IMG/VR virus record: IMGVR_UViG_3300033074_000233 | Span: 1-64,000 of that record | Reading direction: 5' to 3' (one strand) | DNA: 64,000 nt | Source of the DNA: a virus | Taxonomy: Duplodnaviria > Caudoviricetes | Shown: one piece after another, positions 1 through 64,000 of the stretch | Layout of the letters: each line of letters starts with the position of its first letter | How positions within the stretch are numbered: position 1 is the stretch's first letter | The notes under the pieces: generated by a model | Database searches by the model: none | What the model saw: only the letters and a program-made list of their open reading frames with translations | What the model was told of the DNA's origin: nothing | Program-made: the position numbers and the translations under genes

Positions 1-1680
1 AGCCGCACCACAGTAAGAGCAGGTGTAGTTGGTTACCCACGCACCCATACTGTAGGAGTTCATTTCCCCATCGAGGATTTTCTGCGCGATAGTCGGATAT
101 TTCGTTCTATCAATCGCAAGTAGTTCGAGGAGTTTCCATACTTTGCCGTTGCCGAAATGATCCATCTTGCGAAGGAAAGCATCGGCGATGACTCCATAGG
201 CTTTCGTATGGTCTTCATTGCAGTTATGCACTATTACCCCGCCCGCAATGTAAGTATGATCTTCCTCAACCTCAAGGTTGTAGACGGTAGTTTTCGACAC
301 ATTCCACTCGATGGACTTAATCGGGACAAGCAGACAGTCCGGAAGCAGAATAACCTGCGACCTACGCGAGTCACCCGAGGTCTTTATCGGCTTAGTTACG
401 AACAAATAATCTCGTAGGGCATAAGCCTCGGACATATTAAGGCCGAGACAATAAGTATCAGCCTTACGTCCATGCTCTCCAGTAACCCCGTCCATATTTA
501 AAGTAGCAGATAGTCCAAGAGAAGCCATCATATGGAACAGGTCATAAGCAAGACGCTTGCTAGAGGTTCTAGCGCGCATACGCTTTCCTTTGCACGACCC
601 GTCACCACTGATAAACGCACCTATAAAAATCTTGAGGCTCTCTTGGTCCCAGTCTCGTATTTCGCTATGCAATTTCTTCGATGCTGAGTATTCACCAACA
701 AGCCTCTTCATTTGGACAGCGAACTTTGTGTCTCTTACGTGGACACTATAAGTTCCGCCGTTCTCGTTCAAGTGAACAGAATACGCAAGACCTAAGTTGT
801 GTAGCGCGTCTTCCACTTTGTCCTGAAGTGTTTCCTCGTAGAAGGACAAAGTAAAAATTGCTGAAACTATCGCACCGGTCTTATCCTTGCGGAAGGAGCC
901 CTCGGCTGCAAACAGACCTGTTAGGAAGGCATAGTCCGGGTTTATCGACTCTTTACCTGAACTAAAGGTCTTCGGTACGACTAAATAATCACCGCGCGAT
1001 AGTTCTGACAGTGGCAGGTACTCAAACGAGTCTTTAGTCAGGTTTGAACGTACTTTGCGCCCGTCAAGAACCTCTTCCCGTTTTGCTACAAGGAAAGGAT
1101 GGTTAGAGGTAGCCTTGATTGTGGGTAGGCCTAAAGCCTTTATCTTCGAGACTTTTTTGTCCTCGTTAATAAACACCTGAGTAACCTTCTGATAAATCCC
1201 TTTATCAGTCATTACTTGGTCATTTTGGCGTATTTTTCGTATCTTTTTCCAGCCCCTGTCTGTGAGAACAAGAGTTGAACCGTCAAAGCAATGCTCGTAA
1301 TGAACCGGCTTGCCTTTGAAAGTTTTGTACGCTTGCATTCCATCCTCAACGCTGAACTCAACCAGCGATTTGAGCGGGAAAGCCACGCCGTTGCGATTAG
1401 GTAGGTCACTAGGTATAGTAATGACAGGAACGAAAAAGTAATCTCTAATGTCGTTGGAGAGGTCATATTGTTTCGCTGCGAAAGGAAGCCAGTTGGTAAT
1501 GTCCAGTTTTTCGTTTACTTTGGTCTTGTCTGCATAGGCAGGCGACACCAGAAGTTGGTCTTTGGAAGCGTGGATGGTCTTACGCTTCAATTCACGGTGT
1601 ACGTCAATAACACCGGGCGTAAAGCCTGCGGCGTCACAGTACACGGCGAAACGGTTTTCATTGATTCGTTGACGTGCCAT
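1..1680 (-). CDS. Putative prohead (capsid maturation) protease containing a LAGLIDADG intein; 3' end runs off the window
   Basis: Not in the ORF track; translated by hand from ATG at 1680 (GGAG SD upstream). MARQRINENR...PNRNGVAFP...FKGKPVHYEH/[intein]/CNEDHTKAYGVI...KILDGEMNSYSMGAWVGNYTCSYCG. His and SMG motifs and position just downstream of the portal fit a phage prohead serine protease. Confidence 0.75.
   Translation of the reverse strand, partial: MARQRINENRFAVYCDAAGFTPGVIDVHRELKRKTIHASKDQLLVSPAYADKTKVNEKLDITNWLPFAAKQYDLSNDIRDYFFVPVITIPSDLPNRNGVAFPLKSLVEFSVEDGMQAYKTFKGKPVHYEHCFDGSTLVLTDRGWKKIRKIRQNDQVMTDKGIYQKVTQVFINEDKKVSKIKALGLPTIKATSNHPFLVAKREEVLDGRKVRSNLTKDSFEYLPLSELSRGDYLVVPKTFSSGKESINPDYAFLTGLFAAEGSFRKDKTGAIVSAIFTLSFYEETLQDKVEDALHNLGLAYSVHLNENGGTYSVHVRDTKFAVQMKRLVGEYSASKKLHSEIRDWDQESLKIFIGAFISGDGSCKGKRMRARTSSKRLAYDLFHMMASLGLSATLNMDGVTGEHGRKADTYCLGLNMSEAYALRDYLFVTKPIKTSGDSRRSQVILLPDCLLVPIKSIEWNVSKTTVYNLEVEEDHTYIAGGVIVHNCNEDHTKAYGVIADAFLRKMDHFGNGKVWKLLELLAIDRTKYPTIAQKILDGEMNSYSMGAWVTNYTCSYCGAA
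223..1290 (-). mobile_element. Contiguous intein (356 aa) with LAGLIDADG homing endonuclease
   Basis: Starts CFDGSTLVLTDRG; block B ATSNHPF; LAGLIDADG motifs FLTGLFAAEG and FIGAFISGDG; ends VYNLEVEEDHTYIAGGVIVHN followed by +1 Cys. Confidence 0.95.
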
Positions 1681-1695
1681 AAATCACTCCAGTAA

Positions 1696-2340
1696 TTAGT
1701 ACACGTTGTTAGGTGTGCCGTTGCCTTGCGGAACTTCTGGCATGGTATCCATGATCTCTTGCCAGTAGTTGTAAGGAACAGTGCGGAATAGAGGCTCGTG
1801 GTAGAAGGCTGCATACGGATCGTTGTTCGTAGGCTTCTTCTGTGGGAAGTTCTTCACCACTTCATTCGGATTGTAGAACGCAGCACCTCCGTCTTTCATT
1901 CGGTCGTAGATAAGAGAAACAACAGGTGTGCTAATCTCATCGCCGAAGTCAACGTCGGTATCCGTGTCTTCGCCTTCTTTGGGTTCGGCAAACAACATGA
2001 TTACCACGTCGCTATTCTTGCCGATAAAAGCCAGCGTGTTATCCACTTGGTAGTATTCGCCGTACTTGGCGTCAGAGTCCTTTTCAACTACCGTGATAAT
2101 CTTCAGGCGCAAGGCTTTTAATGCCGTATGAAGGTACTTAGGAGTCCGAGAACCGTTCATTAAAACGACAATAGGCTTACTGTACTTATCACAGTAAGCC
2201 TTGATCTGCATTACCCTTTTTAGAAGGACGGTCGCGGCGTGTACGGGGTTAATGTCATTGGCAAACACGCCATCAACACCTACCACGTACACGGCTTCCG
2301 TCTTTCGGAACGTCGTGAGTTTTATCGGAACGGCTCGCAT
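1696..2340 (-). CDS. Hypothetical protein
   Basis: 214-aa ORF tightly packed between portal and protease; no motif recognised. Confidence 0.7.
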   Translation of the reverse strand: MRAVPIKLTTFRKTEAVYVVGVDGVFANDINPVHAATVLLKRVMQIKAYCDKYSKPIVVLMNGSRTPKYLHTALKALRLKIITVVEKDSDAKYGEYYQVDNTLAFIGKNSDVVIMLFAEPKEGEDTDTDVDFGDEISTPVVSLIYDRMKDGGAAFYNPNEVVKNFPQKKPTNNDPYAAFYHEPLFRTVPYNYWQEIMDTMPEVPQGNGTPNNVY

Positions 2341-2342
2341 GA

Positions 2343-4238
2343 TTACGTCCCCTGTGGATTGATTCGACCTTTCACGCTGCGAAGAACCGTGTCATAACGG
2401 TTAGGATCGCTAATGCTAGCCAAGCCCTTGGCAATATCAATGTTGGCTTTTTTGTGGGCAGCGCGCTGGTTGTGGATGTATTTCTTCTTGCCTGTTACAG
2501 TGCGACCAACAACTTCAAAGTCCTTCTCGAAGTTACGGGCCAGCAACGGAGTACGCTTAATACCACCTTTGAAACCAATCTTGTGGAGTTCAGCGCGCAA
2601 GGAGGCCTCAGCAGTTCCAGTGTCGTCAACAATGTCACCGCCCTCATCACCACCTTCAATTTCGCTAAAGTCGTAGTCGTTGCCTTCGCCATCACCTTGT
2701 TGCTGGCCACCAACGGCCTGCAGTTTCGCGTTGTACTCCATAAGGCGCTTACGGACAACTACGTCTTCATCCATTTCTTGCAGGATGTTGTCGAGTTGCA
2801 GACCGCCAGCAGCGGCAATCAGACGGATAGGAATCGGGATTCCTTTCTCGGCCATTGCGTCAAGCATTTCCATGGTATCACGGTCAGTGTGTGGCTCAAG
2901 CGACTTGTGCCAACGTACCGTAGGAATAATGTACTTGGAAGCATCGTTGACGCGGAAGTTCAGACCAGCATCGCTGGCATGCTCCTTCATCAACTTGTGT
3001 TGCTGATCCTTGGTGAAGCCGTTGACCGCAGCAATTACCGGGAACAGTTTGTTCGTGAACATTTTATGGGTGAAGTATTCACGATAGGCCTTCAGGTTCT
3101 CGATGAATACTGACAGAGAAACTTCTGCGGTGTTGTACGACTGGTCACCAGACAGGAAGGTCTCGCTAATACCCAACGCGCGCATTTTCAGGCCGTTGAG
3201 AACATCGACCATATCCGTCCACTTCCAGAAGTCACCACCTTGGCGAATCTCAGAAGCGGTAATGGCCTGGCGAGTTGCAATCGTAGCGCCCAGCGGATCA
3301 AGGTCGGCCTGCTGGAACAGTGCAACTAGCGCGGCGAGTTCTTCACCCGTTGGTTCCCAGTTGTCATCACCAGCCTGTACGTGCAGGGAAGAACGCTGAC
3401 GCTTGGACGCTTCGGTGAGCGTTCCGCGAATCATTGTTTTCTCAAGCAGGTAAATAGGCAGAATGCGCTTGAAGTAAGATTGTGGTAGTGGATCGGTCAG
3501 GCTACGACGCGCCATGTACAGCGTCGTAAGCGGATCAAGCGTGTACGAGCCTTCCTTCATTGCAGCCAGCAGTTGCTGTGGAACCAACTTGTGCAGGCGA
3601 GTAATGGCCTCGTCACTGGAGTTCAGGAACTCCTCCATGTCTTTATTCATGTTCACGGTAATAACCGGGTCCATGCTATAGAAAGGCATGTACTGCATTT
3701 CGCAGGTGTCGAGTTTGTACGGCAGCAAGTCCGTGAAGCCTTTTACACGACGATCATAAACCGTAGTAGCCGCAAATTCACCATCGACCAAGTAGCAGGT
3801 ACTGATCTCTGGGTTGATCGACTTAAAGTTCAGGCGATCAATGGCCGAGTTGTACGTATCCAACATTTTGTTGGGCGCACCACTCAAAGTGAAGTTGGAG
3901 AAAGGCAGCGTGGACATTAAGTCCACAGTCGAACCAGAAATGGCGTCGTAGTGATAAATGTCACGATAAAACTTCCGCATCTGCGGCAGTTGGGTGTCGT
4001 TGACAATACCAGTAAGAATTAAATCAAGTTGACCACGCTGTCCAGAGCCAATAGCACTCAAGGACAGGTTGTTCATTGAACTACCGCCACCAGGTGCATT
4101 AAGGTTGGCAGTCTCTGCCTGAGACAAGCCCATAGCCGCGCCACGCTTACGCTCTGGACCAGCGCCGCGCTGATGACTTAGCAGCCTCAATTTCTTTCCT
4201 TCATTTGTTACGGCAACACGGTTCTTTACGCGAAACAT
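2343..4238 (-). CDS. Portal protein
   Basis: 631 aa, between terminase and prohead protease; portal-like segments (FYRDIYHYDAI, ALGISETFLSGDQSYNTAEVSL); acidic/Gly C-terminal linker. Confidence 0.75.
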   Translation of the reverse strand: MFRVKNRVAVTNEGKKLRLLSHQRGAGPERKRGAAMGLSQAETANLNAPGGGSSMNNLSLSAIGSGQRGQLDLILTGIVNDTQLPQMRKFYRDIYHYDAISGSTVDLMSTLPFSNFTLSGAPNKMLDTYNSAIDRLNFKSINPEISTCYLVDGEFAATTVYDRRVKGFTDLLPYKLDTCEMQYMPFYSMDPVITVNMNKDMEEFLNSSDEAITRLHKLVPQQLLAAMKEGSYTLDPLTTLYMARRSLTDPLPQSYFKRILPIYLLEKTMIRGTLTEASKRQRSSLHVQAGDDNWEPTGEELAALVALFQQADLDPLGATIATRQAITASEIRQGGDFWKWTDMVDVLNGLKMRALGISETFLSGDQSYNTAEVSLSVFIENLKAYREYFTHKMFTNKLFPVIAAVNGFTKDQQHKLMKEHASDAGLNFRVNDASKYIIPTVRWHKSLEPHTDRDTMEMLDAMAEKGIPIPIRLIAAAGGLQLDNILQEMDEDVVVRKRLMEYNAKLQAVGGQQQGDGEGNDYDFSEIEGGDEGGDIVDDTGTAEASLRAELHKIGFKGGIKRTPLLARNFEKDFEVVGRTVTGKKKYIHNQRAAHKKANIDIAKGLASISDPNRYDTVLRSVKGRINPQGT

Positions 4239-4251
4239 GGCTATTTACCTT

Positions 4252-4452
4252 TTAGGCGTCTTTGCAGGGAAGCGCAACTCGGTGCTCAAGGCAGACGAAC
4301 GAAGGAATGCCGTTGCACTCAAGCAGACGCATTTGTTTATCGCACACCGGGCAGCAATCCACGTTGTTAATTGAATTGTTGTTGGCCGTGACCTGAGTTT
4401 TAACGCTTGCAACTTCAGGATTTAATGGGTCTAGGCGTTTGATTTTAGACAT
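4252..4452 (-). CDS. Small zinc-ribbon protein
   Basis: 66 aa, CPVC...CLEH; GAGGA SD and promoter-like motif upstream. Confidence 0.65.
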   Translation of the reverse strand: MSKIKRLDPLNPEVASVKTQVTANNNSINNVDCCPVCDKQMRLLECNGIPSFVCLEHRVALPCKDA

Positions 4453-4475
4453 GAGTTATCCTCTTATCTCATGTG

Positions 4476-4487
4476 ATTAAATTAGTG
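4476..4487 (-). promoter_or_regulatory. Recurrent promoter-like motif CACTAATTTAAT
   Basis: Intergenic, 24 nt upstream of ATG 4452; near-identical copies upstream of six other genes. Confidence 0.6.
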
Positions 4488-4489
4488 AA

Positions 4490-6100
4490 TCAATTACGAG
4501 AAAACGTAGAACCTCCGCCACCTCCACCACCCATTACTGCGGCAATTCCCTGTCCACGGGCAGAAGATACCTGTGATCCAGAGAAGCCACCCCCAGCAAC
4601 AATAGCAGCCAGGCCTCCACCTCCGCTGCGTTTCCTTGTCTGTAGGAAATTAAGTACGATCTCATTATCCAACAGAAAGGTCGAGGCCAATACCACAGCA
4701 CGGAATAAATCATCCGTTCTATTTGTTCCCTTCACTACGCTGCGCTTGGAATCCTGTACGGTCAAGCATTGCATTAGCAAGTGGGCCGAAGGCTTGAAGT
4801 CGAAACTATTCGGATAGCCTTCACTGACTGGGCCAATGATTTGTTCCACCGGCATTTCCAGTTTCGGGAAGAATATACGCTCGCCTTCAAGGTAGGAACG
4901 GAACAAAAGGAAATCATCGTACTTGACGGAGTATTGTTCCGTGACCAAGTTCAATTTAACGTCCTTCTTTTTCTTACCGTGAATATCCGTTGTGTCGATG
5001 CCCTTGTTGAAGTCTTCTTCCAATTTATGCAACAGGAATAGGCTGTTCCAACGGTCGGCTACTAGATAACGGACGTTGAAGGCTTTAATCATTTCCTCAA
5101 TACAGAACTTAACCACGGCACTATGGTTAATTACGTTCTCGCCTTTCTTGGGAATAATCTCCATAATGGCGCTGTAAACCACGTTCTTATCTTCGCGGTG
5201 ACCGACAGCGATTGCGAAACTGTTGTCGGAGAATCCAGCGTCGATTGCCATGACGGACGCAGGCTGACTGGACATTGGGTAACACTTAACTTTGGCCGCC
5301 CGGAATATCTTTCCGTCCGCGTTACGTCTGTGGATATATTCATAGTCTACCTTGTTCTTAACTAGAGTGAAGGCCTTGTTGACAACTTCCTCGTTGCCAA
5401 TGAAGGGTGCTGCGGTGAGCGGAGGTTCAGCGCCATAGTCACGCGCAGCCGTCAGCGGACTACTGCTAAAGGCATTGGCGATCTCAGGATGCTTACGTGG
5501 GAACTTCGGGTTGATTTCCCAAGTAGGTGCGTGAACCGCAAGGATGGTTTTGCTATGCCTGTTGTTAGTCACCAACTGCATGATTTTATCTTGCACGTCG
5601 GATGGACTGGATACGTTCAGGGCGTAGGCAGAAGGCAGGTTGTTGTAACCCTGTTTCATCAGGTCGTAAGACGCGCCGCGAACGGTTAGCAGTGAACGGT
5701 CTAACGCCGTGTAAATGCCGTCTGCCGAAATGGTGATCTTGCCTGAGGCGTTCGCACTGGCATCGAACCAACCAAGTTCGTCGATTGCGTAGATATAACG
5801 GGTACGACCACGCAGGGTACGTTGGTTAGGAACGGACGGATACAGCATCAGTTTCCGGTGACGGTAACTAATGTAGGTGTCCATCTGCTTGTACAGTTCC
5901 TCACCGTACTTGTTGTTGTAGTGCTTCATCAGTTTGTGGTATTCACAGTTATGAACCTGAATACCATTGGCATAATAATTATGGTGGTCCTTTACCTCTA
6001 TGTCATAGACGTGCCTAGTACCTACGGGTTTTATGGAAGTCACCCTAGACACCCGTATAGGCTTACCGTCAATGATAACCTCTTGTACACTAGCATTCAT
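4490..6100 (-). CDS. terL: Terminase large subunit, C-terminal fragment, preceded by split-intein C-half
   Basis: First 51 aa are IntC (VYDIEVKDHHNYYANGIQVHN/C); then LRGRT, Walker B YAIDELGWF, motif III SSP, RNase H-type nuclease acidic motifs MAIDAG, ADRW, TDDLFRA. Confidence 0.9.
   Translation of the reverse strand: MNASVQEVIIDGKPIRVSRVTSIKPVGTRHVYDIEVKDHHNYYANGIQVHNCEYHKLMKHYNNKYGEELYKQMDTYISYRHRKLMLYPSVPNQRTLRGRTRYIYAIDELGWFDASANASGKITISADGIYTALDRSLLTVRGASYDLMKQGYNNLPSAYALNVSSPSDVQDKIMQLVTNNRHSKTILAVHAPTWEINPKFPRKHPEIANAFSSSPLTAARDYGAEPPLTAAPFIGNEEVVNKAFTLVKNKVDYEYIHRRNADGKIFRAAKVKCYPMSSQPASVMAIDAGFSDNSFAIAVGHREDKNVVYSAIMEIIPKKGENVINHSAVVKFCIEEMIKAFNVRYLVADRWNSLFLLHKLEEDFNKGIDTTDIHGKKKKDVKLNLVTEQYSVKYDDFLLFRSYLEGERIFFPKLEMPVEQIIGPVSEGYPNSFDFKPSAHLLMQCLTVQDSKRSVVKGTNRTDDLFRAVVLASTFLLDNEIVLNFLQTRKRSGGGGLAAIVAGGGFSGSQVSSARGQGIAAVMGGGGGGGSTFSRN
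5948..6100 (-). mobile_element. Split intein C-half (IntC, 51 aa) of terminase
   Basis: Blocks F and G ending His-Asn; +1 Cys at 5945-5947. Confidence 0.95.
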
Positions 6101-7283
6101 TTAGGCGCTCTCCTTTTTCTCCCATAATAAGGAGAGTGAATTTGTAGCCTTGTTTTCTGCAGGCCTGACGTTTCGCTCCTAAGGATTTAGCAACACTTGC
6201 GGTATAGGAACTCTTAACTTCTATTATTCGATTTTGAGAAACTACAAATATGTCAGGATGATAAATACGATCCTTACCTTTCCAGGTATATTTAATCGTA
6301 GGCATGTCTGACTCAAATCCACAACGTATGTCCTTAGGCTTTACGCCTTTTGTTTTTATTATGTAGTCAAGAGCCTGCGGCTCATAGCCCTGTACTTGTA
6401 CCTTTCTCTTTCCAAGATTATAGGCCTTAAAGGTGTAAGCACTTTTTAGGTTCTTCTCTAGGATCTCTTTATTCTGTAAGGCGTAGTCAACGCCGTAGCG
6501 TTCGCGCATAGTTGCTCGGCTTTTTGCCTTAACCTCAGGTCTTTGGTTGCTGTACTCTACTCCGTATTTACACATAGAGTTAAACCGCATTTTATCCGGA
6601 GCACACTTAGGACAGCCAGACTTTTTTAGTAGGTTTCCGGGCAAAACTTTCCAGGTATGACTACATACAAGGCATTTTGCCTTAGTGTATTTGTTCATGC
6701 CTGGGTAGCCACCAACAAGACAAATTTTCCTTTTCTTTAGTTTTGCCCTTCTATAAAAAATAGCCTCAGGCATTAGTCTAGCCTTAGATATCCTTTCACC
6801 CACAACGCACACGCAACTTATATTTCCGGTTATTAGTGCTTTTGGGCTAGCTCCTTTCTCCTTGCCACAGAGTAGGCAGGCTACACGAAAACGAGAGTCC
6901 GTTTTCTTAGATATAAGGCGAAAGTTTTTATTTTTCTTGAGTGCCTTAGTTACAGATACAAAGGTAGCGTTATGCCGCTCAATCCAGCCTTTACTCTGCG
7001 TAACCCTATAAACACCGGTGCATTTTAAGGAACAAGTCTCATTAAACGGACTGTCTGGATTGTCGCGTCTGTTAGTAGAAAGTTTCGTAACCTTTTTTCC
7101 GCATACTTTACACTCCGGATAGCCATTATCAACTATATAAGCAGCAGCCTTCAAAGGCAGAGTTTTACATAAACTTTCTAGGCGTTTGGCTACCTTCTCC
7201 TCAAGAAAAGGTCTTATGGCCTTGAGGCTTGGAGTACGTCCTGTAGTTGTACGCTGTTCTTCGAGTGCAGAGATAAGAGTCAT
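6090..7283 (-). CDS. Free-standing putative homing endonuclease (Zn ribbons, KYGV-type repeats, PD-(D/E)XK domain) between the terminase halves
   Basis: Multiple CxxC; KYGVEY/RYGVDY repeats; C-terminal VQGYE...YHPDIF...IIEVKS; AT-rich codon use unlike flanking genes. Confidence 0.85.
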   Translation of the reverse strand: MTLISALEEQRTTTGRTPSLKAIRPFLEEKVAKRLESLCKTLPLKAAAYIVDNGYPECKVCGKKVTKLSTNRRDNPDSPFNETCSLKCTGVYRVTQSKGWIERHNATFVSVTKALKKNKNFRLISKKTDSRFRVACLLCGKEKGASPKALITGNISCVCVVGERISKARLMPEAIFYRRAKLKKRKICLVGGYPGMNKYTKAKCLVCSHTWKVLPGNLLKKSGCPKCAPDKMRFNSMCKYGVEYSNQRPEVKAKSRATMRERYGVDYALQNKEILEKNLKSAYTFKAYNLGKRKVQVQGYEPQALDYIIKTKGVKPKDIRCGFESDMPTIKYTWKGKDRIYHPDIFVVSQNRIIEVKSSYTASVAKSLGAKRQACRKQGYKFTLLIMGEKGERLNEC

Positions 7284-7295
7284 ATTGATACCTCA

Positions 7296-7325
7296 CGTTG
7301 TTACACTTAAATTAGTGTAACAACG
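7296..7325 (-). promoter_or_regulatory. Perfect 12-bp inverted repeat enclosing the promoter-like motif, directly upstream of the endonuclease SD
   Basis: cgttgttacact-taaatt-agtgtaacaacg; motif at 7306-7317; SD GAGGT at 7290-7294. Confidence 0.75.
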
Positions 7326-7331
7326 CAAAGT

Positions 7332-8429
7332 TTACAAGGTAACAACTAAGTCATCTTCCGTTAGTTCTGAGACTTTTTTCCAGATAACCGTAGTCCTATC
7401 CTCAGATAAACACCGAACTTTGTGTTCGTCTGTCGCCACTAGCACCTGACCCGAGTCTAAAACTATTTCTTTGCACTCCTGTACCCCATTATCGAACAGG
7501 TGCTCTACTTTATTTGAGCCTTCGAAGGTAGCAACGCGCATACCAGGCTTAATGTATTCAATCGCTAGGGTGGTACCATCTTCTATAGTTATCTGAGTTC
7601 CTTCTGCAATGCAATACCACGTACTGTCGGCAATAGCATCAACAATCGGTGTCCACAACAGTTCCACTGCACCAGCAAAGTTCAGCGAAACGAACGTAGC
7701 CGTCAAGGTCACGTTAGATAGGCCGGTGAACATTTCTGCTGGACGCTGTAGTTTGAGGTATCTGTGGTTGATGTAGGCAACCAAGAAAGAAGTGAACAAG
7801 GACTTACCAGAACGCTGACCCGCACAAAAGGCCAACTCGGAGTAAGGCTTGAGGAGTTTCTTTTTGACAAACTCGCGCTTGGTTCCTTTGCACTTAGGAC
7901 ATACTCCGTGTTCCATGAGTTGGACAACATCAGGGAAGTTCTTCGCCTGAAAGCCAACGGGAATGTTACGAATGTCCTTCATCACCTTGCCCTTAGTACA
8001 AACAGGGCAATACTCGCCAAATAGTTTCAGCGCAATCCACATCTGTCTAGCAAAGGGCTTAATACCAGTGAAGCCCCACGTCCGATCAAAGCAAAAAGCC
8101 CAAAAATTGGGCATAGTTGGGATATCTCTGTCGTCCACTTTCAAGTCTTTTGGAACCGGGGTCTCATCATCCAAGACCTCATCCAGCACCTTCTCTAGGT
8201 CTAGTTCCTTTCTCGCTAGTTCCTTGCTATCCTTCAAGGCGAAAGGTGAAGGTGCGTATCCTGTCGTAGAATCAATTTCTCCGCCATCCTTGAACGGAAT
8301 ACCGTTAGCATCCACGATTGAGATTTTGTGGGCACCCATAGGCGACCACTTTTCACACTTGTATTCGGCTCTTTTATTTGCGTAAGTACACTTCAGGAAC
8401 TTACCACAAGATAGGCAACTGTCACTCAT
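7332..8429 (-). CDS. terL: Terminase large subunit, N-terminal fragment, ending in split-intein N-half
   Basis: Adenine-binding PFARQ, Walker A AGQRSGKS, Zn-finger inserts; last 93 aa are IntN (CIAEGTQIT...ATDEHKV...) then TAA. Confidence 0.9.
   Translation of the reverse strand: MSDSCLSCGKFLKCTYANKRAEYKCEKWSPMGAHKISIVDANGIPFKDGGEIDSTTGYAPSPFALKDSKELARKELDLEKVLDEVLDDETPVPKDLKVDDRDIPTMPNFWAFCFDRTWGFTGIKPFARQMWIALKLFGEYCPVCTKGKVMKDIRNIPVGFQAKNFPDVVQLMEHGVCPKCKGTKREFVKKKLLKPYSELAFCAGQRSGKSLFTSFLVAYINHRYLKLQRPAEMFTGLSNVTLTATFVSLNFAGAVELLWTPIVDAIADSTWYCIAEGTQITIEDGTTLAIEYIKPGMRVATFEGSNKVEHLFDNGVQECKEIVLDSGQVLVATDEHKVRCLSEDRTTVIWKKVSELTEDDLVVTL
7335..7613 (-). mobile_element. Split intein N-half (IntN, 93 aa) of terminase
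   Basis: Block A CIAEGTQI; block B TDEH; acidic end SELTEDDLVVTL. Confidence 0.95.
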
Positions 8430-9049
8430 TATTTCCTCACATCAGGCTTGAAGTATTTTTCTATCAGTACCTGGCGCAAGGCTGGTGTTAATTGGAGTTT
8501 GGTGCATAGGAAGTCGAAGGTCTTCAACCGTATTGCATCCTGAAACATAGTCTGCATAAGGCTAAAGGACATTTCCTCGACCTCAGACTCTGTAATCAGT
8601 GCGACGGTTTGACGGGCACGTTCTACCGCGTCACCTAATGCTACCTCAATGGGTGCGACTTCTTTGATGAAGAATTGCTCGATGGAATCCATGTGACCCT
8701 TAAGGTCGCTGACAAACTCAGCACGAATACGCTTGTCCACTTTCACCACGTCCGAGACCAACGTGGCTACCTTCTCCTCTTCGGTTTTGAGCGCAGACTC
8801 CCAGTCCCTTCTCAAGGATTCAAGTGTGCGCTCTTCCTTTCGGATAAACTTGTTGCTGATATTACGCCGTACAAGTACGGGATTACTTACGTCTAAGACT
8901 TCTGCTTTCTTTACTGGCTTCTTAACCCGAAAGAAAGAAGGCTCGAAGTCCTCACCTACTCCATCGTACATGCGATCATCTACGGCAAACTTGCTGGACC
9001 TTTCATTACCTGTTATTGCTCCGAAAGGTAATGTCTTTTTGTCAACCAT
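8429..9049 (-). CDS. Hypothetical helical protein
   Basis: 206 aa, coupled to terminase N-fragment by a TAATG overlap. Confidence 0.7.
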   Translation of the reverse strand: MVDKKTLPFGAITGNERSSKFAVDDRMYDGVGEDFEPSFFRVKKPVKKAEVLDVSNPVLVRRNISNKFIRKEERTLESLRRDWESALKTEEEKVATLVSDVVKVDKRIRAEFVSDLKGHMDSIEQFFIKEVAPIEVALGDAVERARQTVALITESEVEEMSFSLMQTMFQDAIRLKTFDFLCTKLQLTPALRQVLIEKYFKPDVRK

Positions 9050-10379
9050 CGTCGTCTCCTACGTCTCCTAGGTATTCGCTATCGGCTTCTTCTTCCTCGT
9101 CAGGACGAACGTCCGTTACGTTTGGATTATCTAAGTCGAATACCGTGTAGAGATCATCGTCGTAGCCAAGTTGGAAGTTGAACAGCAACTGGTTACGTGC
9201 TTTCAGTTGTCGAATGTCCATTACCTTGTTGTCACGGGTTTCTTTCGTAGCAACCCAGAACCAAGCGTTGTTGGCATGTTCTTTGATAGCACCAGAATAG
9301 CGTACTTCACCTTCGGCATTCACCTGCGCCAGCAGTATCACAATGGTGTTGTTGTTCTTCGCCCAAACTTTGCAGGCACGAGCCACGTCACCAAGTTTCT
9401 GCCAAGCATCATCGCCACCTACGTTTTTCAGAAGGCTGATATAGTCGATGATGATTACCTTGAATCCATAGGGCTTGAGCATCAGCAAGGCTTCGTCGTA
9501 GGTAATGTCCTCGTACGGAGCAAAGATAGTCAGGCGAAGATCATCTTCTTTCAGGTCATCCATGAAAGCCTTGTAGGACTTGACAATCTTTTTCTTTTCT
9601 TCGTCGGTGCACTTCTTCTGTTTGATCTTGGACAAGGGCGTCTTACTTATGTTGGCAGTAAGCCGTTCCATTGTCTCGTCTTCATTCATTTCCAGCGGAA
9701 CATAGGCGACGCTCTCACGTCCAAGTTTTGCCATGTTCTGAGCAATCTGGAGGGCCAACGAAGTCTTACCACCACCAGTGCTACCACCAAGTACGAACAG
9801 AGAACCGTATGCAATACCACCGTTCTTCTCATCAAAGGCCTTGAAGCCAGTGGGCACAAGGTTAGGCTTGTCGCCATTAAGGATACGCTTAACGATTCCA
9901 GCAGAGTTGTTGCCCTTACCGATGTGGAATATCTGTGTCTGGTGGTCGGCGCGTGTTCTTACTTTGGCAAGGCTATCAGCCGTTGTCTCAAGGAGTTTGT
10001 CAACGTCAACCTTGTCTTCCTGCAGGGACTTGTTGATGTTCTCACTGAGGAAGTACATATTACGCGCTTGGTAATACTTGTGCAGTACCTTCAAGGCCTT
10101 GCGTGACAGTTTCTCGTCCGCAATAGGAACAGCCTCAGACTTGCGGAGGAGTTTGCGATTCGTTTCGCTCAGTACAGGGTCGCTGCACACTTCGGCGTAA
10201 GTAGGAATCTCACCGTCACGGCGCACTATGGAGAAGATACGCTCGATGGCCTCACGTGTCGGATCATGGTGGAAGTGCTCTTTGGTTACTTGTGCCAGCA
10301 GTTTGTTCTGGTAACGCTTGTCCGATTCGCAAATGGACTTGACTACAAGCATTTCCAGTTTCGCGTCATACAAGCGCAT
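9042..10379 (-). CDS. dnaB: Replicative DnaB-family helicase
   Basis: Walker A GGSTGGGKT, H1a PLEM, Walker B IIIDYISLL, H3 LLAQVN, H4 SGAIKEHAN, KAR finger; DnaB-like N-terminal domain. Confidence 0.92.
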   Translation of the reverse strand: MRLYDAKLEMLVVKSICESDKRYQNKLLAQVTKEHFHHDPTREAIERIFSIVRRDGEIPTYAEVCSDPVLSETNRKLLRKSEAVPIADEKLSRKALKVLHKYYQARNMYFLSENINKSLQEDKVDVDKLLETTADSLAKVRTRADHQTQIFHIGKGNNSAGIVKRILNGDKPNLVPTGFKAFDEKNGGIAYGSLFVLGGSTGGGKTSLALQIAQNMAKLGRESVAYVPLEMNEDETMERLTANISKTPLSKIKQKKCTDEEKKKIVKSYKAFMDDLKEDDLRLTIFAPYEDITYDEALLMLKPYGFKVIIIDYISLLKNVGGDDAWQKLGDVARACKVWAKNNNTIVILLAQVNAEGEVRYSGAIKEHANNAWFWVATKETRDNKVMDIRQLKARNQLLFNFQLGYDDDLYTVFDLDNPNVTDVRPDEEEEADSEYLGDVGDDDG

Positions 10380-10836
10380 TAACTTCTCCTATATCTGTAC
10401 GTACAAGGATTCTAGGTATCAATATGGACACGTGGTAGAATCCTGTTGACATTGGACCAACAATTCCACCAGTCCATTCAGGATTATCCAGCGAGGGATC
10501 GCATACTATTTTGTCACCACAGCATACGACGTTGTGGTTCGTACCGTTCTTTGACTTACCACCAAGCAAGTAGTAGGTATCTTTGAAAGAGTACCCAAGC
10601 ATAGTCAATAAGGGTTCGAGTTCCAAGTCATAAGCCATCTGGATTTCTTTTAGGCCTTGCGTTGCTAGCCACTCGTCCATAGCCTTGTTCCAGTCGTCAT
10701 CGTTCTCGTAGTGAATACCAAAGTTTGGTACGCTGTCCCTGTCAAGGTCAAGAATATTGGCCAAACAGGTACGAGAGCAGTCTCCATATATACCTTCGTC
10801 CGGCTTATGACGAAACGCTTGTTTCTGAAATCTCAT
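10366..10836 (-). CDS. Hypothetical protein, possible papain/C39-like fold
   Basis: GDCSRTCLANILDL ... HNVV ... DP arrangement of Cys/His/Asp. Confidence 0.5.
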   Translation of the reverse strand: MRFQKQAFRHKPDEGIYGDCSRTCLANILDLDRDSVPNFGIHYENDDDWNKAMDEWLATQGLKEIQMAYDLELEPLLTMLGYSFKDTYYLLGGKSKNGTNHNVVCCGDKIVCDPSLDNPEWTGGIVGPMSTGFYHVSILIPRILVRTDIGEVNALV

Positions 10837-11507
10837 AACTCTACCGTTTTCTTTACTAGATTGGATGTAAGGAAAGCACAGGACGTCAGGCTCATGTGCA
10901 TCTTGGTGTTGAAGAACGTAAGCGGATCAGTGCCAGCAACTACAACGATACGCGGAATGTTGGAGTGCACCTCAAGGATATCGCGCAACTTCTCCAATTT
11001 GGAAGCCGAAGACTCCATCGTTATGTTGGACAGGATCAGCATACTCGGATGGTCAATCTCGCCGCTGTGCTTGCCAATGATTGGATTATCAAAGCCACCG
11101 ACAAGGGTGTGCCACAGAGGGAGGCCTCTGCCTTTGAGTGCCTTGCGCTGTTTCGCAGGTGCTTCTTTGTTACCGTGAGCCATCACAGCATTCATCATAA
11201 TGTGTGCGGCAAACAACTTGGCCCGAAGGTCGTTGGGCTTACCTGCAATACAGCACAGGTACGGACCATAGAAAGGATTCTCCATGATCTTTGACACGCC
11301 TTCGTTTTGTTTCTGTTTACTCACACGTTTTGGCTTGAGACCCTGAACCTCACTGGTGAATGAGCACAGGGCTTCATCCAGAGCAAACGGATGAATGCTG
11401 AACACTTGCTTGGTCATTCCGCGCGTAACCATCTGCTTGATGGCGCCAGTGTTACGCTTGTCCAAAAGAATGCGAACACCCTTTTTCTTTTCGCTTTTTT
11501 CTACCAT
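10833..11507 (-). CDS. Putative degenerate DnaC/DnaA-like AAA+ (helicase loader-like) protein
   Basis: Near dnaB; degenerate P-loop (IAGKPNDLRAK) and Walker B-like strand (MLILSNI); 224 aa. Confidence 0.4.
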   Translation of the reverse strand: MVEKSEKKKGVRILLDKRNTGAIKQMVTRGMTKQVFSIHPFALDEALCSFTSEVQGLKPKRVSKQKQNEGVSKIMENPFYGPYLCCIAGKPNDLRAKLFAAHIMMNAVMAHGNKEAPAKQRKALKGRGLPLWHTLVGGFDNPIIGKHSGEIDHPSMLILSNITMESSASKLEKLRDILEVHSNIPRIVVVAGTDPLTFFNTKMHMSLTSCAFLTSNLVKKTVEL

Positions 11508-11564
11508 GATAGGTACTCCTGTGTCGCGTACTTTACAGTCTCTAGAATCTTCCTACACCAGAGT

Positions 11565-11897
11565 TTAGGGCTTGAAGTATGTATCAAAGTAAGGAAAGGG
11601 ACCGTCTGTTTTAGGATCAATTTCCTTAAAGGTAAGGCCTTCACCATAATGAGTCAATTCATTATTCTTGGTTACTCTAATCTGAACTTCGTTTAGAGCA
11701 TCCAACTTAATTACTAGACCACAGTTGTTACACACGTATAGGGTGTAGATAGCGTCTAACGATTCATCTTCCTTAAATCCGTTGTAATGTGCGACTAATT
11801 GTGCAGTATCGCGTATTCCTTTTTGAGCGCAAGTAGGACATTGTAGAACTCTACAGTTTTCTTGTACATCACTTTGGAGACTAAGTTTCTTTTTCAT
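11565..11897 (-). CDS. Zinc-ribbon hypothetical protein
   Basis: CPTC...CNNC, 110 aa, AT-rich. Confidence 0.6.
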   Translation of the reverse strand: MKKKLSLQSDVQENCRVLQCPTCAQKGIRDTAQLVAHYNGFKEDESLDAIYTLYVCNNCGLVIKLDALNEVQIRVTKNNELTHYGEGLTFKEIDPKTDGPFPYFDTYFKP

Positions 11898-13477
11898 TAG
11901 AATCTTCCTACTTTCTTTCTAGGCTCGGCAGCACTAATGGTTCCGCCGGGCAAACGCTTGGAAATTTTCAGGACAGAACCTTTTTTGACGTACTTGTTTG
12001 CAACAGCCCAGTTCTCTTTTGATACACGGAACTTCATGCTGGCAATTCCTGGCTTTCCGAACAGACAGTTACGCAGGCAGCCTTTGCTGAATCCGAAATC
12101 GTCAAGGAAGAAACGAATAGTCGGCTCAGGTTTTCCTGGCACTGGCGTCAAGATACGCGCTGTTTCTTGACGAAAGTTTGGTGGATTGCTGATAGGCATT
12201 ACCTCGTACAGCGTGTCCCAACGAGGCACGTTAATACCACGCTGGACCATCCGTCGAATACCAATGATTACCTTTGTCTTGTACTTACGAGCATCCATGA
12301 TGACCTTCTTACGGTGATCTTTGGATTTCATAAGCGATGCAGTAAACCCTACGGCAATCTTCTTACCCGCACGGTCGTTAATCATCTTGGTGAGCAACTT
12401 GACGTGGTCAACTGTCATAACGGGAATGACAATGGATCTTCCCTGTTTCAGGTCGTGCATCACCCAATCTACGATAAGGTCGTTGCGCTTTTTCTCCTGT
12501 GCAAGGAAACGATAGGCATAGGCAAGTACCTTGTAGTCATAGGTCGTGCTCACTCCTGTCTCAATGAACTCCACGTTTGGCGTCAGCGACTCTACTTCCG
12601 CTTTAGCCGTAACTGGACCAATGATGTGCTCAAGGATGAAGTGCATGCCATCTTTACGCTCGGTCGTGCCTGTGCAACCTATGCGGTGCTTCGCATGAAA
12701 CGCATTCACAACACGGCTGAAACAGGTAGCAGGCGTCTGATCAACCTCGTCGATAAGCAACAGGCCGAAGTTGCGTTTGATCTTGTCTAGCCGCTTCTTA
12801 CCTTTCTTAGTGATGAATTGCTGGTACGTAGCCAGGGCAATGTCGTATCGGTCGAAGTCTTCCATCTTCTCCACGATACCACAAATCTTTTTGCCTTCAA
12901 ACTCCTCAATGTCCCGTACATTGGTCAAAGCCTTCTGGCTATCAGAGCCACAAATCGTTTCGTAGAACTGGGTCAGATAGTCGTACTGGCTAGCCAGAAT
13001 CAAAACCTTAAGGCCCATTTTGCAAAACAACTGCGTTAGCATTACGGTCTTGCCAGAGCGCGGTGGGGCATCCAAAATACCATAGCCCTTGGCGAGCAAC
13101 GCATCGCAGGGCTTCTCTTGATAGTCGTGAAGTTTTCCAGTGAACTTGATCTTGTACCTGAACTTAGGTGCCGCCCGTTTGTCCTTGATCTTGAGTTTCT
13201 TTAGGCGTGGAACAACGGCCTTGATGTCCTTCCGATTACCAACGGAAAGACCGTAGTATTCGACGCCCTTGACCTCCTTCTCGTTGTACAACTTGAAGTT
13301 GCCAAGAAAGCCAGGGCAGGTGTCACACACTTCACTATGTCGATCAGGTCGATAAGGACATGGCGCACACTTTTCCTCAGCATATACGGCTTTCTGGAAG
13401 CGTGCCTTCAATTCGTATTCATCGACCTGACTAACTGGAATGTAAACGCGGTCAGTTATTACTATCGCGTTGCTCAC
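11897..13477 (-). CDS. SF2 helicase (UvsW/type III restriction Res-like)
   Basis: Q motif LHDYQ, Walker A APPRSGKT, LIDEVD, TGTTERKDG, QRGINVP, QETARIL. Confidence 0.9.
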   Translation of the reverse strand: MSNAIVITDRVYIPVSQVDEYELKARFQKAVYAEEKCAPCPYRPDRHSEVCDTCPGFLGNFKLYNEKEVKGVEYYGLSVGNRKDIKAVVPRLKKLKIKDKRAAPKFRYKIKFTGKLHDYQEKPCDALLAKGYGILDAPPRSGKTVMLTQLFCKMGLKVLILASQYDYLTQFYETICGSDSQKALTNVRDIEEFEGKKICGIVEKMEDFDRYDIALATYQQFITKKGKKRLDKIKRNFGLLLIDEVDQTPATCFSRVVNAFHAKHRIGCTGTTERKDGMHFILEHIIGPVTAKAEVESLTPNVEFIETGVSTTYDYKVLAYAYRFLAQEKKRNDLIVDWVMHDLKQGRSIVIPVMTVDHVKLLTKMINDRAGKKIAVGFTASLMKSKDHRKKVIMDARKYKTKVIIGIRRMVQRGINVPRWDTLYEVMPISNPPNFRQETARILTPVPGKPEPTIRFFLDDFGFSKGCLRNCLFGKPGIASMKFRVSKENWAVANKYVKKGSVLKISKRLPGGTISAAEPRKKVGRF

Positions 13478-13844
13478 TCGATTCTCCGAGGAAATCGTAA
13501 TTGAAGGTTATGTCCAGTTTAATAGGGTCGTTCGCTGGAATGCTAGTAATTGCCATGGATCCCTGTAGTTTGTTGTACATTTCTGTCTGTAACTTTACAA
13601 CGTCCTCTTCCGAGAGCGCATCGGACAATTCTTCAGGAGAACAGCAATCACGACCTTCACGCTTCAATCTTTCCAGCAGTTCCTGGTCAATCTTGATAAA
13701 TACATCCTGGCAGCCTTGATACAACAGTTCTTCTTGAATATCACCTTGAGGCCGTTGACTTTGGGTCTTGGTCGTAGGTTCGCGTTGAAGTATCTTGGCC
13801 CAGCGCATTAGGGCCATCCTGATTGGACTTGTTACGTTCGACAT
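13452..13844 (-). CDS. Hypothetical protein
   Basis: 130 aa with GAGGT SD. Confidence 0.55.
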   Translation of the reverse strand: MSNVTSPIRMALMRWAKILQREPTTKTQSQRPQGDIQEELLYQGCQDVFIKIDQELLERLKREGRDCCSPEELSDALSEEDVVKLQTEMYNKLQGSMAITSIPANDPIKLDITFNYDFLGESSEQRDSNN

Positions 13845-14043
13845 TTTTATTTACCTCTCGGGTTCTTATGTTTGTTCGCCTAAGCCAGTCAGTCTGACCT
13901 CTGGTCAACACTTCTGGATTTACAGCATACATCAGACCACATTGACAACGGTCAACGCGAACCATCCAAGCATTCCTACGGCCTGTTGGCCCAACACCCA
14001 TTCTTTGGTTTGCTTTCTTACCACACTCACATTCTACTGTCAT
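13741..14043 (-). CDS. Hypothetical zinc-binding protein
   Basis: CECG...CQCG; ATGA coupling with upstream gene; overlaps next ORF by about 100 nt. Confidence 0.5.
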   Translation of the reverse strand: MTVECECGKKANQRMGVGPTGRRNAWMVRVDRCQCGLMYAVNPEVLTRGQTDWLRRTNIRTREVNKNVERNKSNQDGPNALGQDTSTRTYDQDPKSTASR

Positions 14044-14576
14044 AGGTTTTTACCGTTGCCTACAATGTTCTCACGCTGGTAGATCAAGGTCAGCGCGTCC
14101 AGGGTATGTTTTAGGTTCCACGCCGCTTGGTCTATATCATCTATCATTAACCTTGCCATCTCGATTATCCGTTCGTAGTCGGCAATCTTGTAGTGCGCCA
14201 ACTGAAACAGGTTCTTGATGTAGGCCTTGCGATCACCAATGGAACGTCCAGGTATGTAGTCACGATAGGTTGTGCTGGTATGCGTTTCAATTCGATCAGT
14301 GGCCGCGTTCAAAAGGCGATTGGCTTTCTGAACCGTGACCATAATCTCCACGCAGCGTGAACGATAGGCCGAGCCTTGAAGACCTGCTGCAATGATCTTG
14401 TGAACGTCAGGTGTTTTCAAGTGCAAATCGCGTGTTTTCCGCGACTTGTGCATAATCTCTAGTTCGCTAACTAAATTGTCAAATTCGGCTAGGCCCTGGC
14501 AGTATTTCAGGATGTTTTTGAACTTGGCGTAAGCCTCATCCTTTCTTAGGAGAGCCTTTACCTCTTTACGAGACAT
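14040..14576 (-). CDS. Hypothetical helical protein (replication/recombination cluster)
   Basis: 178 aa, tightly packed, core-like codon usage. Confidence 0.7.
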   Translation of the reverse strand: MSRKEVKALLRKDEAYAKFKNILKYCQGLAEFDNLVSELEIMHKSRKTRDLHLKTPDVHKIIAAGLQGSAYRSRCVEIMVTVQKANRLLNAATDRIETHTSTTYRDYIPGRSIGDRKAYIKNLFQLAHYKIADYERIIEMARLMIDDIDQAAWNLKHTLDALTLIYQRENIVGNGKNL

Positions 14577-15020
14577 TTAGAACTCCAGTTTCTCTTTGAT
14601 GTTCTGGTTGTAGCCAACAGTAACCATGCTTCCATAAACGCCCATGTTGTAGAGCATAAGGTCGCGCAGTTTGTACTTTAGTTGAAGCGTACTCTGGGTT
14701 TCTCTCAGGTCCTTCAACTTCAAATCAGGCAACTTAGAGGAGTACACGCACAGGTAGTTGAAGGCCGATGAAAACTTCTGGCTCGCTGAATCTAACATAT
14801 AGCCTACGGTTATTCCCTTAGGCGTCTGCCCTTTCAATTCGTACACGTCCAGCATAGGCAAGTCGATCTGGTCAATACGGACGGCGTATACTTCCGTGTA
14901 ATGACTCAGTTCGTTCTCGGTGTATATCCAGTAGTGTGACTTGCCGCAGCGAACACCTTGAATTGTGCCTTTAACTACTCTGGATGGTATCGTTATCTTC
15001 TTGTTGTGAAATCGTTTCAT
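14577..15020 (-). CDS. Hypothetical protein
   Basis: 147 aa, abuts neighbours. Confidence 0.7.
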   Translation of the reverse strand: MKRFHNKKITIPSRVVKGTIQGVRCGKSHYWIYTENELSHYTEVYAVRIDQIDLPMLDVYELKGQTPKGITVGYMLDSASQKFSSAFNYLCVYSSKLPDLKLKDLRETQSTLQLKYKLRDLMLYNMGVYGSMVTVGYNQNIKEKLEF

Positions 15021-15032
15021 CCTGCAAACTCC

Positions 15033-16124
15033 TCACAGAAGAATGCAGGAATAAATGTACTCGACACCATCGACCTTCGTTTCGATCATAAGGCACTTGT
15101 TAGGAACTACCATAATGGTTATGGTAGGACTCTTGGCTCGCAGCAGGATATCACCGAGCACTTGTGGATGTACGTTCACAGGTATCTTCATGTCCTTTGA
15201 GTCTTTGCCTTTGAGCGTGTCACTGACGGAGCCCGAGTTGGTCTTGGTACGAATACGCAGAGAGTCTTCCTTGATCAGGAACTCTACAGGTACGTTCTCC
15301 TCGTACACGGACATGAGGTTGTCCAATGTCTTCGCCAGTTCTGCCGTCTTGACAGTGATGCAGCCCGAAGACTTCTCACCCTTCAACTGCTTGATGAGGC
15401 CCTTGGCATCGTCCAGGGAGATTGCCTGATCGAACTGCTCAAGAGGAACGCGATACCTAAAGGACTCATTCGAGGCAAAGATCGAGGACTCCGTTACAGA
15501 CAACTTGTACGCTTGGTTCTTGGCAATGGAGTTCATCATAGGAATAGTGCCTGCAGGCAGACACATAAGAGCGTCCGACTTGAACTTGGTCGCCGACATT
15601 CTGGCATAGGCCATGTGCGAGTCATTGGCGCAGGAGAACTCCGCACCCTTGCTGCTGAGTTTTATGAATACTGGAAGCGGATTCATCTTGCCTAGGTGCA
15701 CGTCATTGATCGACACAGCAGGTACTATGGTGTTAAGAGTGGCAATGAACTCGTCCGTGAAGTTGAGGTTGGTTGCCTCAGTCTCCATGGAAATCTTTTC
15801 GTCAGGCAGCGTTACGAAATTGCCTGAGTAGGATTTGCTCGACGGAGCCTTGAAAGCCACGCAGGCATCCTTCAATTCCATTTCGAGTTCTTTACGATTC
15901 TTCAACAGACCAACAAGGACTTCCGGCTTTACCGTGAACAGGCCCTTTTCGGATATCTTGGCATCCTTAACACGGAGAGCAATTACCTTGCCAGCGTTCT
16001 GCGCTGTTACTACCAGACCTTTGCTGGCTTCAAAGGTGAGCGATTGAACCTGCTCGACACCTTTGGTAATGTCCTTGATTATGTCCGTCAGTTCCTTTGC
16101 GTTAACTACGATTTTCATATTCAT
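15033..16124 (-). CDS. dnaN: DNA polymerase beta-type sliding clamp
   Basis: 363 aa (DnaN size); three repeated strand-helix units (MKIVVNAKEL..., NLNFTDEFIATL..., CITVKTAELAKTL...); C-terminal YIYSCILL strand; replication cluster. Confidence 0.7.
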   Translation of the reverse strand: MNMKIVVNAKELTDIIKDITKGVEQVQSLTFEASKGLVVTAQNAGKVIALRVKDAKISEKGLFTVKPEVLVGLLKNRKELEMELKDACVAFKAPSSKSYSGNFVTLPDEKISMETEATNLNFTDEFIATLNTIVPAVSINDVHLGKMNPLPVFIKLSSKGAEFSCANDSHMAYARMSATKFKSDALMCLPAGTIPMMNSIAKNQAYKLSVTESSIFASNESFRYRVPLEQFDQAISLDDAKGLIKQLKGEKSSGCITVKTAELAKTLDNLMSVYEENVPVEFLIKEDSLRIRTKTNSGSVSDTLKGKDSKDMKIPVNVHPQVLGDILLRAKSPTITIMVVPNKCLMIETKVDGVEYIYSCILL

Positions 16125-16147
16125 TCCTACCTAAGAGGTTGTGCACT

Positions 16148-16552
16148 TTATTGGCAATGTCTAATACGGGCGTCTGCGAACTTGGCCGTTTTAATTATCT
16201 CAGAGTAGTAAAGCATATCCTGAGATTCTCCGAAGACTACTACATCTGGTTTTGAGTGTCCTCGCAGGGTGTAACGAGACCCCGAGTCAGAGCCGTCTAT
16301 AAAAATACAGTGTACGGATACTGGGGCTGTTTGTCTATAAAGATCGAAGTTTGATTTACTGTTTGCTATAACGAAAACTATATTTGGGGGTACCTGATTT
16401 TTACCCCGTAGAGTTTCCAAGAGGCCCGAAGTTCCGAAACGAATCAGGATGTAGCCTACGAACAGTGCTGCTAACAAGACAGGTATAGCATAGTAGGTAG
16501 TAACCATAGTATCAAAATTCATCACACTTTCTCCTAGTAGTTTGTGTATCAC
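16148..16552 (-). CDS. Hypothetical membrane-anchored protein
   Basis: Hydrophobic segment YAIPVLLAALFVGYILI. Confidence 0.6.
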   Translation of the reverse strand: MIHKLLGESVMNFDTMVTTYYAIPVLLAALFVGYILIRFGTSGLLETLRGKNQVPPNIVFVIANSKSNFDLYRQTAPVSVHCIFIDGSDSGSRYTLRGHSKPDVVVFGESQDMLYYSEIIKTAKFADARIRHCQ

Positions 16553-17334
16553 TTTACAGTTTCACGCACGGTAATGCGGGACAAATATCCTTCAAGAATG
16601 GAGACAGCCATCAGGGGACCTGCATCACCTGTGTACTTCTGTTTCCACTTTCTCCACTTGGATACCAGATAGATCGGGTGCAAAATCAACGTACCGTCTA
16701 CGTGCAATGGAGCCATGCTATAGACGAAGGCGCCAGAGTCCTTCACGTTGTCATACAGGGTCTCAGCGTCACTCCAGAAGAGGACGTAGTATTTGCCCTT
16801 GTAGGCCAAGTGAAAATAGATATCCTTGTTCTTTGAAGCCAGCACAATGCGGCTACGCGATGACATGGTTAGGTACGCGAGCATAAGGCTCCACGAACCT
16901 TCAAGTTTGTCGATAATCCTTTTCTTGACCAGTAGTGCGTAGTTAGCCTCAACGTCATTCAGGTCTGGGTGCTTGACACTATTCAACTTCACTAGGAGTT
17001 TGCTAGGTGCAAATCCTGGCGCGTCGATTTCCTTGTCATTCATCCCAGTAAATGCCGAGACCTCATCGTTGTTGGATATAGAGCCGTTAAGCCAGGTTAC
17101 CGCAGTGCTTCCACGCGAAGGAACTGCTATGGAATACATTTCGTCGCTCTGGCTACTGGCCAAAAGGAAAACACCAGGACTCAAGTCGGTAATCTCACCG
17201 AGTTGTTCCGTTTTGACTAGACTCTTGTTAAGCGAGCAGTGGGTAATCCGCTTGTCGCCATAAACGCTCTCCAGCAGCGACCTTAGGTCGGTGAGGTCGT
17301 CTGGCTTACTGTGAAGAATGAGACAGCCTAACAT
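16549..17334 (-). CDS. Degenerate class II glutamine amidotransferase (Ntn-hydrolase)-like protein
   Basis: WLNGSISN (cf. HNGxIxN) and KLEGSWSL (cf. LEGxFAL); lacks N-terminal catalytic Cys. Confidence 0.5.
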   Translation of the reverse strand: MLGCLILHSKPDDLTDLRSLLESVYGDKRITHCSLNKSLVKTEQLGEITDLSPGVFLLASSQSDEMYSIAVPSRGSTAVTWLNGSISNNDEVSAFTGMNDKEIDAPGFAPSKLLVKLNSVKHPDLNDVEANYALLVKKRIIDKLEGSWSLMLAYLTMSSRSRIVLASKNKDIYFHLAYKGKYYVLFWSDAETLYDNVKDSGAFVYSMAPLHVDGTLILHPIYLVSKWRKWKQKYTGDAGPLMAVSILEGYLSRITVRETVK

Positions 17335-17341
17335 AGATCAC

Positions 17342-19273
17342 CTATGATTCGTAGTCGCTGAGGATTGGGTAATTTTCATCCAAATAGGTCTTCAACTTGG
17401 AGTTGTTCCAGTCACGATAGACCTGCTTGTACGCCGTGTCATAATCAATCTGCGGATACAGCGTACAGTGGTCCTTCAGTGTACGCTTAATGCACTCATC
17501 CAGACTGAATGCTTTACCCTTGAACGGACCCTTAGGCCCATGTATCTCCTCATCAAATCCTTTGAGCGACCAGTCCCATTTGTACGTCTTGTCCTGTGAC
17601 GCACCAAACTCCATTTCAATCTCACACGGCACCGTGAACTTCAGGTCAAAGTGCTTGTCGTAGTAGCCCTGAACACCCATAGTTGCACACCACTGCAGAA
17701 TCTGGGCAGTAGCCAGAGCCATATCAAAGGTGGCTGAGGTGAAGATGGAATCATGCACCATCACCTCAATACCAATAGGGCAGTGCGTGTCTTCGGTCGT
17801 TAGCCTTTTCAGTTTCAACAGGTACTCATAAATGTGCTGCTCAAACAGGCGAGCACCTGTATGACCAAAGTCTGCGCCCATGCCTTGAATCGGAGAGTTC
17901 TTGGCTCGACGATCCATTGCACCTGCGATACCTTTGTCACCAGTCAAGTGGCCGAACAAGTGACGACGACGGCCCAAGGCAGACTTGGCAAACAAGTGCT
18001 TACGGCCAAATTCGGCTGTCCAGTTCAACCAATCCGATGCTACACGGAATCGTTTGAAGAATCTGTCATACAGGTCTTTGGCAAAGTCGGCGGACTTCCT
18101 CAGGTCTTTGGCCAAAGTCTTATAGGACTTACCGTAAATTACACCGAACGCTACACCTTTTACTGCATCACGCATTTCGTCCGTGATCTGGGAGAAGTCC
18201 ACACCAAAGAAGAAATTCACGTTTATACGGTGAATGTCACCCTTGTTACCCAGTTCTATTGCAAACTTTGCCAGGCCTGTCTTAGCCCACTTCTGACGGA
18301 GTTTACGACCAATAGCAAATACACCAGCGAGAACCGTGTCACCGCTGATGATGGACCATACACGAACTTCGTGTGCGCTATAGTCCATCTTAATGATAAT
18401 GCACCCAGGCGGCGGTGCGAACGTGCGCTTAATGTGCTTCGCCATCTCACCGCGTTGAGGTACCTGCTGCAACGAGGGATCACTACTATTGGATCGTCCA
18501 GACAACACCTTAAAGAAGCCATAATTAGGACGCATACGACCGTCGATCTTACCGTCATCGGAGTCGATCTTCTTGGCGAAAGCATCCACGTACGAGGACT
18601 TGATCTTCTTGGCCTTCTCCAGCGTATTGAGTAGGGCTACTTCTGGAACTTCCTCGTACTTCTTCTTAAAGAACTTACCCAGACTTGGCTTCTTGGACTT
18701 CTTGCTTAGTTCAGGCTCAAGATCGAGCACGTCCACATACATAACAATCTTGTGCGCGGGCTTGCTTATATCGAAGATTCTAGGTGCCTTGTTGAACAAT
18801 CCTTTTCCAACAGGTACGTTCATATCGGCCAGCAGGATTTTATTGGCTTTAGCCGCAGCGTCTGTTGAGTTAAGTTGGTTCGTTATATCCTGAATAGCCT
18901 TTGAGATTGGAGACTCGCGTGTCTTCAAATAGGATAGGTACTTGCGGTCCATTGCAACACCACGTTGTTCCATACTGGCGAATACATGGATGTTGTTGGA
19001 CATTTGTCCAACGGAAACACGAATATGATCCTTAGAATAGGACTGGGTAACACCTTGATCACGGTATACCAGGTTCTTGGCACGCTCACGCTGCTTGTCA
19101 TGTATCGCAAGAATTGCCTGCGTATCCATAGCACAGTTATGTACTAAAACGGGGTTCTCACTAATTTCAGTAGAGACAAAGAGGTTATGATTATCCTCTA
19201 CTTCTATGTCACAGACCGTGGGTGTGTTCCCAAGGTTCGTGATACGTTTAATAACTACCGTTGCGGTGCCCAT
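17342..19273 (-). CDS. polA: Family A DNA polymerase, C-terminal fragment, preceded by split-intein C-half
   Basis: IntC (CDIEVEDNHNLFV...VLVHN/C); SGRSNSSDPSLQQVP, motif A MDYSAHEVR, motif B RDAVKGVAFGVIYG, NSPIQG, motif C VHDSI. SD GAGGT lies inside the antisense endonuclease ORF. Confidence 0.93.
   Translation of the reverse strand: MGTATVVIKRITNLGNTPTVCDIEVEDNHNLFVSTEISENPVLVHNCAMDTQAILAIHDKQRERAKNLVYRDQGVTQSYSKDHIRVSVGQMSNNIHVFASMEQRGVAMDRKYLSYLKTRESPISKAIQDITNQLNSTDAAAKANKILLADMNVPVGKGLFNKAPRIFDISKPAHKIVMYVDVLDLEPELSKKSKKPSLGKFFKKKYEEVPEVALLNTLEKAKKIKSSYVDAFAKKIDSDDGKIDGRMRPNYGFFKVLSGRSNSSDPSLQQVPQRGEMAKHIKRTFAPPPGCIIIKMDYSAHEVRVWSIISGDTVLAGVFAIGRKLRQKWAKTGLAKFAIELGNKGDIHRINVNFFFGVDFSQITDEMRDAVKGVAFGVIYGKSYKTLAKDLRKSADFAKDLYDRFFKRFRVASDWLNWTAEFGRKHLFAKSALGRRRHLFGHLTGDKGIAGAMDRRAKNSPIQGMGADFGHTGARLFEQHIYEYLLKLKRLTTEDTHCPIGIEVMVHDSIFTSATFDMALATAQILQWCATMGVQGYYDKHFDLKFTVPCEIEMEFGASQDKTYKWDWSLKGFDEEIHGPKGPFKGKAFSLDECIKRTLKDHCTLYPQIDYDTAYKQVYRDWNNSKLKTYLDENYPILSDYES
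19136..19273 (-). mobile_element. Split intein C-half (IntC, 46 aa) of DNA polymerase
   Basis: Ends VLVHN; +1 Cys at 19133-19135. Confidence 0.93.
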
Positions 19274-20350
19274 ATGAAAATTACCTCAGAACAAAAGAAG
19301 TTCCTGTCTCAGTATCAGAATAAGTCGAAAATAAACTGGTACGAAATTAAGCGAGTGTACCCTGAAATACATGACACTTTACAAGACAAAGCCCAGAAGA
19401 AAAAAGTAAGGCCAAACAAATTACTGTATATTCTTGTATTTGGACACCCCAAATGTGCAGGTACTAACTGTGAAAGCACTAATTTAGGATTCAAGAACTT
19501 TAAGCGGGGTTTCGATAAGTTCTGCTCGAAGAAGTGCGCTAATAGTTCGCCTGAGTCTAATGCTAAGCGTGAGCAGACCTTCCTAAAAAACTACGGTGTT
19601 ACTAACCCAGGTAAGTGCGAGAAAATCAAAAGGCAGCGTCGAAAAACTATGGTGAAAAGGTACGGTGTCGAATACACGGCTCAGTCCCCGAAACTGCGTA
19701 AGAAAATGGAAAACACCTGTTTAGAGAACTACGGCGTGACCTCTCCTATGCAGTCTAGCGTGGTTAGAAAACGCTGCGAGGCTACGTCAATAGAACGCTA
19801 CGGAGTTGCAAGCCCAATGTCAGATCCAAGTGTCCAAGCAAAGTACAAAGAAACCTGCCGAAAAAAGTATGGAGTAGAACATCCGTTTCAGGATCGTGAG
19901 GTTTTTGAGAAGCAACAGAAGTCAGGTTTCAGCCTAAAGAAGATAACTATAGCAGGAAAGAAATACCAACTTAGAGGCTATGAGTCTGATGCCGTTATAT
20001 ATCTGCATAAGAATCTTAGAGTAAAGCCAGAGCATATACTAACTACATCGAAAGATGGGCTTCCAACGATACGATGGACAGACAAGAAGGGCAAAGGTCA
20101 TGTGTATCATCCTGATCTTAAAGTTAAGGTTAAAGGAAAGTGGTTCTTGGTTGAGGTAAAGAGCGATTACACCTTAGGACTCCGCAGTGACGGTAGCAAG
20201 ACCATGTTTTACGTTGCAAGACGCAAAGCCCAAGCGTGTATTGACGCTGGTTATAGGTTTAAGTTACTCCTAGTGCAGAAAGGAAAGGTCTCTGTTGTTT
20301 CTGACTTCCACGAAACTAAACGAAAGGACCTTATATCACGGTACTGTTAA
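19274..20350 (+). CDS. Antisense free-standing putative homing endonuclease between the polymerase halves
   Basis: Only convincing plus-strand gene. Five YGV repeats; C-terminal LRGYE...YHPDL...LVEVKS; paralogue of 6090-7283. Start taken as ATG 19274 (ORF is open from 19187). Confidence 0.85.
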   Translation: MKITSEQKKFLSQYQNKSKINWYEIKRVYPEIHDTLQDKAQKKKVRPNKLLYILVFGHPKCAGTNCESTNLGFKNFKRGFDKFCSKKCANSSPESNAKREQTFLKNYGVTNPGKCEKIKRQRRKTMVKRYGVEYTAQSPKLRKKMENTCLENYGVTSPMQSSVVRKRCEATSIERYGVASPMSDPSVQAKYKETCRKKYGVEHPFQDREVFEKQQKSGFSLKKITIAGKKYQLRGYESDAVIYLHKNLRVKPEHILTTSKDGLPTIRWTDKKGKGHVYHPDLKVKVKGKWFLVEVKSDYTLGLRSDGSKTMFYVARRKAQACIDAGYRFKLLLVQKGKVSVVSDFHETKRKDLISRYC

Positions 20351-21877
20351 TACCTTAATTTTCTCTCCGTCAATCAGGTCCTTAACGCGGACGTATTCTT
20401 GTCGTGTCTCTGACCAAACTTTGTGGTCCTCTGTAAGACGTATCGTACCCCCCTCGTACTCGATCTCAAACATATCCTGAGTAGTCGTGTGTGTAGACAC
20501 GTTTAGACAGTTTTTGTACTCGGTCTTGTTCGTTTCGTGGTTGAATGAAAGGACTTTGCCATAAGCATCTTTATCTAGAACAAAGTCTTTCAGTTTAACT
20601 TTTCCCGTCTCCGTTACGACGTAGGCTTCTGGATCTATGCAGTAGTCTTGGAAGTCCGGATCAAATAGATCAGTTGCTTCCATGTTGCCCCGATCCTTCT
20701 TGGAGAAGCCTGCGGTATAGTAAAAATCGTTACCGTAGGCACAGGTTACCTGTGCCAATCCACCCATAGGGTACTCAGTGTCTTCTAGGAACCGTAGGGT
20801 TTCATCGTGGGCATGCTCGCCTGCTTGAACGTCATACACTGGCCAGTACATGAACGGAATACCTAGAGCCTGTTTGACCTGTGTTATGTCAAACTTTGCG
20901 TTGAAGGCGATCAGGTATTTCTTGTAGTTCATATCCACCTTACGCATGAAGAACTCGCGTAGGCGTTTCTGTATGTATGCAATTTCCTTAGGCGAGAAAG
21001 GGGTATCCTTGTGTAGAATAGGAACCACAAAGCCCTTGTCCTTGTCAACAGAGAACTGGACGATCAGGAGTTTGTTTTTGATGCGGTTCAGGTTTGCTGT
21101 TTCTGTATCGAAGGCAATACGATCAGCGTTTTCGATAATCTCCATCATACGGTCGAACTTCTTGATGGTGTCGATCAGGTGTGCCTTAACCTGAACGTCA
21201 ATCGCCCATGGAAGTTTGCCGTGGATGAGAGAGGAGATATTGCGAGAGAAATAGCCGAGAACGTAAGCGGCCTTGAGCACACTTTCGTTATCGTTGTCAT
21301 CTTCCTCGTCAAGATTCTTAGGCGGTGTCAGGGAATCAGCGTAGTCGATTGTTGAACAGACCTTACGCTTCTTACCTCCTAATTCAACCTTGTGTACCCA
21401 GCCCATCTTGCAAATGGCATTCTCAACCTTGTGATTGAGTAGAAACTTGGTTGGATTATCGCCTACCAAGAGAATATGGGTTGGGTCATACTTCTCGATG
21501 AAGCCTCTTACACGCTTGGCTGCTGTGGAATGCGACTTCGCTCTGTCATCCGGGTCCAGATGGTAGTTCTTGAAGAAATTGAAGTTGACCGCTGCGAAGG
21601 CGACGTCCTTTTCCTCAAGACCATAGGGTTCGGCTATGGACTCTGCGTACTCATAGCAGTTCTGGAGTGCAGTAAGGGATACACCAGAGAGGAGAGCACC
21701 GTTTTTCAGGTCCTCAGTAGATACGTGTTCCAGTACGAACAGGACACGCTTTTTCGCCCGCTTCCAATTCTTCTCAATTGGAAGGGTAAGATTGAATGGC
21801 TTGCAGTCTTTGGAAAGACGAGCCCAGTAATCAGGAACCTCATTCTGAAATGAGATTCTTGCTATCGACTCAAACAT
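20336..21877 (-). CDS. polA: Family A DNA polymerase, N-terminal fragment (UDG-like domain plus 3'-5' exonuclease), ending in split-intein N-half
   Basis: ExoI IAFDTET, ExoII AFNAKFD, ExoIII Tyr right before the intein; last 101 aa are IntN (CIDPEAYVVTETG...LTEDHKV). Confidence 0.9.
   Translation of the reverse strand: MFESIARISFQNEVPDYWARLSKDCKPFNLTLPIEKNWKRAKKRVLFVLEHVSTEDLKNGALLSGVSLTALQNCYEYAESIAEPYGLEEKDVAFAAVNFNFFKNYHLDPDDRAKSHSTAAKRVRGFIEKYDPTHILLVGDNPTKFLLNHKVENAICKMGWVHKVELGGKKRKVCSTIDYADSLTPPKNLDEEDDNDNESVLKAAYVLGYFSRNISSLIHGKLPWAIDVQVKAHLIDTIKKFDRMMEIIENADRIAFDTETANLNRIKNKLLIVQFSVDKDKGFVVPILHKDTPFSPKEIAYIQKRLREFFMRKVDMNYKKYLIAFNAKFDITQVKQALGIPFMYWPVYDVQAGEHAHDETLRFLEDTEYPMGGLAQVTCAYGNDFYYTAGFSKKDRGNMEATDLFDPDFQDYCIDPEAYVVTETGKVKLKDFVLDKDAYGKVLSFNHETNKTEYKNCLNVSTHTTTQDMFEIEYEGGTIRLTEDHKVWSETRQEYVRVKDLIDGEKIKVLTVP
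20339..20641 (-). mobile_element. Split intein N-half (IntN, 101 aa) of DNA polymerase
   Basis: Block A CIDPEAYV; block B TEDH; followed by TGA. Confidence 0.93.
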
Positions 21878-21966
21878 ATATGTGCTACCTTTAAGGTAAA
21901 AGTTCTATACAACGATCTGTATTTACAGTATCGAAGTAGGACGTCCTTGTCCCAAAAGTCCTTCAA

Positions 21967-22302
21967 TTACTTTCGGTTCTTCGGGATGCGAATTGCAGTC
22001 TCCGCCTTCGGAGCAACTGGCTGTTGAGGCGCGCTTTCGTTCGACGCATCGACTTTCTCCGTTGCTGCTACAGGTTCAACTACTACACCATTTATCGCAT
22101 CTTTCATTTCCTGACTTAGGGTATGAATACCTTCAGGCAGAAGATCGCAGTGCGGATACTGCACACCGTTGTGGAGCTGGTAGTGCTTGTAGCCGTTGCA
22201 GGCTTCTGCTGTCCAGTCCTCAGAAGGACCTGCGCCAATCAGAAAGCCCCGCTTTACTAGGACCTCCTGAATGACTTTTACTTGTGCTGGCGTTAGTGAC
22301 AT
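21967..22302 (-). CDS. Hypothetical protein with peptidoglycan-binding-like N-terminal domain
   Basis: VKVIQEVLVKRGF...YKHYQLHNG resembles the PG_binding_1 pattern. Confidence 0.45.
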   Translation of the reverse strand: MSLTPAQVKVIQEVLVKRGFLIGAGPSEDWTAEACNGYKHYQLHNGVQYPHCDLLPEGIHTLSQEMKDAINGVVVEPVAATEKVDASNESAPQQPVAPKAETAIRIPKNRK

Positions 22303-22311
22303 GGCACTCTC

Positions 22312-25300
22312 CTATTTCTTGCCTCTGGCTTTCATTACCTTTTTAAGCGTCGTCTTAGGCTTAACCTTTTCTCCCTTACGGGTAACCTTAGGCTTAATCT
22401 TCAACGTCGTCTTAGGTTTCGTTGTCTGACTATCCTTGCCAGAAGGCGTTTTGCCACGCGCAATAAGCGCATCCAAGTCCTCAAGGAATTCATCAGCATT
22501 CGTTACAGTCCAACCCGCGCGCTGCAAGGACTTGACCTTGCTCTTGACTTCCGCTTTGTTAGTGCAGAAGGCAATCATGTCAGGCTGCTCAGGCTTCCAA
22601 GCACCAAGACCAACCTTCGTTGCCATCATCTGAACCTTCTTCATAGCACTCGTGGACTGGCTATGCTTCAACAGGTCAAGACATATGTACAACTGATGGT
22701 TCTTGACAAGAGGCATCGGTCGTACCATACCAGACTGTACAGGACGGCGACGCTCCAGCAGGAAGTTCTTGATATTGCTGAAGGTGTTAGGCTTCACAAT
22801 GAACTGCTTGTTGGTCTTGTATTCCTTGAGCACGTTCTCCCACATATCAATGTCTGATGGCTTGAACTCCACGCCAGAGTTAGAACGATTCTGCGCCTTA
22901 ACCATTTCCTCAATGAAGCCGTTCAGTTGCTTCGGATTCTTCACCTGTACGAAGGAGTACAGAGGAGTAACCATGAAGCCGTCTTCCTTGAACTGCGATA
23001 CATCGGCAGCAGCATCGTTAGACGGAATAACTACGGCCAGCATATCGTTTATGCGAGCAACACGGACCACGATTTCTTTGGCCGCACGATCTGCGGTATC
23101 CTGGAAGATTTCGTTCTGGTCTTCGGTAGCGTCGCGCACAACCTTGCGAGGATCGTCCTTGCGGGGGCCCTTGTCTTGGTCACGCTTTTCATCACGAATC
23201 TGCTTCAAGGTCTTGAGCGTAGGTTTCTCAACCGGGGCTGGACCCTCTTTCCAGTGGCGCAACTGTACGTCAACAATATCCAGACCAGTCTGACGGGCAA
23301 TCTGATCCAGCAACTCCAACGTGGAAGTTGTTTTCTTGGTAATTACGAAAGTGGCACTCGGACGTACAACAATGTTGGACCCGTTGTCGAAGTCAACACG
23401 CAGAGAGCCAGTCTTTCTCACACCACCAATCTTGCCATCACCAAAGGCCGTGTGTACGCTTAGGCCAATTGGATCGAACTCCTCACCAGCCTCTTTCTGC
23501 TTCTTGGTGAACTTCTCCTCTTGCTCGCGCTTGTAGCCCGTGTAAGGACGCAGACCAAGTTTGTCAGCATTGAAGATACTCATACCAGCAACGTATGGAA
23601 CACGCTTGAGACGCTTGGAACCTGGAATGATACCAGTATGTACAACCGGAATATCTTCCAAAGAACCCAGGGGCTGAGCGGCTTTCCACTCACGGGCAAT
23701 GTCGCCTTCAACGGTACGCAGTTGCTGGTACGCATACCAGTACGGGTTCATTTCGCTCAGCGACAGGCCTTTACGCATGTTGGCGAACGAAATCTTCACC
23801 GGAGGAATCTGCTCACCATCAGAGTCCAGACCAATCTGTGCATACTTGTTCTCGTCCACAGTACCTGCTGCATAGAACTTGCTAACAGATACGGTTTTGC
23901 TGGTAAGGCGAGCCGTTTTCAGAACGTCAATCGTCCGATCAACCATCAGGTTGTAGACGTAAATCTTCTTACGGAAGTCGGTGCCCTTGAAGTTAGGACG
24001 GTTGATACGCGACATGCCCTGCTCGGAAGAACCTGGCGTCCACACGTTGTCAGCGCGGATAAGCGTATCAGCCATCTGAAGGTTCAAGCCTTCCTCAAGG
24101 GAGTTACGGATACCAACGAGTACACGAATCTTGTCATCGTTCTTGAACAGGTACTCGTGATCCGACTTCATTGCGGCTTCATAGCGTAGAACCGAATCAC
24201 GGAACTTGCCACCATCAGCCGATTTGATAGCAGACACAATACCATTTACCGCAGCGTCCGTGTTGCAGAAGATCAGGATTTTGCCCGGGAATACAGGATC
24301 ATCTTTGGCTTCCTGCGAATCGGGATTGTCCAAACGATAGATCATGCTCTGGGCATCTTCTAGGTCTTGCTGTGCAAACGCCCGGTCTTCCTCGTTGGCA
24401 AACGAACCACGACCAATTTGATTGGTGCGTTCCTTGATCGTGTTGTTGGCCCAAGCACGTGGAGTAAGGTGCTTACGCAGAATCTCTACGCAGGCCTTAG
24501 CCTTAGGTGAAATACGGTCATCGCCAGTAAGACGATCATTACCCTCAGCGACAGACACTGGGTTTGACAGGAAGCCTTCTACCGCAGCGAGGTTCTTGCC
24601 GAGGCCACCAGCACTGAACATGCGCTCAAGTGCTTCGTCGTCCTCGTTGTCTTCCATAACGTCTTCTACGTTGATAACCTCAGCGTCGTCGTCATCTTCT
24701 CCGTCTTCGGACACTTCCAGTTTGCCGCCGCGTACACGGGATTCCATTTCGTCAACAGCACGTTGAATCAGGATGTTGTAGATTTCCCATTGCGCTTCGG
24801 TCATATCCAGCGGAACAAGAATTTCGTTCAGGTCAGGCAGAGAAGCCTGCCATTCCTTACGCTGAATGTTGATGTAAGCGCACGAACGCTTAATGAAGTC
24901 ACGGATTTCACGCTCGGCACCTGGCTTTGGAACCCATTTGCCCCCACGCTTACCTTTACCCTCAATATAGAGGAAGAAACGATCACGGAACTGTTCTTCG
25001 TTGCCAAGAATGTTCGGAGCCATCATGCCAACCTGCTCAACCAGGTCGTATAAGGTGTTCGGAACAATGGTACCCGTAAGGATACGCTTAATCGGAATCT
25101 CCGAGATAAGCGACTCAATAACCTGAGCCCGCTGGGAGTTCATGTTCTTGAGTTTGTGCGACTCGTCCATCCACACGCCGTCGAAGCCGAGGCTACGCAG
25201 AAACTCCAGTTTCTCCTGATAGTCTTCGGTAAGCGTACCGTACACGGTGGTCTGCGGCTTAACGCTCTTTACGTTGTCGTAGCCGATGATGTAGATGGTA

Positions 25301-27672
25301 TTGATCGGTGCGTTGTCGCACAGTACCTTCAACTGGCCGAAGTCCGACTGACCCGACTGACGCTTACCGTCAACAGCCACACTGGAATACGCGCGGAAGA
25401 TAGCCGTGTCGAACACGATGGTGTTCAATTTGCCGTGGCTTACATAGATGGCTTCACCTACATAGTCCTTAACAAGGTGTGCAGGACACAGGATAAGAGG
25501 CTTTTTAACGACTCCATGCTCAAGACAGTTCAATATGTCCTGGAGGCACAAAATCGTCTTACCCCCACCAGCCTGTACGGCAACAATAGCGAACTTCGGA
25601 TGCTTAGCCAATACGCCGGCTACTTTACGCTGGTGTGGCTTGAGGCCTTCAAGACCTTCCGCGTTCTTCAACTTTGGAATGAACGACTCTATACCAACGT
25701 CCTGTGTTAGATAAGGCTTGTTGATGGCCTCATACTCACGCAGGATTTCTGGCATACGGGAGAACGATTGGATGATCTTGAACAGAGCAATCTGGCCAAG
25801 CGTTTCGTGTGCAGGTGCTTTGCACTCGTTGATAATGTTCAGCCAGTCCTCTTCATGCGGAACTGCCGTTGCAAGGGCCTCCATGTAGGCTTGAACAGGA
25901 GCAAACGGAGTCATCTGCTTGCTGAACAGGTCCTTCATCATCAGCGGGTAGCATCCGAGGAAGTCCAAATAGCCCTGATCAAGGTCCTGTGCAGTGTGAC
26001 GCGCCATTTCTACGTTGGCCAGCGACAGGAACGTGCTAATACCTTTGATATAGTCGATAACACGGCAGTTGTCAATACGGAAAGCAGACGTACCAAACGA
26101 CCGAGCATACGCAGCCGGGTTAATACGTTGCAGGAACGTAGCGATTAGGTTGTAGTAGCCTTCACCTAGCATGGGCTGAAAGTCAGCCGTTGTCTTGGGT
26201 ATAGGGCGATCAAGGGCCGCAGAAATCTTCTCGCCAAGACGCTCCAGTGCGGGCAGATCATCAATCTGCTCTACAACAGAGGTCTGGTACCAACCCACGT
26301 AGGAAGACACAGGCATAACGTGGTTGGATTCAATATCCTCAACCTTGATCTGTGCGTAACTGCCCGTGAAGATCAGTTTCTGGTTAATCCAGTCAACATA
26401 GATCAACTTGTTAATGGGCATCTTGGTGAGCGAGGTATGCGCGAACGTAGCCTCACCTGTGGAATCCTTAGTCAGCAACTCGATCAGGTCGTTGTATTCC
26501 TTGATCAGGTTTACGTTGCTGGGAATATACATCAGGTGGTTGGTCTTCGTCAGCGCAAGACCTTCCTTATCTACACGCGGCTTAGGCGTGTAAGAGGCGT
26601 TCTTGGTGAGAATGGTATTCAGTGAGTGTATGAACGTCGGGAAGCCGTCGTTACCACGAACACCTTTGTTGTACCAGTTGGAGAAGAAAGTCAGCAGTGC
26701 CGCTGGGGTAATACGCTCGGCTGGGGTCTGAACGTAATACTCGGCCTCTTTTGCCGGCAGTTTCAGAACGGCACAGACTATGTAGTTACGACGGAAGGCA
26801 GCAGCCGCGTCAAGGTCTTCGGTGAGGTCTTCAGGCGGACGACTCGCAACGTCTACCTGCTTAATGTCATAGGCCGAATAGCCAACAACATACTTTGAGT
26901 AGAAGGCATTGACACGCGAATAACGGCCCGTCAGAGCGCGAGATACTTTGTCACGCGGAATCTCGAACATCCACTTGTTGGCGTCGATTGGGAAGCCGTG
27001 TTGCTTGAGTGACTTAACCAGACCCGGTACAGCCGCCTGTTTCTTCTCCTCATACGAATGGCCTGTGTAAGGAATGCCCTGGGTGCACTCGTCCAGAAGA
27101 GCCATTGGACTCAGGCGAGCAATAGGCAGAGTGACAATGAAGTCCGAGCCTACTTTCTTGACGCGAATGTAACTGTACATCAGGGTGAACATTCCACCAG
27201 ACGCAAAGTAGGCATTAACCGCTTCGTCCTTGACCTCAGGAACCTTGCTCACGCGGAAGTCAGAAGGCAGCGACTGATACACAGCGGCCAGCATCTTATT
27301 CTGTACTTCGGTGTGCAGTGCCTTGAAGGTGAATGAATAACGCGGATCACCACCACCTACACGCGTGGCTTTCTCTTTGGCATTTTCATCGCCACCACCA
27401 AGCAGGTCACCTGTAGACTGACGTGCTTTCTTCTCAGCCTCTTTGCGGGCCTTGATGTAGGCACGCTCTTCCTCTTTGGAGTAGTCCGGGCTTATAAGGT
27501 CGTAGAACGTACCAGGAACCGCAGGGGCGATGATCTTCTTTTCATCATCCGTGCCTACAGCAGCAATATCAATGCCAAATACAGGACGTGTGTTTACTGT
27601 GGCAGCAAGTTCTTCCTCTCGAATCCTTATCGTAGTTGTCTTTACGTTGTCGTTGAACGGATAGTTAGGCAT
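22312..27672 (-). CDS. Large SNF2/SWI2-family ATPase
   Basis: LKPHQ, VQAGGGKT, LILCP, WMDESHKLKN, LTGTIVPN, EEGLNLQMAD, QGMSRINR; 1786 aa. Confidence 0.88.
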   Translation of the reverse strand: MPNYPFNDNVKTTTIRIREEELAATVNTRPVFGIDIAAVGTDDEKKIIAPAVPGTFYDLISPDYSKEEERAYIKARKEAEKKARQSTGDLLGGGDENAKEKATRVGGGDPRYSFTFKALHTEVQNKMLAAVYQSLPSDFRVSKVPEVKDEAVNAYFASGGMFTLMYSYIRVKKVGSDFIVTLPIARLSPMALLDECTQGIPYTGHSYEEKKQAAVPGLVKSLKQHGFPIDANKWMFEIPRDKVSRALTGRYSRVNAFYSKYVVGYSAYDIKQVDVASRPPEDLTEDLDAAAAFRRNYIVCAVLKLPAKEAEYYVQTPAERITPAALLTFFSNWYNKGVRGNDGFPTFIHSLNTILTKNASYTPKPRVDKEGLALTKTNHLMYIPSNVNLIKEYNDLIELLTKDSTGEATFAHTSLTKMPINKLIYVDWINQKLIFTGSYAQIKVEDIESNHVMPVSSYVGWYQTSVVEQIDDLPALERLGEKISAALDRPIPKTTADFQPMLGEGYYNLIATFLQRINPAAYARSFGTSAFRIDNCRVIDYIKGISTFLSLANVEMARHTAQDLDQGYLDFLGCYPLMMKDLFSKQMTPFAPVQAYMEALATAVPHEEDWLNIINECKAPAHETLGQIALFKIIQSFSRMPEILREYEAINKPYLTQDVGIESFIPKLKNAEGLEGLKPHQRKVAGVLAKHPKFAIVAVQAGGGKTILCLQDILNCLEHGVVKKPLILCPAHLVKDYVGEAIYVSHGKLNTIVFDTAIFRAYSSVAVDGKRQSGQSDFGQLKVLCDNAPINTIYIIGYDNVKSVKPQTTVYGTLTEDYQEKLEFLRSLGFDGVWMDESHKLKNMNSQRAQVIESLISEIPIKRILTGTIVPNTLYDLVEQVGMMAPNILGNEEQFRDRFFLYIEGKGKRGGKWVPKPGAEREIRDFIKRSCAYINIQRKEWQASLPDLNEILVPLDMTEAQWEIYNILIQRAVDEMESRVRGGKLEVSEDGEDDDDAEVINVEDVMEDNEDDEALERMFSAGGLGKNLAAVEGFLSNPVSVAEGNDRLTGDDRISPKAKACVEILRKHLTPRAWANNTIKERTNQIGRGSFANEEDRAFAQQDLEDAQSMIYRLDNPDSQEAKDDPVFPGKILIFCNTDAAVNGIVSAIKSADGGKFRDSVLRYEAAMKSDHEYLFKNDDKIRVLVGIRNSLEEGLNLQMADTLIRADNVWTPGSSEQGMSRINRPNFKGTDFRKKIYVYNLMVDRTIDVLKTARLTSKTVSVSKFYAAGTVDENKYAQIGLDSDGEQIPPVKISFANMRKGLSLSEMNPYWYAYQQLRTVEGDIAREWKAAQPLGSLEDIPVVHTGIIPGSKRLKRVPYVAGMSIFNADKLGLRPYTGYKREQEEKFTKKQKEAGEEFDPIGLSVHTAFGDGKIGGVRKTGSLRVDFDNGSNIVVRPSATFVITKKTTSTLELLDQIARQTGLDIVDVQLRHWKEGPAPVEKPTLKTLKQIRDEKRDQDKGPRKDDPRKVVRDATEDQNEIFQDTADRAAKEIVVRVARINDMLAVVIPSNDAAADVSQFKEDGFMVTPLYSFVQVKNPKQLNGFIEEMVKAQNRSNSGVEFKPSDIDMWENVLKEYKTNKQFIVKPNTFSNIKNFLLERRRPVQSGMVRPMPLVKNHQLYICLDLLKHSQSTSAMKKVQMMATKVGLGAWKPEQPDMIAFCTNKAEVKSKVKSLQRAGWTVTNADEFLEDLDALIARGKTPSGKDSQTTKPKTTLKIKPKVTRKGEKVKPKTTLKKVMKARGKK

Positions 27673-27676
27673 GGTA

Positions 27677-28090
27677 TCATTCCTCGATGAAGTTCTTTAG
27701 CAGGCCACTAACGTCAAAGGACTGCTCGCTAATTGCCTTTAGCATTTGGTTGTTGTACGACGGCACCCGAAGTTTCATGTAGGTGTACAGCGCATTGGCC
27801 AAGGCAACCTTGTACTCAACGTCTGGCTCCGTCCTGAAGTAGTTCGGATTGTAGAACGAATCAACAGCGGCCTGTAGTTGGGTCGGGCTGCTGATCTGGT
27901 CCAACTCTTTCAGCGTTGTCTTAATGTCCGCCTTACGTTCGCTTTCTGAACGAATCAGGAGTGAACGCAACACGCCACGAAAGAACTCTATTTTGGCTGT
28001 AAGGTACTGGACCTCGTTTTGGTCAGCAGATGCCGTATCAGCCAAAGCCAGAGTAACCTCGCGCTTATCTGGGGTATTCAGACTACGCAT
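27677..28090 (-). CDS. Hypothetical protein
   Basis: 137 aa, strong AGGAGG SD. Confidence 0.7.
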   Translation of the reverse strand: MRSLNTPDKREVTLALADTASADQNEVQYLTAKIEFFRGVLRSLLIRSESERKADIKTTLKELDQISSPTQLQAAVDSFYNPNYFRTEPDVEYKVALANALYTYMKLRVPSYNNQMLKAISEQSFDVSGLLKNFIEE

Positions 28091-28144
28091 GATGTAGAGC
28101 CTCCTAATTTACAGAATAGATCAATGCTTATTCGTAGCATTAAA

Positions 28145-28432
28145 TTAGTGAATATGGTCGTGGCGTTTCGCGTGACACCGGACACATAGCGTGATTAAGT
28201 TACGTGGCGTATTGGCCCCACCCTTGGATAAAGGGATAATGTGATGGACCTGTAACTTGAATTTGTCTGTGCATCCACAACCTTTGCCTTGACAGGTATA
28301 ACGATCACGTTCCTTTACTGTCTTGGCTAACTTCTTCCATTCTTCACGCGATCCGTAGTCCTGTTTTCCAGGATGACGCGGGCGACCTGCTTTAGGTGCG
28401 CGCTTGGCTCTGGGTACTCTAATGGCGGGCAT
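28145..28432 (-). CDS. Small HNH endonuclease
   Basis: RDRYTCQ...LQVHHIIPLSKGG.N...NLITLCVRCH. Confidence 0.9.
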   Translation of the reverse strand: MPAIRVPRAKRAPKAGRPRHPGKQDYGSREEWKKLAKTVKERDRYTCQGKGCGCTDKFKLQVHHIIPLSKGGANTPRNLITLCVRCHAKRHDHIH

Positions 28433-28436
28433 AGGC

Positions 28437-29096
28437 TTAACTCTCGTTCATAGCCTTGGTAACACGGTCCTTAAGATCGTTGAACATGGCATTGATATAG
28501 GTAGCCGAACTTCTAGACGTGGTGTCGATGGCCTTGTTCACTTCTTTCTGCCGAGCAGGGTCGATGTACTCATGCAGGTCGCGCTTCATTTGATAGTTGC
28601 TATCAATGAGGAACTGACCTAGCGTCATCATGGTTGGCTGGAGAATGTCGTAGATGATTCGGTCCGTGACAATAGAACGATCATTGGCGGCTTGGATATC
28701 CGCGATCAGTTCACGAGCCTTGTCTACTAGGGCTGCAAAGGCATAAGCAGCGCGTTCGTTCTTCCACTCACGGTATTGGGACTCCGCGATAGGTAGAATA
28801 TCGAACATGGATTTGAGCATGGCCTTCTGGGCCAGTGCAATAGCGTTGTCGTTCTCTTTAACGTCCAGCAGTTCCTGAATTTTCAGGTTGTCTTGGCCGA
28901 ACATGGATACGACACTATTGACGCCGTTAAGGCTACGCTTTAGACGCTTTGCGTCACCCTTGGAAATGACCGCAGGCAGAAACTCTGCCTTGGACTCTTT
29001 CTGACGTTTGACTTTCTTAGACTTCATAAGGCGCACGTCCTCTACCACTTCCTTGTGGGAGGACTTCTTTTTCTTGCCGTTAATTACAATGGCCAT
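28437..29096 (-). CDS. Hypothetical helical protein
   Basis: 219 aa, Lys-rich N-terminus. Confidence 0.7.
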   Translation of the reverse strand: MAIVINGKKKKSSHKEVVEDVRLMKSKKVKRQKESKAEFLPAVISKGDAKRLKRSLNGVNSVVSMFGQDNLKIQELLDVKENDNAIALAQKAMLKSMFDILPIAESQYREWKNERAAYAFAALVDKARELIADIQAANDRSIVTDRIIYDILQPTMMTLGQFLIDSNYQMKRDLHEYIDPARQKEVNKAIDTTSRSSATYINAMFNDLKDRVTKAMNES

Positions 29097-29128
29097 TGGC
29101 CTATTACCTCAAGGGTAGATGAAACGGA

Positions 29129-29680
29129 TTACGACATTATTTTAACGGTTACGACGCCAGAAGTCATGTCTATGCCAATAGTAGCACGGGACATATCCGA
29201 TACTCGTGAGTCGATACGGTTAAATCCAATTCGAGTCTTTCCTTCGGAACTTGCCGCAGACGAGGATACAAAGGATTTTGTATCACTCTCGTAGCCTGCG
29301 TTATTCAAGTTCGAGGCTAGAGCAAGCACTTTGCCTTGCGTAGGGCGTTGAACAGAAAAGCCTGCGTACAGGTCTGGAAGGCTCTTACGCAATTTAACTC
29401 CAAGTACTCGGGTAACAAGTGCTAGTAGATCAGCTTCCTCGTTAGCAGCCGTTTCAAAATGCGAGAACTCGTTACTTTTCTTCGGCTTTTGAAGCCGTTC
29501 TATTTCTTTCATAACAGCACTTGCCTTTTTCTTATCCTTAATGGCGTGCTTTAAGGTAAGTTCTAGCGTTTCCCACCCATCTTGGTCAGCAATACCTAAA
29601 TACTTTTTTGCTAGCCGGTTAATCTCTGCAGGTACGCCTGTAGCAGCAGTTTCTTTGTTTGCTCTTACTAACTTAGCCAT
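29129..29680 (-). CDS. Hypothetical protein with KLVRA/ETAA motifs (possible internal head protein)
   Basis: MAKLVRANKETAA..., second ETAA internally. Confidence 0.65.
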   Translation of the reverse strand: MAKLVRANKETAATGVPAEINRLAKKYLGIADQDGWETLELTLKHAIKDKKKASAVMKEIERLQKPKKSNEFSHFETAANEEADLLALVTRVLGVKLRKSLPDLYAGFSVQRPTQGKVLALASNLNNAGYESDTKSFVSSSAASSEGKTRIGFNRIDSRVSDMSRATIGIDMTSGVVTVKIMS

Positions 29681-29703
29681 TTCGTTCTCCTGAATTTGGA
29701 AGC

Positions 29704-29726
29704 AAAACGGGGCCCGGAGACCCCGT
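29704..29726 (-). terminator. Rho-independent terminator
   Basis: Minus strand ACGGGGTC-TCCG-GGCCCCGT followed by a T run, downstream of 29762-30619. Confidence 0.7.
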
Positions 29727-29761
29727 CCTGATTGCTCACTTTACAGCGTTACACGGAGTGA

Positions 29762-30619
29762 TTACACCACCGAATGGCTGTCGATGATCTTCTCCAACTC
29801 CTTGTAATACTCAGGCGCGTAACTGAACACGGTTTTATAGTAGGCCTTCATTTCCGCAGGGTTCCACGAATCCGGGTTGTACGTTACAGCAATCTGCTTG
29901 CTGCGAATGTACTCCAGGTCCGAACCGTTGAGGAAAGCGGATTCAACAACCAGCTCCGGGTTCAGGTCAACGCGGTCTTGCGACTCCACGTCAACTACCT
30001 GCATGGTGTCTTCGCTTTCTTCGTCGCTGGCGCTGTCGGTAGCCAGTACATAGCCGTGCGACAGTTCCAGTTTCTGCGGGTGAACGAAGGCCACGTACTC
30101 GTTGTTCTGTGCATCAGCCAGCGCCATGCGAGCCAGAGCAGGAACGTCGTGTCTGTGATGCTCATTCTTCAACGAGGCCAGAGCAACCAGTTCACTCAGC
30201 GATTCCTCACTGTGACGAGCCAGGTACTTGTCTTCACCTGCAGTGTGGACTTCCCACAGACTGTTGTCCGTTTCATCCATAAGCAGGTTGGAAGCCATAG
30301 CCTTGAAAGAAGCGGCAGCAGCGGCAACGTAAGGCTTGATTTCCACGTTGCGGGCAATGAAGCCAACAGCAGCAGGAACAGCGGCGTTCGGAATCCAGCG
30401 GAACGAGCCTTCTACCGGACGAGCGTGACCGTGGAACAGACTGGCCAGTGCATTGAAGCGCTGGTTGTTGTCAGCATCAGCCGTGTTGAAGGCAACGATT
30501 ACCTTGCACAGGTTGGGGCTGATTTCCTTGTAGTCCTGGATGGAAGCAACGACCAGAGAGGTCGCGGCCTGCATACGAGCAACTACGCGGTCCATATTGA
30601 GTTTCTTACCAGATTGCAT
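29762..30619 (-). CDS. Putative virion structural protein
   Basis: 285 aa, strongly biased codon usage, AGGAG SD, own terminator. Confidence 0.55.
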   Translation of the reverse strand: MQSGKKLNMDRVVARMQAATSLVVASIQDYKEISPNLCKVIVAFNTADADNNQRFNALASLFHGHARPVEGSFRWIPNAAVPAAVGFIARNVEIKPYVAAAAASFKAMASNLLMDETDNSLWEVHTAGEDKYLARHSEESLSELVALASLKNEHHRHDVPALARMALADAQNNEYVAFVHPQKLELSHGYVLATDSASDEESEDTMQVVDVESQDRVDLNPELVVESAFLNGSDLEYIRSKQIAVTYNPDSWNPAEMKAYYKTVFSYAPEYYKELEKIIDSHSVV

Positions 30620-30728
30620 TTTAGAACTCCTAGGGTAGGTTTACCCATTTTGATTGTCCCTTTCGGAACGGCGTGTGTTTACCTCAGAGGGTACGCTTTG
30701 GAACATTTACAGGTGGAACAAAAATCAT

Positions 30729-31427
30729 TTAGCCTACTAACTCGCGGTAAGCCTTATAGACCGCATCTGTAGTGAGTCCATGCTCACGAATAGTGCGACC
30801 GTAATCGCCTAGTAGATCCTGAATATCACTAATTTCTCCTTCAGCGCGCATAGCACGTTGTGACGTTAAGATGTCTTTGGCAATGTCCTTGGCAGTCCGC
30901 TTTTTAACTGGGGTCTTCTTGGCTGCTGGTTTGCTAGCAGGCTTCTTGGTAGACCGCTGAATATAGTAGCCGCGTTTTTCCACAGCATCTAGGTCGTTTT
31001 CGTCCTCGACAGCAGGGTTCGTTGCCTTCTTCAATTTCGGACCAGAAAGTTTCTTTGGTACTACGGCAGGCTTGGCCTTGGTCTTCGGCGCTTCTGGAGC
31101 CTTATCTTTCTTCTTACCGTACTTGGAGTTCGGGTGAAGTTTCAGGTACTGGTCCTGTTGCTTCTTATCGAGCGACTTCCACCATTTGTCGCCAGCATCA
31201 GCAGCCGTTTCTACTGAGGACTGAGTCTTTTTTGCTTTGTTACGTTCCTTAGCCCGGGCTTCTGCTTGGGCCTTGGAGGAATAGGACTCGTAGGCCTTTC
31301 CAGTGTTATCACCAAATACACACCAGTCGCCGGTGTCTTCGTCTTTCTCAGCATAAAACTCAGTGTCTTTTCCATTGCTTCTAGCCGCAGTTTCTACTCT
31401 TGCGCGAACCAATTTATAACGACTCAT
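30729..31427 (-). CDS. Lys-rich hypothetical protein with KLVRA/VETAA motifs (possible internal head protein)
   Basis: MSRYKLVRARVETAA, second VETAA; K/P/A-rich linkers. Confidence 0.65.
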   Translation of the reverse strand: MSRYKLVRARVETAARSNGKDTEFYAEKDEDTGDWCVFGDNTGKAYESYSSKAQAEARAKERNKAKKTQSSVETAADAGDKWWKSLDKKQQDQYLKLHPNSKYGKKKDKAPEAPKTKAKPAVVPKKLSGPKLKKATNPAVEDENDLDAVEKRGYYIQRSTKKPASKPAAKKTPVKKRTAKDIAKDILTSQRAMRAEGEISDIQDLLGDYGRTIREHGLTTDAVYKAYRELVG

Positions 31428-31543
31428 TTCTTTTCTCCAAGGCGATGTTGTACGGACGAAATTAAATTAGCGAACTCAGCACCTGCACCGTTGTCATCCG
31501 TTTCTCCTTTACCCTCTTCTTCCATGACAGTCAAACGACTGTA
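31424..31543 (-). pseudogene. Relic original 3' end of the DUF5661-like gene (32581-33027)
   Basis: 39 open codons YSRLTVMEEEGKGETDDNGAGAEFANLISSVQHRLGEKK*, aligning with YSRLLQMEKEMKGEVENTDGNFSEFA; its TGA overlaps the next ATG (ATGA). Confidence 0.8.
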
Positions 31544-31544
31544 A

Positions 31545-32486
31545 TTAAGCGGCGCGATTCTTTTCATAAACACGAATCCTTTTGTATAATTGCTTCTTGG
31601 TCATTACAACAGTCCAACGTTTTTCTAGGTTGTCTTCCCAAGAAACAAGTTGAAGATTTGCAGGATGTGCAATAACTTCGGGTGGAATTTTATGCTCAAA
31701 GCCTTCTTTTATGCCAAATACATGATCTATTTGTAGTGCGCCTTTAACTCCACACTTACCACGTTTTGAGAGTAGTTTCTTTGGCAAATCGTTTTTACCA
31801 AATCTGCTTGTTAATGAATGAACTTTGTTCCTGTATTTGGAAAAGGCCTTTTGATCTTTTACTTGATAGCCCATCTTAACTCTAGCGGCTCGACCTTTTC
31901 TAATAATTTCTGCTCTTACTTTGTCTAGGTGCATTATGTGTTCGACGCCATACTTCGCTAAGAAAGTTGCTTTAGTTTTAGCCCTGGATTTAGCCTTGAA
32001 CTCTTTTGATCTTGACTCGCGTTTTAGCCTGCGCTTTTCATGTACCTCATCTAGGTATGAGGGATTGGATACTCCATACCTCTTTTTCATTCCCTTGATA
32101 CGGGCCTTAGTTAGTTTTTCTTGGTAGTTTGGACCTAACCTTCTTTCCAAGGTTCTTCTTTGGCCGTCTTTTATTTTCTTTATCTCGGACTTTGATTTTG
32201 AAGACCAAGCCTCTCTTACTTTTTCTCGCCAAACATCTTTTACTTTTGAGTTAAGTGTACCACAAGTTCTAGAGCAGTGTTTAATGAAGCCTCGTTCTAG
32301 CCCAAGGAAGTGTGTTTCATTACTACAGCCTTTCCTTGCACACATACCTTCAGTGTCTTTTGCTCTGTATTTTATGTAGTAGTCTCTTACTTTTAGATTG
32401 TGTTCTTTTGATATGTGTATTCCCAATCCATTATAGGTTCTTGACTTGTATCCACAAACCTTGCAGGTACGAATAATAACTATCAT
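31545..32486 (-). CDS. Free-standing HNH homing endonuclease with Zn finger and YGV repeats
   Basis: C2H2-like N-terminus; RYGV/KYGV repeats; C-terminal QIDHVF...HPANLQLVSWEDNLEK; very AT-rich. Confidence 0.8.
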   Translation of the reverse strand: MIVIIRTCKVCGYKSRTYNGLGIHISKEHNLKVRDYYIKYRAKDTEGMCARKGCSNETHFLGLERGFIKHCSRTCGTLNSKVKDVWREKVREAWSSKSKSEIKKIKDGQRRTLERRLGPNYQEKLTKARIKGMKKRYGVSNPSYLDEVHEKRRLKRESRSKEFKAKSRAKTKATFLAKYGVEHIMHLDKVRAEIIRKGRAARVKMGYQVKDQKAFSKYRNKVHSLTSRFGKNDLPKKLLSKRGKCGVKGALQIDHVFGIKEGFEHKIPPEVIAHPANLQLVSWEDNLEKRWTVVMTKKQLYKRIRVYEKNRAA

Positions 32487-32517
32487 AACCGAGTCCCCTC
32501 AGTCTATCCAATGTATT

Positions 32518-32576
32518 TACGTTACACCAAGTGACTGGATGGGTCACGTTTCGGTAGCAAGCCTAGGTGTAACGTA
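32518..32576 (-). promoter_or_regulatory. Structured leader upstream of the HNH endonuclease
   Basis: 11-bp inverted repeat tacgttacacc...ggtgtaacgta enclosing hairpin gtgac-tggatgg-gtcac. Confidence 0.55.
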
Positions 32577-32580
32577 GTCT

Positions 32581-33027
32581 CTATCGGAGCAAGCGGGCTT
32601 CAATTTGAGCCGCAAACTCCGAAAAATTTCCGTCCGTGTTTTCAACCTCTCCTTTCATTTCCTTTTCCATCTGTAGCAAGCGCGAGTAGTAATTTCCAGC
32701 ACCTGATTCCATGAGGTGGTCTTTGGCAATAATCTTGGCCACGTCTTCATTGTCCGTGTGCTCGACTTCTACCTTGATACCCATCTCCAATTCTTTCGGG
32801 TCGAAGGCTTCATCTGGTACGTTGGCGTGTTTGCCTACGCCTTTAAGCAGCGAAGACAGCAGGTGATAAATCTCACCTTCAAGGGACTCAGGTGAAAGCC
32901 CGAGATCACGCGCCCACTTGTGGACTTCATGGTCCCGAGCGTTCTGGTTCTTGAGGAAGTAGTCAATGATAGCCGACTGGTGCCTAACTACCCTTGCTTC
33001 CTGCTTGTACCGTTTCAACTTAGGCAT
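32581..33027 (-). CDS. DUF5661-like phage protein
   Basis: LEMGIKVEVEHT...AKIIAKDHLME...YYSRLLQME pattern. Confidence 0.7.
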   Translation of the reverse strand: MPKLKRYKQEARVVRHQSAIIDYFLKNQNARDHEVHKWARDLGLSPESLEGEIYHLLSSLLKGVGKHANVPDEAFDPKELEMGIKVEVEHTDNEDVAKIIAKDHLMESGAGNYYSRLLQMEKEMKGEVENTDGNFSEFAAQIEARLLR

Positions 33028-33030
33028 AAA

Positions 33031-33846
33031 TCACCTCAGAGTAGAGAGGAACTTTGATATGTCACTTTTAGACTTGTAAGTCATAAAATCGCTCGGATAA
33101 TCAGCGCGCATATCCACAATCTGGAACAAGTCATCTTTGTTGAAAGATATTTCAGATAACGGAACTAACACTTCTCCCTCTGTTACCATGTTAGTGTAGG
33201 TATCTTCCTTGTAGTGTGCTTGTCTGTGTTCTTTGTAAACGTATTCAGACAAACCCGGTGCTGGAAGGATTTTATACTTCTTAATAGACTCTAGCCTGTC
33301 GTCTAATGCTTCCAGTAAAGTTAAGGCACTAAGTACCGGAAATCCAGCGTAGGACTTCTTAACCGTTAATTGAATCTTTCCTATTGAAATTCCTGAGTCG
33401 GTAGTTACTACGGTACTGCGTGTAAAGGAATGCCATTTCCATAAATGTTCCTTCGTCCTAAACTTTATGGTCTTTCCTTCAGATAACGAAGCCAGAATCG
33501 GTGAGTCACTACTTAGGGTTATGGTGCGGTATAGGTCTTGGCTGCTCGTAGATTTCTTTTTTATGAAGGCTGAGATCTTTTTCTCTAGGGTTTTTCCCAC
33601 GGGACTGGCGAAAAAGGCGACCTTTTTGGAAACAGGCTCACTAGAGCAATACTTAAAAATCCCACAGGCTACTGCTTGGTCGTTAGGAACCAGGCTTAGA
33701 CTTATAGCGTGTTCTATCAGGGTCTGCCTATTAGGAAGTCCCCTAGGAAAACTAGAAGACTTCAGGAATTTCTCAGGGTCTGCTGAGAAATAAGGCTTCC
33801 ACCAGTTAGGATTAGCCTTTACTAACTTAGGCATATCCAGCCTCAC
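33031..33846 (-). CDS. Putative ADP-ribosyltransferase (R-S-E type)
   Basis: LYR ... HSFTRS ... TEGEVLVP in the expected order; probable true start MPKLVKA at 33834. Confidence 0.5.
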   Translation of the reverse strand: MRLDMPKLVKANPNWWKPYFSADPEKFLKSSSFPRGLPNRQTLIEHAISLSLVPNDQAVACGIFKYCSSEPVSKKVAFFASPVGKTLEKKISAFIKKKSTSSQDLYRTITLSSDSPILASLSEGKTIKFRTKEHLWKWHSFTRSTVVTTDSGISIGKIQLTVKKSYAGFPVLSALTLLEALDDRLESIKKYKILPAPGLSEYVYKEHRQAHYKEDTYTNMVTEGEVLVPLSEISFNKDDLFQIVDMRADYPSDFMTYKSKSDISKFLSTLR

Positions 33847-34127
33847 TTAAATCTGATTCGGTTGGCACGGTAGAAGTCATAGTCTACCTTGTCTAGCGCA
33901 TGAATGCCTCTCGGATTGCTTTTAAGTATCTTGGCAATACGATTGACTTGGTTGTTCTGGACCTGCTTCTCCTGAAACGGACGCTTATCCGATGCAACAG
34001 GTGCAGGCTTATTCAGCCGTTTCAGGACGTGTTTCTCAAGCCTTTCAATGCGCCGAATCAACCGCTGATATTCATTGATAGTCAGGTCGATTGATTGTGA
34101 TGCTGAGGCTCTAACCAGTGTTGCCAT
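33843..34127 (-). CDS. Hypothetical protein (MATLVRA N-terminus)
   Basis: 94 aa, GAGGTG SD. Confidence 0.6.
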   Translation of the reverse strand: MATLVRASASQSIDLTINEYQRLIRRIERLEKHVLKRLNKPAPVASDKRPFQEKQVQNNQVNRIAKILKSNPRGIHALDKVDYDFYRANRIRFK

Positions 34128-34135
34128 AAGTCACC

Positions 34136-35311
34136 TCAGAAGATGTTCCGTTGACCGCCGAGCCACGTATTTTGGTTCCAGGGCCGTATGTTGGCAACAG
34201 GAGAAAGCGTAACACCAACAGTACCAATAGCACCATACTGGAGTTTGTTCGGATTCACGTTGCCATCACCGCCCGTATTACCACGCTTGGCAAGGAGACC
34301 TTTGAACTGGCGGCCAGGATCATTCAGAGAACTCTCCAGAGCAGACGCCATACCTTCGTAATACTGAGTGCGGTCAATGTTTAGCGAAATGGCTTGCCCA
34401 CCAAAGTCGAAGGCTGATTCTCCTTCGAACAAATACTGAGAGCGTAGCGCAGAAACTTTCGACCACCCGAGCCAATAAGCGCGCACACCACCTGTAGCAT
34501 TGGTGAACGTAAACGTAGTAGGTTGAGCGAAGGCATTCCATAGGTCACCACCCAAGCGCAAATGGGTGAAAGCATCCAACACAGAGAAGGTTGGACGATC
34601 ACCCAGGCTAGAACGTGCTTTGTTAATCTCGGCAAGCAGGTCTTTCATGGCTTGCATCATGCTTGGCGTAACGCAATATACCGCAGCGTTCTCCACACCT
34701 GTTGACGTGCCTGGGCCGTTGTTGTACGACCATAGCAGGTGATACGGAGCCAGAGTTGCTGGAACAATGGTTGGATCGAGCGTCAGTTGTAACGTGTACA
34801 GGTAGCCATCGGCAGTAGCGGTAGGACCACTAACAGTAGGTGGCAACGGATTTATCTTGGTATTCTGGAAGTAGAAATCTGCCGTTACGTTGGAGAAAAT
34901 AGCAGGCAGAACCAAGTTCATTTGAACCGTGTTGCCACTCAATTCAATTACGTCTTCCGCACCTTGGTACGTGAGACCAAGTGGCTGTACTACTATGTTG
35001 GAGTAGGCTTGGAACGTGGTATCTGCCGTTGTAAGCGTGAAACGAACTTGATAAGACTCACCAATTATGTTGGTGGGAATGTTGCTAGGAACAGCGACAA
35101 TAACCGTAGCCTGAGCCGACACGCCGTTAAGCGTGTTAGCAAATGAATAACCTGTGCTACCACCAGACGCATAGACTTGGCCTACAGCGTCAAGTAGTTC
35201 ATAGGTAATTGTACCACTGGAAGCATCCGTGCCCACAGGCAGCGTGAACTGCGCCACAGTGGTTGCGCTATTGCCCGCTACTACAGGTTCGAAGGCGTTT
35301 ACAAAAGGCAC
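34136..35311 (-). CDS. Putative head-tail adaptor/neck structural protein with Ig-like N-terminal domains
   Basis: 391 aa; beta-rich N-half, helical C-half; GGAGGTG SD with GTG start. Confidence 0.45.
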   Translation of the reverse strand: MPFVNAFEPVVAGNSATTVAQFTLPVGTDASSGTITYELLDAVGQVYASGGSTGYSFANTLNGVSAQATVIVAVPSNIPTNIIGESYQVRFTLTTADTTFQAYSNIVVQPLGLTYQGAEDVIELSGNTVQMNLVLPAIFSNVTADFYFQNTKINPLPPTVSGPTATADGYLYTLQLTLDPTIVPATLAPYHLLWSYNNGPGTSTGVENAAVYCVTPSMMQAMKDLLAEINKARSSLGDRPTFSVLDAFTHLRLGGDLWNAFAQPTTFTFTNATGGVRAYWLGWSKVSALRSQYLFEGESAFDFGGQAISLNIDRTQYYEGMASALESSLNDPGRQFKGLLAKRGNTGGDGNVNPNKLQYGAIGTVGVTLSPVANIRPWNQNTWLGGQRNIF

Positions 35312-35324
35312 TGGTCACCTCCTA

Positions 35325-37067
35325 TTAAGATACTTTCAGCGGAACGCCATCACCAATCTTGACCACGTACTTACTTGTGCTTGCACCTGGCTTCAAGTTC
35401 TCGAAGATAATCGTTACGAGTTCAGGCTCTACACGTACCGTTTGAACCTTGAGACCTGTACCTTTTACTCGCGGAGCAAGTGCAGCAAGGAACCTTTCTT
35501 TGGTTACGTTCGGTACAGCAGTAGGCGTTACAACCTTTTCTACGCCCATCAACTTGTACGTTATGCCAACAGAGGTCAGCACCGAAGTAACAATGTCCTT
35601 GATCTTCGTTACCATATCCGTAGGTACAGGCTCTGACTTGGTACCAGGAGGTGTAGCAACTGGCTTGGGTGCAGTCTTGGTCTGAGGTGCACTGTTGTCA
35701 TCGTTCGCAAGGTCTTCGTCAACCATCTTGTTGAACTGACGAACAAACTGCGTGGCCTGATTCGGTGTCCAATCGAACTCCTGAGCAAAACGATCAACCA
35801 TAGCCTGGTCAATACGAATGTCCTTCAGGTGCTGACGCGACGGCTTAACCACAACAAAGTCGATAACCCAGTTTGGACCAGCCTTGTAAACAGGACGACG
35901 CTTAACGGTACCAGCCTTAGGAGGCAGAACCTTAAGGATCAAGGTCTTGTTGATAACGTCTGCAATCGTCTCGGCGTCCTTCTTGTCCTTCACCTTCTTG
36001 CCATTAATTGCAAAGGACATGACGTTTTCTTCTACGCTCATGTCTACAATCATTTCGGCAGGAATACCCCAGCGAGTTTTCTTCAACTGGGTCTTGGTTA
36101 CTTCAAGCGGAACGCGCTCAATGAAGGTAGAGAAGTTCTCAGACTCCAGAGCGATAAGCAGGTCGTGCCAACCAGTTGCTTCCTTGGTGAACTGCACCTC
36201 AGGTACGAAACGACCCGGAGGTGCATAATGAGTCAGCGTGGTGAAGTGCATCGTCATTTGGTTGGATGGCGTTTTTACCACACCAGTGAAGATGATGTAG
36301 TATTTGGAGAAGATGGTCTCGGAGTCATTCTTGAAGTTGGTCAGTTCAAGGTAGTGGTTGTACTCAAAGGAGAACTGACCCTTGTTGTCAACCTTCGGGG
36401 TAACGTAAACGTATTCCGAATAGTCCTCGAACGAGTCCTTGAAGGTCTCTACCGTCTTCGCAACCAGATGCTTGCACATCAACTTGAATTGCTTAGGCTC
36501 GGTCTTCTTGGCCGTTGTCTGCATAAACTTGTAGGCATCTTCAAGCGCGGTCTGGAGAACCTTACGCTTGGCCTTGAGTTCCTTGGTGAACTTACCTGTC
36601 ATTGCAGGTTCGTCCGAGAAATCATCCGCTACTTTATAAATGAAGGCGTCAAGCGTTTCAATCTTGGCGTGCAGACGATTTAATGCCGCGTACTTCTTGA
36701 CCATCTGTTGGCCAGGAGGTGCGGTGAACTCAACAGGAATTGCCTGACCTTCTTTTACTTTCGGCTTAGGAGACTTGGCCGTAGGTTCAGGAGCCTTGAA
36801 ATCCTGGCCGCCATGCTTAATTACACGCATGGATTTAATACCAGAGGCCACAGCCTTCAGACGCATTAAAGCGCGGACATTGGCAGGTTCAAACATGGAT
36901 TTAAACCGTTTGATCTCGGCAATATCTTCCATAGCCGACCGCATCAATTCGTCAGCATAGGCTTCCGCTTCCTTCAAGGAACGGAAATTGTAAGTGGTAA
37001 CATCCGTAACGTCCGATTGTGCCAGAGACTGGAAACGGCGAATGGTACGCAGGTTAGTAATTGACAT
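35325..37067 (-). CDS. Hypothetical protein, probably virion-associated
   Basis: 580 aa, core codon bias, promoter-like motif at 37100-37111. Confidence 0.65.
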   Translation of the reverse strand: MSITNLRTIRRFQSLAQSDVTDVTTYNFRSLKEAEAYADELMRSAMEDIAEIKRFKSMFEPANVRALMRLKAVASGIKSMRVIKHGGQDFKAPEPTAKSPKPKVKEGQAIPVEFTAPPGQQMVKKYAALNRLHAKIETLDAFIYKVADDFSDEPAMTGKFTKELKAKRKVLQTALEDAYKFMQTTAKKTEPKQFKLMCKHLVAKTVETFKDSFEDYSEYVYVTPKVDNKGQFSFEYNHYLELTNFKNDSETIFSKYYIIFTGVVKTPSNQMTMHFTTLTHYAPPGRFVPEVQFTKEATGWHDLLIALESENFSTFIERVPLEVTKTQLKKTRWGIPAEMIVDMSVEENVMSFAINGKKVKDKKDAETIADVINKTLILKVLPPKAGTVKRRPVYKAGPNWVIDFVVVKPSRQHLKDIRIDQAMVDRFAQEFDWTPNQATQFVRQFNKMVDEDLANDDNSAPQTKTAPKPVATPPGTKSEPVPTDMVTKIKDIVTSVLTSVGITYKLMGVEKVVTPTAVPNVTKERFLAALAPRVKGTGLKVQTVRVEPELVTIIFENLKPGASTSKYVVKIGDGVPLKVS

Positions 37068-37105
37068 TTACGGTGTCTCCATTTGATCTATTGCGTACAA
37101 TGAAA

Positions 37106-37528
37106 TTAGCGTGTAGGTGTTATTTCTAACTCAATTACCCCTTTGCTAATTAGTCCATTAACCATAGCAAATGAATTGTGACCATATCTATTTTCCTTAA
37201 TGTATTTACCTATTGCAATACGCTTGGCCTTTTCTTTTGTTGGCACATCGGTAATTATGTAGTTGTATTTATTCGGGCCGTGAAGAAATACTACAACATA
37301 GTCCTTGTTGTTACTTTCAGGCTTACCGTGACGTGCATCCATTTCTTTCAGCATGTCACGGCGTATGCTTGAGTTAGGAGGACCACCAAAAAGAATTTTG
37401 TGGATTTCCGAAGGTTTAAGGTGAGAAGGATAATCACCGTCAACACGACCTTTGGCCTTCTTATAGGCCCAAGCAGGCCTTAGTGTTACGTTCTCGAACT
37501 CATCGTAGTCTTGTTTTGTGAAGGCCAT
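37106..37528 (-). CDS. Hypothetical protein
   Basis: 140 aa. Confidence 0.6.
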   Translation of the reverse strand: MAFTKQDYDEFENVTLRPAWAYKKAKGRVDGDYPSHLKPSEIHKILFGGPPNSSIRRDMLKEMDARHGKPESNNKDYVVVFLHGPNKYNYIITDVPTKEKAKRIAIGKYIKENRYGHNSFAMVNGLISKGVIELEITPTR

Positions 37529-37977
37529 TATTGTTTACCTACGCTTTTGATTTTAGAGAAGGTCTTATGCCAAATCCTTACGAAATAATAGTAAGGCAAA
37601 GCAAAAGCAAAACGATTTTCCCTTAGCAGATAAAGAAATACCAAGTCTACGTCTCTAAGAGACAACGGGTGCTGTGGAAAGAACTGGCACATAACATCAT
37701 GCACCATGGAAGCGTAGTAGGTCTGAGGATAATGAGTTTTGGCATCGTACAGACCATCCCATACACCTAGAATAAAGTCGTCTACCTTCCACTTAGGGGA
37801 GCATCCATCCCAAGAATAACCTTCACGCACTATCACAGTTAAGCAGGTTGGCTTAATAACAATAGTGGCCCAGTCTGTATATATTACCAGATTGAGTCGG
37901 GAATACCTTTCAAGTATTTCAGGATCGAATATCTTGATCGTTACGCTTTTTTCCAGGCGATATTTCCAAATGGCCAT
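37528..37977 (-). CDS. DUF1353-like protein
   Basis: GYSWDGCS...ASMVHDVMCQ...DVDLVF pattern; ATG 37977 preferred over GTG 38004. Confidence 0.65.
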   Translation of the reverse strand: MAIWKYRLEKSVTIKIFDPEILERYSRLNLVIYTDWATIVIKPTCLTVIVREGYSWDGCSPKWKVDDFILGVWDGLYDAKTHYPQTYYASMVHDVMCQFFPQHPLSLRDVDLVFLYLLRENRFAFALPYYYFVRIWHKTFSKIKSVGKQ

Positions 37978-38024
37978 GAGACACCCCGTTAATGAGGTAA
38001 CCACTGTATATAGTACAGGACTAA

Positions 38025-38945
38025 TTACACGAAAGTGAAGGCCTCTATTCTACCAGTGTCAATCTCATAGCCAGCTGGCGAGGACAAATCGAATCCGGTG
38101 AGTGTTCCAGCTCCAGTTAGTATGTCATAGGGTAGGTCTACAAAGGTTTCAGATGTAAATGGAGAACCTCCGGAAGTAGGACAACCTTTTAGTCTCAACA
38201 GGTAACGCCAAGTGCCTGCTGTTCCTGAGGTTATATAGTTGTACACAAGGACTACGGTAAATTCAAGAGAGTAAGCATAGTTTACAACCCCCACAGTCTC
38301 TATTTTTGAAGGAAGAAGGCCGATTGATATATTTGGAGAATACAACGTAGTAGACAAAGGCCCAGAATAAGCCAGCCGTAAAAAGAACGAGGTCGTGTTT
38401 GCCGCATTCCTACTCTTTATACCAGTACAGGCTACCTTGAAAGATAAAGCCCTGGGATATCCACCAAAGAAACCAGTAAAGCAGTTATTTATTTCAGAGG
38501 TTAACCCACCAGCAGCATAGAAGCCTGTTCCATACCGTAGGTATATTCTTTTCCAGTCCGGAATATTTGGTGTCTGCCAGCTATAGGCATAGTCAGAGCC
38601 GGACGTTTTAGTGAGAACTTGGCTAGTAGAGCCACCGACTGGGGCTGCACCCGGAACTGCACCCCAACTATAGTCGTAGTTGCTACCAGAGTTCTTTTTG
38701 AGAACTTGGTTAGCGGTGCCACCTGATGGTGCTCCACCTCCAGCAGGACCTAGAATTTGCCAAGTATAGGAGCCGCCGTTTGCAACAAGCGCCTTGTTAT
38801 TATCACCAGGACTCGCCGGCGTAGGTACACCTGCTCCAGAACCCCAGGCGTAGTTATAGTCTGTTCCGTCTAGTTTAACTAAAGCTTGACCTGCTGTTCC
38901 ACCAGCAGGAACGCCACCGGCTATATCAGGTACTTTCTCTGTCAT
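38025..38945 (-). CDS. Tail fibre-associated protein with GGTxxQxLxK repeats
   Basis: Three PxGGT/SxxQxLxKxxGxxYxYxW repeats plus a C-terminal globular domain. Confidence 0.7.
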   Translation of the reverse strand: MTEKVPDIAGGVPAGGTAGQALVKLDGTDYNYAWGSGAGVPTPASPGDNNKALVANGGSYTWQILGPAGGGAPSGGTANQVLKKNSGSNYDYSWGAVPGAAPVGGSTSQVLTKTSGSDYAYSWQTPNIPDWKRIYLRYGTGFYAAGGLTSEINNCFTGFFGGYPRALSFKVACTGIKSRNAANTTSFFLRLAYSGPLSTTLYSPNISIGLLPSKIETVGVVNYAYSLEFTVVLVYNYITSGTAGTWRYLLRLKGCPTSGGSPFTSETFVDLPYDILTGAGTLTGFDLSSPAGYEIDTGRIEAFTFV

Positions 38946-38970
38946 GGTCCTTTACTCCTACTAGAAAAGA

Positions 38971-41271
38971 TTAAGTGTAACGCTGACCCATTTCTTTTGT
39001 GTACATAGAAAACTGGTCAACGTATAGTGCTCTCGTTGCAATAGCACCTGTTTCCCTAACACGGCATATGGGCTGAATAAGATTACCTTCCGTGGCTACT
39101 GGTATTAAAATAGGGGTCCAAGTTCCGTTGTTTACACGGAAAAAAGCTTGGTAGTTATCACCACCAGATGGGCTGTACTCTATTCTAGCCTCTAGCACAT
39201 ACCAGTCAAAGGCAACTACGTCTGGGGATGCTCCATCAACCCCAATTCCAATGTAAGGAGAGCCCGCACCATCCATTACTACGAATCGCCATTTAGCGTG
39301 ATCTGTTGGATTAAAAATAAAGGCTATTCCGTTATCACCAAGACGATCACCGAGTACGTTATTAGTACCACCGCCGTCACCAAGACCTACGCCGTAGGCT
39401 ACGTTAGCAATACTGTTGACGGATACTATCCAGCGGAAATACCTAGTGTTTATCCTAGTAAACTGCTCTCGTTCGTACTGGTTGGTGTCATTCCCAAGAT
39501 GTAGCGCAGTGTAATTTGAGGCGTCGCATTGAATCCTAATTATTCCTGGGTGATCTACTAGGGGTAAAGAAGCGTCTAACACACCTATTCTAGAAATGTT
39601 ACCTCCAGATGAAGCAGTAGCAGACCAGCTTAATTCACCATAGGAGAGAGAACCGGGTGCTCCCGATTCTATTCTGCCAAGAAATTCATCTGACCAATAA
39701 GAAACATTTGGATGAGCCAGCGTTCTTTGGAAGCCATCAAATTGTGCGTAAGCGGGGATAGCAATACCAGATACACCACTAAAACCTTCATACACCTCAA
39801 AAGTAGTGTTGTACCTCATCCCGTAATACACTAAGGAGTCATCACGCTGGGCCGTGGTACCACCTGGCATAGAGAAACCTTTATTACCTGGAAGAGTCGT
39901 ATCGTCTTTGATACGTAACTGGCCAGCAGAAAGCAGAAGTGAACTGGTTCCTATGGAGATTTCTTCTACCGCGCCAGAACCGGCAGTTGTTCTACCTGCG
40001 ATACGCGCTGTATTTATAGTAAGACCTGAAGTCGTTATAGAGCCAGAATACAGGCTAACGTTGGTCCAAGAATAGTCTCCATTTGTTCCGCTATTCTTTA
40101 TAAGAGCCTGACCGGCAGTACCACCAGGAATAACCGTTGAATAGTCTAGTGTACGCGCAATGAAGTGTACGTTTATACCTGCGGGAAGGCCGGGATCAGG
40201 ACTCAATGTAATCTCAAATACATCAGACACTATGTATGAAGAAGGGGGCTGAAAGGCACTTCCAAAAAACATGATGGCCTGTTCAGCAACAACCGGGAAG
40301 GTATTGAACACGGTTTGACCTAGCGTAGATACTACGGTAGCAAACACGTTATCACCGCCAGCTGAACCGCTACCACCCCAGTTTACGTTGGCTATGTAAA
40401 CCTTAAACGTGGTCCCTGCCGGTGGGGCCGTCATAGGGCTAAACCAGTCTAGTGTATCAGTACCAGCAGCCGTGACCATCCGGACTACACCCTCATAGCC
40501 GTTATTCGTGAATACAAGGATATACATACCCAGTGCAAAGCCAGACACTAGGGTGTTGTTAAGAGACAAATCGGTAAGTTGGGTTGTTGTTGAACTATCT
40601 ACGAGGCCTGTCGAATAAATCTCATGGAGGTGAGTCGAAAAGGTCCAGTAAGTGTTGTCGTTCTTGTAAGCAAAAATCGAGTTGCCGTCTGTGTCCAAAC
40701 CATAGGGAGAGCCTGTTCCGTTAATAACGTAGGCATTCACCGGGGCTAGGGCCGGTGTTGGTAACACGTCAGGTGAGTTTATTACCTGAATGTTAGCATT
40801 TACCACAGACACAGGCAAGATAGAAATTGAGAGGGTAGCAATATTGGTTAAGGATAGAGTTGCGGTAACCTCAATTACGTTGCCAGCGTCTATCATTGTT
40901 AGGATTTGTTTTTTGATACGGCTTGGGAAAGCGTAAACAGCAACGCACACATAAGTAAGCGGTGCTGTCTCCTGATACAAAGCCATACTTCCGAAGTCGA
41001 AAGTACCAATAGACTGATCCATTCTCAGTGTATAGGCCACCTCTGAATCGCTAAGGATTTGGTAGTTCACAATAGGCAGGTATCCGTTAGTGGGTAACCC
41101 ATAGCCTGAAGTAAAGGGTGTTGGAATGTCAATATCGCCAACGGAAGGAGTGTATCCCTCGGCTACGCTATCAGGACCAACACGGAAACGTGTAATATCA
41201 ACTTTAGGTCCCATGCCACCTGCGGCTGTATATGCACCGAGACCTACAGTTGTAATTAGAAAACCAGGCAT
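38971..41271 (-). CDS. Tail fibre / baseplate-attached protein
   Basis: N-terminal fibre-collar-like domain (FLITTVG...ITRFRVG), MPGGTTAQR...MRYNT motif, beta-rich C-terminus; follows wedge genes. Confidence 0.7.
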   Translation of the reverse strand: MPGFLITTVGLGAYTAAGGMGPKVDITRFRVGPDSVAEGYTPSVGDIDIPTPFTSGYGLPTNGYLPIVNYQILSDSEVAYTLRMDQSIGTFDFGSMALYQETAPLTYVCVAVYAFPSRIKKQILTMIDAGNVIEVTATLSLTNIATLSISILPVSVVNANIQVINSPDVLPTPALAPVNAYVINGTGSPYGLDTDGNSIFAYKNDNTYWTFSTHLHEIYSTGLVDSSTTTQLTDLSLNNTLVSGFALGMYILVFTNNGYEGVVRMVTAAGTDTLDWFSPMTAPPAGTTFKVYIANVNWGGSGSAGGDNVFATVVSTLGQTVFNTFPVVAEQAIMFFGSAFQPPSSYIVSDVFEITLSPDPGLPAGINVHFIARTLDYSTVIPGGTAGQALIKNSGTNGDYSWTNVSLYSGSITTSGLTINTARIAGRTTAGSGAVEEISIGTSSLLLSAGQLRIKDDTTLPGNKGFSMPGGTTAQRDDSLVYYGMRYNTTFEVYEGFSGVSGIAIPAYAQFDGFQRTLAHPNVSYWSDEFLGRIESGAPGSLSYGELSWSATASSGGNISRIGVLDASLPLVDHPGIIRIQCDASNYTALHLGNDTNQYEREQFTRINTRYFRWIVSVNSIANVAYGVGLGDGGGTNNVLGDRLGDNGIAFIFNPTDHAKWRFVVMDGAGSPYIGIGVDGASPDVVAFDWYVLEARIEYSPSGGDNYQAFFRVNNGTWTPILIPVATEGNLIQPICRVRETGAIATRALYVDQFSMYTKEMGQRYT

Positions 41272-41289
41272 TGTATTTCTCCTTATCTG

Positions 41290-42504
41290 TTACAGATAGT
41301 GAATTGTTACGAGTGTGGGGGCTCCACCAAAATACATCGGTCCCATATCGACGGCCGCTTCAAGAATTACAAAGGCCACTACAAGGTTGATAGGAGATAT
41401 GTAAACGAAGAAGTCTTTTACGGCTTGTTCGTTCAGGGAATTTCCAAACTTAGCCAAGTCGTAATACAGGTTAACGTGTGACGTTGGGTACCAAGTACCT
41501 CCGTTCCATACGGGTGTTCCGATGCCCGCGTTGCCTGCAGGAAGCAGCACAGGATATTCGTCGTTACCGTTCTCATACGACCACAGTTGTTCTACGCGGA
41601 AGATCGCCTTAAAACAGTAGCCGAAGAAGTCGGCAAAGTTTTTGGTGCCTTTAGTGTGAATGTAGTATCCACCTAGCGTGTCCGAGAGAATCTGAATAGC
41701 ATCCGAGTTGTCATACTCGGTAGGCAGAGACAGGAAGTCAATGTCATTGTACACGAAACCAAGTTGGTTAAGTTTACGCGCCAGTTCAACGGAGTGTGGC
41801 TTCTCCACAATCTTTACGGCTGTACCAGCAACTTGACCACTTAGAAAGGTAATCTCATTCTGACCTGATACGTAATAGGCCGATTGTGGAACGAAAGCAT
41901 ACTGACTATCAGGAGAAGCCATCGTAGGTTTCGTATACACCAGCAGTCTATTCTTTGTTGGATAGCCTGTGTCGATAGTGCCCGTGCTGAAAATCGTTTG
42001 TAGAGCCGTGGCTTCCTGTGGACCATAAGAGTTCGTAGGACCATGAAAGTTATGAAGGTCAGCAATATCAAAGGCACCAGACGGAATGTTCTCGCGTCTA
42101 GCGATTTTAATTGTCTGACCTACAGCAACAGGCGTGATGAACTCTACGACCTTGTCAGAGGTGCCGTTGTAGTCATACTTGGAGATCAAGGCATACTCGG
42201 AGTCTGGGTCCGTAGTGGCCTTCTGGTATATCTGAATCTTGCTTGTGCCCGGATAGCCAGTGACTATGTTAGACAAGCCAAACACTGATCTTGGCGAATC
42301 TACAACGTCAAACACTTCAGGCGTGCTCTCCGTGCGCGTTACCCACTCCGTTGGGCCGAAGGCAAACGTATCACGCAGCAGGCGGAATACCAACTGTGGA
42401 TCGTCAATAGAGTCCTTGAATACCTCGTCGATTGCCTCTGCGAACTCTTTCCACACAGGCAATTCAGCAAGGTTTGGTGAGAGTAACTTTATTCTGTTGC
42501 CCAT
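41290..42504 (-). CDS. Baseplate wedge subunit (gpI/gp7-like)
   Basis: Follows the gp6/J-like gene via TAATG overlap (start MGNRIKLL); YYIHTKGTKNF motif typical of gpI-like proteins. Confidence 0.6.
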   Translation of the reverse strand: MGNRIKLLSPNLAELPVWKEFAEAIDEVFKDSIDDPQLVFRLLRDTFAFGPTEWVTRTESTPEVFDVVDSPRSVFGLSNIVTGYPGTSKIQIYQKATTDPDSEYALISKYDYNGTSDKVVEFITPVAVGQTIKIARRENIPSGAFDIADLHNFHGPTNSYGPQEATALQTIFSTGTIDTGYPTKNRLLVYTKPTMASPDSQYAFVPQSAYYVSGQNEITFLSGQVAGTAVKIVEKPHSVELARKLNQLGFVYNDIDFLSLPTEYDNSDAIQILSDTLGGYYIHTKGTKNFADFFGYCFKAIFRVEQLWSYENGNDEYPVLLPAGNAGIGTPVWNGGTWYPTSHVNLYYDLAKFGNSLNEQAVKDFFVYISPINLVVAFVILEAAVDMGPMYFGGAPTLVTIHYL

Positions 42505-44510
42505 TATGTCCTCAGGGAGTAAGACATAGTTATTTTTGTGGCCACATTCACAGTCCATCCGTTATCAGGAGATAGTGACGTGGTACCAGGTAGCAGTATG
42601 ATATTAATTCCAGACGTGTCCGAGTCAGGAAGACCAGACGTTGCGAGTGCTGATCCTAGATCAACGTATGTCGTTACCCCAGGGGCCAGCGCAACACCCA
42701 TCAATTTACCAGGTGCTACCAAATCTCTGCCATAAAGGAAAAGACCTGTGTACTGTCCTGGATACGTAGCAGTAGGTTCCGTCCACGTTATTGTTACGCC
42801 GTTATCTCCTGGGCCAAGCGTTACAGGGAAAGGTCCAAGCGCAATCGTTTCACCGAGAGCATTTATCAGGCTTATCCAGTAGCGGTACGTTGTGCTGGGC
42901 AAAAGCGTACCTCCCAGGTTACCGGGAACAAGCGTTAATTGTGGACGAAGGTCCATCAACTGAGCGATAACATCTACCGAGGGCGTATCCAGCAAAACGT
43001 AGTCAATAGAAGGATGCGAGTTCTTAATGGCGTCGATCAAGTCACTACGGTAAAGGTTGCGACTGATCTGACCAATGTTTGCGCCTTCCTTAAGTGGGCC
43101 GGCTGTAGATATGGCTTCATCCAGAATGCTTTTGATTGCAGGCAGAATATAGTTCTGGCGAACGTCATTCAGGTCAGCCAAGTTGTTGCAGAACACCCGG
43201 GCCTGAACATCAACCAGAATGTCGTTTAGAACAGCACCGTAATCCACGTCGGTAGACGTGGGCCAGAAGCGCATGGAATACATGGTCTTAGCCGTCATGA
43301 ACTCGATAAAGTCGTCATTCGCAACAGCCTGTGACGGGCCTGAGAACATTGGATACGTGATAACCTTAATCGTATTCATGAAGGAAGGACGATTCGGATG
43401 CGTGTCCCTCTGGCCAAGTAAGCGGGCGTCCACTATGCCTGGGTAGTTAAGGGCAAGTACGTTGTAGTCCTGTTCAACTACGCCACGCTCACCTTGATCG
43501 GCTGCATAGATACGTGCGCCGAGTTTCTGATAGTCAACAGCCGAGCGCTGGTTTGCTCCGTCTACTAGGCCATTGGTCAGCGAAGTATACGTGGTATCAA
43601 TCAAGCCAGAATACGTGGTGCAGTTCAGGCTAGAGTTGCTGAACGTGGAGTTACCAGCAGCACCTTTAGTCGTTACATAGGTAAGACGAATTGAGTCCAG
43701 CGAAGTCGGAACAGTGCCGAAGCCTGCGGACAAAGAGCCACCAGTAACCTTTGTGCCAAACAGGACGTGTAACTGACCACGCGAAGTAGTCATGTCTTGC
43801 CAACCCGGAGCCGCGTTCCTGTTGTTCCACAGGCCTTGCGTCTGTCTAGGTACCACAATGTTGTTCACTGTAACTACAACGTCGCTATCACAAATAACGA
43901 AGTTTTCTTCTGTGGAGATAATCGAAAAGAAGTCAGCACCAGTACCACGATAGTTTCTGGTGTTTATGGTTCCTTCATACAGAGCCACGTTCTGCAATTT
44001 AAGGCCTGTAGCCGAGTCAATCTGGTAGCCGTACTCAATCCCCGCGTCAAAGATAATGGCCTCACGGTTGAACAGGAGACCACTGCTGCTGCTAAACTGG
44101 GTATAGGCAGGAATCGTGTAGGCATTAGACAATGGATAAGACAGGCTATCCAGACGTTTGATACCTGGATTTGGTGTTAGGTTTACAGGAAAGCCACTTG
44201 GGTCTGCTACAGGTATATAGCAATCCATTGGAACCGAAGCAGGAGTTCTACGCGACAGACGCACACCAAGCATCTTGGTGATGCCCATTACGGTGCTATC
44301 AATACGCGCGGTCTCCGAGAACATTTCTTGGAACAGGCGCTGAATTGAATATTGGTCAAGTTCACCAACGGCCGCTACGAACTCCGTGAAAGTCTGACCT
44401 GTAGCAGTAGGAAGCAAGTCCTTCCACGCATTCTTTCCAGCCAGAACGTTCTGGAATTGGATAACAAGCGCGTCGAAGTCCGGATGAATTGTTGATAGTG
44501 ACTGTGACAT
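42504..44510 (-). CDS. Baseplate wedge protein (T4 gp6/gpJ-like)
   Basis: DFDAL, EMFSETAR..S, IRLTYVTTKGAAGN, RGVVEQDY motifs; follows the gp25-like gene. Confidence 0.82.
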   Translation of the reverse strand: MSQSLSTIHPDFDALVIQFQNVLAGKNAWKDLLPTATGQTFTEFVAAVGELDQYSIQRLFQEMFSETARIDSTVMGITKMLGVRLSRRTPASVPMDCYIPVADPSGFPVNLTPNPGIKRLDSLSYPLSNAYTIPAYTQFSSSSGLLFNREAIIFDAGIEYGYQIDSATGLKLQNVALYEGTINTRNYRGTGADFFSIISTEENFVICDSDVVVTVNNIVVPRQTQGLWNNRNAAPGWQDMTTSRGQLHVLFGTKVTGGSLSAGFGTVPTSLDSIRLTYVTTKGAAGNSTFSNSSLNCTTYSGLIDTTYTSLTNGLVDGANQRSAVDYQKLGARIYAADQGERGVVEQDYNVLALNYPGIVDARLLGQRDTHPNRPSFMNTIKVITYPMFSGPSQAVANDDFIEFMTAKTMYSMRFWPTSTDVDYGAVLNDILVDVQARVFCNNLADLNDVRQNYILPAIKSILDEAISTAGPLKEGANIGQISRNLYRSDLIDAIKNSHPSIDYVLLDTPSVDVIAQLMDLRPQLTLVPGNLGGTLLPSTTYRYWISLINALGETIALGPFPVTLGPGDNGVTITWTEPTATYPGQYTGLFLYGRDLVAPGKLMGVALAPGVTTYVDLGSALATSGLPDSDTSGINIILLPGTTSLSPDNGWTVNVATKITMSYSLRT

Positions 44511-44514
44511 TTGA

Positions 44515-44892
44515 TTACCTGCTTACTACCAAGCCCAAACCACTAATCGTGTTCAGTTTGGGTATTGTGAAAGTGATTTGTATATCGAATCCGCCTGTAG
44601 GCAAGGGCGTCACTCTGGTCTGGTCTCTAATCAACTGTACTCTGGGCTCCCAGCGTTCGATTGACTGTACCAGATAGGTCTCTAGCTGAAAAGCCGTAGT
44701 GTCGTCACTAGGCTCTTGTATAAACTGCCAGAGCCTTGAGCCGTAATCAGGCCTGCGATAACGACTGCCTAACGGAGTAGTCAGGATGTTGTATATGGAG
44801 TTCTTAATCGCCTTTTCGTTATCGACTAACTCAGAATCCGCCGTCTGTCCAACCAGCGTATTCACGTCGCGGTAAATCACATACGCTGCCAT
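44515..44892 (-). CDS. Baseplate gp25/gpW-like protein
   Basis: AIKNSIYNILTTPLGSRYRRPDYGSRL...SIERWEPRV. Confidence 0.92.
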   Translation of the reverse strand: MAAYVIYRDVNTLVGQTADSELVDNEKAIKNSIYNILTTPLGSRYRRPDYGSRLWQFIQEPSDDTTAFQLETYLVQSIERWEPRVQLIRDQTRVTPLPTGGFDIQITFTIPKLNTISGLGLVVSR

Positions 44893-44900
44893 GGGTCACC

Positions 44901-45575
44901 TTATGGAAGTGGGAACGGAGGTATAGAAATTCCCGAAGTTGTTACTGCTGTGCCTATTCCTAGATAGTGGAGCGTGTCATATATGTAGGTTTGCTGTGAC
45001 GCCTTAGATATTGCAACTCCTGTTGGCGTGTAGTCCGTAAACATTGAGCCCATGCCGAAGTCACTTATAAGTAGGCGCGCCGTGTTCAGTGCAATGTTGT
45101 ACTGGGTTTCTTCTACGTTAGAGGTTACGGAAGTTGTTACTGTTGCAATAGACGCTACCATCTTGGCTGATGTATACGGAGGAGGTCCACCGACTACAAT
45201 CATGTCGTCGTACCAGTCGACAGGATTGGATATTGTAGAAGCGGTAAAGCCGTCCATGTCGTATATGACGTAGGCATCCATCAGACCAATGGAACCAAAA
45301 CTCGTACCGTAGGCTACGTTAAGTGCGATGTATCCGTAGAGGGCTTGGATTAAATCCCGCCCTTTCTCTAGGGACCGCGGTACTTTGGTTGCGTTCTTCC
45401 ACGCGTTCATCTGTGTCATTAAATTAGTGAAGTAAACGTGCCATGCGGCTAATGCCGATGCATCAGCAATATAGTTTGTGTAGGTCCAATCCTCCTGATC
45501 AGTCAGTGCAACATAGAAGGCTGGGTAGTAGTCATTAACCCAAGTTTCGATTTCGGTTCCGGCATTAACTGGCAT
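44901..45575 (-). CDS. Hypothetical baseplate-region protein
   Basis: 224 aa between PAAR and gp25 genes. Confidence 0.6.
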   Translation of the reverse strand: MPVNAGTEIETWVNDYYPAFYVALTDQEDWTYTNYIADASALAAWHVYFTNLMTQMNAWKNATKVPRSLEKGRDLIQALYGYIALNVAYGTSFGSIGLMDAYVIYDMDGFTASTISNPVDWYDDMIVVGGPPPYTSAKMVASIATVTTSVTSNVEETQYNIALNTARLLISDFGMGSMFTDYTPTGVAISKASQQTYIYDTLHYLGIGTAVTTSGISIPPFPLP

Positions 45576-45576
45576 G

Positions 45577-45882
45577 TTAGAGTCCTGCTAGAACATTGGG
45601 TGCGCCCACAATCATGTTGTACGAACCTCCAGGCGGAAGTCCCATATCACCAAGTCTGTGAACACCTAAGCCTACAGCAATTACAGTGGCGGCGCCTGTT
45701 AGGGCCACACTCACATGGCCACAACTGCACATTCCAATACTTCCAATCTGTGCAATCGGCGGACCTACAGCAAGGGTTGTTGGAGCCCCTGTGAGAATAG
45801 TTACGTTTATAGGCACTGGAATTATGTGTGCAGTACAAGTACCTACACCTATGTCTCCAATACGGCAGACTGGAACGCCCAT
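45577..45882 (-). CDS. PAAR-like spike tip protein (gp5.4-like)
   Basis: PVCRIGD...PIAQIG...CGH...VHRLGD...GAPNVLAG. Confidence 0.85.
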   Translation of the reverse strand: MGVPVCRIGDIGVGTCTAHIIPVPINVTILTGAPTTLAVGPPIAQIGSIGMCSCGHVSVALTGAATVIAVGLGVHRLGDMGLPPGGSYNMIVGAPNVLAGL

Positions 45883-45891
45883 TGTGTCACC

Positions 45892-46605
45892 TCAGTTAAG
45901 CGTAATGAGTCCACTATTCACGGCTATTGTTGCAGGTGTTACGCTTATGGAAGAAGCACCTACGGTAACGGTAGCCGAAGCTGAGGCTGTAACCGTTACG
46001 CTAGTGGCGTTTACCGTAGAGGTCGTGGCATTAACCGTTACGTTATCCGAATTGACCGTCGTGTCTGTTGCGTTGACTATAACCGTAGGTGAATTAACTG
46101 TGGTAGTTCCTGTTACATTCACGTTTAGGTCTTTAACCGAAGTTACCGTGATAGTTCCATCGGGTGCAATGTTTATCAAGGAGTTGACAGCATTCTGAAT
46201 CAGAATATCGCCAGTAGCACGATTGATCTTTAGATAGTTGGAACCGTCACTAAAGCCCCAGGCATTCGGGTATTCCGCGCCGAAGACGGTACTAGCAAAG
46301 AACTGGGTGTTCAGAATGTCCGTGCTATAGATGGGAGAGTGTATGTTGCCTAGTTGGAAGAAAACGTAGACCTTGCTTCCTGCCAGGGGAATCATGCACG
46401 AAGCAGAACCACCTACGTTTCCTGCTGGGCCTGCCATACGATCAGGAATAGCCCAAGGCAAATCACCGTCGGCTACGTTGTCAAAGATATGTGGAACACG
46501 CACGGTTACACGACCCATTTTCTGTGGGTCGTTTCCGTTGACTACGGTTCCTACGTAGATAACGTCCTTGACATTCTGATTGCGTAGGTTTAATGGATTC
46601 TGCAT
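45892..46605 (-). CDS. Baseplate central spike (gp5/gpV-like)
   Basis: GTVVNGNDPQKMGRVTVRVP...LPWA OB-fold; Val/Thr-rich beta-helix C-terminus. Confidence 0.9.
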   Translation of the reverse strand: MQNPLNLRNQNVKDVIYVGTVVNGNDPQKMGRVTVRVPHIFDNVADGDLPWAIPDRMAGPAGNVGGSASCMIPLAGSKVYVFFQLGNIHSPIYSTDILNTQFFASTVFGAEYPNAWGFSDGSNYLKINRATGDILIQNAVNSLINIAPDGTITVTSVKDLNVNVTGTTTVNSPTVIVNATDTTVNSDNVTVNATTSTVNATSVTVTASASATVTVGASSISVTPATIAVNSGLITLN

Positions 46606-46615
46606 GGCTTAGTCC

Positions 46616-47785
46616 TTACTGTGCCGCCGAATTTTGCGCGGTCATTTGGTTACTTAGTACCGTAGTGAAGTTGTAGCCCTGACGCGCCAGTTCAAACTTT
46701 TCGTAATACTTACCAGACTTAGTTGCGAAAATGGTTTTGGCAATGATGATATATCCACCGCTTACTGCCTCATCCACTTTAACTTCGGATGTGGCGTTGT
46801 CATATACGATGTACTTTACAGGGTCGAACAAATCTAGGCCAGTAACCTGATCGGTAACTACCTGCATTCCCATGGCATATGTTGCTTTAATTCTGGTGTT
46901 CTGGTGCTCAGCCTTGTAGTAATTCGGATGGGTATTTCCCGAATCAATTGGCGTCATCACAACGCGCGAACCTTCCAGACGGTCATTCAGAACTTTGTTT
47001 ATCTGAAGGGTAGGCGAGGAATTCATCACGAACTTTACGCTGTTGTGATTCGTAACATCCGAAGGCGTTTGCTCAACGGTTTCCATCTTGTAGCCAACTA
47101 GGTTGTTAAAGAAACCAGCCTTGCTGACCTCTTTTCTACCCAGGATACGAAAGGAGTTCTTGGCATCACCTGAGCCTTGAACAAATACGTTCTTGGTAGT
47201 AGTTACGTTAATACCCGCTAGGTCCTTATAGCGCATTTGTCCAAGCAGCGTCATGCCCAACACCATACAACTCTGATCGGTTGCATAGCCATGCAGAGCC
47301 ACGTCTTTGGCAAACTCACAACGCTTCTGTCCCGCAGACAGCCAAGTCTGAGCGTCCGAGGTCTGATCTCCAGCAAAGTTCACGCCAATAAGAGTGGATA
47401 TTTGTTGGAGTACCTGAGTCGAGGAACCCGTTATGGAACCACGGGAGTTCTCGTTGAAGTAGCGCGGGCAGTTGAACGTGAGGAATATATCAAAGTTGTT
47501 TATCTTGCCATTCTTGTACTTACGGAACTTAAACACCCGGAATCTGTACAAGTAAGCCTCTGACTTGGAATCAGAGCGGCCTACGTATATATCAACCTTG
47601 GAGCCGTCGGCCAACGGATTTTTCTCGAAGTATCCGTAGATATCCGCAAGCATAATGCGGGCCATAGGTTGGGCGAACATCACGTTACTGTGCATCTGCA
47701 ACGGATCAAAGCCCATCCTTTCTACAGGAATCTCGGCTCCGTCTATCAGAATCATTAGGAAGAAGGTGTCGCCCAACTTAATCAT
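46616..47785 (-). CDS. Baseplate hub protein (gp27/gpD-like)
   Basis: 389 aa between LysM/gp53-like and spike genes; synteny. Confidence 0.65.
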   Translation of the reverse strand: MIKLGDTFFLMILIDGAEIPVERMGFDPLQMHSNVMFAQPMARIMLADIYGYFEKNPLADGSKVDIYVGRSDSKSEAYLYRFRVFKFRKYKNGKINNFDIFLTFNCPRYFNENSRGSITGSSTQVLQQISTLIGVNFAGDQTSDAQTWLSAGQKRCEFAKDVALHGYATDQSCMVLGMTLLGQMRYKDLAGINVTTTKNVFVQGSGDAKNSFRILGRKEVSKAGFFNNLVGYKMETVEQTPSDVTNHNSVKFVMNSSPTLQINKVLNDRLEGSRVVMTPIDSGNTHPNYYKAEHQNTRIKATYAMGMQVVTDQVTGLDLFDPVKYIVYDNATSEVKVDEAVSGGYIIIAKTIFATKSGKYYEKFELARQGYNFTTVLSNQMTAQNSAAQ

Positions 47786-48180
47786 TAGCGCAACTCCGCC
47801 GTGATCGCACCCGAGAACGATGCGTTAGGGAACGCGGTATTGGACGTATCATTCGCCTTGTTCTGCAGGACGAACTCCACGTCGGCACGTGAAGGAATAC
47901 GTAGGAAGTTTCCCGTTACAAGTTCCCACAGTGGGTTCAGGATGCCGTTGTAGACACCAATCACCCACCACAGGTCAGGTGTACCGTAGACCTTGTTACT
48001 GATAATGTCCAGTCTGTACTCGTTGTCATCCGTAACTTGGAAAGCCGTGAAGTTACTTATGTTTCTTAGGGCTTCGCTGTATCTAGCCGAGTACAAGTCA
48101 AGGGCCTTTATCCTACCTGCGTCTGTGGTTATAAACAGGACCGGTAGGTAAGTTCCTCTATCGTATATAGAACCAGCCAT
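47785..48180 (-). CDS. Baseplate gp53/LysM-like protein
   Basis: RLDIISNKVYGTPDLWWVIGVYNGI.NP...G..LRIP. Confidence 0.88.
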   Translation of the reverse strand: MAGSIYDRGTYLPVLFITTDAGRIKALDLYSARYSEALRNISNFTAFQVTDDNEYRLDIISNKVYGTPDLWWVIGVYNGILNPLWELVTGNFLRIPSRADVEFVLQNKANDTSNTAFPNASFSGAITAELR

Positions 48181-48192
48181 GTCTTAATCCTC

Positions 48193-49404
48193 TTAGGCCT
48201 GACTATTGTTCGCCGCGGTCTGTGTGGAACTAGGAATCTTGTAGATAGCGTTGAGGTCTTGAACGGTAACGTCGAACAGAGTCGTAAACTGGACGTTCAC
48301 GGTTGCACGAATCGGACGACCGTTTGCATCAAGGCGCATGTCGTATGCGGTACTCACGCTATCAATGACCACTTCCTTGAAGTACAGGAAGTTTCCAATA
48401 TACACCGACGTCCAAGTAAGGAGTTCTAGTTCATTGTCGATGATAGACTGGAGTTTCTGAGCCACGCTATTAATGGTGTCAGCAATAGCAGTTCCGTTTG
48501 CTATAGATTGTACGGGACCCGAGTTAGCAACAGAAGTGGCAGCACCAGATACTCCACTTATAACGCTGTTATAAAGTTGCATAAAACTATTGTCGCCATC
48601 CGTGTTCTCGGTTTGCGCTGTGTCCACGTTGTTCTGCGGAGTTACCAAGGCGTTGTTGGCACTGTCACCCGTCTGCGTTGCTGTAGACGTTGATTCGGCA
48701 TCGGTCTTCTTGAACCTGTAAGTAGCGCCTGGTGGTGACAGGAACAGGTTCTTCTTACCGTTTGCGGCTGAGGTCTGTGACGGAGCCACGAGTTTCTGCA
48801 ACTTGAGAATAGCCGCGTGAATATCACGGTCACTATCACCTGGCGGGCGAGTATCATCAAGGGCGAAGATAATAGGAACCTGCATCGTTATGCCTTGAGT
48901 AGATTCCCACACCTTGAACGACATTTCTCTGGAAACACCAGAGAAGCCAAAGGCCTTTATCGAGTTGTTCACGAACCCGCCACCAGACAGCAGGCCCTCA
49001 CCGAAGGCTCGCTGATATGTAGCGGATATGTCTAGGCTAACCTGCTCAGGAAGCCAGGCAGATACCCACACAGGATCCGATTCCCGAAAGTTATTCACGA
49101 TGAAGATTTTGTGCTTGTACGCACCATCTTTCTCAAGTGCGGCCTGAATACCAAGAGGAACACCTCCTATGTAGTTCAGGCCCTGCGAGTTTGCTACATC
49201 TTGTCCGGCAACTCCTTTTCCTAGTTCCCGGGCAGCCTCAAGGCCCAGGCCCAGTTTTAATGTTGCTCCAGCAACCCTGCCTAGAGGACTATTTAGGGCT
49301 GAGGACACTGAGGCTGAGGCTAAGCCGAATGCGGCTACTGTTCTAACAGCAACGGACTTAGCCGCATTCAGTCCATTATTCACTACTTGCGTTGCACCAG
49401 CCAT
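48193..49404 (-). CDS. Baseplate tail-tube initiator (gp48-like)
   Basis: C-terminal VVIDSVSTAYD...GRPIRATVNVQF tube-fold motif; synteny. Confidence 0.6.
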   Translation of the reverse strand: MAGATQVVNNGLNAAKSVAVRTVAAFGLASASVSSALNSPLGRVAGATLKLGLGLEAARELGKGVAGQDVANSQGLNYIGGVPLGIQAALEKDGAYKHKIFIVNNFRESDPVWVSAWLPEQVSLDISATYQRAFGEGLLSGGGFVNNSIKAFGFSGVSREMSFKVWESTQGITMQVPIIFALDDTRPPGDSDRDIHAAILKLQKLVAPSQTSAANGKKNLFLSPPGATYRFKKTDAESTSTATQTGDSANNALVTPQNNVDTAQTENTDGDNSFMQLYNSVISGVSGAATSVANSGPVQSIANGTAIADTINSVAQKLQSIIDNELELLTWTSVYIGNFLYFKEVVIDSVSTAYDMRLDANGRPIRATVNVQFTTLFDVTVQDLNAIYKIPSSTQTAANNSQA

Positions 49405-49406
49405 GT

Positions 49407-51524
49407 TTATACCAACCCTCCAATGGAGATAAGCATTAGACCAGTGTCATCGACAAACATAGGTATGCTGTCAATGGACACTGGATTTTCTGCATTCTGG
49501 CCGACAGGACTTGCAGGTGGAGACGCAGGCGCTTGTTGTACTGGAGCAGGTGCAGGACCTATAGGAGCAGCGCGTGTTACCGAGGCACCTGAGTTAGCCT
49601 TACCTGACGTGTCTATTCTGTCAACTCTGAAAGTCTTGTCACCGAACTGTCCTTGACCTCTTTCCTCAGCACTGTTTACGCGAAGCACCTCTGCTGTTTG
49701 CATGGCAGTAGCCTTACCGCGCTCAACCTTATCGTAGAAAATCGCCAAGGCCTCACGGTTGGTCCTTCTTTTAGTTTTCTTATTACCGTCTTTATAGAAG
49801 ATATCCGGATTTGAAGTTTCCGTAGAGGGTGCGTCTGGGTTTGTTTTAACAGCCTTCAGGAACCGTTTTGCGCCAGTGACGCCCAATACGTAGGCTATAT
49901 AGGTGTTTTCGTCTGTTGCCACTACAGGGTCTTTACCCGACTCAAGTTGCCGCTGTTGGTCACCCAGGTATAGATCGGCCGCACGTATGGACGATCTAGG
50001 ATCCATGGCGTCTGCTTTAAGACCTGGATTTTTCTTATTTACTTCATCAAGGGTGGACTGCTCAAACTGGGCGATACCCTGAGCACCAACTAACTTTCCT
50101 TTATCATTCCGACGTGCCTTTTGTGCTTTTTCGTCTAGGCCTAGAGTAGACTCACTCGCTAGTACGGTGGCGAGCAGTCCAGAACTCACGCCCTTAGCAC
50201 CATTTTTCTCCCTGGCATCACGAATAAGATCAGCAACCGTGGCCTCACCTCTATTGTACTTTTGGGTTAGATCGTAGTTTCCTGTGGCTTCCATGCCAAA
50301 GTTCGTGAGTTCTCTAACGGCCGCAGTATCAGAGACATTTGTTCCTAGGTAGTTAAGAGCATCACCAGGACCGTGAACATCTTTCCACTCGTGTATTCTT
50401 TTGCCTTCTAGGAGACCCTTTAAGCCATCGTAAACTGTATATGCAAGGGCTGCAGCTGCGGCAAAGCGGGCTACGGCTGCAGCAAGTGTTTTCAGCGAGG
50501 TACCCAGAGGTAGAAGATCAGCACCTGACCCACCACCGTTTATAGCGTTCTCAACTACCTGAGTTGCTTCCAGAATCTGCGAGGAAGTGGCTGTAGCATT
50601 CAGGTCTTCCAGCAGCGACTTGATTTCCTTAGTGGTCTTGAGTAGAACCTTGTCGTGCTCAAGTGTCTCTTCCTGAAACATTCTTTCGCTGTTTTCTTTG
50701 GCCTCTCCTTGGTTCTCGAAACGCGCGGCCTGCGTCTCACGCTCACGCCTAACAATCTGGGACTCTTTTAGGGAGTTGGACCAGTATTCCTTTACGGCAT
50801 TGTAGAACGACTTATCCTCACCCAGCATTTCCTTTAGTGTATGCACTGTGGGCGAAGTATTACCCAAGAAAGGCGTTAGCAGTTCCTTGGATATTGCATC
50901 CTTACGCGAGCCTACTGACTGTTGCAGTTTGAGAGCCTGCGACATGAAAGTGTGCCAGTCCTTTCTGGCCAGTTCGGTGTTCTTCTTGTAAATCTTGGCT
51001 AGGCCGTCAACGTCCGTCTTCTTGCCTGCACCACTAGCCATCATAGCCGCATGTAGATCAGCCGTGCCCAACTGACCCATCTTGATGGCCGAAATGCTCT
51101 CGGCCAGTTTCTTCATCAGAGGACTAAGCGTCGCAAGGGATTCGTCTGATACTGCTTGACGCTTGGACAACTTGTTGATTACGGTCAGGACCTCTTTGAG
51201 TTCCTGACGCATTTCCTTCAGTTCTTTCAGGTCTTTCGGCTTACCGTCTTTACCGGTGTTAGCCTTCTGAGCCTTAGATAGTTCCGCAAGCACGGCCTCG
51301 TAGTCAGCGCCTGCACTGACGATATTACGCATGGCTTTTTCAAGAGCCTTGCGAGCCTTGTCCATCTCGGCCTTATCTCTTGGATCGACTTGCATCAAGT
51401 AAGCCAAGTCTTTCGCATAGTCTGGAGGCATTCGCTTGTTAGTGCGGTTGCCTAGACCGAGATAGGCCTGTCCAGCGGACACGCGCGGGATAGCGCGGCC
51501 GCCGGCAGTACGGTTTTGTGGCAT
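49407..51524 (-). CDS. Tape measure-like protein with lytic transglycosylase domain
   Basis: Helical N-half; SLT motifs LASES, GAQGIAQF, DPRSSIRAADLYL, AYVLG. Confidence 0.75.
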   Translation of the reverse strand: MPQNRTAGGRAIPRVSAGQAYLGLGNRTNKRMPPDYAKDLAYLMQVDPRDKAEMDKARKALEKAMRNIVSAGADYEAVLAELSKAQKANTGKDGKPKDLKELKEMRQELKEVLTVINKLSKRQAVSDESLATLSPLMKKLAESISAIKMGQLGTADLHAAMMASGAGKKTDVDGLAKIYKKNTELARKDWHTFMSQALKLQQSVGSRKDAISKELLTPFLGNTSPTVHTLKEMLGEDKSFYNAVKEYWSNSLKESQIVRRERETQAARFENQGEAKENSERMFQEETLEHDKVLLKTTKEIKSLLEDLNATATSSQILEATQVVENAINGGGSGADLLPLGTSLKTLAAAVARFAAAAALAYTVYDGLKGLLEGKRIHEWKDVHGPGDALNYLGTNVSDTAAVRELTNFGMEATGNYDLTQKYNRGEATVADLIRDAREKNGAKGVSSGLLATVLASESTLGLDEKAQKARRNDKGKLVGAQGIAQFEQSTLDEVNKKNPGLKADAMDPRSSIRAADLYLGDQQRQLESGKDPVVATDENTYIAYVLGVTGAKRFLKAVKTNPDAPSTETSNPDIFYKDGNKKTKRRTNREALAIFYDKVERGKATAMQTAEVLRVNSAEERGQGQFGDKTFRVDRIDTSGKANSGASVTRAAPIGPAPAPVQQAPASPPASPVGQNAENPVSIDSIPMFVDDTGLMLISIGGLV

Positions 51525-51530
51525 AACACA

Positions 51531-51720
51531 TTACCTCGCCTTGTTAATAAGGTCCTGCTGCATCTTGGCGTTGTGCGCGTCGCGCAGGTCCTTATCGAGC
51601 ATGTCAGTCAAGTAAACAAACTCACGGAAATCAATATCATTTGGGAGATTGATGTGCATACGGGCGTGGTAGGAGTACACGCGATCCAGGATATTACGCT
51701 CGCTGAATCGCGGGAAAAAA
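51531..51720 (-). CDS. Probable frameshift extension of the tail chaperone (gp51-like segment)
   Basis: Open +1 frame FFPRFSERNILDRVY...KAR begins at TTTTTTCCC; no SD-supported start of its own. Confidence 0.55.
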
Positions 51721-52713
51721 CGTGAGTGCATTGATGGACAATTTAATGTCCATCTTTGCACCACACTCCTTGCAGGCCACATTGACCCGCTCTTGTACGC
51801 CGTATTTAGAAATCTGAATGAAAAAGTCCAATTCACCAAGCAATTCAGGTCCGCAGTCTAGGCTATCAAAGAAAGCCATACGTTCCTGGAGTGTGCGCCC
51901 GTGGGTAAACGGGGAAAGCACAGAGGCATACTTGGCGGTCCAAAGGACGTCATCAGATGCAGGGAGGGGATCGCCGTCGGCATCCAGCAAAGGATTACCA
52001 GCAGCGTCAAGAGACTTTAATTCGGTTACGTCAACCACGTCAGCCATAAGGACAGGATACAGGTCGATGCCGTACTCTGCCTTAACAATGTTGATTTGGT
52101 CGTCAATCTTCTGCAGGTCAGGAAACACAATGTCCAACTCACTAGTATTGTGGATCGTAACCTTGTTGTACAACGACGGCTTGTCGATCTTCTTGTTTAC
52201 TACGCGCTCAATGTGCTCCATGCTGGTACAGGAGAAGCCTACTTCATACGGGCTTTTCTTGTACGAGTTCATACGCAGCCAGTACAAACAAAAATCGAAG
52301 TCTGGCCGAGTAAGTTGGAATGCACTCCGATCAGGCTGCAAGCACGACGAAATTGCATCGCACATAATACGCAGGCTGTTTCTGGAATGAGCAACGTGTA
52401 ACTTCTTTGCTTCCTGCAACTTCAATGGACGGAGAGCGAATCCATTGTACGGATAGAACGCAAGACGGCTAGGCATGTCATGCGATACTTCCGTAAAATC
52501 CATGTTGCGTTCAGCGTAGGACACTTCGGTGATGGAATCAACCAGTTGCTGCTGCGGCGCAATAGTAGGCTGTTGACCTACCGTATGACTACCAACTACC
52601 TCGGAGCCAGACTGCTTCATTTTGTCTGCAAGGCCTGGATTACCACGCGTTACATCACTTGCTTTCACAACAGGAATTTGTCTCCCATTTTCGCCTTTTA
52701 ACACGGTCTTCAT
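51694..52713 (-). CDS. Tail/baseplate hub assembly chaperone (T4 gp26-like)
   Basis: MPSR..FY, DFDFCLYWLRMNSY, C-terminal CKECG...LTFFP; between tube genes and tape measure. Confidence 0.75.
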   Translation of the reverse strand: MKTVLKGENGRQIPVVKASDVTRGNPGLADKMKQSGSEVVGSHTVGQQPTIAPQQQLVDSITEVSYAERNMDFTEVSHDMPSRLAFYPYNGFALRPLKLQEAKKLHVAHSRNSLRIMCDAISSCLQPDRSAFQLTRPDFDFCLYWLRMNSYKKSPYEVGFSCTSMEHIERVVNKKIDKPSLYNKVTIHNTSELDIVFPDLQKIDDQINIVKAEYGIDLYPVLMADVVDVTELKSLDAAGNPLLDADGDPLPASDDVLWTAKYASVLSPFTHGRTLQERMAFFDSLDCGPELLGELDFFIQISKYGVQERVNVACKECGAKMDIKLSINALTFFPAIQRA

Positions 52714-52742
52714 TTCTCATACCTCAAGGGCTTAGTTGAAAC

Positions 52743-53957
52743 TTATCTCGGTCCACCAGTCATCAAGCCACCTATTTTGGTAGAGGCAAACTTGTTGGCA
52801 ACACCGTTCAATTTGTCGTTGATACCTGCTTTCTCAATCATCATGTTGAGCAGCGGGTTCTGTGTCTTCAAGTGGAAGAATCCGTTTCCATTATTGTCTT
52901 GGAGACTTTGTTTAAGACCGCGACTTGGATCCATTGAAGTACCCGTTTGTCCGCTCCAGTCCTCCATCAAATAAACACCGTCGGTTGCAAAGTCAACTGT
53001 CAACTTTACAGTATCCGACGTGGCAGATTGAAGGGCAATTGGCTGGCGGGCGGTGGGCCAACAATTTACTGCACGGAAATGTCCAGCAATTTCACTGGTC
53101 GCATCATAGCAGTAAATGTCAATATCGCGCTTGAATTTGCTTGGCGGATTATACAGACCATCCGCAGTTCGGACTTGGTTGTGCCAGAAGTTGGCAAACT
53201 TGGACGCATACATCCTGTTGTCTTCATAGAACGTCAGTGATAGGCTACCAACGTCAATGAATCCCGGATAATAAACCTGAGAACCTTGTCGATACGTGGC
53301 CTCGGAGTTTATCGTTTGCAATCCTATGTTTGCGTCTTCCACGTAGAAATTGATCAGGTCATCGTTCGTAAACCCGTAGGTATTCACGAAGGCCATCATT
53401 ATGTCGTAGGGAAGACCAATGCCCCAGTCAAACCCCATAAGCGGATCGCCTCGTTGGCGCATTTTCGCTATATTGGAATCTGTTCTAAGTGCCTTACCTA
53501 TAGGAATAATCTTTGGTTCCGTAGGCGCATTCAGAATGTCTACTAGGTCCTTGTTGGCAAATAGGTCATAGATGCCAGTAAGGTTCTTGCCTGTCAACTT
53601 ATCCAGAAGACCTAGTCCAAGACCTATCTGTGCAGACTTACTCTTTCCGCCGGATACAACGAGGTCCTTGATATTACGCTGCGTTTTATCGCCAGCACCA
53701 AGACTTCCTGCTACTGCACCTACACCAAAGTCGATTGCTTTCGATTTGATCAGGCTAGCAGGCTTGCTCTTGGTATTAGCGCCAGCAGCCGCCAAAGCAA
53801 CAGCGGCCCCGAGCACAAGACCTGCTGCGCCGGAGCCCGTTTGCGAATCTGCTTTAGCACCCGTTGAGGGTGCTCCGTTGGAAGTAGGTGACGACGCCGT
53901 AATGCTCGTAGTCGGCGCCGCCACACTCTTGTCGCCCCGAGGGCTTGGTAATGACAT
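52743..53957 (-). CDS. Tail tube-like baseplate protein (gp54-like)
   Basis: C-terminal tube fold (LSLTFYED...NCWPT...LTVDF), paralogous to 54976-55479; Ala/Gly/Ser-rich N-terminus. Confidence 0.7.
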   Translation of the reverse strand: MSLPSPRGDKSVAAPTTSITASSPTSNGAPSTGAKADSQTGSGAAGLVLGAAVALAAAGANTKSKPASLIKSKAIDFGVGAVAGSLGAGDKTQRNIKDLVVSGGKSKSAQIGLGLGLLDKLTGKNLTGIYDLFANKDLVDILNAPTEPKIIPIGKALRTDSNIAKMRQRGDPLMGFDWGIGLPYDIMMAFVNTYGFTNDDLINFYVEDANIGLQTINSEATYRQGSQVYYPGFIDVGSLSLTFYEDNRMYASKFANFWHNQVRTADGLYNPPSKFKRDIDIYCYDATSEIAGHFRAVNCWPTARQPIALQSATSDTVKLTVDFATDGVYLMEDWSGQTGTSMDPSRGLKQSLQDNNGNGFFHLKTQNPLLNMMIEKAGINDKLNGVANKFASTKIGGLMTGGPR

Positions 53958-53985
53958 GACTTACGGCCCTCCCTGTTGATATGGG

Positions 53986-54924
53986 TTAACTAGATAAGCC
54001 ATTGAGTTCATTGAAGGCTACCTTGAACTTTGTCCATGATAGTTCTGTCCAATTCTTGGGAATTTTGTAGCATTCCGTGCAGGTTCTAGTTTTCCTAGTG
54101 GAAATTTTTGGCATTAACAAGCAGAAGTCGTAGCCAAGTTCACTGCACCTAATAGCCTTACGCCGGTTTGTATAGTACGTTGACTTAACCTTGAACAGCG
54201 TATACGTGGACTTTACTTCTACGATCCGATTAAGGTCTTTTATATAGAGGTCAGGATAATATCTTTTCCAGTGGCCTTTATAGAGGTATCTTATGGTTGG
54301 AATATGCTTGGATAGACCGGCTTCGATTCTATCAGGATTTACCTTTTTTATCTTGGTCAAATACCTTAGGGCTGCATCCTCATAACCTTGAACGAAAAAT
54401 TTCTTTCCACCGAGTTTGATGCGTCTCCTCTCAAAAAAGTTACCTTTTGACCTGTCTGTATTGGAACAGAGCCTATCAAACAGGTCGCTCTGATGCTTAC
54501 TAAGGCTATCTTTTTTGCACTCGGGACACCTGTTGTATCCAGCCTTAGAGGTACAAACGTCAGAAGGTTTCACATCCCAGGAACATGAACACTTCAGGCA
54601 AGTGTGTAGAGAGGCTATTAGCATACCTTTGTAAGGCTCTGCTAATGCAACTTTTTTCCTTTTGCATATTACCGCATACTTGGCCTGCGCTTGAATCGAC
54701 CTAACAGACTCAGGCCCGACATGGGAGCAAGACCTGCATCCACTTCCAGTACGGGTTATGAACGAGGGTTTAGTCTCCCAAGTACGCTCGCAAGTAAGAC
54801 ACTTATGACTACTTGCAACCTTCCAGCCCTCATATTTAATACACCTGATTCCTTTCTTGGCTATGAGGGCCTTGTATTCCTTTTCTCTTTCTGAGCGATC
54901 ATACCTTAGATCGTAATTCGCCAT
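53986..54924 (-). CDS. Free-standing putative homing endonuclease (third PD-(D/E)XK paralogue)
   Basis: Zn ribbons; VQGYE...YYPDLY...IVEVKSTYT; AT-rich; inserted between tail genes. Confidence 0.85.
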   Translation of the reverse strand: MANYDLRYDRSEREKEYKALIAKKGIRCIKYEGWKVASSHKCLTCERTWETKPSFITRTGSGCRSCSHVGPESVRSIQAQAKYAVICKRKKVALAEPYKGMLIASLHTCLKCSCSWDVKPSDVCTSKAGYNRCPECKKDSLSKHQSDLFDRLCSNTDRSKGNFFERRRIKLGGKKFFVQGYEDAALRYLTKIKKVNPDRIEAGLSKHIPTIRYLYKGHWKRYYPDLYIKDLNRIVEVKSTYTLFKVKSTYYTNRRKAIRCSELGYDFCLLMPKISTRKTRTCTECYKIPKNWTELSWTKFKVAFNELNGLSS

Positions 54925-54951
54925 TTGATACCTCGTCTTTTAGGACTCAGT

Positions 54952-54963
54952 ATCAAATTAGTG
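54952..54963 (-). promoter_or_regulatory. Promoter-like motif CACTAATTTGAT
   Basis: Intergenic, 28 nt upstream of the endonuclease ATG. Confidence 0.55.
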
Positions 54964-54975
54964 AAAAGTGTCGCT

Positions 54976-55479
54976 TTATTCAGAATGAAAATCGTAGTTG
55001 AACGTAACCGTATAGAGAACCGGTTGCGAACCCGAACCGTCGAGGGATGGCTCGTCCAACGTCTGCGGGAATACCCCGTAGATATTGATAGTACGGACTG
55101 CGTTGCCTTTGTCATCATACAGAGCCAACTGGGCAGTGGCTTCGTAGTTGACCTTGAACTGCCCCGTGTTAGCGGCTACGTTCCGGGCGTATTCAATCCA
55201 ACTACGAATCGCATCCCGTGTCGTCATGTCACGGGTTTCGAGGAACGTAGCAGTGAACTGGTTGGTATACATTTCGCGACCAGCATACTTCACGGTTGCT
55301 CCGTGAAGAGTGATGGGCACGTCCTCTACCGCTACGCCCGGCAGAATTACGTTTTGACACTTAATCGTAAGCGGCCGGAAGTCCGCTCCCGACGGTACAA
55401 GCGGGATAAACAAATCCCAGTTGTACGACAGAAGCGGGTCTGGCAGACTACGGATGTCGGAAAGAGAAGTACGTGCCAT
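54976..55479 (-). CDS. Tail tube protein (gp19-like)
   Basis: 167 aa directly after sheath; VKYAGR, YGVFP, YTVTFNYD. Confidence 0.9.
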   Translation of the reverse strand: MARTSLSDIRSLPDPLLSYNWDLFIPLVPSGADFRPLTIKCQNVILPGVAVEDVPITLHGATVKYAGREMYTNQFTATFLETRDMTTRDAIRSWIEYARNVAANTGQFKVNYEATAQLALYDDKGNAVRTINIYGVFPQTLDEPSLDGSGSQPVLYTVTFNYDFHSE

Positions 55480-55494
55480 TTTCGTTGTCTCCTA

Positions 55495-58125
55495 TTAGAC
55501 GTTGCCGCCAGAGGCGATCAGTTCCTGGAACGAAACACCCTGTTTGGTAATAATCATCTGCAACTGGATCACCCTTGCCGGAAGGATCGGTTGAATGTAA
55601 ACATCTACGTTCAACTGGCCGATATTTGCAATCTGTGGCGGGTTGTTCGACGAATCACTGATTACGGCGTAGTCAGCAATACCGCGACCGTTCTTGATTA
55701 CCTCAAGGAACTGTGCGATAAGCGTAACAATCTGCCGCTTCAGGAAGTCATCGTTCGGCTCGAAGTTGCTAAACAACAGCGCCTGCGATACCGATACCTC
55801 GATGATATCCAGCATACGACGCACGTTCACGAAGGACAGTGCGGACGTTTTGGATTGCAGCGTGGTTTGTTCCCATACTGCGATACCGAGACCCGGGAAG
55901 TTGCGGACGTAGTTGATCTGCGACGGAGCCAGCAAATCACGCTCGGCTTGGTTGTACTTGTAGCGAACACCAAGCACGTTCAGCGTACCACGATTCAAAC
56001 CAGCAGGTGCGTACCACACTTGCGACGTGAAGTCGGTGAAGGCGTACACGGCACCAACGTAGCCAGAAGGCGGAACGTAGATAACCAGGTCGTTGTAAGG
56101 ATCGTTGATACGCAGGTCCGGCGTGTACAGCGTCGCACGGTTGCTGTTGATATTCAGAACGTCACGACGATACACGACTGCCTGAGTCGCGTCCTGATAG
56201 GAGGTCGGTACGTCAAGAATCGCAATACAGTCCTTACGAGCCAGACACACGGAGTTCATCTTCAACTGGATAGCGGCTTGTTGCGTACCACCCTCCATGA
56301 GGATACGAACCGTGATCTTTTCCGGGTCAATAAACTGATCCCAGCCAGTAACGAAGGCACTCGCGCTAATGCTGCTATAGGCATCACCGTCAGCACCGCC
56401 AGCGAACGGGGTATCGACAACACTGAGAACTCCGTACTGGCCGTTGGTATCAGTGTAGGTGGTATTCTTGACGGCGCGAACTACCTTCGAGAAGGTATTT
56501 ACGCGGGTCTCGATATCCATCTGCTGGCCAAAGCCATCAAGTTTCTCGATCAGGGAAATGTCATATTCCTCGATCGGTTGGCTGCTGCTGATGCTGGTGT
56601 CAAAGATAGACAGGCGGAGCTCGTTGCTCAGCGTGAAGTTGGCACTCGGAATCGTTGCCGTAGTTCCGACAACAGTACCGCCATCAGTGAACGAAGCGTT
56701 ACCCGAACTCGGCTGATTCACGGAGCCAAGATACAGGTACGTGCCGTTAACAGTAGCAGGACGACCGTATATCTTGTAGTACGCTGCACCTTCGACACGG
56801 GTAATTGTCAGGACAGGCGACCCACCAAGAAGGCCCACGATAGCAGACACACCGGTTAGTGCATCCGTTTCTTGACCCAGCGAGTTAACCGCAGTTGCCT
56901 TGTAGTAGTACGTGGCAGCAGCCAGCGTACCAGTTCCAGTGGGCGGAGTCTGCGTGCCCGTACCAACTACTGCGCCAAGATCAGCATAGGCCACAGTAGG
57001 TGCAGTCAGCGTGGTAATCAGGCGGCTAGCAACAACAGTAGGTGCCGTTTGGGCACGATATACCTTGTAGTAAGCGGCGCCAGGAACTGGCGTAATCGTT
57101 ACTGTCGGGAAATCCGTCAGCGAGGCGATTACCGCAGAAGTAGCAGCCAGAGCACTTGTCTCATTACCAAGCGCATCTACTGCGGTTACTTGATAGGTGT
57201 AAGTACCTGCGGTCAGCGTACCTGCACCAGCAAGCGTAATCGGCGCCGTAATCGCAGGCGCATAGATCGTGCTTACCGTAGGTGCATACAGGTTCGTTGA
57301 GATAATGGAAGCCTTCAACGTGTCTGCATATACACCAGGGCCAATGGCATACAGGAAGAAAGCATCTTCGCTGATTGTGGGACCAACGGGAGGACTCTGG
57401 GTATCAGCGCCGAGAATAGCACCATCGTCAACATACACAGCATCACCCGTGGTGGGCTGAGCAACTGAGGTGATGTAGCGTTGAGCAACAGCGGTTACGT
57501 TGGTCTTCTCACGATAGACCTTGTAAGAAACGGCGCCAGCAACACGGGTGATGGTAACAGTTACCTTCTGGCCAAGCGTCAGACCAGCAACAGCGGTCGC
57601 TACAAGCGCAGCAGTCTCTTGGCCGTAGGCGTTTACTGCGGTGACTTGGTAGGCGTAGTCACCAGCGATCAACGTACCGCCAGTGCCACCCGCAACTGCG
57701 GAAGCCAAAGTCGGAGTAGTAACTGTAGCAAACTCCACGCTATCAGGCGTAGTGCCGCCAGTGACACCGCCAAGTACGGTAGTCGTAGGACGGGTTACGT
57801 TGACACCATTTTCTGATGCTGTCGTGATGTTCACGCCACACTTGATACCCGAGTATGCGTAAGCGCCTTCAACTACGCGGACAACGTAGAGTTGGCTCGA
57901 ACGCTCAAGGAAAGCAAGAGCAGCATAGGCACCGTATCCATTGGTCGGATGCGGATTGCCGAAGGTGTTGATGTACTCTTGAGTGTTGGTAACCAGAACT
58001 GGTGAGTTAATCTTGCCACGCTTGGCATGAAGAACGATTGCACCAACAGAGGTTGAAGTGGTCGGAACGACTTGGCTCAAGTCCTTCTCGACAACGTACA
58101 CTCCAGCGGATTGATAAACAGGCAT
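55495..58125 (-). CDS. Contractile tail sheath protein (gp18-like) with three inserted beta-sandwich repeats
   Basis: SAGVYVVEKDLS, PPSG, WYAPAGLNRG, FVNVRR, FEPND motifs. Confidence 0.95.
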   Translation of the reverse strand: MPVYQSAGVYVVEKDLSQVVPTTSTSVGAIVLHAKRGKINSPVLVTNTQEYINTFGNPHPTNGYGAYAALAFLERSSQLYVVRVVEGAYAYSGIKCGVNITTASENGVNVTRPTTTVLGGVTGGTTPDSVEFATVTTPTLASAVAGGTGGTLIAGDYAYQVTAVNAYGQETAALVATAVAGLTLGQKVTVTITRVAGAVSYKVYREKTNVTAVAQRYITSVAQPTTGDAVYVDDGAILGADTQSPPVGPTISEDAFFLYAIGPGVYADTLKASIISTNLYAPTVSTIYAPAITAPITLAGAGTLTAGTYTYQVTAVDALGNETSALAATSAVIASLTDFPTVTITPVPGAAYYKVYRAQTAPTVVASRLITTLTAPTVAYADLGAVVGTGTQTPPTGTGTLAAATYYYKATAVNSLGQETDALTGVSAIVGLLGGSPVLTITRVEGAAYYKIYGRPATVNGTYLYLGSVNQPSSGNASFTDGGTVVGTTATIPSANFTLSNELRLSIFDTSISSSQPIEEYDISLIEKLDGFGQQMDIETRVNTFSKVVRAVKNTTYTDTNGQYGVLSVVDTPFAGGADGDAYSSISASAFVTGWDQFIDPEKITVRILMEGGTQQAAIQLKMNSVCLARKDCIAILDVPTSYQDATQAVVYRRDVLNINSNRATLYTPDLRINDPYNDLVIYVPPSGYVGAVYAFTDFTSQVWYAPAGLNRGTLNVLGVRYKYNQAERDLLAPSQINYVRNFPGLGIAVWEQTTLQSKTSALSFVNVRRMLDIIEVSVSQALLFSNFEPNDDFLKRQIVTLIAQFLEVIKNGRGIADYAVISDSSNNPPQIANIGQLNVDVYIQPILPARVIQLQMIITKQGVSFQELIASGGNV

Positions 58126-58127
58126 GA

Positions 58128-58451
58128 TTACTTACCTCCCCTAGTCAGGGTCTTGTCTGTTGGCTTCACTACCATTTCGGGTTGTTGAACTGCGACCGTC
58201 TTTCTTTCCTCTACGTCAGGCACTGCTTGTACCTCTTTCGGTTTCTCTATTACCGCAGGAATTACTTCCTTAGGTTTATCTTCCTTGATAATGAGTTGTG
58301 GAAATCTACCTTTTGTTTGCTCCGAAATAAAATAACCCTCGGGAACATTAAAGGTCTGCCTTGAAAGCAAGGTCGTACTGCGTTCATCACGTCCATTGCT
58401 AACCATAATTGGAATAGCGATGTTTGTTGGATTTCGTACTGTCGTTGGCAT
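58128..58451 (-). CDS. Hypothetical protein preceding sheath
   Basis: 107 aa, AGGAGG SD, promoter-like motif upstream. Confidence 0.7.
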   Translation of the reverse strand: MPTTVRNPTNIAIPIMVSNGRDERSTTLLSRQTFNVPEGYFISEQTKGRFPQLIIKEDKPKEVIPAVIEKPKEVQAVPDVEERKTVAVQQPEMVVKPTDKTLTRGGK

Positions 58452-58474
58452 GTATGCCTCCTTTCTGTCACAAG

Positions 58475-58486
58475 ATTAAATTAGTG
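58475..58486 (-). promoter_or_regulatory. Promoter-like motif CACTAATTTAAT heading the sheath operon
   Basis: Intergenic, 24 nt upstream of ATG 58451. Confidence 0.65.
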
Positions 58487-58513
58487 AGATTGTCGCTCAG
58501 CACTTACTTCTAT

Positions 58514-59077
58514 TTATGGTGTAGCCGAGATATCACCTGTGACTGACCAAGTTCCACCAATAAATGTCACCATGGCCCAGCCCCATTGTGGTATATATAC
58601 GACAGGTAAACTGCCGAGGGGGGTATTTATATTGGTCTCATCCTCTCGCGCAATACTTACCAGTGCTGCCGTATCTTTGTACACGCGGAAAGTAAAGCCC
58701 TCAGGTGCGTCATAGGTAAGTGTCATAGGAAGAATTACTTGTGACGCGGTCGTTACCCGAACAGGAAAATTAAGCCATGCAGCCGAGGCAATAGTCGTTA
58801 CAGCAATTTCAATTGGTGAATAAAGAGTCGAGGACACCAACGGAAGCCATTCTGTGGCCAACGGACCTGTCTTAATAAAGAGATTGATAAAGGTTTGATT
58901 GGCTCCAGGTGTTGCAACCTGAACATAAATAGCCGGAACACTTCCAGCCACGCCAAGACCAGTTCTCGGGTCCGCTGTTCCCGTAAAAGTTGTCAACTTG
59001 AAAGGAAAGTTTGCCTGAACATAAGCCTTGAAAGCATTTAAGCCTTCGTACATGGAATTGATGGTAATATCTGTCAT
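58514..59077 (-). CDS. Fibre/decoration protein, N-terminal paralogue of 62015-62854
   Basis: MTDITINSMYEGLNAFKAYVQANFPFKLT matches MTDMTVNDVYAGLNQFKDFVQANLPYKLT. Confidence 0.65.
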   Translation of the reverse strand: MTDITINSMYEGLNAFKAYVQANFPFKLTTFTGTADPRTGLGVAGSVPAIYVQVATPGANQTFINLFIKTGPLATEWLPLVSSTLYSPIEIAVTTIASAAWLNFPVRVTTASQVILPMTLTYDAPEGFTFRVYKDTAALVSIAREDETNINTPLGSLPVVYIPQWGWAMVTFIGGTWSVTGDISATP

Positions 59078-59096
59078 TTTCGTTCTCCTTGATTAA

Positions 59097-59957
59097 CTAC
59101 GGACCATACCACTTGTATTTAGTTAGGTAACTAGTGCTGGTATCCAGCATAGCGATTTCGTTGTCAATAATCCGTGTCAGGCTTCCCAGTGAGGTATATG
59201 AAGGAATTAGTAGTCCTGTACCATGTGCAGCCCAAATTGAACCATTCCAATCGTATACCTGTAGTGTCTGGGCATTTCCGTCAATGTAGGCAACCGACGT
59301 TGTTGTTAAATTGCACTGTATAGGGTTAAGCGTTGCTGGTATTGATAGCGGAGTACCTAGTAGTGTCCAAACGCCACCAGAGTATTGATACGCTCTTAAC
59401 TGGTCGTTTTGATTATCATTTAGGCAGTACAGGCCTGTGTCCATTCTTGAAAGAATGGGAATCGTCACGCTAACTCCAAGAGAAGTTCCCGCCAGGGCCC
59501 ACACGCTTCCGTTCCAATTATAGGTACGTAGTTGGTCTCCGGTACTATCAATGAAAGCAACATTAGAAGAATCTATTGGTGCCATAGAGCCAGAAGATTG
59601 CGAAATAGATAAAGACGAACCAACTTGGGCCCAGTCTGTTCCATCCCAAGAATAGGTCCTCAAGGTGTTAGTAACCGCAGAAGCGACCGCAACAGTTGTG
59701 GCATCTAGGTTTGTTATGGAGAAGTAGTTAGTCCAAGCACTAATTGTCAGTTCATTGCCAACAAGAGCAAAAGTCGAGCCTGACCACTGATACGTGGCCA
59801 ACTTAATGTCTGTACCGTTAGAATAGATAACAGCAAATAGGTCTGACCCTAAATAAACCAGACCTGATGCTACTGCGTCTGTTAAGGTAGGAGTTCCTTC
59901 TACACGCCAACCCGTAAGAGGTCCTGACGACTGGTTATAAATGCCAAGCATACTCAT
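59097..59957 (-). CDS. Beta-propeller repeat protein (possible receptor-binding)
   Basis: About five 41-aa repeats of LRTYxWxGxxWxxxGxxLSI; ATG 59957 has better SD spacing than TTG 59963. Confidence 0.7.
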   Translation of the reverse strand: MSMLGIYNQSSGPLTGWRVEGTPTLTDAVASGLVYLGSDLFAVIYSNGTDIKLATYQWSGSTFALVGNELTISAWTNYFSITNLDATTVAVASAVTNTLRTYSWDGTDWAQVGSSLSISQSSGSMAPIDSSNVAFIDSTGDQLRTYNWNGSVWALAGTSLGVSVTIPILSRMDTGLYCLNDNQNDQLRAYQYSGGVWTLLGTPLSIPATLNPIQCNLTTTSVAYIDGNAQTLQVYDWNGSIWAAHGTGLLIPSYTSLGSLTRIIDNEIAMLDTSTSYLTKYKWYGP

Positions 59958-60026
59958 TGTCAAAACTCCTTGGGTTTTTATTCTTGGTAATACCTCAAAG
60001 AGACATCCGTGTCCCTATAGGTATAT

Positions 60027-62003
60027 TTACGGAACCATGTCACCAACAGTTACCCAGGTGCTACCAGTCCCTAGGAAAATGCGGTTCTCCAGATAACAAG
60101 AGGCTACTTTGTTGGCGTTTACAGTCGTGGCACCTGCACCTTGCAGTATGTCTGCAAATCCGGTAGCGACGGTAATCTGAGCGGTGCCTTTGTTCCGGAA
60201 ATTGAATGTGAAGCCAGAGGGCAAAGCCAAACCAAGCTGGTTAGGAATTCTGATAGTGATCGGAGTATTCTCGTTGAAGACTAGCGTAGCACCATTGTCT
60301 GAGGCTGTAACTGTGTAGGTACCAGCCGAAGTAGAAACTGGAAGGCTACGTTGCAACATCGAACCAATCGGATACCAAGTACCGTCTGTGATCGACTTAA
60401 TCCAAAACAATCCGTTAGCGTAATCCTGAGTAACCTGACCAGGTAGAGCCGCAGCAGAAGCTGGCGTCGGATTTATGTTGGGGTCACCCGCGTAGGAATC
60501 GGCAAATGGAACGTACTGCTGAGGCTTTACATAATTAGCCGAGACTGTTTTTTCTACTTCATTCTGTTTTGTGTATATCGGGATGCTTGCACCATCAACA
60601 AAGTATGCGTCAGACTGCTGGGCTATGACCAATACAACACCAGCGTCCAGTTCATAGTATGCTAGGAACTGAGCGATGTTAATTATTTTGGAAGTTTCTC
60701 CAACTATGAAAGTATCGCTTATGGTTGCTATGGTTACAGCTGGGTCACCTGGGGTAGTCTGAGACTGCTGGATTAAAATGTTGAATGGTAGATTTTCCGT
60801 TCTGGTGAAGTTGGATTCAGTCAGGGTTATTGTCATATCTCCCGTCAATAAATCCGTACTGGTAGATAAGGTAGCCACCGGTGTATTAGGAGTGTAAACG
60901 AAAGATACTGTCGTTGACCAGGCTGATACGAGACCAATCTCGTTTATCGCACGACACCTTACGTAGTAGGTTCCACCTGGAAAGGCACCAAGTATGTTGA
61001 AGTCGGCTACGTTAGCCATCCGCAAAGAATCACTGTTGCCAACAGGAGACGACGCCGTATAAACTCCTAGCAGAGAGGAGGTGTTAAATAGGTTGTCAGT
61101 GGCCAGCTCCCAGTAGAAAGCCTTAATGGGCGAAGGGAAATCACCTACTAAAGGTGCAGGAGCAGAACTAATGAAAACACCCAAGTTAATGTCGCCCGCG
61201 ACTGAGGAAATTACGGGCGCTGTAGGAGTATAAACGTAATCGTAAGGTCCAGGTAGAGTTAGAGCAGAGTCAGGACGAGTGTACGCACGTACCTCCGATA
61301 TGTAGGTAGAGCCTGCAAAGTTATTTGTGAACAATAGGGTGGTCTTTACCGCTCCGTCCGACAGTTGTGCATTTTCAATGTCAGTAGGGGTTACTACATG
61401 GTAGATGTACTCAGCCTCGTATTCTCCAGGAGAAACTTGTCTCACGGACACAGGAGCAATGGTTGTAGTATTGTAGATTGTTGGATCGTATTGATTCGTT
61501 ACTTGTACATAGATACCAAGCCCCTGAACCGCAAGCACGGAGACAGCCTGACACTTAACCACTACGTGGATAAAATCCGCAGTAGTTGTTGACTGTTGCA
61601 TTGCATCAATTATCAGGTACTGACCTTGAGTCAGTAGATAACTGGTGTTAGAGGCCGTGCCATTGCCGTATCCAATATTACCAACCGTTGAGATTGGAGG
61701 AGGCGTACCCAGCCACTCTGCTACAATCATTGTGGGCTGAATCATTGCAAAAATAATGAAGGCACTGGAGTTTATGCCAGCGTCAAACACATAGAACTCA
61801 CCTACCTTATAAGAAGCGGTGCTTGCTACGGCCAGGGCGGTTATATTGCCTCCAAAAGAAGGGCCAACTGTGCCAGGATCGGCCATAGTTGACTGAGGAA
61901 GTGGATCAGTTATCGAAGTAGACGCCGCCACCATTGTTGAAGACGCTGCTTGCAGGGCGTTCAACAGCAGGTTAGGAGACTGCTGTAATGCAGAAAGTTT
62001 CAT
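60027..62003 (-). CDS. Virion fibre/structural protein with FN3-like domain
   Basis: YYVRCRAINEIG.SAWS FN3 signature; C-terminal YTVTASDNG...W.TVGD fibre-type domain. Confidence 0.65.
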   Translation of the reverse strand: MKLSALQQSPNLLLNALQAASSTMVAASTSITDPLPQSTMADPGTVGPSFGGNITALAVASTASYKVGEFYVFDAGINSSAFIIFAMIQPTMIVAEWLGTPPPISTVGNIGYGNGTASNTSYLLTQGQYLIIDAMQQSTTTADFIHVVVKCQAVSVLAVQGLGIYVQVTNQYDPTIYNTTTIAPVSVRQVSPGEYEAEYIYHVVTPTDIENAQLSDGAVKTTLLFTNNFAGSTYISEVRAYTRPDSALTLPGPYDYVYTPTAPVISSVAGDINLGVFISSAPAPLVGDFPSPIKAFYWELATDNLFNTSSLLGVYTASSPVGNSDSLRMANVADFNILGAFPGGTYYVRCRAINEIGLVSAWSTTVSFVYTPNTPVATLSTSTDLLTGDMTITLTESNFTRTENLPFNILIQQSQTTPGDPAVTIATISDTFIVGETSKIINIAQFLAYYELDAGVVLVIAQQSDAYFVDGASIPIYTKQNEVEKTVSANYVKPQQYVPFADSYAGDPNINPTPASAAALPGQVTQDYANGLFWIKSITDGTWYPIGSMLQRSLPVSTSAGTYTVTASDNGATLVFNENTPITIRIPNQLGLALPSGFTFNFRNKGTAQITVATGFADILQGAGATTVNANKVASCYLENRIFLGTGSTWVTVGDMVP

Positions 62004-62014
62004 GTCAGTTCTCC

Positions 62015-62854
62015 TTAGATGGCCACGTTGTCATTGGTGCCGTCATAGGCCAGCGACAAGTTAGCGTAGTTCACATCGACAATCAGCGGGTTCGTATCGT
62101 TGGCAATCGTATACGTGGCAGCAATACCTTTCTGTATAGTCAGGTTGTTGGTAGCGAACGTACCGTTTGCGTCCTTAATAGGAACGTAGAAGGTATTAGA
62201 CAGAGTTACTGGCAAGGTCGCAGTTATCGGACCAGCAGCAGTATCTACTATGTAACCTTGGCCGGCAACGATGGTGAAGTTCGTGCTGACTACGTTCCAG
62301 ACAACAGCACCACCGCCACCGCCAGCAAACACAAGGGTCCACGTTGTGGCACCAGTTTTCAGGTATATTTCAGGCGTGTCAGTGCGCAGGTAGAAGTCGT
62401 TTACAAGGCCAAGAGTGTTCCCGTTGGGAACGCCTGTGCCACTGTACCAGTTGGTGCCAAGAGTCTTCTGAACCCAAGCTCCAGAAGACTTTGTGTAGAC
62501 GCCACGGGTTGAGGCGGACTGATCGAAGTACCAGTCACCATCTGCGCCGATTGCTGGGTTAGCGAGGCCTGTGCCAATATACCATGTAGTAGCCACTGTT
62601 GGTGCTCCTGAGCCGAAGATTTGCCAATCTATGTTGGCGGGTCCTACTTTGATGTAGGTGTTGAGTAGAACGCTTACGCTGTCATCCAGTGTGTCCACCT
62701 GCATATACAATGAGGGGATATTACCTGGATGCCCATCCGCAGATGGGTCAATCAGTCCTTTGTAGCAAGTCAACTTGTATGGCAGGTTGGCCTGTACAAA
62801 ATCCTTGAACTGATTTAAACCGGCGTAAACGTCGTTGACCGTCATATCTGTCAT
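62015..62854 (-). CDS. Fibre/decoration protein
   Basis: WYxGTGxP..xxGxxxDxY repeats; C-terminal YIVDT..GPITATLP...DANGTF..NNLTI fibre domain. Confidence 0.7.
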   Translation of the reverse strand: MTDMTVNDVYAGLNQFKDFVQANLPYKLTCYKGLIDPSADGHPGNIPSLYMQVDTLDDSVSVLLNTYIKVGPANIDWQIFGSGAPTVATTWYIGTGLANPAIGADGDWYFDQSASTRGVYTKSSGAWVQKTLGTNWYSGTGVPNGNTLGLVNDFYLRTDTPEIYLKTGATTWTLVFAGGGGGAVVWNVVSTNFTIVAGQGYIVDTAAGPITATLPVTLSNTFYVPIKDANGTFATNNLTIQKGIAATYTIANDTNPLIVDVNYANLSLAYDGTNDNVAI

Positions 62855-62896
62855 ACGAGTCTCCAGCAGGCTAGAAGGTTGATACCTCGATGGGTA

Positions 62897-64000
62897 TTAT
62901 GAAACAAAGATTGTTCGAGCAAGTGTACCTTCATCCCATCCAAAAGTAACGGTAGCCGAAGCTCCAGAGACAAGTGAAAAGGCTACAGAAAGAAGTTCAG
63001 CAGGCAAACTGAAAGTTCCGTCTATAGTATAGGCCGAAGTGTTGGTAAAACGTATTGAGTCTCCAGGCCTAAGGCCAGCACTAAACGGTATGTCGGCACC
63101 AGTTACAGCACCCGACGCTCGAAAGTTCACTTGACTCACTGGAACAGAAATTGCTGTGTTGGATCCTGGGACAGGCGAATAACTCATGGACTCCGACCAG
63201 CCATTTTCTACGGTAAAGTCTACAGGATTCCAGGTCATGGTAGACGTTAGATAGCACAAGTTTGATGGATATCCAAGAAGCCAACTATCAATATCTACAA
63301 CGGCTCCTGAACCCGACTTCTGAACTAACGTCTTGCCCAAAGGAAAGCCTCCAACGTTTATTACTAAGTAGCTCGGTGCAGTGTAAAATATGTTTGAGTC
63401 CGTATATATTTGGATTAGACCACTACCAAGAGCGTCTTGTGGACGTGTGGTTAGATCGCCTACAGTTACGCCTGCCAGTATCTCGGCTGATTCAATCTGT
63501 ATTGGAAGACCGTAACTCTCCTGACAATTTTCGTCATACTCCGAGACTACGATTCTGGAACCGTAAGAGTTAAGGTAACTCAAAACCGAGAGTTCGTTGT
63601 TCTGTAGTTTTGTGGAATAGTTCTGTACAGCACTAGCGGTGGAAAACCTAGACAAGCAGCGACCTCCATTATTCCCGAGTGCTATCTTGTTTTGGTTAGC
63701 GCCTCCACCACTTACGGTTACTACTAGGTCATCTGGATACATGATTTCACAATCATTTGTTCCATAAAACAGAGGTGTAAGTCCACCGAGGCCAAGAGAC
63801 GCATCAAAGAGGAGTTCTAGATTTTGAGTTATACCTAAGCCACTATAGTTTTGGAAAAGTAGTTTTGCGCCAGTCTGAACCCGGCCCAGTATAACGTCAC
63901 TAGAAAAGTGTGTTGACAAGTTGGACTTTATTAGCAGTCCGTGCTCTATGATTAAGGTACCTGAACGTACATTATAGGCCTCGTTAGTGCAGGTGACGGA
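62897..64000 (-). CDS. Putative fibre/structural protein, 5' end outside the window
   Basis: Frame stays open from 63919 to 64000 (SVTCTNEAYNVRSG...), so the track start is not the real start. Confidence 0.6.
   Translation of the reverse strand, partial: SVTCTNEAYNVRSGTLIIEHGLLIKSNLSTHFSSDVILGRVQTGAKLLFQNYSGLGITQNLELLFDASLGLGGLTPLFYGTNDCEIMYPDDLVVTVSGGGANQNKIALGNNGGRCLSRFSTASAVQNYSTKLQNNELSVLSYLNSYGSRIVVSEYDENCQESYGLPIQIESAEILAGVTVGDLTTRPQDALGSGLIQIYTDSNIFYTAPSYLVINVGGFPLGKTLVQKSGSGAVVDIDSWLLGYPSNLCYLTSTMTWNPVDFTVENGWSESMSYSPVPGSNTAISVPVSQVNFRASGAVTGADIPFSAGLRPGDSIRFTNTSAYTIDGTFSLPAELLSVAFSLVSGASATVTFGWDEGTLARTIFVS

Follow-up and report, generated by a model that had tools for sequence, protein, structure and literature searches.

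A jumbo-phage terminase gene divided by a naturally split intein and a DUF7487 endonuclease gene

The large terminase (TerL) gene of a PaBG/Lu11-like jumbo phage is interrupted in its ATPase domain, in the interval between Walker A and Walker B, by a cassette consisting of the first half of a split intein (IntN) with its stop codon, an RNA hairpin that contains a probable late promoter, a DUF7487 endonuclease gene and the second half of the intein (IntC). The phage is represented by the 216-kb record IMGVR_UViG_3300033074_000233, whose first 64,000 nucleotides form the stretch analysed here (the window). The sole TerL found consists of two genes, one encoding the N-terminal half followed by a 93-aa IntN and the other a 51-aa IntC followed by the C-terminal half (Table 1); no second TerL gene was found elsewhere in this record, which is about 84% complete. 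By analogy with known class-1 inteins and T4-type homing endonucleases, we infer splicing, cleavage, homing, promoter activity and timing, and consider it highly likely that the split intein trans-splices TerL, that the endonuclease homes the cassette and that the hairpin and promoter time the nuclease.

Table 1. Features of the divided TerL locus (positions in the window)
Feature	Position	Strand	Details
TerL N-gene	7332..8429	-	365 aa; extein residues 1-272, IntN 273-365, TAA stop
TerL N-extein	7614..8429	-	residues 1-272
Walker A (GQRSGKS) in N-extein	7800-7820	-	residues 204-210
IntN	7332..7613	-	93 aa; Cys1 codon 7611-7613; TAA stop 7332-7334
18-bp RNA hairpin	7290..7331	-	3' arm has endonuclease Shine-Dalgarno GAGGU, 7290-7294
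CACTAATTTAA, probable late promoter (predicted)	7307..7317	-	hairpin 5' arm and loop
Free-standing endonuclease	6090..7283	-	397 aa; DUF7487 profile above cut-off
TerL C-gene	4490..6100	-	536 aa; IntC = residues 1-51
IntC	5948..6100	-	51 aa; block F Asp33, His50, Asn51
TerL C-extein	4490..5947	-	485 aa; first residue Cys+1, codon 5945-5947
Walker B (YAIDELG) in C-gene	5771-5791	-	residues 104-110
Nuclease motif AIDAG in C-gene	5234-5248	-	residue 285
Second CACTAATTTAA copy, probable late promoter (predicted)	4477..4487	-	before 66-aa gene and portal gene
Portal protein (context)	2343..4238	-	neighbour of TerL locus

An earlier note on this DNA had described this arrangement of intein-bearing genes around an endonuclease gene and a cut through the ATPase domain itself. 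Coordinates, motifs and profile matches bear this out, with Walker A located in the N-gene and Walker B and the nuclease motif in the C-gene. We also agree with its view that the fractured-gene layout is an established one. The layout was described in 2009, with terminase among the hosts (PMC2677866). Both halves matched the terminase family phrog_17415 (E = 1e-52 and 1e-133), and the order helicase, ORF, TerL, small ORF, portal is common to the window, PaBG, NCTB and locus L018. The N-gene and the endonuclease share one frame and are separated by two stops (TAA and TGA); the C-gene lies in a frame different from that of the endonuclease and overlaps it by 11 nt, and the IntC start codon and a probable Shine-Dalgarno sequence (GGAG) lie inside the 3' end of the endonuclease gene.

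The frame shared by the N-gene and the endonuclease, together with the metagenomic origin of the record, could be taken as signs of an assembly or sequencing artefact, in which errors had broken up a contiguous intein containing an in-frame endonuclease, or of a dead terminase gene. Such an artefact would require two stops and a frame change, whereas an assembly from another sample (L017) has the same three genes (93%, 84% and 93% identity) and keeps the same stops and overlap at around 86% DNA identity, and another 20 diverged loci share the split point, each with its own start codons. Ratios of dN/dS were 0.02 for the N-extein, 0.05 for IntN (dS near saturation), 0.07 for IntC, 0.06 for the C-extein and 0.16 for the nuclease, indicating purifying selection on all three genes, including both intein halves. 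With these three genes present in an independent assembly and under purifying selection, misassembly is unlikely, and chance is excluded because 22 split loci share these two junctions; we assign an artefact negligible probability. Joining of the halves at the RNA level (by a group I or II intron) or by ribosome hopping, in place of protein splicing, is very improbable as well. Some phage terL genes do contain introns and have nucleases nearby (ICP1, PMC10448857), but Rfam gave no match up to E = 1 in positions 4300-8600, the C-half has its own Shine-Dalgarno sequence and start codon, N-termini vary across loci, and the gap between the halves is accounted for by the endonuclease coding gene plus 48 nt.

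All class 1 residues are present: Cys1 and block B TDEH (intein positions 61-64) in IntN, Asp33 and His50-Asn51 in IntC, and Cys+1 in the C-extein. All 19 inteins checked have Cys1, TxxH, the block F Asp and His-Asn, and every intein-bearing allele shown has Cys+1. The 93/51-aa split, between motifs N4 and C2, is the canonical one, with each half using its own stop or start in different frames. Comparison with intein HMMs, as the earlier note had proposed, placed IntC above the cut-off of TIGR01443 (intein C-terminal; 33.5 bits versus 15.6); IntN alone gave Hint/intein matches below threshold, but its family profile matched solved inteins such as gp41-1 (E = 2e-6). That note had also seen an acidic IntN tail and a basic IntC head. 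The first stands (net charge -9, pI 4.5) and the second is weak, IntC having a net charge of only +1 (6 K/R versus 5 D/E) with +4 across residues 11-30, so that fast charge-driven assembly cannot be assumed; across loci, charge ranges from -5 to -12 for IntN and from -4 to +3 for IntC. A predicted IntN-IntC complex reached an ipSAE of 0.78, compared to 0.00 for the best of three controls, with runs sharing at least 95% of contacts and partner pLDDT of at least 77. Of 80 solved pairs 58 passed this mark, as did 2 of 110 mismatched pairs, and because similar complexes have already been solved, the result shows likeness only. No cultured phage with this intein allele was found, the search giving only UvsX inteins around 36% identical.

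Joining the exteins and aligning them to uninterrupted terminases, a check proposed earlier, gave a gap-free colinear result. The joined 757-aa sequence aligned as one block with nine intact terminases, the closest 72% identical, with no gap at the junction, and 96 of 97 further intact homologs had no gap within 8 residues of it. By these alignments, intein removal restores a colinear host protein. In the terminase alignment the break follows a helix and falls in a variable stretch, outside the motifs. This position would also suit a two-chain enzyme, in which the intein halves merely hold the terminase pieces together non-covalently, with slow or absent splicing, as in Aeh1 NrdA after mobE insertion, and intein-less two-piece genes do exist in T4-like phages (PMC2988022). 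However, residues needed only for the chemistry (Cys1, the block B His, Asn and Cys+1) are invariant across inteins only around 48% identical, and Cys is found at +1 in just 1 of the 97 empty alleles, which argues that Cys+1 is kept for splicing. We therefore give the two-chain reading little credence. Colinear exteins, a sole TerL, conserved residues and purifying selection instead support, as the earlier note had supposed, DNA packaging that depends on protein trans-splicing.

The endonuclease comprises CxxC zinc-finger modules (CapR-like), the DUF7487 region and a C-terminal TnsA-like PD-(D/E)xK domain. E301, D344, E355 and K357, in the motif GYE..PD..EVK, are invariant in 12 sequences. Structural alignment, which placed residues 281-397 only, gave a modest match of the predicted model to TnsA (Z 8.2, rmsd 3.0 over 103 residues), and nearly all of the top 25 structural matches have the restriction-endonuclease fold; Foldseek with the whole model gave no match at E = 0.001, and the Pfam Tn7_TnsA-like_N match (E = 4e-4) was below its cut-off. 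By predicted fold and catalytic residues, then, this is a PD-(D/E)xK, TnsA-like nuclease. A Vsr-like (EDxHD) identity was rejected, as the protein has neither the EDxHD motif nor a DUF559/Vsr Pfam match, and Vsr (Z 6.0) and I-Bth0305I (Z 5.5) both ranked below TnsA.

Upstream of the nuclease gene, the hairpin has a predicted stability of -27.5 kcal/mol (z = -6.5), which none of 200 shuffles equalled, and differs from that of L017 by 1 change in 54 nt, while synonymous sites are around half diverged. The CACTAATTTAA motif occurs seven times in the genome compared to 0.17 times in shuffles; six of the seven copies are intergenic, mostly 15-60 nt upstream of a same-strand gene. By analogy, it is a probable late promoter. 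In T4 I-TevI/II/III, segB and Aeh1 mobE, a hairpin hides the ribosome-binding site and a late promoter lets late transcripts escape (PMC2988022). The hairpin and predicted late promoter are placed here as in those genes, which, unlike this one, lie in group I introns or intein-less genes.

On the reading we favour, the halves would be translated apart, as proteins of 41 and 60 kDa, and IntN and IntC would associate into one Hint fold. Class-1 splicing would then proceed by a Cys1 acyl shift, attack by Cys+1 and Asn cyclisation, yielding a 757-aa, 85-kDa terminase whose junction would differ from that of intact relatives only by the Cys at +1. In a mixed infection the endonuclease would most likely cut intein-free terL, and recombination repair would copy the whole cassette, carrying the Cys+1 codon along. 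The hairpin would block nuclease translation on long upstream transcripts, and transcripts started at the loop promoter, devoid of the 5' arm, would allow it.

Relatives were found by alignment-based scans of viral contigs; a single-sequence scan gave no close relative. At this site 22 loci carry a split intein, of which 17 have a DUF7487 gene in the gap, 4 another nuclease and 1 none; a further 3 loci have a contiguous mini-intein there, and 97 homologs have no insert. On the terminase tree, alleles with the intein occur in scattered places, requiring 21 changes of which 14 are forced by starred branches, and the window's allele is sister to the intact P0002 and P0003 within a clade of 10 empty alleles. 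GC3 is 0.38-0.43 in the insert versus 0.53-0.57 in the exteins. The scattered distribution, the foreign GC3 and the Cys+1 that travels with the insert are indirect signs of mobility. Some of the patchiness may be due to inteins lost when occupied alleles recombined with empty ones. Among 7 loci, no significant rank correlation linked the pairwise identities of intein, nuclease and extein.

A rival reading makes the nuclease a passenger that does not target terL, with splicing real, the intein spreading by ordinary recombination or descent, and nucleases lodging in a tolerant gap. In different loci the gap holds nucleases of at least three unrelated types, or in one case nothing, the nuclease gene is broken or shortened in three loci (L026, L112 and L138), and the genome holds three further DUF7487-like genes, all of which would fit a passenger. 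Against it, DUF7487 is present in 17 of the 22 split loci, its catalytic residues are invariant, and its dN/dS is 0.16-0.19; in a poorly resolved nuclease tree, a branch (91/83, not starred) separates terminase-linked copies from three copies at other sites; and in six loci a copy of the C-extein start adjoins the promoter, as expected of a self-binding site. We regard a passenger as unlikely, and homing by the endonuclease as the better account. The operators of T4-type endonucleases likewise resemble the homing site (PMC2988022); unlike in those, no operator-like target copy was detected at the window's own locus with its own and the L018 empty site as queries.

The best tree groups the contiguous mini-intein of L114 with the split intein of L112 (95/90), which suggests re-fusion of split inteins along with repeated nuclease swaps. 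A single clade was, however, compatible with AU tests both for the three mini-inteins of contiguous type (p = 0.125) and for the HNH-bearing three (p = 0.065). An order from split to contiguous mini-intein is the reverse of the usual model. More tentatively, and leaning slightly against the proposal as a whole, we suggest that DUF7487 proteins may be undescribed TnsA-like homing endonucleases that move a pre-split, three-part cassette between terminases around 40% identical, into a site that lacks a native nucleophile, supplying their own Cys+1; that in several lineages these proteins may repress themselves through a target copy after the IntN stop; and that some contiguous mini-inteins may be re-fused split ones.

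The inteins AceL-TerL, GOS-TerL and Cat-TerL, which sit in T4-like gp17, are likewise naturally split inteins of a terminase large subunit with Cys+1. Those have an IntN of 25-37 aa and an IntC of 104-115 aa (PMC11766414); this atypical split was rejected for our intein, whose 93/51 aa mark the usual split point. The fractured genes described by Dassa, London, Stoddard, Schueler-Furman and Pietrokovski in 2009 (gp41, IMPDH, DnaE, NrdA, NrdJ, DNA ligase and terminase; PMC2677866) share with this locus the split intein at N4/C2, the free-standing endonuclease between the halves, the nuclease overlapping the C-gene start and a hairpin with a late promoter (here predicted) before the nuclease, reported in 15 of 16 loci; 93 and 51 aa fall inside their ranges (IntN 88-105 aa, IntC 33-54 aa). 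In contrast, their nucleases are Vsr-like or GIY-YIG rather than DUF7487/TnsA-like PD-(D/E)xK, their promoter motif is T4 TATAAATA rather than CACTAATTTAA, the single terminase among their cases has an atypical split (122-aa C-part), and the host here is a PaBG/Lu11-like jumbo-phage TerL. For this phage group, contiguous inteins at Walker A of TerL have already been noted (PMC7412058). Those of Y3, SNUABM_5, Lu11, HRDY3 and PhiXhv-16 share the terminase family and ATPase domain, but are one-piece and lie in Walker A, around residues 202-206 in joined-protein numbering, which puts them some 67 residues before this site. The split PolB intein with an HNH gene in Pseudomonas jumbo phage MIJ3 also fractures an essential gene and has a related contiguous mini-intein in another phage (PMC6892783), but in another host gene, with another nuclease family and in an unrelated phage group. 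In the papers searched, which covered few subscription journals, we found no mention of DUF7487 or of this terL insertion site and no report of TnsA-like phage homing endonucleases or of split terminase inteins in jumbo phages. What is new is the insertion site, the nuclease family and the imported nucleophile, not the fractured-gene layout.

The view of how fractured genes work is unchanged. Almost all states of the Dassa model are found at this one site: empty, occupied by a contiguous mini-intein, split with at least three nuclease types and split with no nuclease. One family thus allows tests of which way intein splitting runs and of how mobile split inteins are. DUF7487 gains a testable function, and around 22 natural pairs of split-intein halves, all of one undescribed allele, become candidates for ligation-tool screening. 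The site also suggests that these inteins can settle where no Cys, Ser or Thr is conserved.

We found three minus-strand genes at the terminase locus, laid out and positioned as the earlier note had described: an N-gene encoding the N-extein and IntN, a middle gene encoding an endonuclease, and a C-gene encoding IntC and the C-extein. The intein halves and motifs that it had named were recovered too, with IntN running for 93 aa from Cys273, IntC spanning 51 aa and ending in His-Asn followed by Cys, Walker A at N-gene residue 204 and Walker B at C-gene residue 104. The N-half and the C-half alike match phrog_17415 (terminase large subunit, TerL), and the portal gene is the next large gene beside the locus. 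Against intein profiles, IntC scored above the TIGR01443 cut-off and IntN alone was sub-threshold for Hint; a profile of the IntN family matched solved inteins. Because two stops separate the N-gene from the middle gene in their shared frame and the C-gene lies in another frame, read-through could not yield a single protein.

Joining the exteins (residues 1-272 and 52-536), a comparison that the note had proposed, gave a 757-aa protein that aligned in one block to nine intact terminases with no gap at the junction, and 96 of 97 further intact homologues were gap-free across residues 265-280. Among intact alleles the closest is P0002 (751 aa, 72%), which lies on a 170-kb contig with the same gene order. 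The nearest terminases (38-42%) are those of NCTB, PaBG, GR7B, Erwinia/Dickeya jumbo phages and Lu11, and the gene order around the terminase is that of these relatives. No second TerL was found in the 215,992-base virus record (completeness about 84%), of which the window is the start.

An assembly artefact is very unlikely, as all three genes recur at equal lengths in an independent assembly (L017, run SRR32414321) and dN/dS relative to the window is low in all five segments: 0.02 for the N-extein, 0.05 for IntN (dS near saturation), 0.16 for the nuclease, 0.07 for IntC and 0.06 for the C-extein. The 54-nt spacer, including flanking codons, differs by one base. The IntN DNA (7335..7613) is just 74% identical to that of L017, compared with 84-88% in the flanks, which hints that this segment may have been replaced by recombination.

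Precursors of 41 kDa and 60 kDa would assemble through IntN and IntC and then splice into an 85-kDa terminase; we consider this predicted trans-splicing very probable. The IntN-IntC model scored 0.78 against 0.00 for the best control, with at least 95% of contacts agreeing between runs and a partner pLDDT of at least 77. The mark that it passed was also passed by 58 of 80 solved pairs and 2 of 110 mismatched pairs; because like complexes have already been solved, the score measures likeness only. The charge argument of the earlier note (acidic IntN, basic IntC) proved weak, since IntN has a net charge of -9 and IntC of only +1.

About 25 C-halves headed by IntC and 14 N-halves ending in IntN came up in protein searches, all exactly at the window's terminase site, and both halves are present in 22 loci including the window. 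A DUF7487 gene lies between the halves in 17 of the 22 (window, L017, L020, L022, L023, L026, L028, L029, L112, L113, L115, L119, L138 and L140-L143); the copies in L026, L112 and L138 are disrupted or shortened. Others carry an HNH-like gene (L027, L106), an HNH-AP2 gene (L118), a DUF723 gene without a match to the DUF7487 profile (L139) or no gene (L030). In three further loci (L110, L114, L137) this site is occupied by a contiguous mini-intein, 133-142 aa long. These minis may be ancestors or re-fusions of split inteins. On the best tree the mini of L114 groups with the split L112 (95/90), and that of L110 resembles a deletion across the split point, yet a single clade of minis was not rejected (p 0.125). 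The terminases of L029, L030, L110, L112, L113, L114, L115, L118 and L119 contain extra contiguous inteins, in Walker A as well as close to Walker B (around residue 325), and some of these ORFs are 1100-1700 aa long. The one-piece inteins of Y3, SNUABM_5, Lu11, HRDY3 and PhiXhv-16 sit at Walker A, unlike the window's; PMC7412058 notes such inteins in this group of phages. The window's terminase intein allele was absent from cultured phages in the collection searched.

The +1 residue is Cys in all intein-bearing alleles shown and in one of 97 empty alleles (Gln 32, Lys 20, Thr 10, Ser 7, others 27), so the nucleophile travels with the element; co-conversion during homing, as described in PMC2988022, is its likely cause. 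On a C-extein tree of sequences selected among the search hits (59 empty, 34 split, 2 mini), the intein-bearing state required 21 changes, 14 of them forced by starred branches, a count blind to gain versus loss. The window allele is sister to two intact alleles within a clade of ten, and GC3 is 0.38-0.43 in the insert versus 0.53-0.57 in the exteins. Tree pattern and GC3 contrast both fit a mobile cassette.

The DUF7487 match of the middle gene exceeds the cut-off (E 1e-34). The gene also has a CapR-like zinc finger, a known DNA-binding module in phage homing endonucleases (PMC10448857), and a weak TnsA-like match. Twelve terminase-linked copies all share E301, D344, E355 and K357. In the predicted structure (mean pLDDT 82, pTM 0.35), residues 281-390 matched TnsA best (Z 8.2, rmsd 3.0, 103 aligned), followed by other PD-(D/E)xK folds; the EDxHD motif is absent from this nuclease. 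A modestly supported branch sets terminase-linked copies apart from three that lie at other sites. The literature searched held no mention of DUF7487. We regard homing as the probable role of this nuclease.

The hairpin before the nuclease gene carries CACTAATTTAA in its arm and loop. CACTAATTTAA occurs seven times in the genome, where 0.17 copies would be expected, and mostly a short distance ahead of genes, which makes it a probable late promoter; its core, TAATTT, occurs in 8 of 21 spacers (about 0.02 expected each). This hairpin-plus-promoter design is that reported for fractured genes (Dassa 2009, PMC2677866) and T4 endonucleases. The C-gene start codon and probable Shine-Dalgarno come from within the nuclease gene, an overlap shared by the other loci. 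At six loci, although not at the window's, DNA directly after the IntN stop resembles the C-extein start, just before the promoter-like motif (16 of 21 positions matching; p about 0.003 for each of the three loci tested). This copy may be an I-TevI-style operator mimic or a duplication scar.

Positions of features in the window, the whole virus record (G000:C1) and related loci
Feature	Position	Strand	Detail
N-gene	7332..8429	-	365 aa
Middle gene (DUF7487 endonuclease)	6090..7283	-	397 aa
C-gene	4490..6100	-	536 aa
18-bp hairpin	7290-7331		z -6.5; pairs with nuclease Shine-Dalgarno
Polymerase N-half	20336..21877	-	ends in 101-aa IntN, Cys1 at 20641
Polymerase C-half	17342..19273	-	begins with 46-aa IntC
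DUF7487 gene between polymerase halves	19187 or 19277..20350	opposite strand	
Free-standing DUF7487 gene	53986..54924	-	flanked by two probable tail genes
Partial DUF7487 match	31545..32486	-	without nuclease part of profile
In-frame intein C-terminal matches	G000:C1 111561..113036, 116048..118699, 125816..128188	+	outside window
DUF7487 gene at helicase	L022 67..1146		overlaps start of DnaB-like helicase gene
C-extein-start copy after IntN stop	L020 4068-4100; L022 4064-4100; L023 3999-4030; L141 2572-2600; L142 2575-2600; L143 2549-2575		

Elsewhere in the window (17342..21877), a family A DNA polymerase is a second fractured gene. Its intein shares 38 of 144 residues with that of the terminase, so the two pairs may be orthogonal. 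Upstream of the free-standing DUF7487 gene lies the promoter-like motif (one change) within a hairpin, and its Shine-Dalgarno spacer equals that of the terminase nuclease. The three genes outside the window probably contain contiguous inteins, judging from their C-terminal matches, and the L022 helicase is possibly another fractured or invaded gene.

The window's locus has every feature of a fractured gene that could be tested. The hosts in Dassa 2009 included terminase, but atypically split, like AceL-TerL and GOS-TerL (PMC11766414); the window's split differs. That the split-intein terminase locus is real, with a design already known, is well supported; new are the insertion site, the nuclease family and the breadth of states. 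Because Walker A and Walker B end up on opposite sides of the cut, packaging would depend on the halves coming together.

Follow-up and report, generated by a model that had tools for sequence, protein, structure and literature searches.

In a PaBG/Y3-like jumbo phage of 216 kb, standard Cys/Cys split inteins fracture both the large terminase gene (terL) and the family A DNA polymerase gene (polA), and in each case a nuclease gene of the Pfam family DUF7487 lies between the two halves. Both loci fall in the window, by which we mean the whole stretch of DNA analyzed here, positions 1 to 64,000 of a virus record of 215,992 bp. An earlier note on this DNA had proposed that the endonucleases and the split inteins form a coupled, undescribed system. 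That proposal is not supported, given the published layout of such loci (Dassa et al. 2009, PMC2677866), the separate clades of the inteins and of the nucleases, and the absence of linkage between the cassettes in relatives. Both loci have the fractured-gene layout known since 2009, and no new kind of system is needed. The likely explanation, in our judgment, is a pair of independent selfish cassettes of the fractured-gene type residing in one intein-rich genome. What looks new are details: the TnsA-like nuclease class, the probable mobility of split cassettes, a putative promoter within IntC, and genomes with multiple split inteins.

The phage terminase is 37 to 42% identical to those of phages NCTB, PaBG, Lu11, Y3, and the Dickeya JA phages. 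Six inteins were found in the genome, the two split ones and four contiguous ones (at 1-1683, at 111558, in recA at 116030, and in nrdJ at 125771), and their pairwise identities range from 25 to 39%. Each of the two cassettes comprises IntN, a stop codon, a free-standing nuclease gene, and IntC, and at both loci the extein halves rejoin in register. An Rfam scan of positions 1-30000 detected no group I or II intron and no other Rfam family, and scans for sigma-70 promoters and terminators gave counts no better than chance.

At terL, all three open reading frames lie on the minus strand. TerL-N (8429-7332) encodes a 272-aa terminase N-extein with Walker A and the last residues Trp-Tyr (7614..8429; assigned from PHROG 17415 and by comparison of the joined product with intact terminases) and closes with a 93-aa IntN that starts at Cys1 and has a net charge of -9 (7335..7613). 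TerL-C (6100-4490) opens with a 51-aa IntC (5948..6100), whose terminal His-Asn is followed by Cys+1, and continues into a 485-aa C-extein recognized by terminase homology (4490..5947). Joined, the exteins form a 757-aa protein that aligns end to end with the intact terminase of the nearest relative, with a gapless junction and 49% identity. Between the halves lies nuclease e1 (6090..7283, minus strand; 397 aa), which has a zinc-finger-like N-terminal part and a DUF7487 PD-(D/E)XK domain. A 48-nt spacer separates TerL-N from e1, and the final 11 nt of e1 overlap the start of TerL-C. An RNA hairpin (7289..7330, minus strand; z-score -6.5) masks the ribosome-binding site of the nuclease and carries a putative late-promoter motif in its loop (7315-7309, minus strand). 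Similar hairpins occur at three related terL loci and are weak or absent at two others. A locus search using the single TerL-C protein as the query returned nothing.

The polA locus also lies on the minus strand, apart from its nuclease gene, which is antisense. PolA-N (21877-20336) encodes a 412-aa N-extein whose last residue is the ExoIII tyrosine in the proofreading domain (20642..21877) and closes with a 101-aa IntN that starts at Cys1 and has a net charge of -5 (20339..20641). PolA-C (19273-17342) opens with a 46-aa IntC in which the loop from block F to block G is extended (19136..19273), followed by a 597-aa C-extein (17342..19135) that begins with Cys+1 of the ExoIII motif and goes on to the polymerase domain. 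The joined exteins (1009 aa) align end to end with the intact polymerase of the nearest relative, again with a gapless junction, at 56% identity. Nuclease e2 (19274..20350, plus strand; 358 aa; DUF7487 by Pfam) is locked into both neighbors, an arrangement that takes the place of the hairpin found at terL. It overlaps the PolA-N stop by 15 nt at its 3' end, its start codon and the PolA-C start codon stand back to back, and the Shine-Dalgarno sequence of PolA-C sits on the other strand of its first codons, so that the nuclease gene supplies both the IntN stop and the IntC Shine-Dalgarno. Ten related alleles also have an antisense nuclease in a polA split intein. The polA intein lineage was found at three polA sites, and the antisense cassette, which binds intein and nuclease together through shared signals, was found at two of them (sites a and b, ~60 to 70 codons apart). 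Comparison with a 97% identical strain gave dN/dS values of 0.06 for e2 and 0.05 for IntN, indicating strong purifying selection on the polA nuclease. In the same comparison, dS in IntN and the nuclease (0.8 to 1.1) was two to three times higher than in flanking genes (0.26 to 0.46), and that of IntC was low (0.15, based on few sites).

Both inteins retain a complete set of catalytic residues (Cys1, the block B Thr and His, the terminal His-Asn, and Cys+1), together with the block F Asp expected of standard class 1 split inteins, and trans-splicing is predicted for each. The best split-intein match in the PDB for the TerL IntN family profile is gp41-1, and the top PDB match for the PolA IntN family profile is NrdJ-1. 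The earlier note had pointed to several resemblances between the pairs. The Tyr|Cys junction is indeed present at both, with Tyr at -1 and Cys+1 in each. We rejected the tyrosine as a shared feature, and its presence in both pairs is a coincidence: in polA it is invariant across all aligned site-a alleles because it is the ExoIII tyrosine, and in terL it is a minority variant of Phe, which occupies -1 in 17 of 22 split and 60 of 71 empty alleles (Tyr in 3 of 22 split alleles). Block B matches more closely than usual, the strict six-residue pattern recurring in 1 of 46 other inteins and a loose version in 31 of 46, but the pattern is not constant inside either the terL or the polA intein lineage. 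The IntC cores share motifs, but beyond these the likeness is low (38% identity for IntC, 25% for IntN, and 29% overall, an ordinary value among the genome's six inteins), and profile-profile comparison of the two IntN families gives 21% identity. The intein tree sets twelve terL-site inteins apart from nine polA inteins, each group forming its own clade. The approximately unbiased (AU) test rejected a sister relationship of the window's two inteins (p=3e-39) and weakly rejected one joint TerL and PolA intein clade (p=0.035). On this evidence, the two inteins belong to unrelated lineages.

The claim that the same endonuclease family interrupts both pairs held true: both intervening genes belong to DUF7487, with the likeness of e1 and e2 residing mainly in the C-terminal 164 aa (37% identity). 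In the shared domain, the PD and E-x-K motifs are invariant, and the predicted fold has a pLDDT of 95; catalytic motif and fold are thus intact, and the class is TnsA-like as opposed to GIY-YIG or Vsr-like. Its top structural match is the N-terminal nuclease domain of Tn7 TnsA (PDB 1t0f; Z 8.5, rmsd 2.9, 103 residues aligned), versus Z scores of 6.2 for Vsr and 5.9 for I-Bth0305I; a Foldseek search gave no match at E 0.001. The DUF7487 proteins differ from Tn7 TnsA in sequence (16% identity), in having no TnsC partner, and in their N-terminal zinc-finger-like or repeat modules. In the nuclease tree, e2 groups with other antisense polA nucleases in a clade with 98/91 support and e1 falls among poorly resolved terL and free-standing copies, so the two seem to belong to separate host-specific groups. 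With ~115 alignment columns, a sister relationship of e1 and e2 was rejected (p=0.008), and a single clade of all intein-linked copies was not (p=0.07).

DUF7487 is a large family (5,721 clusters at 50% identity) that is neither confined to inteins nor mainly linked to them. In a sample that started from nucleases, 15 of 70 assessable clusters were flanked by intein halves (8 of 63 when terL was left out). In a sample that started from 40 genomes picked via terL, 4 of 27 copies lay in split inteins, 2 of 27 in split polA genes without an intein, and the rest were free-standing. The enrichment inside split inteins that the earlier note anticipated is apparently present in modest form relative to an expectation of ~1.5%, itself a rough assumption applied to nuclease copies that are not independent, but ~80 to 85% of copies reside outside inteins. 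Free-standing copies frequently adjoin a putative tail tube gene; the window contains one such copy (53986..54924, minus strand), which served as an internal control. Entry into split inteins has happened repeatedly, as DUF7487 genes were found there in at least eight types of host gene (terL, polA, SF2 helicase, gyrB, recA, nrdA, and two others). A TnsA-like class is missing from a 2025 survey of intein nucleases, and the literature, mostly outside subscription journals, turned up no report of a TnsA-like nuclease in an intein; the presence of a TnsA-like PD-(D/E)XK nuclease in inteins looks new.

All three allele types whose survey the earlier note had called for were found at the terL site, where 71 alleles were empty, 22 were split, and 1 carried a contiguous mini-intein, the share of split alleles being inflated by a search aimed at them. 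Both lineages include contiguous mini-inteins (L108 and L283); none was seen at polA sites a and b among the alleles surveyed. For the contiguous terL mini-intein, the test applied fitted an ancestral as well as a re-fused origin (p=0.20). On the host tree, split terL alleles are strewn much as by chance: they require 18 changes, compared with a mean of 19.1 after shuffling, and at least 15 of these are forced by strong branches; a single clade of split alleles was rejected (p=2e-51). Host and IntN identities correlate weakly (r=0.19), with discordant pairs in both directions (34% host and 67% intein identity; 73% host and 43% intein identity). Such a patchy distribution and incongruent trees are compatible with homing, and the scatter could also be explained by repeated loss through recombination with empty alleles. 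The +1 residue of empty alleles is Lys, Gln, or Arg in 55 of 71 cases and Cys in 1 of 71, and every split allele whose IntC was seen has Cys+1, after which the residues in the alleles compared resemble those of empty sisters. In one case (L013 and P0055, 93%), an empty allele that has Cys+1 groups as the sister of a split allele, in line with such loss. Because the terL cassette brings its own +1 cysteine, it probably homes as a unit while split. Split inteins are usually regarded as decay intermediates. The terL cassette, which apparently is still spreading, carries a +1 nucleophile absent from its target and thereby bears on how inteins reach new sites. The literature, mostly outside subscription journals, yielded no paper on split-intein homing in jumbo phages.

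Expression signals suggest when the nucleases may be made. A seven-base motif ending in TAATTT is intergenic in 13 of 32 cases, versus 6.2% expected (p=2e-8), and stands upstream of structural genes; given this distribution, it is probably a late promoter. The only copy near terL is the one inside the cassette. At polA, a copy lies antisense in the IntC loop, in the Glu-Ile-Ser codons (19161..19167, plus strand), where it is the putative late promoter of e2. The motif occupies the identical position in 9 of 10 IntCs with an antisense nuclease and in 0 of 3 without one, and in a nuclease-less split polA allele it was lost through a synonymous change. A putative late promoter inside the polA IntC looks like a new feature. 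By T4 and Aeh1 precedent, both nucleases would be made late, e1 after firing of the promoter in the loop of the hairpin that masks its ribosome-binding site and e2 from its own promoter within IntC. Judging from intein chemistry, the halves would be made as separate proteins and joined by trans-splicing to give complete TerL and PolA. In a mixed infection, the nuclease would cut the cassette-free allele and the whole split cassette would be copied in; at terL, phylogeny suggests that the cassette replaces one variable codon and provides its own Cys+1.

Related features occur in known systems. Fractured genes with split inteins include gp41-1, gp41-8, NrdJ-1, IMPDH-1, NrdA-2, and terminase (Dassa et al. 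2009, PMC2677866). As in those, IntN, a free-standing nuclease, and IntC occupy an essential phage gene at the standard split point, the sizes of IntN (93 to 101 aa) and IntC (46 to 51 aa) are inside the published ranges, the terL locus has a 48-nt spacer with a hairpin and a late promoter (putative here) and a nuclease that overlaps the IntC start, and relatives have split alleles without a nuclease. Unlike in those, the nuclease is TnsA-like instead of being of the GIY-YIG or Vsr-like type, the nuclease gene at polA runs antisense and its host is a family A polymerase, the terminase intein is split at the standard site and not an atypical one, and whole-genome context reveals co-occurrence and horizontal scatter. 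The T-even free-standing homing endonucleases (Aeh1 mobE, segB, and I-TevI) likewise have a hairpin-hidden ribosome-binding site bypassed by a late promoter and signals embedded in the neighboring gene (PMC2988022), but they differ in promoter motif and nuclease fold, and here a split intein rescues the host gene. Inteins of actinobacteriophages include nucleases in the antisense or another frame, with phylogenies that hint at joint movement (bioRxiv 10.1101/2025.01.02.630785); in contrast to those described here, these inteins are contiguous, with nucleases of the LAGLI-DADG, Vsr-like, or endonuclease VII-like types, and the word "promoter" is absent from the text of that report. Jumbo phage MIJ3, whose genome is complete, also has a fractured DNA polymerase, with a contiguous mini-intein in a relative (PMC6892783), but there the polymerase is of family B, the nuclease is HNH, and one split intein was reported.

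The earlier note's suggestion that the nuclease family targets intein-coding DNA corresponds to step II of the Dassa model, in which the nuclease recognizes intein DNA and splits contiguous mini-inteins without invading empty genes. We regard this as unlikely, although the range of host genes, the occupancy of 4 of 27 and, without terL, 8 of 63 copies, the contiguous mini-inteins of both lineages, and the association of one antisense nuclease clade with the polA intein at two sites all speak for it. Repeated entry stands, but targeting is disfavored at terL, where contiguous alleles (1 of 94, with none seen at polA sites a and b) are too rare for a working target; most copies of the nuclease are free-standing, some split polA genes have no intein, and the niche is filled in split inteins of the same lineages by HNH-like or Vsr-like genes or by none. 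Less probable still is that the halves assemble unspliced with the intein parts as interaction domains, for which Aeh1 NrdA is a precedent (PMC3045599), or that the nuclease is removed at the RNA level. Relatives with intein-free polA splits at other positions (L286, L288, and L308) imply that halves can work unjoined, but the catalytic residues are all conserved in both families, IntN is under constraint, and the polA intein breaks the ExoIII motif itself; removal from RNA is opposed by the lack of an intron structure and of room for one at polA.

A domesticated system, in which the splits time replication versus packaging or TerL-PolA chimeras are tolerated or used, would fit the observation that the lone late motif near terL lies within the cassette, from which TerL-C may be mainly late, and the finding of a split terL and a split helicase, both with DUF7487, in one genome (G004). 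This too we consider very improbable. Splits in terL and polA are not linked: polA is intact in G004, terL is unsplit in two genomes with a split polA (G038 and G039), and in the nearest relative (G002) neither gene carries a cassette. Homing endonucleases usually keep their own expression late by means of such a hairpin and promoter (PMC2988022), and a chimera would combine part of an ATPase with a polymerase and have no plausible fold. A contig considered as a second genome with both genes split (3300025288_000012) was rejected, as its terL intein is contiguous. Two independent selfish cassettes remain the reading that we favor.

Co-residence of two split inteins, as the earlier note recognized, very probably does require orthogonality, but the separation in time that it offered as the other safeguard is unlikely, because polA and terL-N share one co-oriented gene run and no late motif directly precedes terL-N. 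Opposite charge polarity, considered as a basis for orthogonality, was rejected: both pairs combine an acidic IntN with a basic IntC start, so charge does not explain specificity, and it alone does not explain cross-reactivity among DnaE inteins either (bioRxiv 10.1101/546465). By analogy, little cross-splicing is with good confidence the expected default, because distant split inteins were mostly orthogonal in published tests. Fifteen of 16 split inteins were orthogonal, gp41-1 and NrdJ-1 among them (PMC7090010), and LCGC14 (35% identity to Aes) failed to cross-splice with the Aes-derived CLm (PMC12707363). Low cross-splicing would stem from the distance between the intein lineages and from a separate folding interface for each extein pair, and not from timing or opposite charge.

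Multiple split inteins are not peculiar to this phage, as two to three per genome were found in six others (G004, G015, G038, G039, L292, and L103). In L103, PolA is in three pieces and its two inteins have halves that are 53% and 40% identical; the pairs of L103 and the gyrB pair of L292 were read off single contigs, and the helicase IntC of L103 lies beyond the DNA fetched. More speculatively, and against our expectation, the split cassettes might have been co-opted, with the late promoter in the terL cassette gating the maturation of terminase through trans-splicing, and split inteins of the same genome, even closely related ones such as the two of PolA in L103, might have been selected for mutual orthogonality; such phages would then be a source of naturally coevolved orthogonal intein sets. 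Genomes that carry two or three split inteins offer natural sets in which orthogonality can be tested, and the two pairs with Cys+1 described here, with about 30 relatives, are candidate tools for protein ligation.

Whether co-resident split inteins splice only with their own partners is a question posed more sharply by L103, a locus from a related phage (SRR28867352), than by the window. There, PolA is encoded by three ORFs (L103:10001-15738), the pieces of which are joined by two split inteins. Both inteins belong to one lineage, with halves that are 53% and 40% identical; one contains an antisense gene for a DUF7487 (TnsA-like) nuclease and the other a Vsr-like gene, and the SF2 helicase ORF of the same locus (20310-21446) terminates in another IntN. 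In a further relative, gyrB (L292:3706-7322) is split by an intein that carries a DUF7487 gene on the opposite strand; the neighbors of this gyrB are a gyrA that bears an intein and a polA that is also split.

Other host genes are also split. At L143-L148, L150, L164, and L166, a gene that probably encodes a class I ribonucleotide reductase holds a split intein with a DUF7487 gene between its halves; the +1 residue there is Gly, which is unable to serve as the usual nucleophile. Inteins split a clamp-loader-like gene in five related phages (L277 and L279 to L282), accompanied by a Vsr-like nuclease in either orientation or by no nuclease. Where polA is split but has no intein (L288:1380-5676, L308, L286, and L287), the insert is a DUF7487 gene or some other sequence and lies close to the polymerase domain.

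For terL, comparison of L013:9959-12202 with P0055 showed Cys at +1 in the empty allele, the N-extein of which is 93% identical to that of the split allele; either the cassette was precisely lost, or the target was pre-adapted. Contiguous inteins occur as well: L108-L110 and L094 (contig 3300025288_000012) represent a terminase of 1877 aa with three of them. The genome concerned has 12 or more intein matches and includes two split inteins, in polA and the clamp loader, that lack a nuclease. In the window, a 561-aa ORF (1-1683, minus strand), probably the prohead protease, holds a contiguous intein with an endonuclease.

Outside inteins, a DUF7487 gene immediately adjoins a putative tail tube gene in the window (53986-54924) and in several relatives (L296, L306, L307, L316, and L318), and this neighborhood is a second insertion hotspot for such genes. 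The product of window positions 31545-32486 (minus strand) combines the N-terminal repeat module of DUF7487 with an HNH-like C-terminal domain, which points to shuffling of modules among nucleases. Elsewhere in the genome (214280-215800, minus strand), a nuclease-like gene encodes a 503-aa protein in which zinc-finger repeats are combined with a Vsr-like core and an additional C-terminal domain.

Follow-up and report, generated by a model that had tools for sequence, protein, structure and literature searches.

A family A DNA polymerase gene interrupted within the ExoIII motif by a predicted split intein and an antisense DUF7487 gene

The two polymerase genes and the intein halves

The polymerase locus was analyzed in the window, the whole 64,000-nucleotide stretch of viral DNA, which belongs to the 216-kb record of a giant phage. 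Two open reading frames on the minus strand were read as the polymerase genes: the N-gene (20336-21877; 513 aa), ending in ..DFQDY/CIDPEA..TEDH..LTVP and a stop, and the C-gene (17342-19273; 643 aa), beginning with MGTAT..VLVHN/CAMD (slashes mark junctions). The gap between the halves is occupied by a free-standing, intact open reading frame on the plus strand (19274..20350), which corresponds to a homing-endonuclease gene of 358 aa with the DUF7487 domain.

The N-extein (412 aa; 20642..21877, minus strand) comprises the N-terminal region of a family A DNA polymerase together with its 3'-5' exonuclease domain and matched PF01612 (E 8.6e-8) and the DNA polymerase family phrog_17. It contains ExoI (FDTET; 21098-21112) and ExoII (NAKFD; 20888-20902) and ends with the ExoIII tyrosine, Tyr412 (20642-20644), all on the minus strand. 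The C-extein (597 aa plus stop; 17342..19135, minus strand) starts with the +1 Cys and the A-M-D of ExoIII (19124-19135) and holds the full polymerase domain (PF00476, E 2.3e-49), including motif A (DYSAHEVR; 18362-18388), motif B (18128-18172), and motif C (VHDS; 17747-17761), again on the minus strand. When aligned with E. coli Pol I and T7 gp5 using MAFFT, Y412/C413-A-M-D416 fell on Klenow Y497-A-A-E-D501, and the intein junction corresponded to Klenow Y497/A498. The alignment bore out the initial annotation, which had placed the break of a family A polymerase by a split intein inside ExoIII and had assigned motifs A, B, and C to the C-gene. The exonuclease site is divided, with the tyrosine, ExoI, and ExoII on the N half and the ExoIII aspartate on the C half. 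In the joined exteins, ExoI DxE, ExoII NxxxD, ExoIII YxxxD, and motifs A, B, and C match the Klenow catalytic residues, and the product would be a family A DNA polymerase with the motif set of a 3'-5' proofreading exonuclease.

Beyond Tyr412, the N-gene continues into a 101-aa IntN (20339..20641, minus strand; stop TGA at 20336-20338), and residues 413-487 matched the NCBIfam model intein_Nterm (TIGR01445) at 33.2 bits (E 7.7e-8; cut-off 24.5 bits). The C-gene opens with a 46-aa IntC (19136..19273, minus strand), which matched the NCBIfam model intein_Cterm (TIGR01443) over residues 22-47 at 18.1 bits (cut-off 15.6 bits). Both the open reading frames and the model matches agreed with the earlier description of an N-gene ending in FQDY and a 101-aa IntN, and of a C-gene starting with a 46-aa IntC followed by C-A-M-D. 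The residues of a class-1 intein are present at both ends: Cys413 (Cys1, 20639-20641) is the first residue of IntN, which also carries block B T482-E-D-H485 (20423-20434), and IntC carries the block F Asp in VCDIEVEDNHNLFV (19175-19216) and the terminal His-Asn in block G VLVHN (19136-19150), followed by the +1 Cys. IntN matched the solved NrdJ-1 split intein 8ubs (E 5e-5, aligned over 88 residues); PDB sequence searches with IntC alone and with the contiguous 147-aa mini-intein of L028 returned no match. The 101-aa and 46-aa halves are colinear with the L028 mini-intein and thus amount to one complete mini-intein. The same -1 Tyr/+1 Cys junction is known from the cyanobacterial DnaE split intein (AEY/C..N/CFN). 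The whole genome carries six inteins.

These residues predict that the halves are trans-spliced. The alternative that they merely hold the polymerase chains together non-covalently, as a clasp that does not splice, is highly improbable: no splicing residue has been lost, all of them are conserved among cassettes with 50% divergence, and both halves scored above the curated cut-offs of the intein models. IntC is 54% identical to the IntC of the L080 and L092 cassettes, and a block-F Cys is conserved among the three antisense cassettes.

There is almost no probability that the polymerase is a pseudogene broken by insertion of the nuclease gene, with replication carried out by another enzyme. The record is only about 84% complete, and its missing portion could encode another polymerase; however, no second DNA polymerase family was found in the 216 kb, and both halves are long, intact open reading frames with all exonuclease and polymerase catalytic motifs. 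In addition, about 19 further, independent protein clusters (50% identity) with split inteins at the PolA ExoIII site keep the split architecture intact. The spliced polymerase is probably essential, given that the 216-kb record yielded no DNA polymerase of another family.

The antisense endonuclease gene and its layout

The 358-aa gene call was found in two sources, and its product matched PF24308 (E 2.7e-40) and phrog_3339 ('homing endonuclease'). The initial annotation of the split polymerase made no mention of this intact antisense gene. The protein carries a zinc-ribbon-like motif with four cysteines, five YGV helical repeats of 23 aa each, and, at its C terminus, a PD-(D/E)xK nuclease in which residues E237, D281, E294, and K296 are invariant (E..HPD..EVK). 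The AF2 model (pLDDT 94) had Cas4, RecU, RecE, and Hjc as its top Foldseek matches, and a profile search gave a weak match to T7 endonuclease I; a PDB sequence search returned no match. Kinship of DUF7487 with the Vsr-like I-Bth0305I (3r3p) was considered and was not detected by sequence or fold searches. The gene may alternatively start at an upstream ATG at 19187.

In CATATG (19271..19276), the ATG of the minus-strand C-gene and that of the plus-strand endonuclease gene stand head to head without a spacer. The CCATATGAAG junction is present in the same form in L092 and L098, and L080 has an overlapping CATG instead. A Shine-Dalgarno-like GAGGT (19283..19287, minus strand), located 9 nt upstream of the C-gene ATG, is antisense to endonuclease codons 4-5 (ACC TCA), and the same TCTGAGGT is found in L092; this motif may serve as the Shine-Dalgarno sequence of the C-gene. 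At the other end, the genes converge in a 15-nt 3' overlap (20336..20350, both strands), where the end and stop of IntN and those of the endonuclease lie codon on codon; the corresponding overlap is 18 nt in L080 and about 44 nt in L092.

No terminal inverted repeats were found flanking the endonuclease gene, and no target-site mimics were found near it within the window. A scan for sigma-70 promoters and terminators showed no enrichment and identified no promoter for the C-gene or the antisense gene. A recently decayed contiguous intein, with a sense frame open through the endonuclease gene, was rejected: the frames of the two halves are in register in the window, but about 19 stops intervene, and in L080 the frames are out of register.

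Intein-free alleles, mobility, and function

A natural intein-free allele, P0010, encodes 1009 aa and reads ..DFQNY-CAMDTQ.. at this site. The in-silico spliced product (1009 aa) was gap-free and colinear with it (88% identity) and had the same Y-CAMD junction, which confirmed the earlier reading of the joined product as Y-C-A-M-D (YxxxD). P0010 is an exact empty-site allele that shares 96.6% and 99.2% extein identity with the intein-bearing lineage P0011/P0012. Likewise, the intein-bearing P0015 is 97% identical to the intein-free L015/L019, and P0010, L014, and L015 are near-identical polymerases without the element. In two metagenomic lineages, IntN and IntC are 100% identical and the exteins are only 85.7% and 91.3% identical; identical inteins in such diverged exteins point to recent selfish spread. 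The element is polymorphic for presence and absence among close relatives, and its phylogeny is discordant with that of the host gene, as expected of a homing element. On these sequence comparisons, the PolA intein is a mobile element.

Three more PolA sites hold split inteins in other clusters. Motif A of PolA (SAHEVR/C) is interrupted by the same intein family, and the antisense cassette is found again at a second PolA site (AGE/LDEN) and within a Cas4-like gene. No close cultured relative was retrieved by Megablast from 50,697 phage records, and tblastn of IntN retrieved no PolA intein among cultured phages. Vibrio phages GR11A/GR7B and Erwinia phage Y3 at first seemed to match IntC, but this was alignment overhang; each of their polymerases is encoded by one CDS with the length of an intein-free gene (about 1017-1054 aa). 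A metagenome pattern scan gave 2 real matches and 20 chance matches. The IntN tree (115 sequences) was too poorly resolved to order host switches.

It had been suggested in the initial annotation that splicing tunes fidelity, in that the unspliced C-fragment would polymerize without proofreading and the rate or conditions of splicing would set the phage mutation rate. The polymerase domain, including motifs A, B, and C, is indeed complete in the C-extein, neither half holds the full exonuclease site, and the Klenow polymerase-only domain retains activity; Cys1, the block-F Cys, and the +1 Cys could in principle render splicing redox-sensitive. However, near-identical phages manage without the element, no half-enzyme would be workable where the same intein family interrupts motif A, the same cassette resides in a Cas4-like nuclease, identical inteins are found in diverged exteins, and no conserved feature pointing specifically to regulation was seen. 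A further argument against the switch is that natural fractured-gene split inteins splice very fast, as stated in the part of PMC7090010 that refers to Carvajal-Vallejos 2012. The suggestion was thus unsupported, and a fidelity switch is very unlikely. The combined evidence, including the six inteins of the genome, is consistent with a selfish element for which no function in the host is required.

It is highly probable that the PolA gene is a 'fractured gene', in which a mobile class-1 mini-intein in ExoIII was split by the antisense DUF7487 gene, is trans-spliced, and spreads by homing. The mini-intein lies precisely at the boundary between the Tyr and the residue that follows it in the ExoIII Y-x-x-x-D. 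In the proposed mechanism, the DUF7487 gene, inserted in reverse at the usual endonuclease position, would have split it into IntN and IntC. The two polymerase halves would be translated separately, after which IntN and IntC would associate; formation of the Cys1 thioester, transfer to the +1 Cys, and cyclization of the terminal Asn would then join Y412 to C413, resulting in a 1009-aa polymerase whose proofreading site is intact. During co-infection, the endonuclease would most likely cut the ExoIII-coding DNA of intein-free polymerase alleles, and repair of the cut allele would copy in the whole cassette (homing).

A broader proposal is tentative, and we regard it as rather unlikely in its full form. 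IntN, the antisense DUF7487 gene, and IntC may together constitute a single ancient, self-contained cassette that is transferred as a whole from one catalytic motif to another in phage replication and repair genes, with CATATG starts, mutual antisense ribosome-binding sites, and convergent overlapping stops as its hallmarks. The antisense layout may itself be functional, tying endonuclease expression inversely to host-gene transcription and keeping the nuclease low during polymerase synthesis.

The PolA of jumbo-phage-like viruses emerges as an intein hot-spot, where either split or contiguous inteins occupy at least four conserved motifs in dozens of sequence clusters. Natural split pairs with a Tyr/Cys junction, of which one genome holds two divergent pairs, could serve as orthogonal protein-ligation tools. 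The conserved antisense cassette would be a compact case of two genes carrying each other's translation signals and offers a testable model for a free-standing nuclease and an intein becoming one mobile unit. DUF7487 also gains a concrete, testable function and a candidate target site.

Comparison with known systems

The T4-like polymerase and NrdA splits of Aeromonas phages 25 and Aeh1 are similar to the PolA locus in having two genes around a mobile endonuclease gene, but they have no intein and their halves associate non-covalently, as far as they are described where PMC2677866 cites them. The split inteins of cyanobacterial DnaE and Nanoarchaeum equitans PolB also generate a replicative polymerase from two genes by trans-splicing. 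These are family C and family B enzymes, respectively, whose halves are encoded at distant loci with no endonuclease gene and whose insertion sites are outside the proofreading motif, whereas the PolA site is inside ExoIII.

In the jumbo phages MIJ3 and PA5oct, the polymerase gene is likewise broken by a split intein, and a homing-endonuclease ORF lies between the halves; however, that polymerase belongs to family B, the endonuclease is of the HNH type, and an antisense layout was not described (PMC6892783), while the polymerase here belongs to family A. Endonuclease genes opposite the intein strand were reported for actinobacteriophage inteins with antisense LAGLIDADG or Vsr-like ORFs, which were read as a free-standing endonuclease gene invading the intein (bioRxiv 10.1101/2025.01.02.630785). 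In those contiguous inteins, the sense frame runs open through the endonuclease, whereas at the PolA locus it carries about 19 stops and the intein is truly split; differences also extend to hosts, phage group, and endonuclease family.

The closest framework is that of the fractured genes described by Dassa et al. 2009 from ocean metagenomes, comprising the gp41-1, NrdJ-1, IMPDH-1, DnaE, NrdA, ligase, and terminase loci (PMC2677866). As in those loci, a phage DNA-metabolism enzyme is interrupted by a class-1 split mini-intein, and a free-standing endonuclease gene lies between the halves at the canonical endonuclease position; the PolA IntN is also detectably homologous to the NrdJ-1 intein. 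In the Dassa loci, the three ORFs are on the same strand with spacers of 27-51 nt, whereas at the PolA locus the endonuclease gene runs antisense, its start codon abuts that of the C-gene, and the stops overlap. The endonucleases of the Dassa loci are of the GIY-YIG or Vsr-like (EDxHD) types, and that of the PolA locus is a DUF7487 protein with a canonical PD..ExK. The PolA locus therefore shares the split intein and the endonuclease of a Dassa fractured gene, and departs from it in strand, spacing, and endonuclease family. A family A polymerase was not among the eight hosts of that study (PMC2677866) and now joins the host list of natural split inteins. The PolA locus is best read as a fractured gene in the sense of Dassa 2009, with a new host gene and a new layout.

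Polymerase halves and insertion site

The window covers the opening 64 kb of an IMG/VR virus record of 215,992 bases (about 84% complete). Two minus-strand ORFs encode the polymerase: the N-gene (20336-21877, 513 aa) was found to end in ..DFQDY↓CIDPEA..TEDH..LTVP and a stop codon, and the C-gene (17342-19273, 643 aa) to begin with MGTAT..VLVHN↓CAMD (arrows mark splice junctions). The Pfam domains PF01612 (3'-5' exonuclease domain) and PF00476 (DNA_pol_A, E 2e-49) were assigned to the N-gene and C-gene products, respectively. The NCBIfam model intein_Nterm covered residues 413-487 of the N-gene product (33.2 bits; cut-off, 24.5), and intein_Cterm covered residues 22-47 of the C-gene product (18.1 bits; cut-off, 15.6). 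IntN alone matched the structure of the NrdJ-1 split intein (8ubs, E 5e-5), with block B included. The class-1 residue set of the split intein was complete (Cys1, T-x-x-H, block-F Asp, terminal His-Asn, and +1 Cys).

The exteins were joined by script and aligned with four relatives lacking the intein as well as with E. coli Pol I and T7 gp5. In this alignment, Y412↓C413-A-M-D416 fell on Klenow Y497-A-A-E-D501; the N-gene carried ExoI (FDTET) and ExoII (NAKFD), and the C-gene carried motif A (DYSAHEVR), motif B (KGVAFGVIYG), and motif C (VHDS). As the halves, intein residues, and ExoIII alignment were all as described, the initial annotation of a family A polymerase broken by a split intein inside ExoIII was correct in every detail (ORFs, intein models, and alignment to Klenow). 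No further polymerase of family A, B, or C was detectable across the record, which is about 84% complete, and a gene for a clamp-like processivity factor lies directly downstream of the polymerase; the split PolA is probably the replicative enzyme of the phage. In the gene block conserved among this phage and the related loci L014 and L015, the polymerase and clamp-like genes are separated by a gene (16549-17334, minus strand, in the window) for a conserved protein of 255-270 aa that has no Pfam or PHROG match.

Antisense endonuclease gene and cassette geometry

The halves are separated by 1,062 bases that contain no minus-strand coding sequence but are covered on the plus strand by an intact ORF (19274-20350, 358 aa, the same length being called in two sources). 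Its product matched DUF7487 (E 3e-40) and the PHROG category 'homing endonuclease'. Features common to the homologues are a 4-Cys motif, 23-aa YGV repeats, and the invariant residues E237, D281, E294, and K296. The AF2 model was confident (pLDDT 94), and its C-terminal domain resembled the PD-(D/E)xK nucleases Cas4 SSO0001, RecU, RecE, and Hjc; a profile search also touched T7 endonuclease I over the PD..ExK core. A relation to the Vsr-like I-Bth0305I family was undetected by sequence, fold, and profile searches. Members of a DUF7487 subfamily with a 10-residue spacing were mostly free-standing.

The ATGs of the C-gene and the endonuclease gene abut as CATATG, and a GAGGT that precedes the C-gene start by 9 nt is encoded on the strand opposite endonuclease codons 4-5. 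At the other end, IntN and the endonuclease gene overlap convergently by 15 nt of their 3' ends, codon on codon. The same cassette splits PolA at AGEF↓C..N↓CLDEN in L092, L098, and L095, in which the CCATATGAAG junction was identical, with TCTGAGGT also present. At locus L080 (4422-7206), this antisense cassette splits a Cas4-like PD-(D/E)xK nuclease at ..QIKSY↓C, with start codons overlapping as CATG and 3' ends overlapping by 18 nt. Identity among the three antisense cassettes was about 50% for the intein and 35-40% for the endonuclease; it was lower to the TerL cassette of the present genome, which has the sense orientation (IntN 25-32%, endonuclease 28-33%). In a quick, poorly resolved IntN tree, one clade (95% SH-aLRT) mixed inteins from the Cas4 and PolA-ExoIII sites, which hints at intein switching between these sites, both with a Tyr↓Cys junction.

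A cysteine precedes the block-F Asp (V-C-D; 19175-19216 in the window) in all three antisense cassettes and is absent from the contiguous intein of the relative L028; together with Cys1 and the +1 Cys, it makes three cysteines close to the active site, which could in principle render splicing sensitive to redox conditions.

Empty sites, mobility, and distribution

The polymerase was a single intein-free protein in the syntenic Vibrio phages GR11A and GR7B (both Y-G-C-M-D at ExoIII), in L014 (58% identical, Y-C-A-A-D), and in L015 (Y-C-S-A-D). The exact empty site was found in P0010, which is encoded on an ENA contig and clusters with the C-gene product at 90% identity. At 1009 aa, P0010 is exactly as long as the spliced product is predicted to be, is colinear with it without gaps (88% identity), and reads ..DFQNY-CAMDTQ... 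The exteins of the intein-bearing pair P0011/P0012 were 96.6% and 99.2% identical to P0010; its IntN and IntC were 100% identical to those of the lineage P0003/P0009, although the exteins of the two lineages are only 85.7% and 91.3% identical. A second pair showed the same pattern, the intein-bearing P0015 being 97% identical to the intein-free L015/L019. Judged from these comparisons, an element present or absent in near-identical hosts and identical in diverged hosts is the signature of recent homing.

The endonuclease would cut intein-free ExoIII-coding DNA, and repair would copy the element in. The polymerase halves would be translated separately, the C-gene probably from a transcript running antisense through the endonuclease gene, and IntN and IntC would associate and then trans-splice. 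A sigma-70 scan yielded no assignable promoter at the cassette locus.

A HMMER query spanning ExoII through IntN retrieved 472 matches from 1.84 billion representative proteins, and the best 150 were classed by junction and similarity to the N-extein, with site labels assigned from junction patterns and BLAST to the N-extein. Among these 150, about 19 further clusters (<50% mutual identity) were PolA N-halves with IntN directly after the ExoIII Tyr; about 27 clusters had the AGE[Y/F]↓C..N↓CLDEN site, about 10 the motif A site (SAHEVR↓C, split or contiguous), and four an xWD↓C site. The intein family was also found in DE-box helicases, KxDG ligases, and Cas4-like nucleases. Among the IMG/VR relatives, L028 and L089 carried a contiguous mini-intein at motif A, and L027 a LAGLIDADG intein in motif B. 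L027 (4935-9263, VFG↓C..SN↓SMYGKG) and L028 (4935-8363, SAHEVR↓C..HN↓CWG), on IMG/VR 3300045988 contigs, encode closely related jumbo-phage polymerases, and the intein of either is missing from the other.

The initial annotation had also suggested that the unspliced C-fragment could polymerise without proofreading, so that splicing efficiency might tune fidelity. Such a switch would agree with the complete polymerase domain within the C-extein and with an exonuclease site incomplete in either half; however, near-identical phages dispense with the element, and its behaviour is that of a recent arrival. Related inteins interrupt PolA at motif A, a position that leaves neither half able to act, and an unrelated gene hosts the same cassette. 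No sign of regulation was found in this analysis, and we consider the switch highly improbable.

Other inteins of the genome and comparison with known systems

Six inteins were found in the genome, in the prohead protease, TerL (split), PolA (split), a RecA-like protein, NrdJ, and an unknown protein. TerL (4490-8429, minus strand) is split into an N-half (7332-8429) and a C-half (4490-6100) by a second split intein, with a DUF7487 endonuclease gene on the same strand (6090-7283). Because the TerL and PolA inteins were only 25% identical in IntN and 38% in IntC, the two pairs are probably mutually orthogonal. The prohead (head maturation) protease ORF (1-1680, minus strand) contains a contiguous intein that includes a LAGLIDADG endonuclease domain; inteins are unusual in such a host protein. 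The three inteins beyond the window (L004, L003, and L006, at about 111.5-113.0, 116.0-118.7, and 125.8-128.2 kb of the whole record) are hosted by a protein of 491 aa lacking any Pfam host domain, a RecA-like protein (with LAGLIDADG), and a class II ribonucleotide reductase. Two DUF7487-related ORFs on the minus strand (53986-54924 and 31545-32486) were apparently free-standing; the latter aligned to the repeat region only, the nuclease core being missing from the alignment.

Neither a family A polymerase interrupted by a split intein nor any paper naming DUF7487 turned up in full-text literature searches, whose incomplete coverage makes them weak evidence of absence. A survey mentions inteins in bacterial Pol I, PolB of the jumbo phage MIJ3 is described as split and accompanied by an HNH endonuclease (PMC6892783), and contiguous actinophage inteins contain antisense endonuclease ORFs (bioRxiv 10.1101/2025.01.02.630785). 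The closest described system is the fractured genes of Dassa et al. 2009 (PMC2677866), which were reported in eight host enzyme types, the family A polymerase not among them. In that layout, the three ORFs share a single strand and the endonucleases are GIY-YIG or Vsr-like, whereas the endonuclease at the PolA locus is antisense and belongs to DUF7487. The fractured-gene arrangement is thus known, and the PolA host, the antisense layout, and the DUF7487 endonuclease are new relative to Dassa et al. 2009.

Follow-up and report, generated by a model that had tools for sequence, protein, structure and literature searches.

An antisense nuclease gene interlocked with the two halves of a split-intein DNA polymerase in a jumbo phage

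How can a DNA polymerase gene be broken in two by a gene running against it, with no spacer at the junction, and still yield both halves of the enzyme? The question is raised by a phage genome consisting of a single contig of 215,992 bp (a jumbo phage of ~216 kb), and more precisely by its first 64,000 nucleotides, the stretch analysed here and called the window below. In this phage, the family-A polymerase is encoded by two genes, PolN and PolC, interrupted by a split intein at the ExoIII motif, YxxxD. Between them sits, in antisense orientation, the gene of a 358-residue nuclease of the DUF7487/TnsA-like PD-(D/E)xK type.

A polymerase in two genes and the nuclease between them

PolN (513 residues) is made of an N-extein of 412 residues (20642-21877, minus strand) followed by IntN, 101 residues long (20336-20641, minus strand). 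PolC (643 residues) begins with the 46 residues of IntC (19136-19273, minus strand) and continues with a C-extein of 597 residues (17342-19135, minus strand), the N-terminus of which reads Cys-Ala-Met-Asp. The N-extein matches Pfam DNA_pol_A_exo1 and phrog_17, is colinear with the intact polymerase of the relative P0039 and spans the 3'-5' exonuclease as far as the Tyr of the YxxxD motif, while the C-extein carries the DNA_pol_A domain (Pfam, E 2e-49). The best polymerase matches, 30-37% identical, come from jumbo phages such as Motura, PaBG, Lu11, Y3 and JA11. Close relatives have a single intact polymerase gene coding for 1016-1024 residues; that of P0039 is 81% identical to the C-extein part of PolC, in a conserved gene order. 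Once IntN and IntC are taken out, the exteins add up to 1009 residues and align without a gap at their junction, between the Tyr and the Cys of the motif, which is exact against the intact alleles of P0039, P0040 and P0042. In these alignments, the IntN and IntC segments are missing from the intact alleles.

The hallmarks of a class 1 split intein are all present. IntN begins with Cys1, has TEDH as block B (TxxH), matches Pfam Intein_splicing weakly and hits a split intein of the PDB, NrdJ-1 (E 5e-5); IntC ends with His-Asn ahead of the +1 Cys, and these three residues (H45, N46 and C47) are invariant in 16 homologues. The intein is not contiguous: the reading frame of PolN closes at 20336, and stops interrupt the frame that leads into PolC. 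As a predicted complex, the IntN-IntC pair scores 0.93 against 0.02 for the best control, with at least 99% of contacts shared between runs and a partner pLDDT of 91. The mark used there is attained by 51 of 78 solved pairs and by 2 of 108 mismatched ones, and the modelled pair probably passes it through its resemblance to solved inteins.

The junctions between the three genes are as an earlier note on this DNA had described them. The hexamer CATATG at 19271-19276 provides back-to-back start codons, that of PolC on the minus strand at 19273 and that of the nuclease on the plus strand at 19274. The Shine-Dalgarno sequence (SD) of PolC, GAGGT (19283-19287, minus strand, anti-SD energy -7.0), 9 nt before its ATG, falls in codons 4-5 (Thr-Ser) of the nuclease. 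At the other end, the nuclease gene (19274-20350, plus strand) and PolN meet tail to tail with an overlap of 15 nt, the stop of the former extending to 20350 and that of the latter to 20336, so that the PolN/IntN stop codon (20336-20338) lies within the nuclease gene. The nuclease had also been taken for the only credible plus-strand gene of the window, and this holds. By a genome-trained dicodon model, it has the sole clearly positive score (+14 to +19.5) among the 55 plus-strand ORFs of at least about 90 residues found there, the next best reaching +0.4. The long plus-strand ORFs at 29774-30772 (score -119) and 54925-56859 (score -130) had no match in Pfam and PHROG searches. Indeed, the whole strand block from 1 to 71.9 kb is encoded on the minus strand, apart from the nuclease.

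Two starts had been proposed for the nuclease, 19274 and 19187, and the matter is now largely settled for the first. The 29-codon N-terminal extension that the second would add (19187-19273, plus strand) contains in-frame stops in the homologues at loci L010, L011 and L012 and has a negative coding score, while the nuclease homologues align starting at the Met of 19274; the public gene call likewise has 358 residues. If an ATG at 19187 recurs in several homologues, this is because the conserved His codon in the D-N-H-N stretch of IntC reads ATG on the opposite strand.

What does this nuclease look like? It matches Pfam DUF7487 (E 1e-41) and, over its N-terminal part, PHROG families of homing endonucleases, which makes it a putative homing endonuclease. 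N-terminal helices, a Cys-rich motif and YGV helical repeats precede a C-terminal PD-(D/E)xK domain, and an AF2 model (pLDDT 91) displays the helical repeats and the C-terminal domain. The best fold match of that domain is TnsA (Z 8.8, rmsd 3.9, 126 aligned residues), with Hjc, Vsr and I-Ssp6803I below it in the search; Foldseek alone, run on the nuclease, returned no match with E < 0.001. Weak Tn7_TnsA-like_N matches also occur among members of the DUF7487 family. As in the N-terminal PD-(D/E)xK endonuclease of Tn7, TnsA, the fold goes with a PD...EVK motif; unlike TnsA, the nuclease has no transposase partners and carries a long Cys-rich and helical-repeat N-terminal region, presumably serving DNA binding. 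An EDxHD or Vsr-like homing endonuclease of the I-Bth0305I kind is ruled out, the motif being YHPD...EVKS.

The earlier note had gone on to suppose that the element is hard to delete. This is true of both ends of the nuclease gene: its first ~115 nt contain the SD of PolC and its likely promoter, and its final 15 nt the last IntN codons and stop. It is not true of the middle ~950 nt, which could be removed, or its ORF disrupted, without touching the polymerase; versions with gaps of 18-105 nt exist as well. One might nevertheless see in the nuclease gene a silent relic, retained only for the ends that the polymerase genes need, as their interlocking would suggest. We hold this to be highly improbable, given that at about 35% identity the ORFs remain open over their full length and their catalytic motifs do not vary, and that the SD and the promoter motif serving the nuclease itself are conserved. 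All 12 homologues examined have the PD (P280 D281) and EVK (E294 V295 K296) motifs unchanged, so that the gene is more plausibly maintained through selection for nuclease activity than by its interlocked ends.

Conservation of the layout across loci

Judging from the sequences compared, the antisense split-intein layout is real, conserved and widespread. When nine clusters of IntC-headed PolC-like proteins were examined regardless of any nuclease, eight had an antisense DUF7487 gene upstream and the ninth a same-strand nuclease of another type. Searches led by IntC and by the nuclease together gave 20 distinct loci with DNA across the 5' junction. For 13 of these 20, the distance from start to start lies between -2 and +1 nt, a count that includes some selection, as the starts of seven loci were picked by homology, with knowledge of the junction. 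There is no gap at all in five loci (CATATG in this phage and at L011, L016 and L023, and CACGTG, with GTG as both starts, at L012); the distance is -2 in six, which have CATG in common, +1 in two, and 18-105 nt in the remaining seven. Elsewhere in the phage genome, divergent gene pairs are separated by 55-719 nt, and against this background so close a spacing in 13 of 20 loci is not a matter of chance. At the other end, the overlap between the tails of the nuclease gene and the upstream half-gene ranges from 14 to 119 nt across loci.

The host genes belong to four families: polA, interrupted at three sites, an SNF2 helicase, a Cas4-like exonuclease and an SF2 helicase, interrupted at two sites. 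Median identities across loci are about 34% for the nuclease and 45% for the intein. The nucleases of L010, in polA, and of L136, in the Cas4-like gene, are sisters (support 100/96), which indicates that the element moves between genes. On the nuclease tree, the antisense label is clustered, with 5 changes against 14.6 after shuffling. Intein and nuclease diverge together when all loci are taken (rho 0.73, p 0.0004), with a weak relation in the core set (Mantel test, rho 0.24, p 0.08). Around the insertion site, comparison with intact alleles gave no clear dip in identity of the kind that co-conversion would leave.

Cultured phages are included. In the Dickeya phages JA11 and JA33, the helicase was described as two ORFs, a fact left unexplained (Day et al., 2018, PMC6143709); an antisense DUF7487 gene, missing from the annotation, occupies the gap between them, and IntN and IntC are carried by the halves. 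In JA13 and JA29, the helicase allele is a single ORF. The antisense layout is present in the cultured Yersinia phage fHe-Yen9-02 as well, and also, with a nuclease of another type, in the cultured Vibrio phage GR11A.

These data bear on a different history, where a free-standing antisense homing gene would land repeatedly and independently in the permissive loop of mini-inteins, instead of travelling with the split intein. Several facts speak for it: free-standing DUF7487 genes exist in this phage group, with an antisense one in PaBG; the family also splits the terminase intein of the window, on the same strand; Vibrio phage GR11A has, antisense in a related split intein, an unrelated nuclease of EDxHD type; and the Mantel test is weak in the core set. 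It probably does account for the helicase loci. By contrast, whatever the gene or site, the inteins of the core loci are related, their junctions have one geometry, and the promoter motif sits in the same loop of IntC. Because repeated independent insertion would not produce such agreement, we find it quite unlikely as a general explanation.

A rule derived from that loop had mixed fortunes. It was predicted that an IntC devoid of the Ile-Ser loop would come with no antisense nuclease; this failed, as the loci of P0121 and P0100 have one, with wider called gaps and a weak or missing promoter motif B (described below). The positive half of the prediction held, at P0141.

Putative translation and transcription signals in each other's codons

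As predicted from their sequences, the two ribosome-binding sites are reciprocal: the SD of PolC is within nuclease codons, and that of the nuclease, a weaker GCGGTG (19263-19268, plus strand, energy -5.4), is within codons 2-4 of IntC. Over 13 loci, which are not fully independent, the median SD energy is -6.4 kcal/mol for PolC/IntC (p 4e-4) and -5.4 kcal/mol for the nuclease (p 0.002), against -2.7 in a control made of the antisense of ordinary gene starts. Tested against synonymous shuffles, the SD of the nuclease did not reach significance.

Gene upstream regions of the phage genome are enriched in two motifs, A (CTGTAAAGT) and B (core CTAATTT). Motif A heads PolN (21919-21932, minus strand, a putative replication-gene promoter), the clamp, the clamp loader, SSB and a helicase; motif B heads the portal, tail-sheath and baseplate operons, together with two other DUF7487 genes of the window. 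From these neighbours, A would be a promoter of the replication phase and B a late one. According to a published report (PMC7412058), the source phage group encodes a sigma factor of its own. A scan for sigma-70 promoters and intrinsic terminators found nothing for the nuclease, with fewer matches than in shuffled sequences. A TATGAT candidate -10 box at the D-N-H-N codons was ruled out, these codons being free to vary.

A copy of motif B (CTCACTAATTTCAGT, 19157-19171, plus strand) scores 19.5 with a matrix derived from 11 intergenic sites. It stands 117 nt ahead of the nuclease start, in the antisense of the Glu-Ile-Ser loop of IntC, and may be a late-type promoter of the nuclease. Among the 22 strong B sites of the genome, 21 follow the local direction of genes; this one is the exception, and the only one lying antisense inside a gene. 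Nine of 13 loci have a score of at least 11.9 at 103-132 nt upstream of the nuclease, and L175, an out-of-sample locus, reaches 11.1; the motif is weak or absent in L011, L015, L143, L149, L176, L177 and the helicase loci. The corresponding codons of the loop are frozen (ATT for Ile in 10 of 10, AGY for Ser in 8 of 8; 45% and 36% in the adjoining exteins), whereas nearly all other conserved columns of IntC have mixed codons, Phe (TTT in 8 of 8) being the other exception. In the codon alignment of IntC, motif B is not present at the same-strand locus L020. The proposal that the nuclease transcript is antisense to the polymerase mRNA thus gains indirect support, from this putative plus-strand promoter.

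On the other strand, within the nuclease gene, an A-like site (TTGTAAAGT core, 19375-19388, minus strand) lies ~115 nt before PolC, and scores 9.7 (p about 0.007) when its own sequence is left out of the matrix. Strong A sites occur in 5 of 20 loci, at positions that differ among them, compared with 1 of 40 control windows. There is moderate evidence, from sequence comparison, for a PolC promoter there.

The putative promoters at 19388 (A, minus strand) and 19157 (B, plus strand) face each other about 230 bp apart, and evoke a cassette that was co-opted as a regulatory switch, with a tight junction kept for coupling the transcripts: late transcription of the nuclease would stop PolC, or early PolC RNA would silence leaky nuclease expression. 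Both SDs are within the predicted transcript overlap, and the junction stays within 3 nt despite large divergence and differing host genes. However, site A has moderate support in the window and varies in position among loci, seven loci have gaps of 18-105 nt, and a founding junction that was simply inherited accounts for the tightness without any regulation. To our minds, such a switch is unlikely.

A probable inverted fractured gene and its relatives

We think it probable that the element is a fractured gene with its homing-endonuclease gene inverted, with trans-splicing, late expression and homing inferred from the sequences. IntN and IntC would associate and splice in trans, producing a polymerase of 1009 residues, its halves being transcribed alongside replication genes from motif-A promoters. 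Polymerase mRNAs would be unable to yield the nuclease, to be made only from the late-type motif-B promoter within IntC. During co-infection, it would cut alleles that have no intein, close to the site where the intein inserts, and the IntN, nuclease and IntC sequences would be copied together as a single unit, occasionally reaching new genes. The tight junction would be the footprint of the founding insertion, also locking the ends of the nuclease gene. Its 5' end would give IntC a start and an SD, and its 3' end would give IntN a stop; a C ahead of the nuclease ATG would immediately make an ATG on the reverse strand. In T4, homing endonucleases have middle or late expression, and in T4-type phages hairpins hide their ribosome-binding sites on early transcripts (PMC2988022). 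With the nuclease coming only from motif B, the inverted orientation would replace the sequestering hairpins of these same-strand endonucleases.

Fractured genes were defined with all three ORFs on one strand (Dassa et al., 2009). As in these, a conserved enzyme of DNA metabolism, of phage origin, is broken within one locus by a split intein, the halves keep their original order and orientation with IntN on the N-half and IntC on the C-half, and a free-standing endonuclease gene lies in between, an overlap providing the downstream start. In the published cases, a spacer of 27-51 nt and an RNA hairpin precede the nuclease, and the start of IntC comes from the 3' end of the nuclease gene. In the present locus, the nuclease is antisense and of the DUF7487/TnsA-like type, there is no spacer, the 5' end of its gene provides the start and SD of IntC and its 3' end the stop of IntN, and a promoter motif resides within IntC. 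Being neither same-strand nor spaced, the element is a variant rather than a plain fractured gene. The terminase gene of the same window, for its part, is a conventional same-strand fractured gene, also with a nuclease of the DUF7487 family.

Other parallels are partial. Antisense LAGLIDADG or Vsr-like endonuclease ORFs occur in non-canonical inteins (Gosselin et al., bioRxiv 10.1101/2025.01.02.630785, with reference to Gorbalenya, 1998). These ORFs, too, are opposite in strand and placed between the splicing halves, but the inteins are described as full and are contiguous, whereas ours is shared between two genes, needs trans-splicing and a new start, and holds a nuclease of a different family. 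A polymerase in two genes with an endonuclease between them is known from Pseudomonas phage MIJ3 (PolB, split intein and HNH; PMC6892783) and from Aeromonas phage 25 (gene 43 with seg43, no intein; PMC2988022), where, by contrast, the nuclease is on the same strand. In T4, promoters of gene 32 inside the ORF of segG favour its retention (Edgell et al., 2010, PMC2988022), as the possible PolC promoter inside the present nuclease gene may do; T4 segD is antisense, without an identified promoter or intein, unlike our nuclease with its conserved motif in intein codons. In a literature search that covered only a minority of subscription journals, we came across no split intein whose nuclease gene is antisense, let alone interlocked at the starts, and no paper naming DUF7487. 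Within the literature searched, what is new relative to known fractured genes is the inverted orientation of the nuclease and the interlocked starts.

A bolder reading goes further, and would make of the split intein and its antisense TnsA-like nuclease a distinct composite mobile element, a self-contained cassette moving from gene to gene, whose face-to-face transcripts time an essential enzyme. There, intein codons would hold the late promoter and SD of the nuclease, and nuclease codons the promoter, SD and start of the downstream half-gene. We regard this reading as unlikely.

As an inverted fractured gene, the locus would illustrate a second answer to a question raised by Dassa et al., how an endonuclease can break an essential gene in one step while both halves are still expressed: the coding sequence of the inverted nuclease gene itself contains the start, the SD and the stop that the halves require. 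The locus also points to a protein-splicing domain with a loop constrained at the DNA level, as a promoter. The two-ORF helicase of JA11 and JA33 is accounted for, and because JA13 and JA29 have the one-ORF allele, cultured phages lend themselves to experiments on homing and on timing. The loci further supply about 20 natural pairs of split-intein halves, and give DUF7487 a candidate function.

Split helicases of cultured phages

The previously unexplained two-ORF helicase of Dickeya phage JA11 is a split-intein gene (L168:4552-7658, corresponding to MH389777 128551-131657), and an unannotated DUF7487 nuclease lies antisense in the same locus, on the plus strand of MH389777 from 129486 to about 130589. 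In the helicases of Yersinia phage fHe-Yen9-02 (L178:1277-4374) and Vibrio phage GR11A (L181:901-5080), split inteins interrupt the gene at the Walker B Asp-Glu, and both genes harbour antisense nucleases, DUF7487-like in the former and of the EDxHD type in the latter.

Other DUF7487 genes and promoter-like motifs

PaBG_00189 (L179:2890-3714) encodes a free-standing DUF7487-like nuclease, antisense and flanked by sbcD and a DHH gene, an arrangement that may represent a precursor state. Two further DUF7487-domain genes are located on the minus strand of the window, at 31545-32486 and at 53986-54924, the latter with motif B 41 nt upstream. This motif (CTAATTT core) is promoter-like and recurrent, with 22 strong sites across the whole genome; a limited literature search found no published description of it. 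Motif A (CTGTAAAGT), likewise promoter-like and recurrent, has 46 strong sites there, 44 of them co-oriented with genes.

Polymerase junctions and intein pairs

At the junction of polA locus L010, an 18-nt gap contains CCTCGGAGG, an inverted repeat that provides a Shine-Dalgarno sequence on either strand. At two loci (L175:2368-8105 and L021:1940-7281), polA carries two insertions, resulting in three or more ORFs.

An additional intein C-terminal signature is present in the phage genome, within a 790-aa ORF (contig C1, 125816-128188, plus strand). A second intein-pair locus occupies 4490-8429 of the window, on the minus strand. The two intein pairs of this one phage must be either orthogonal or cross-splicing.
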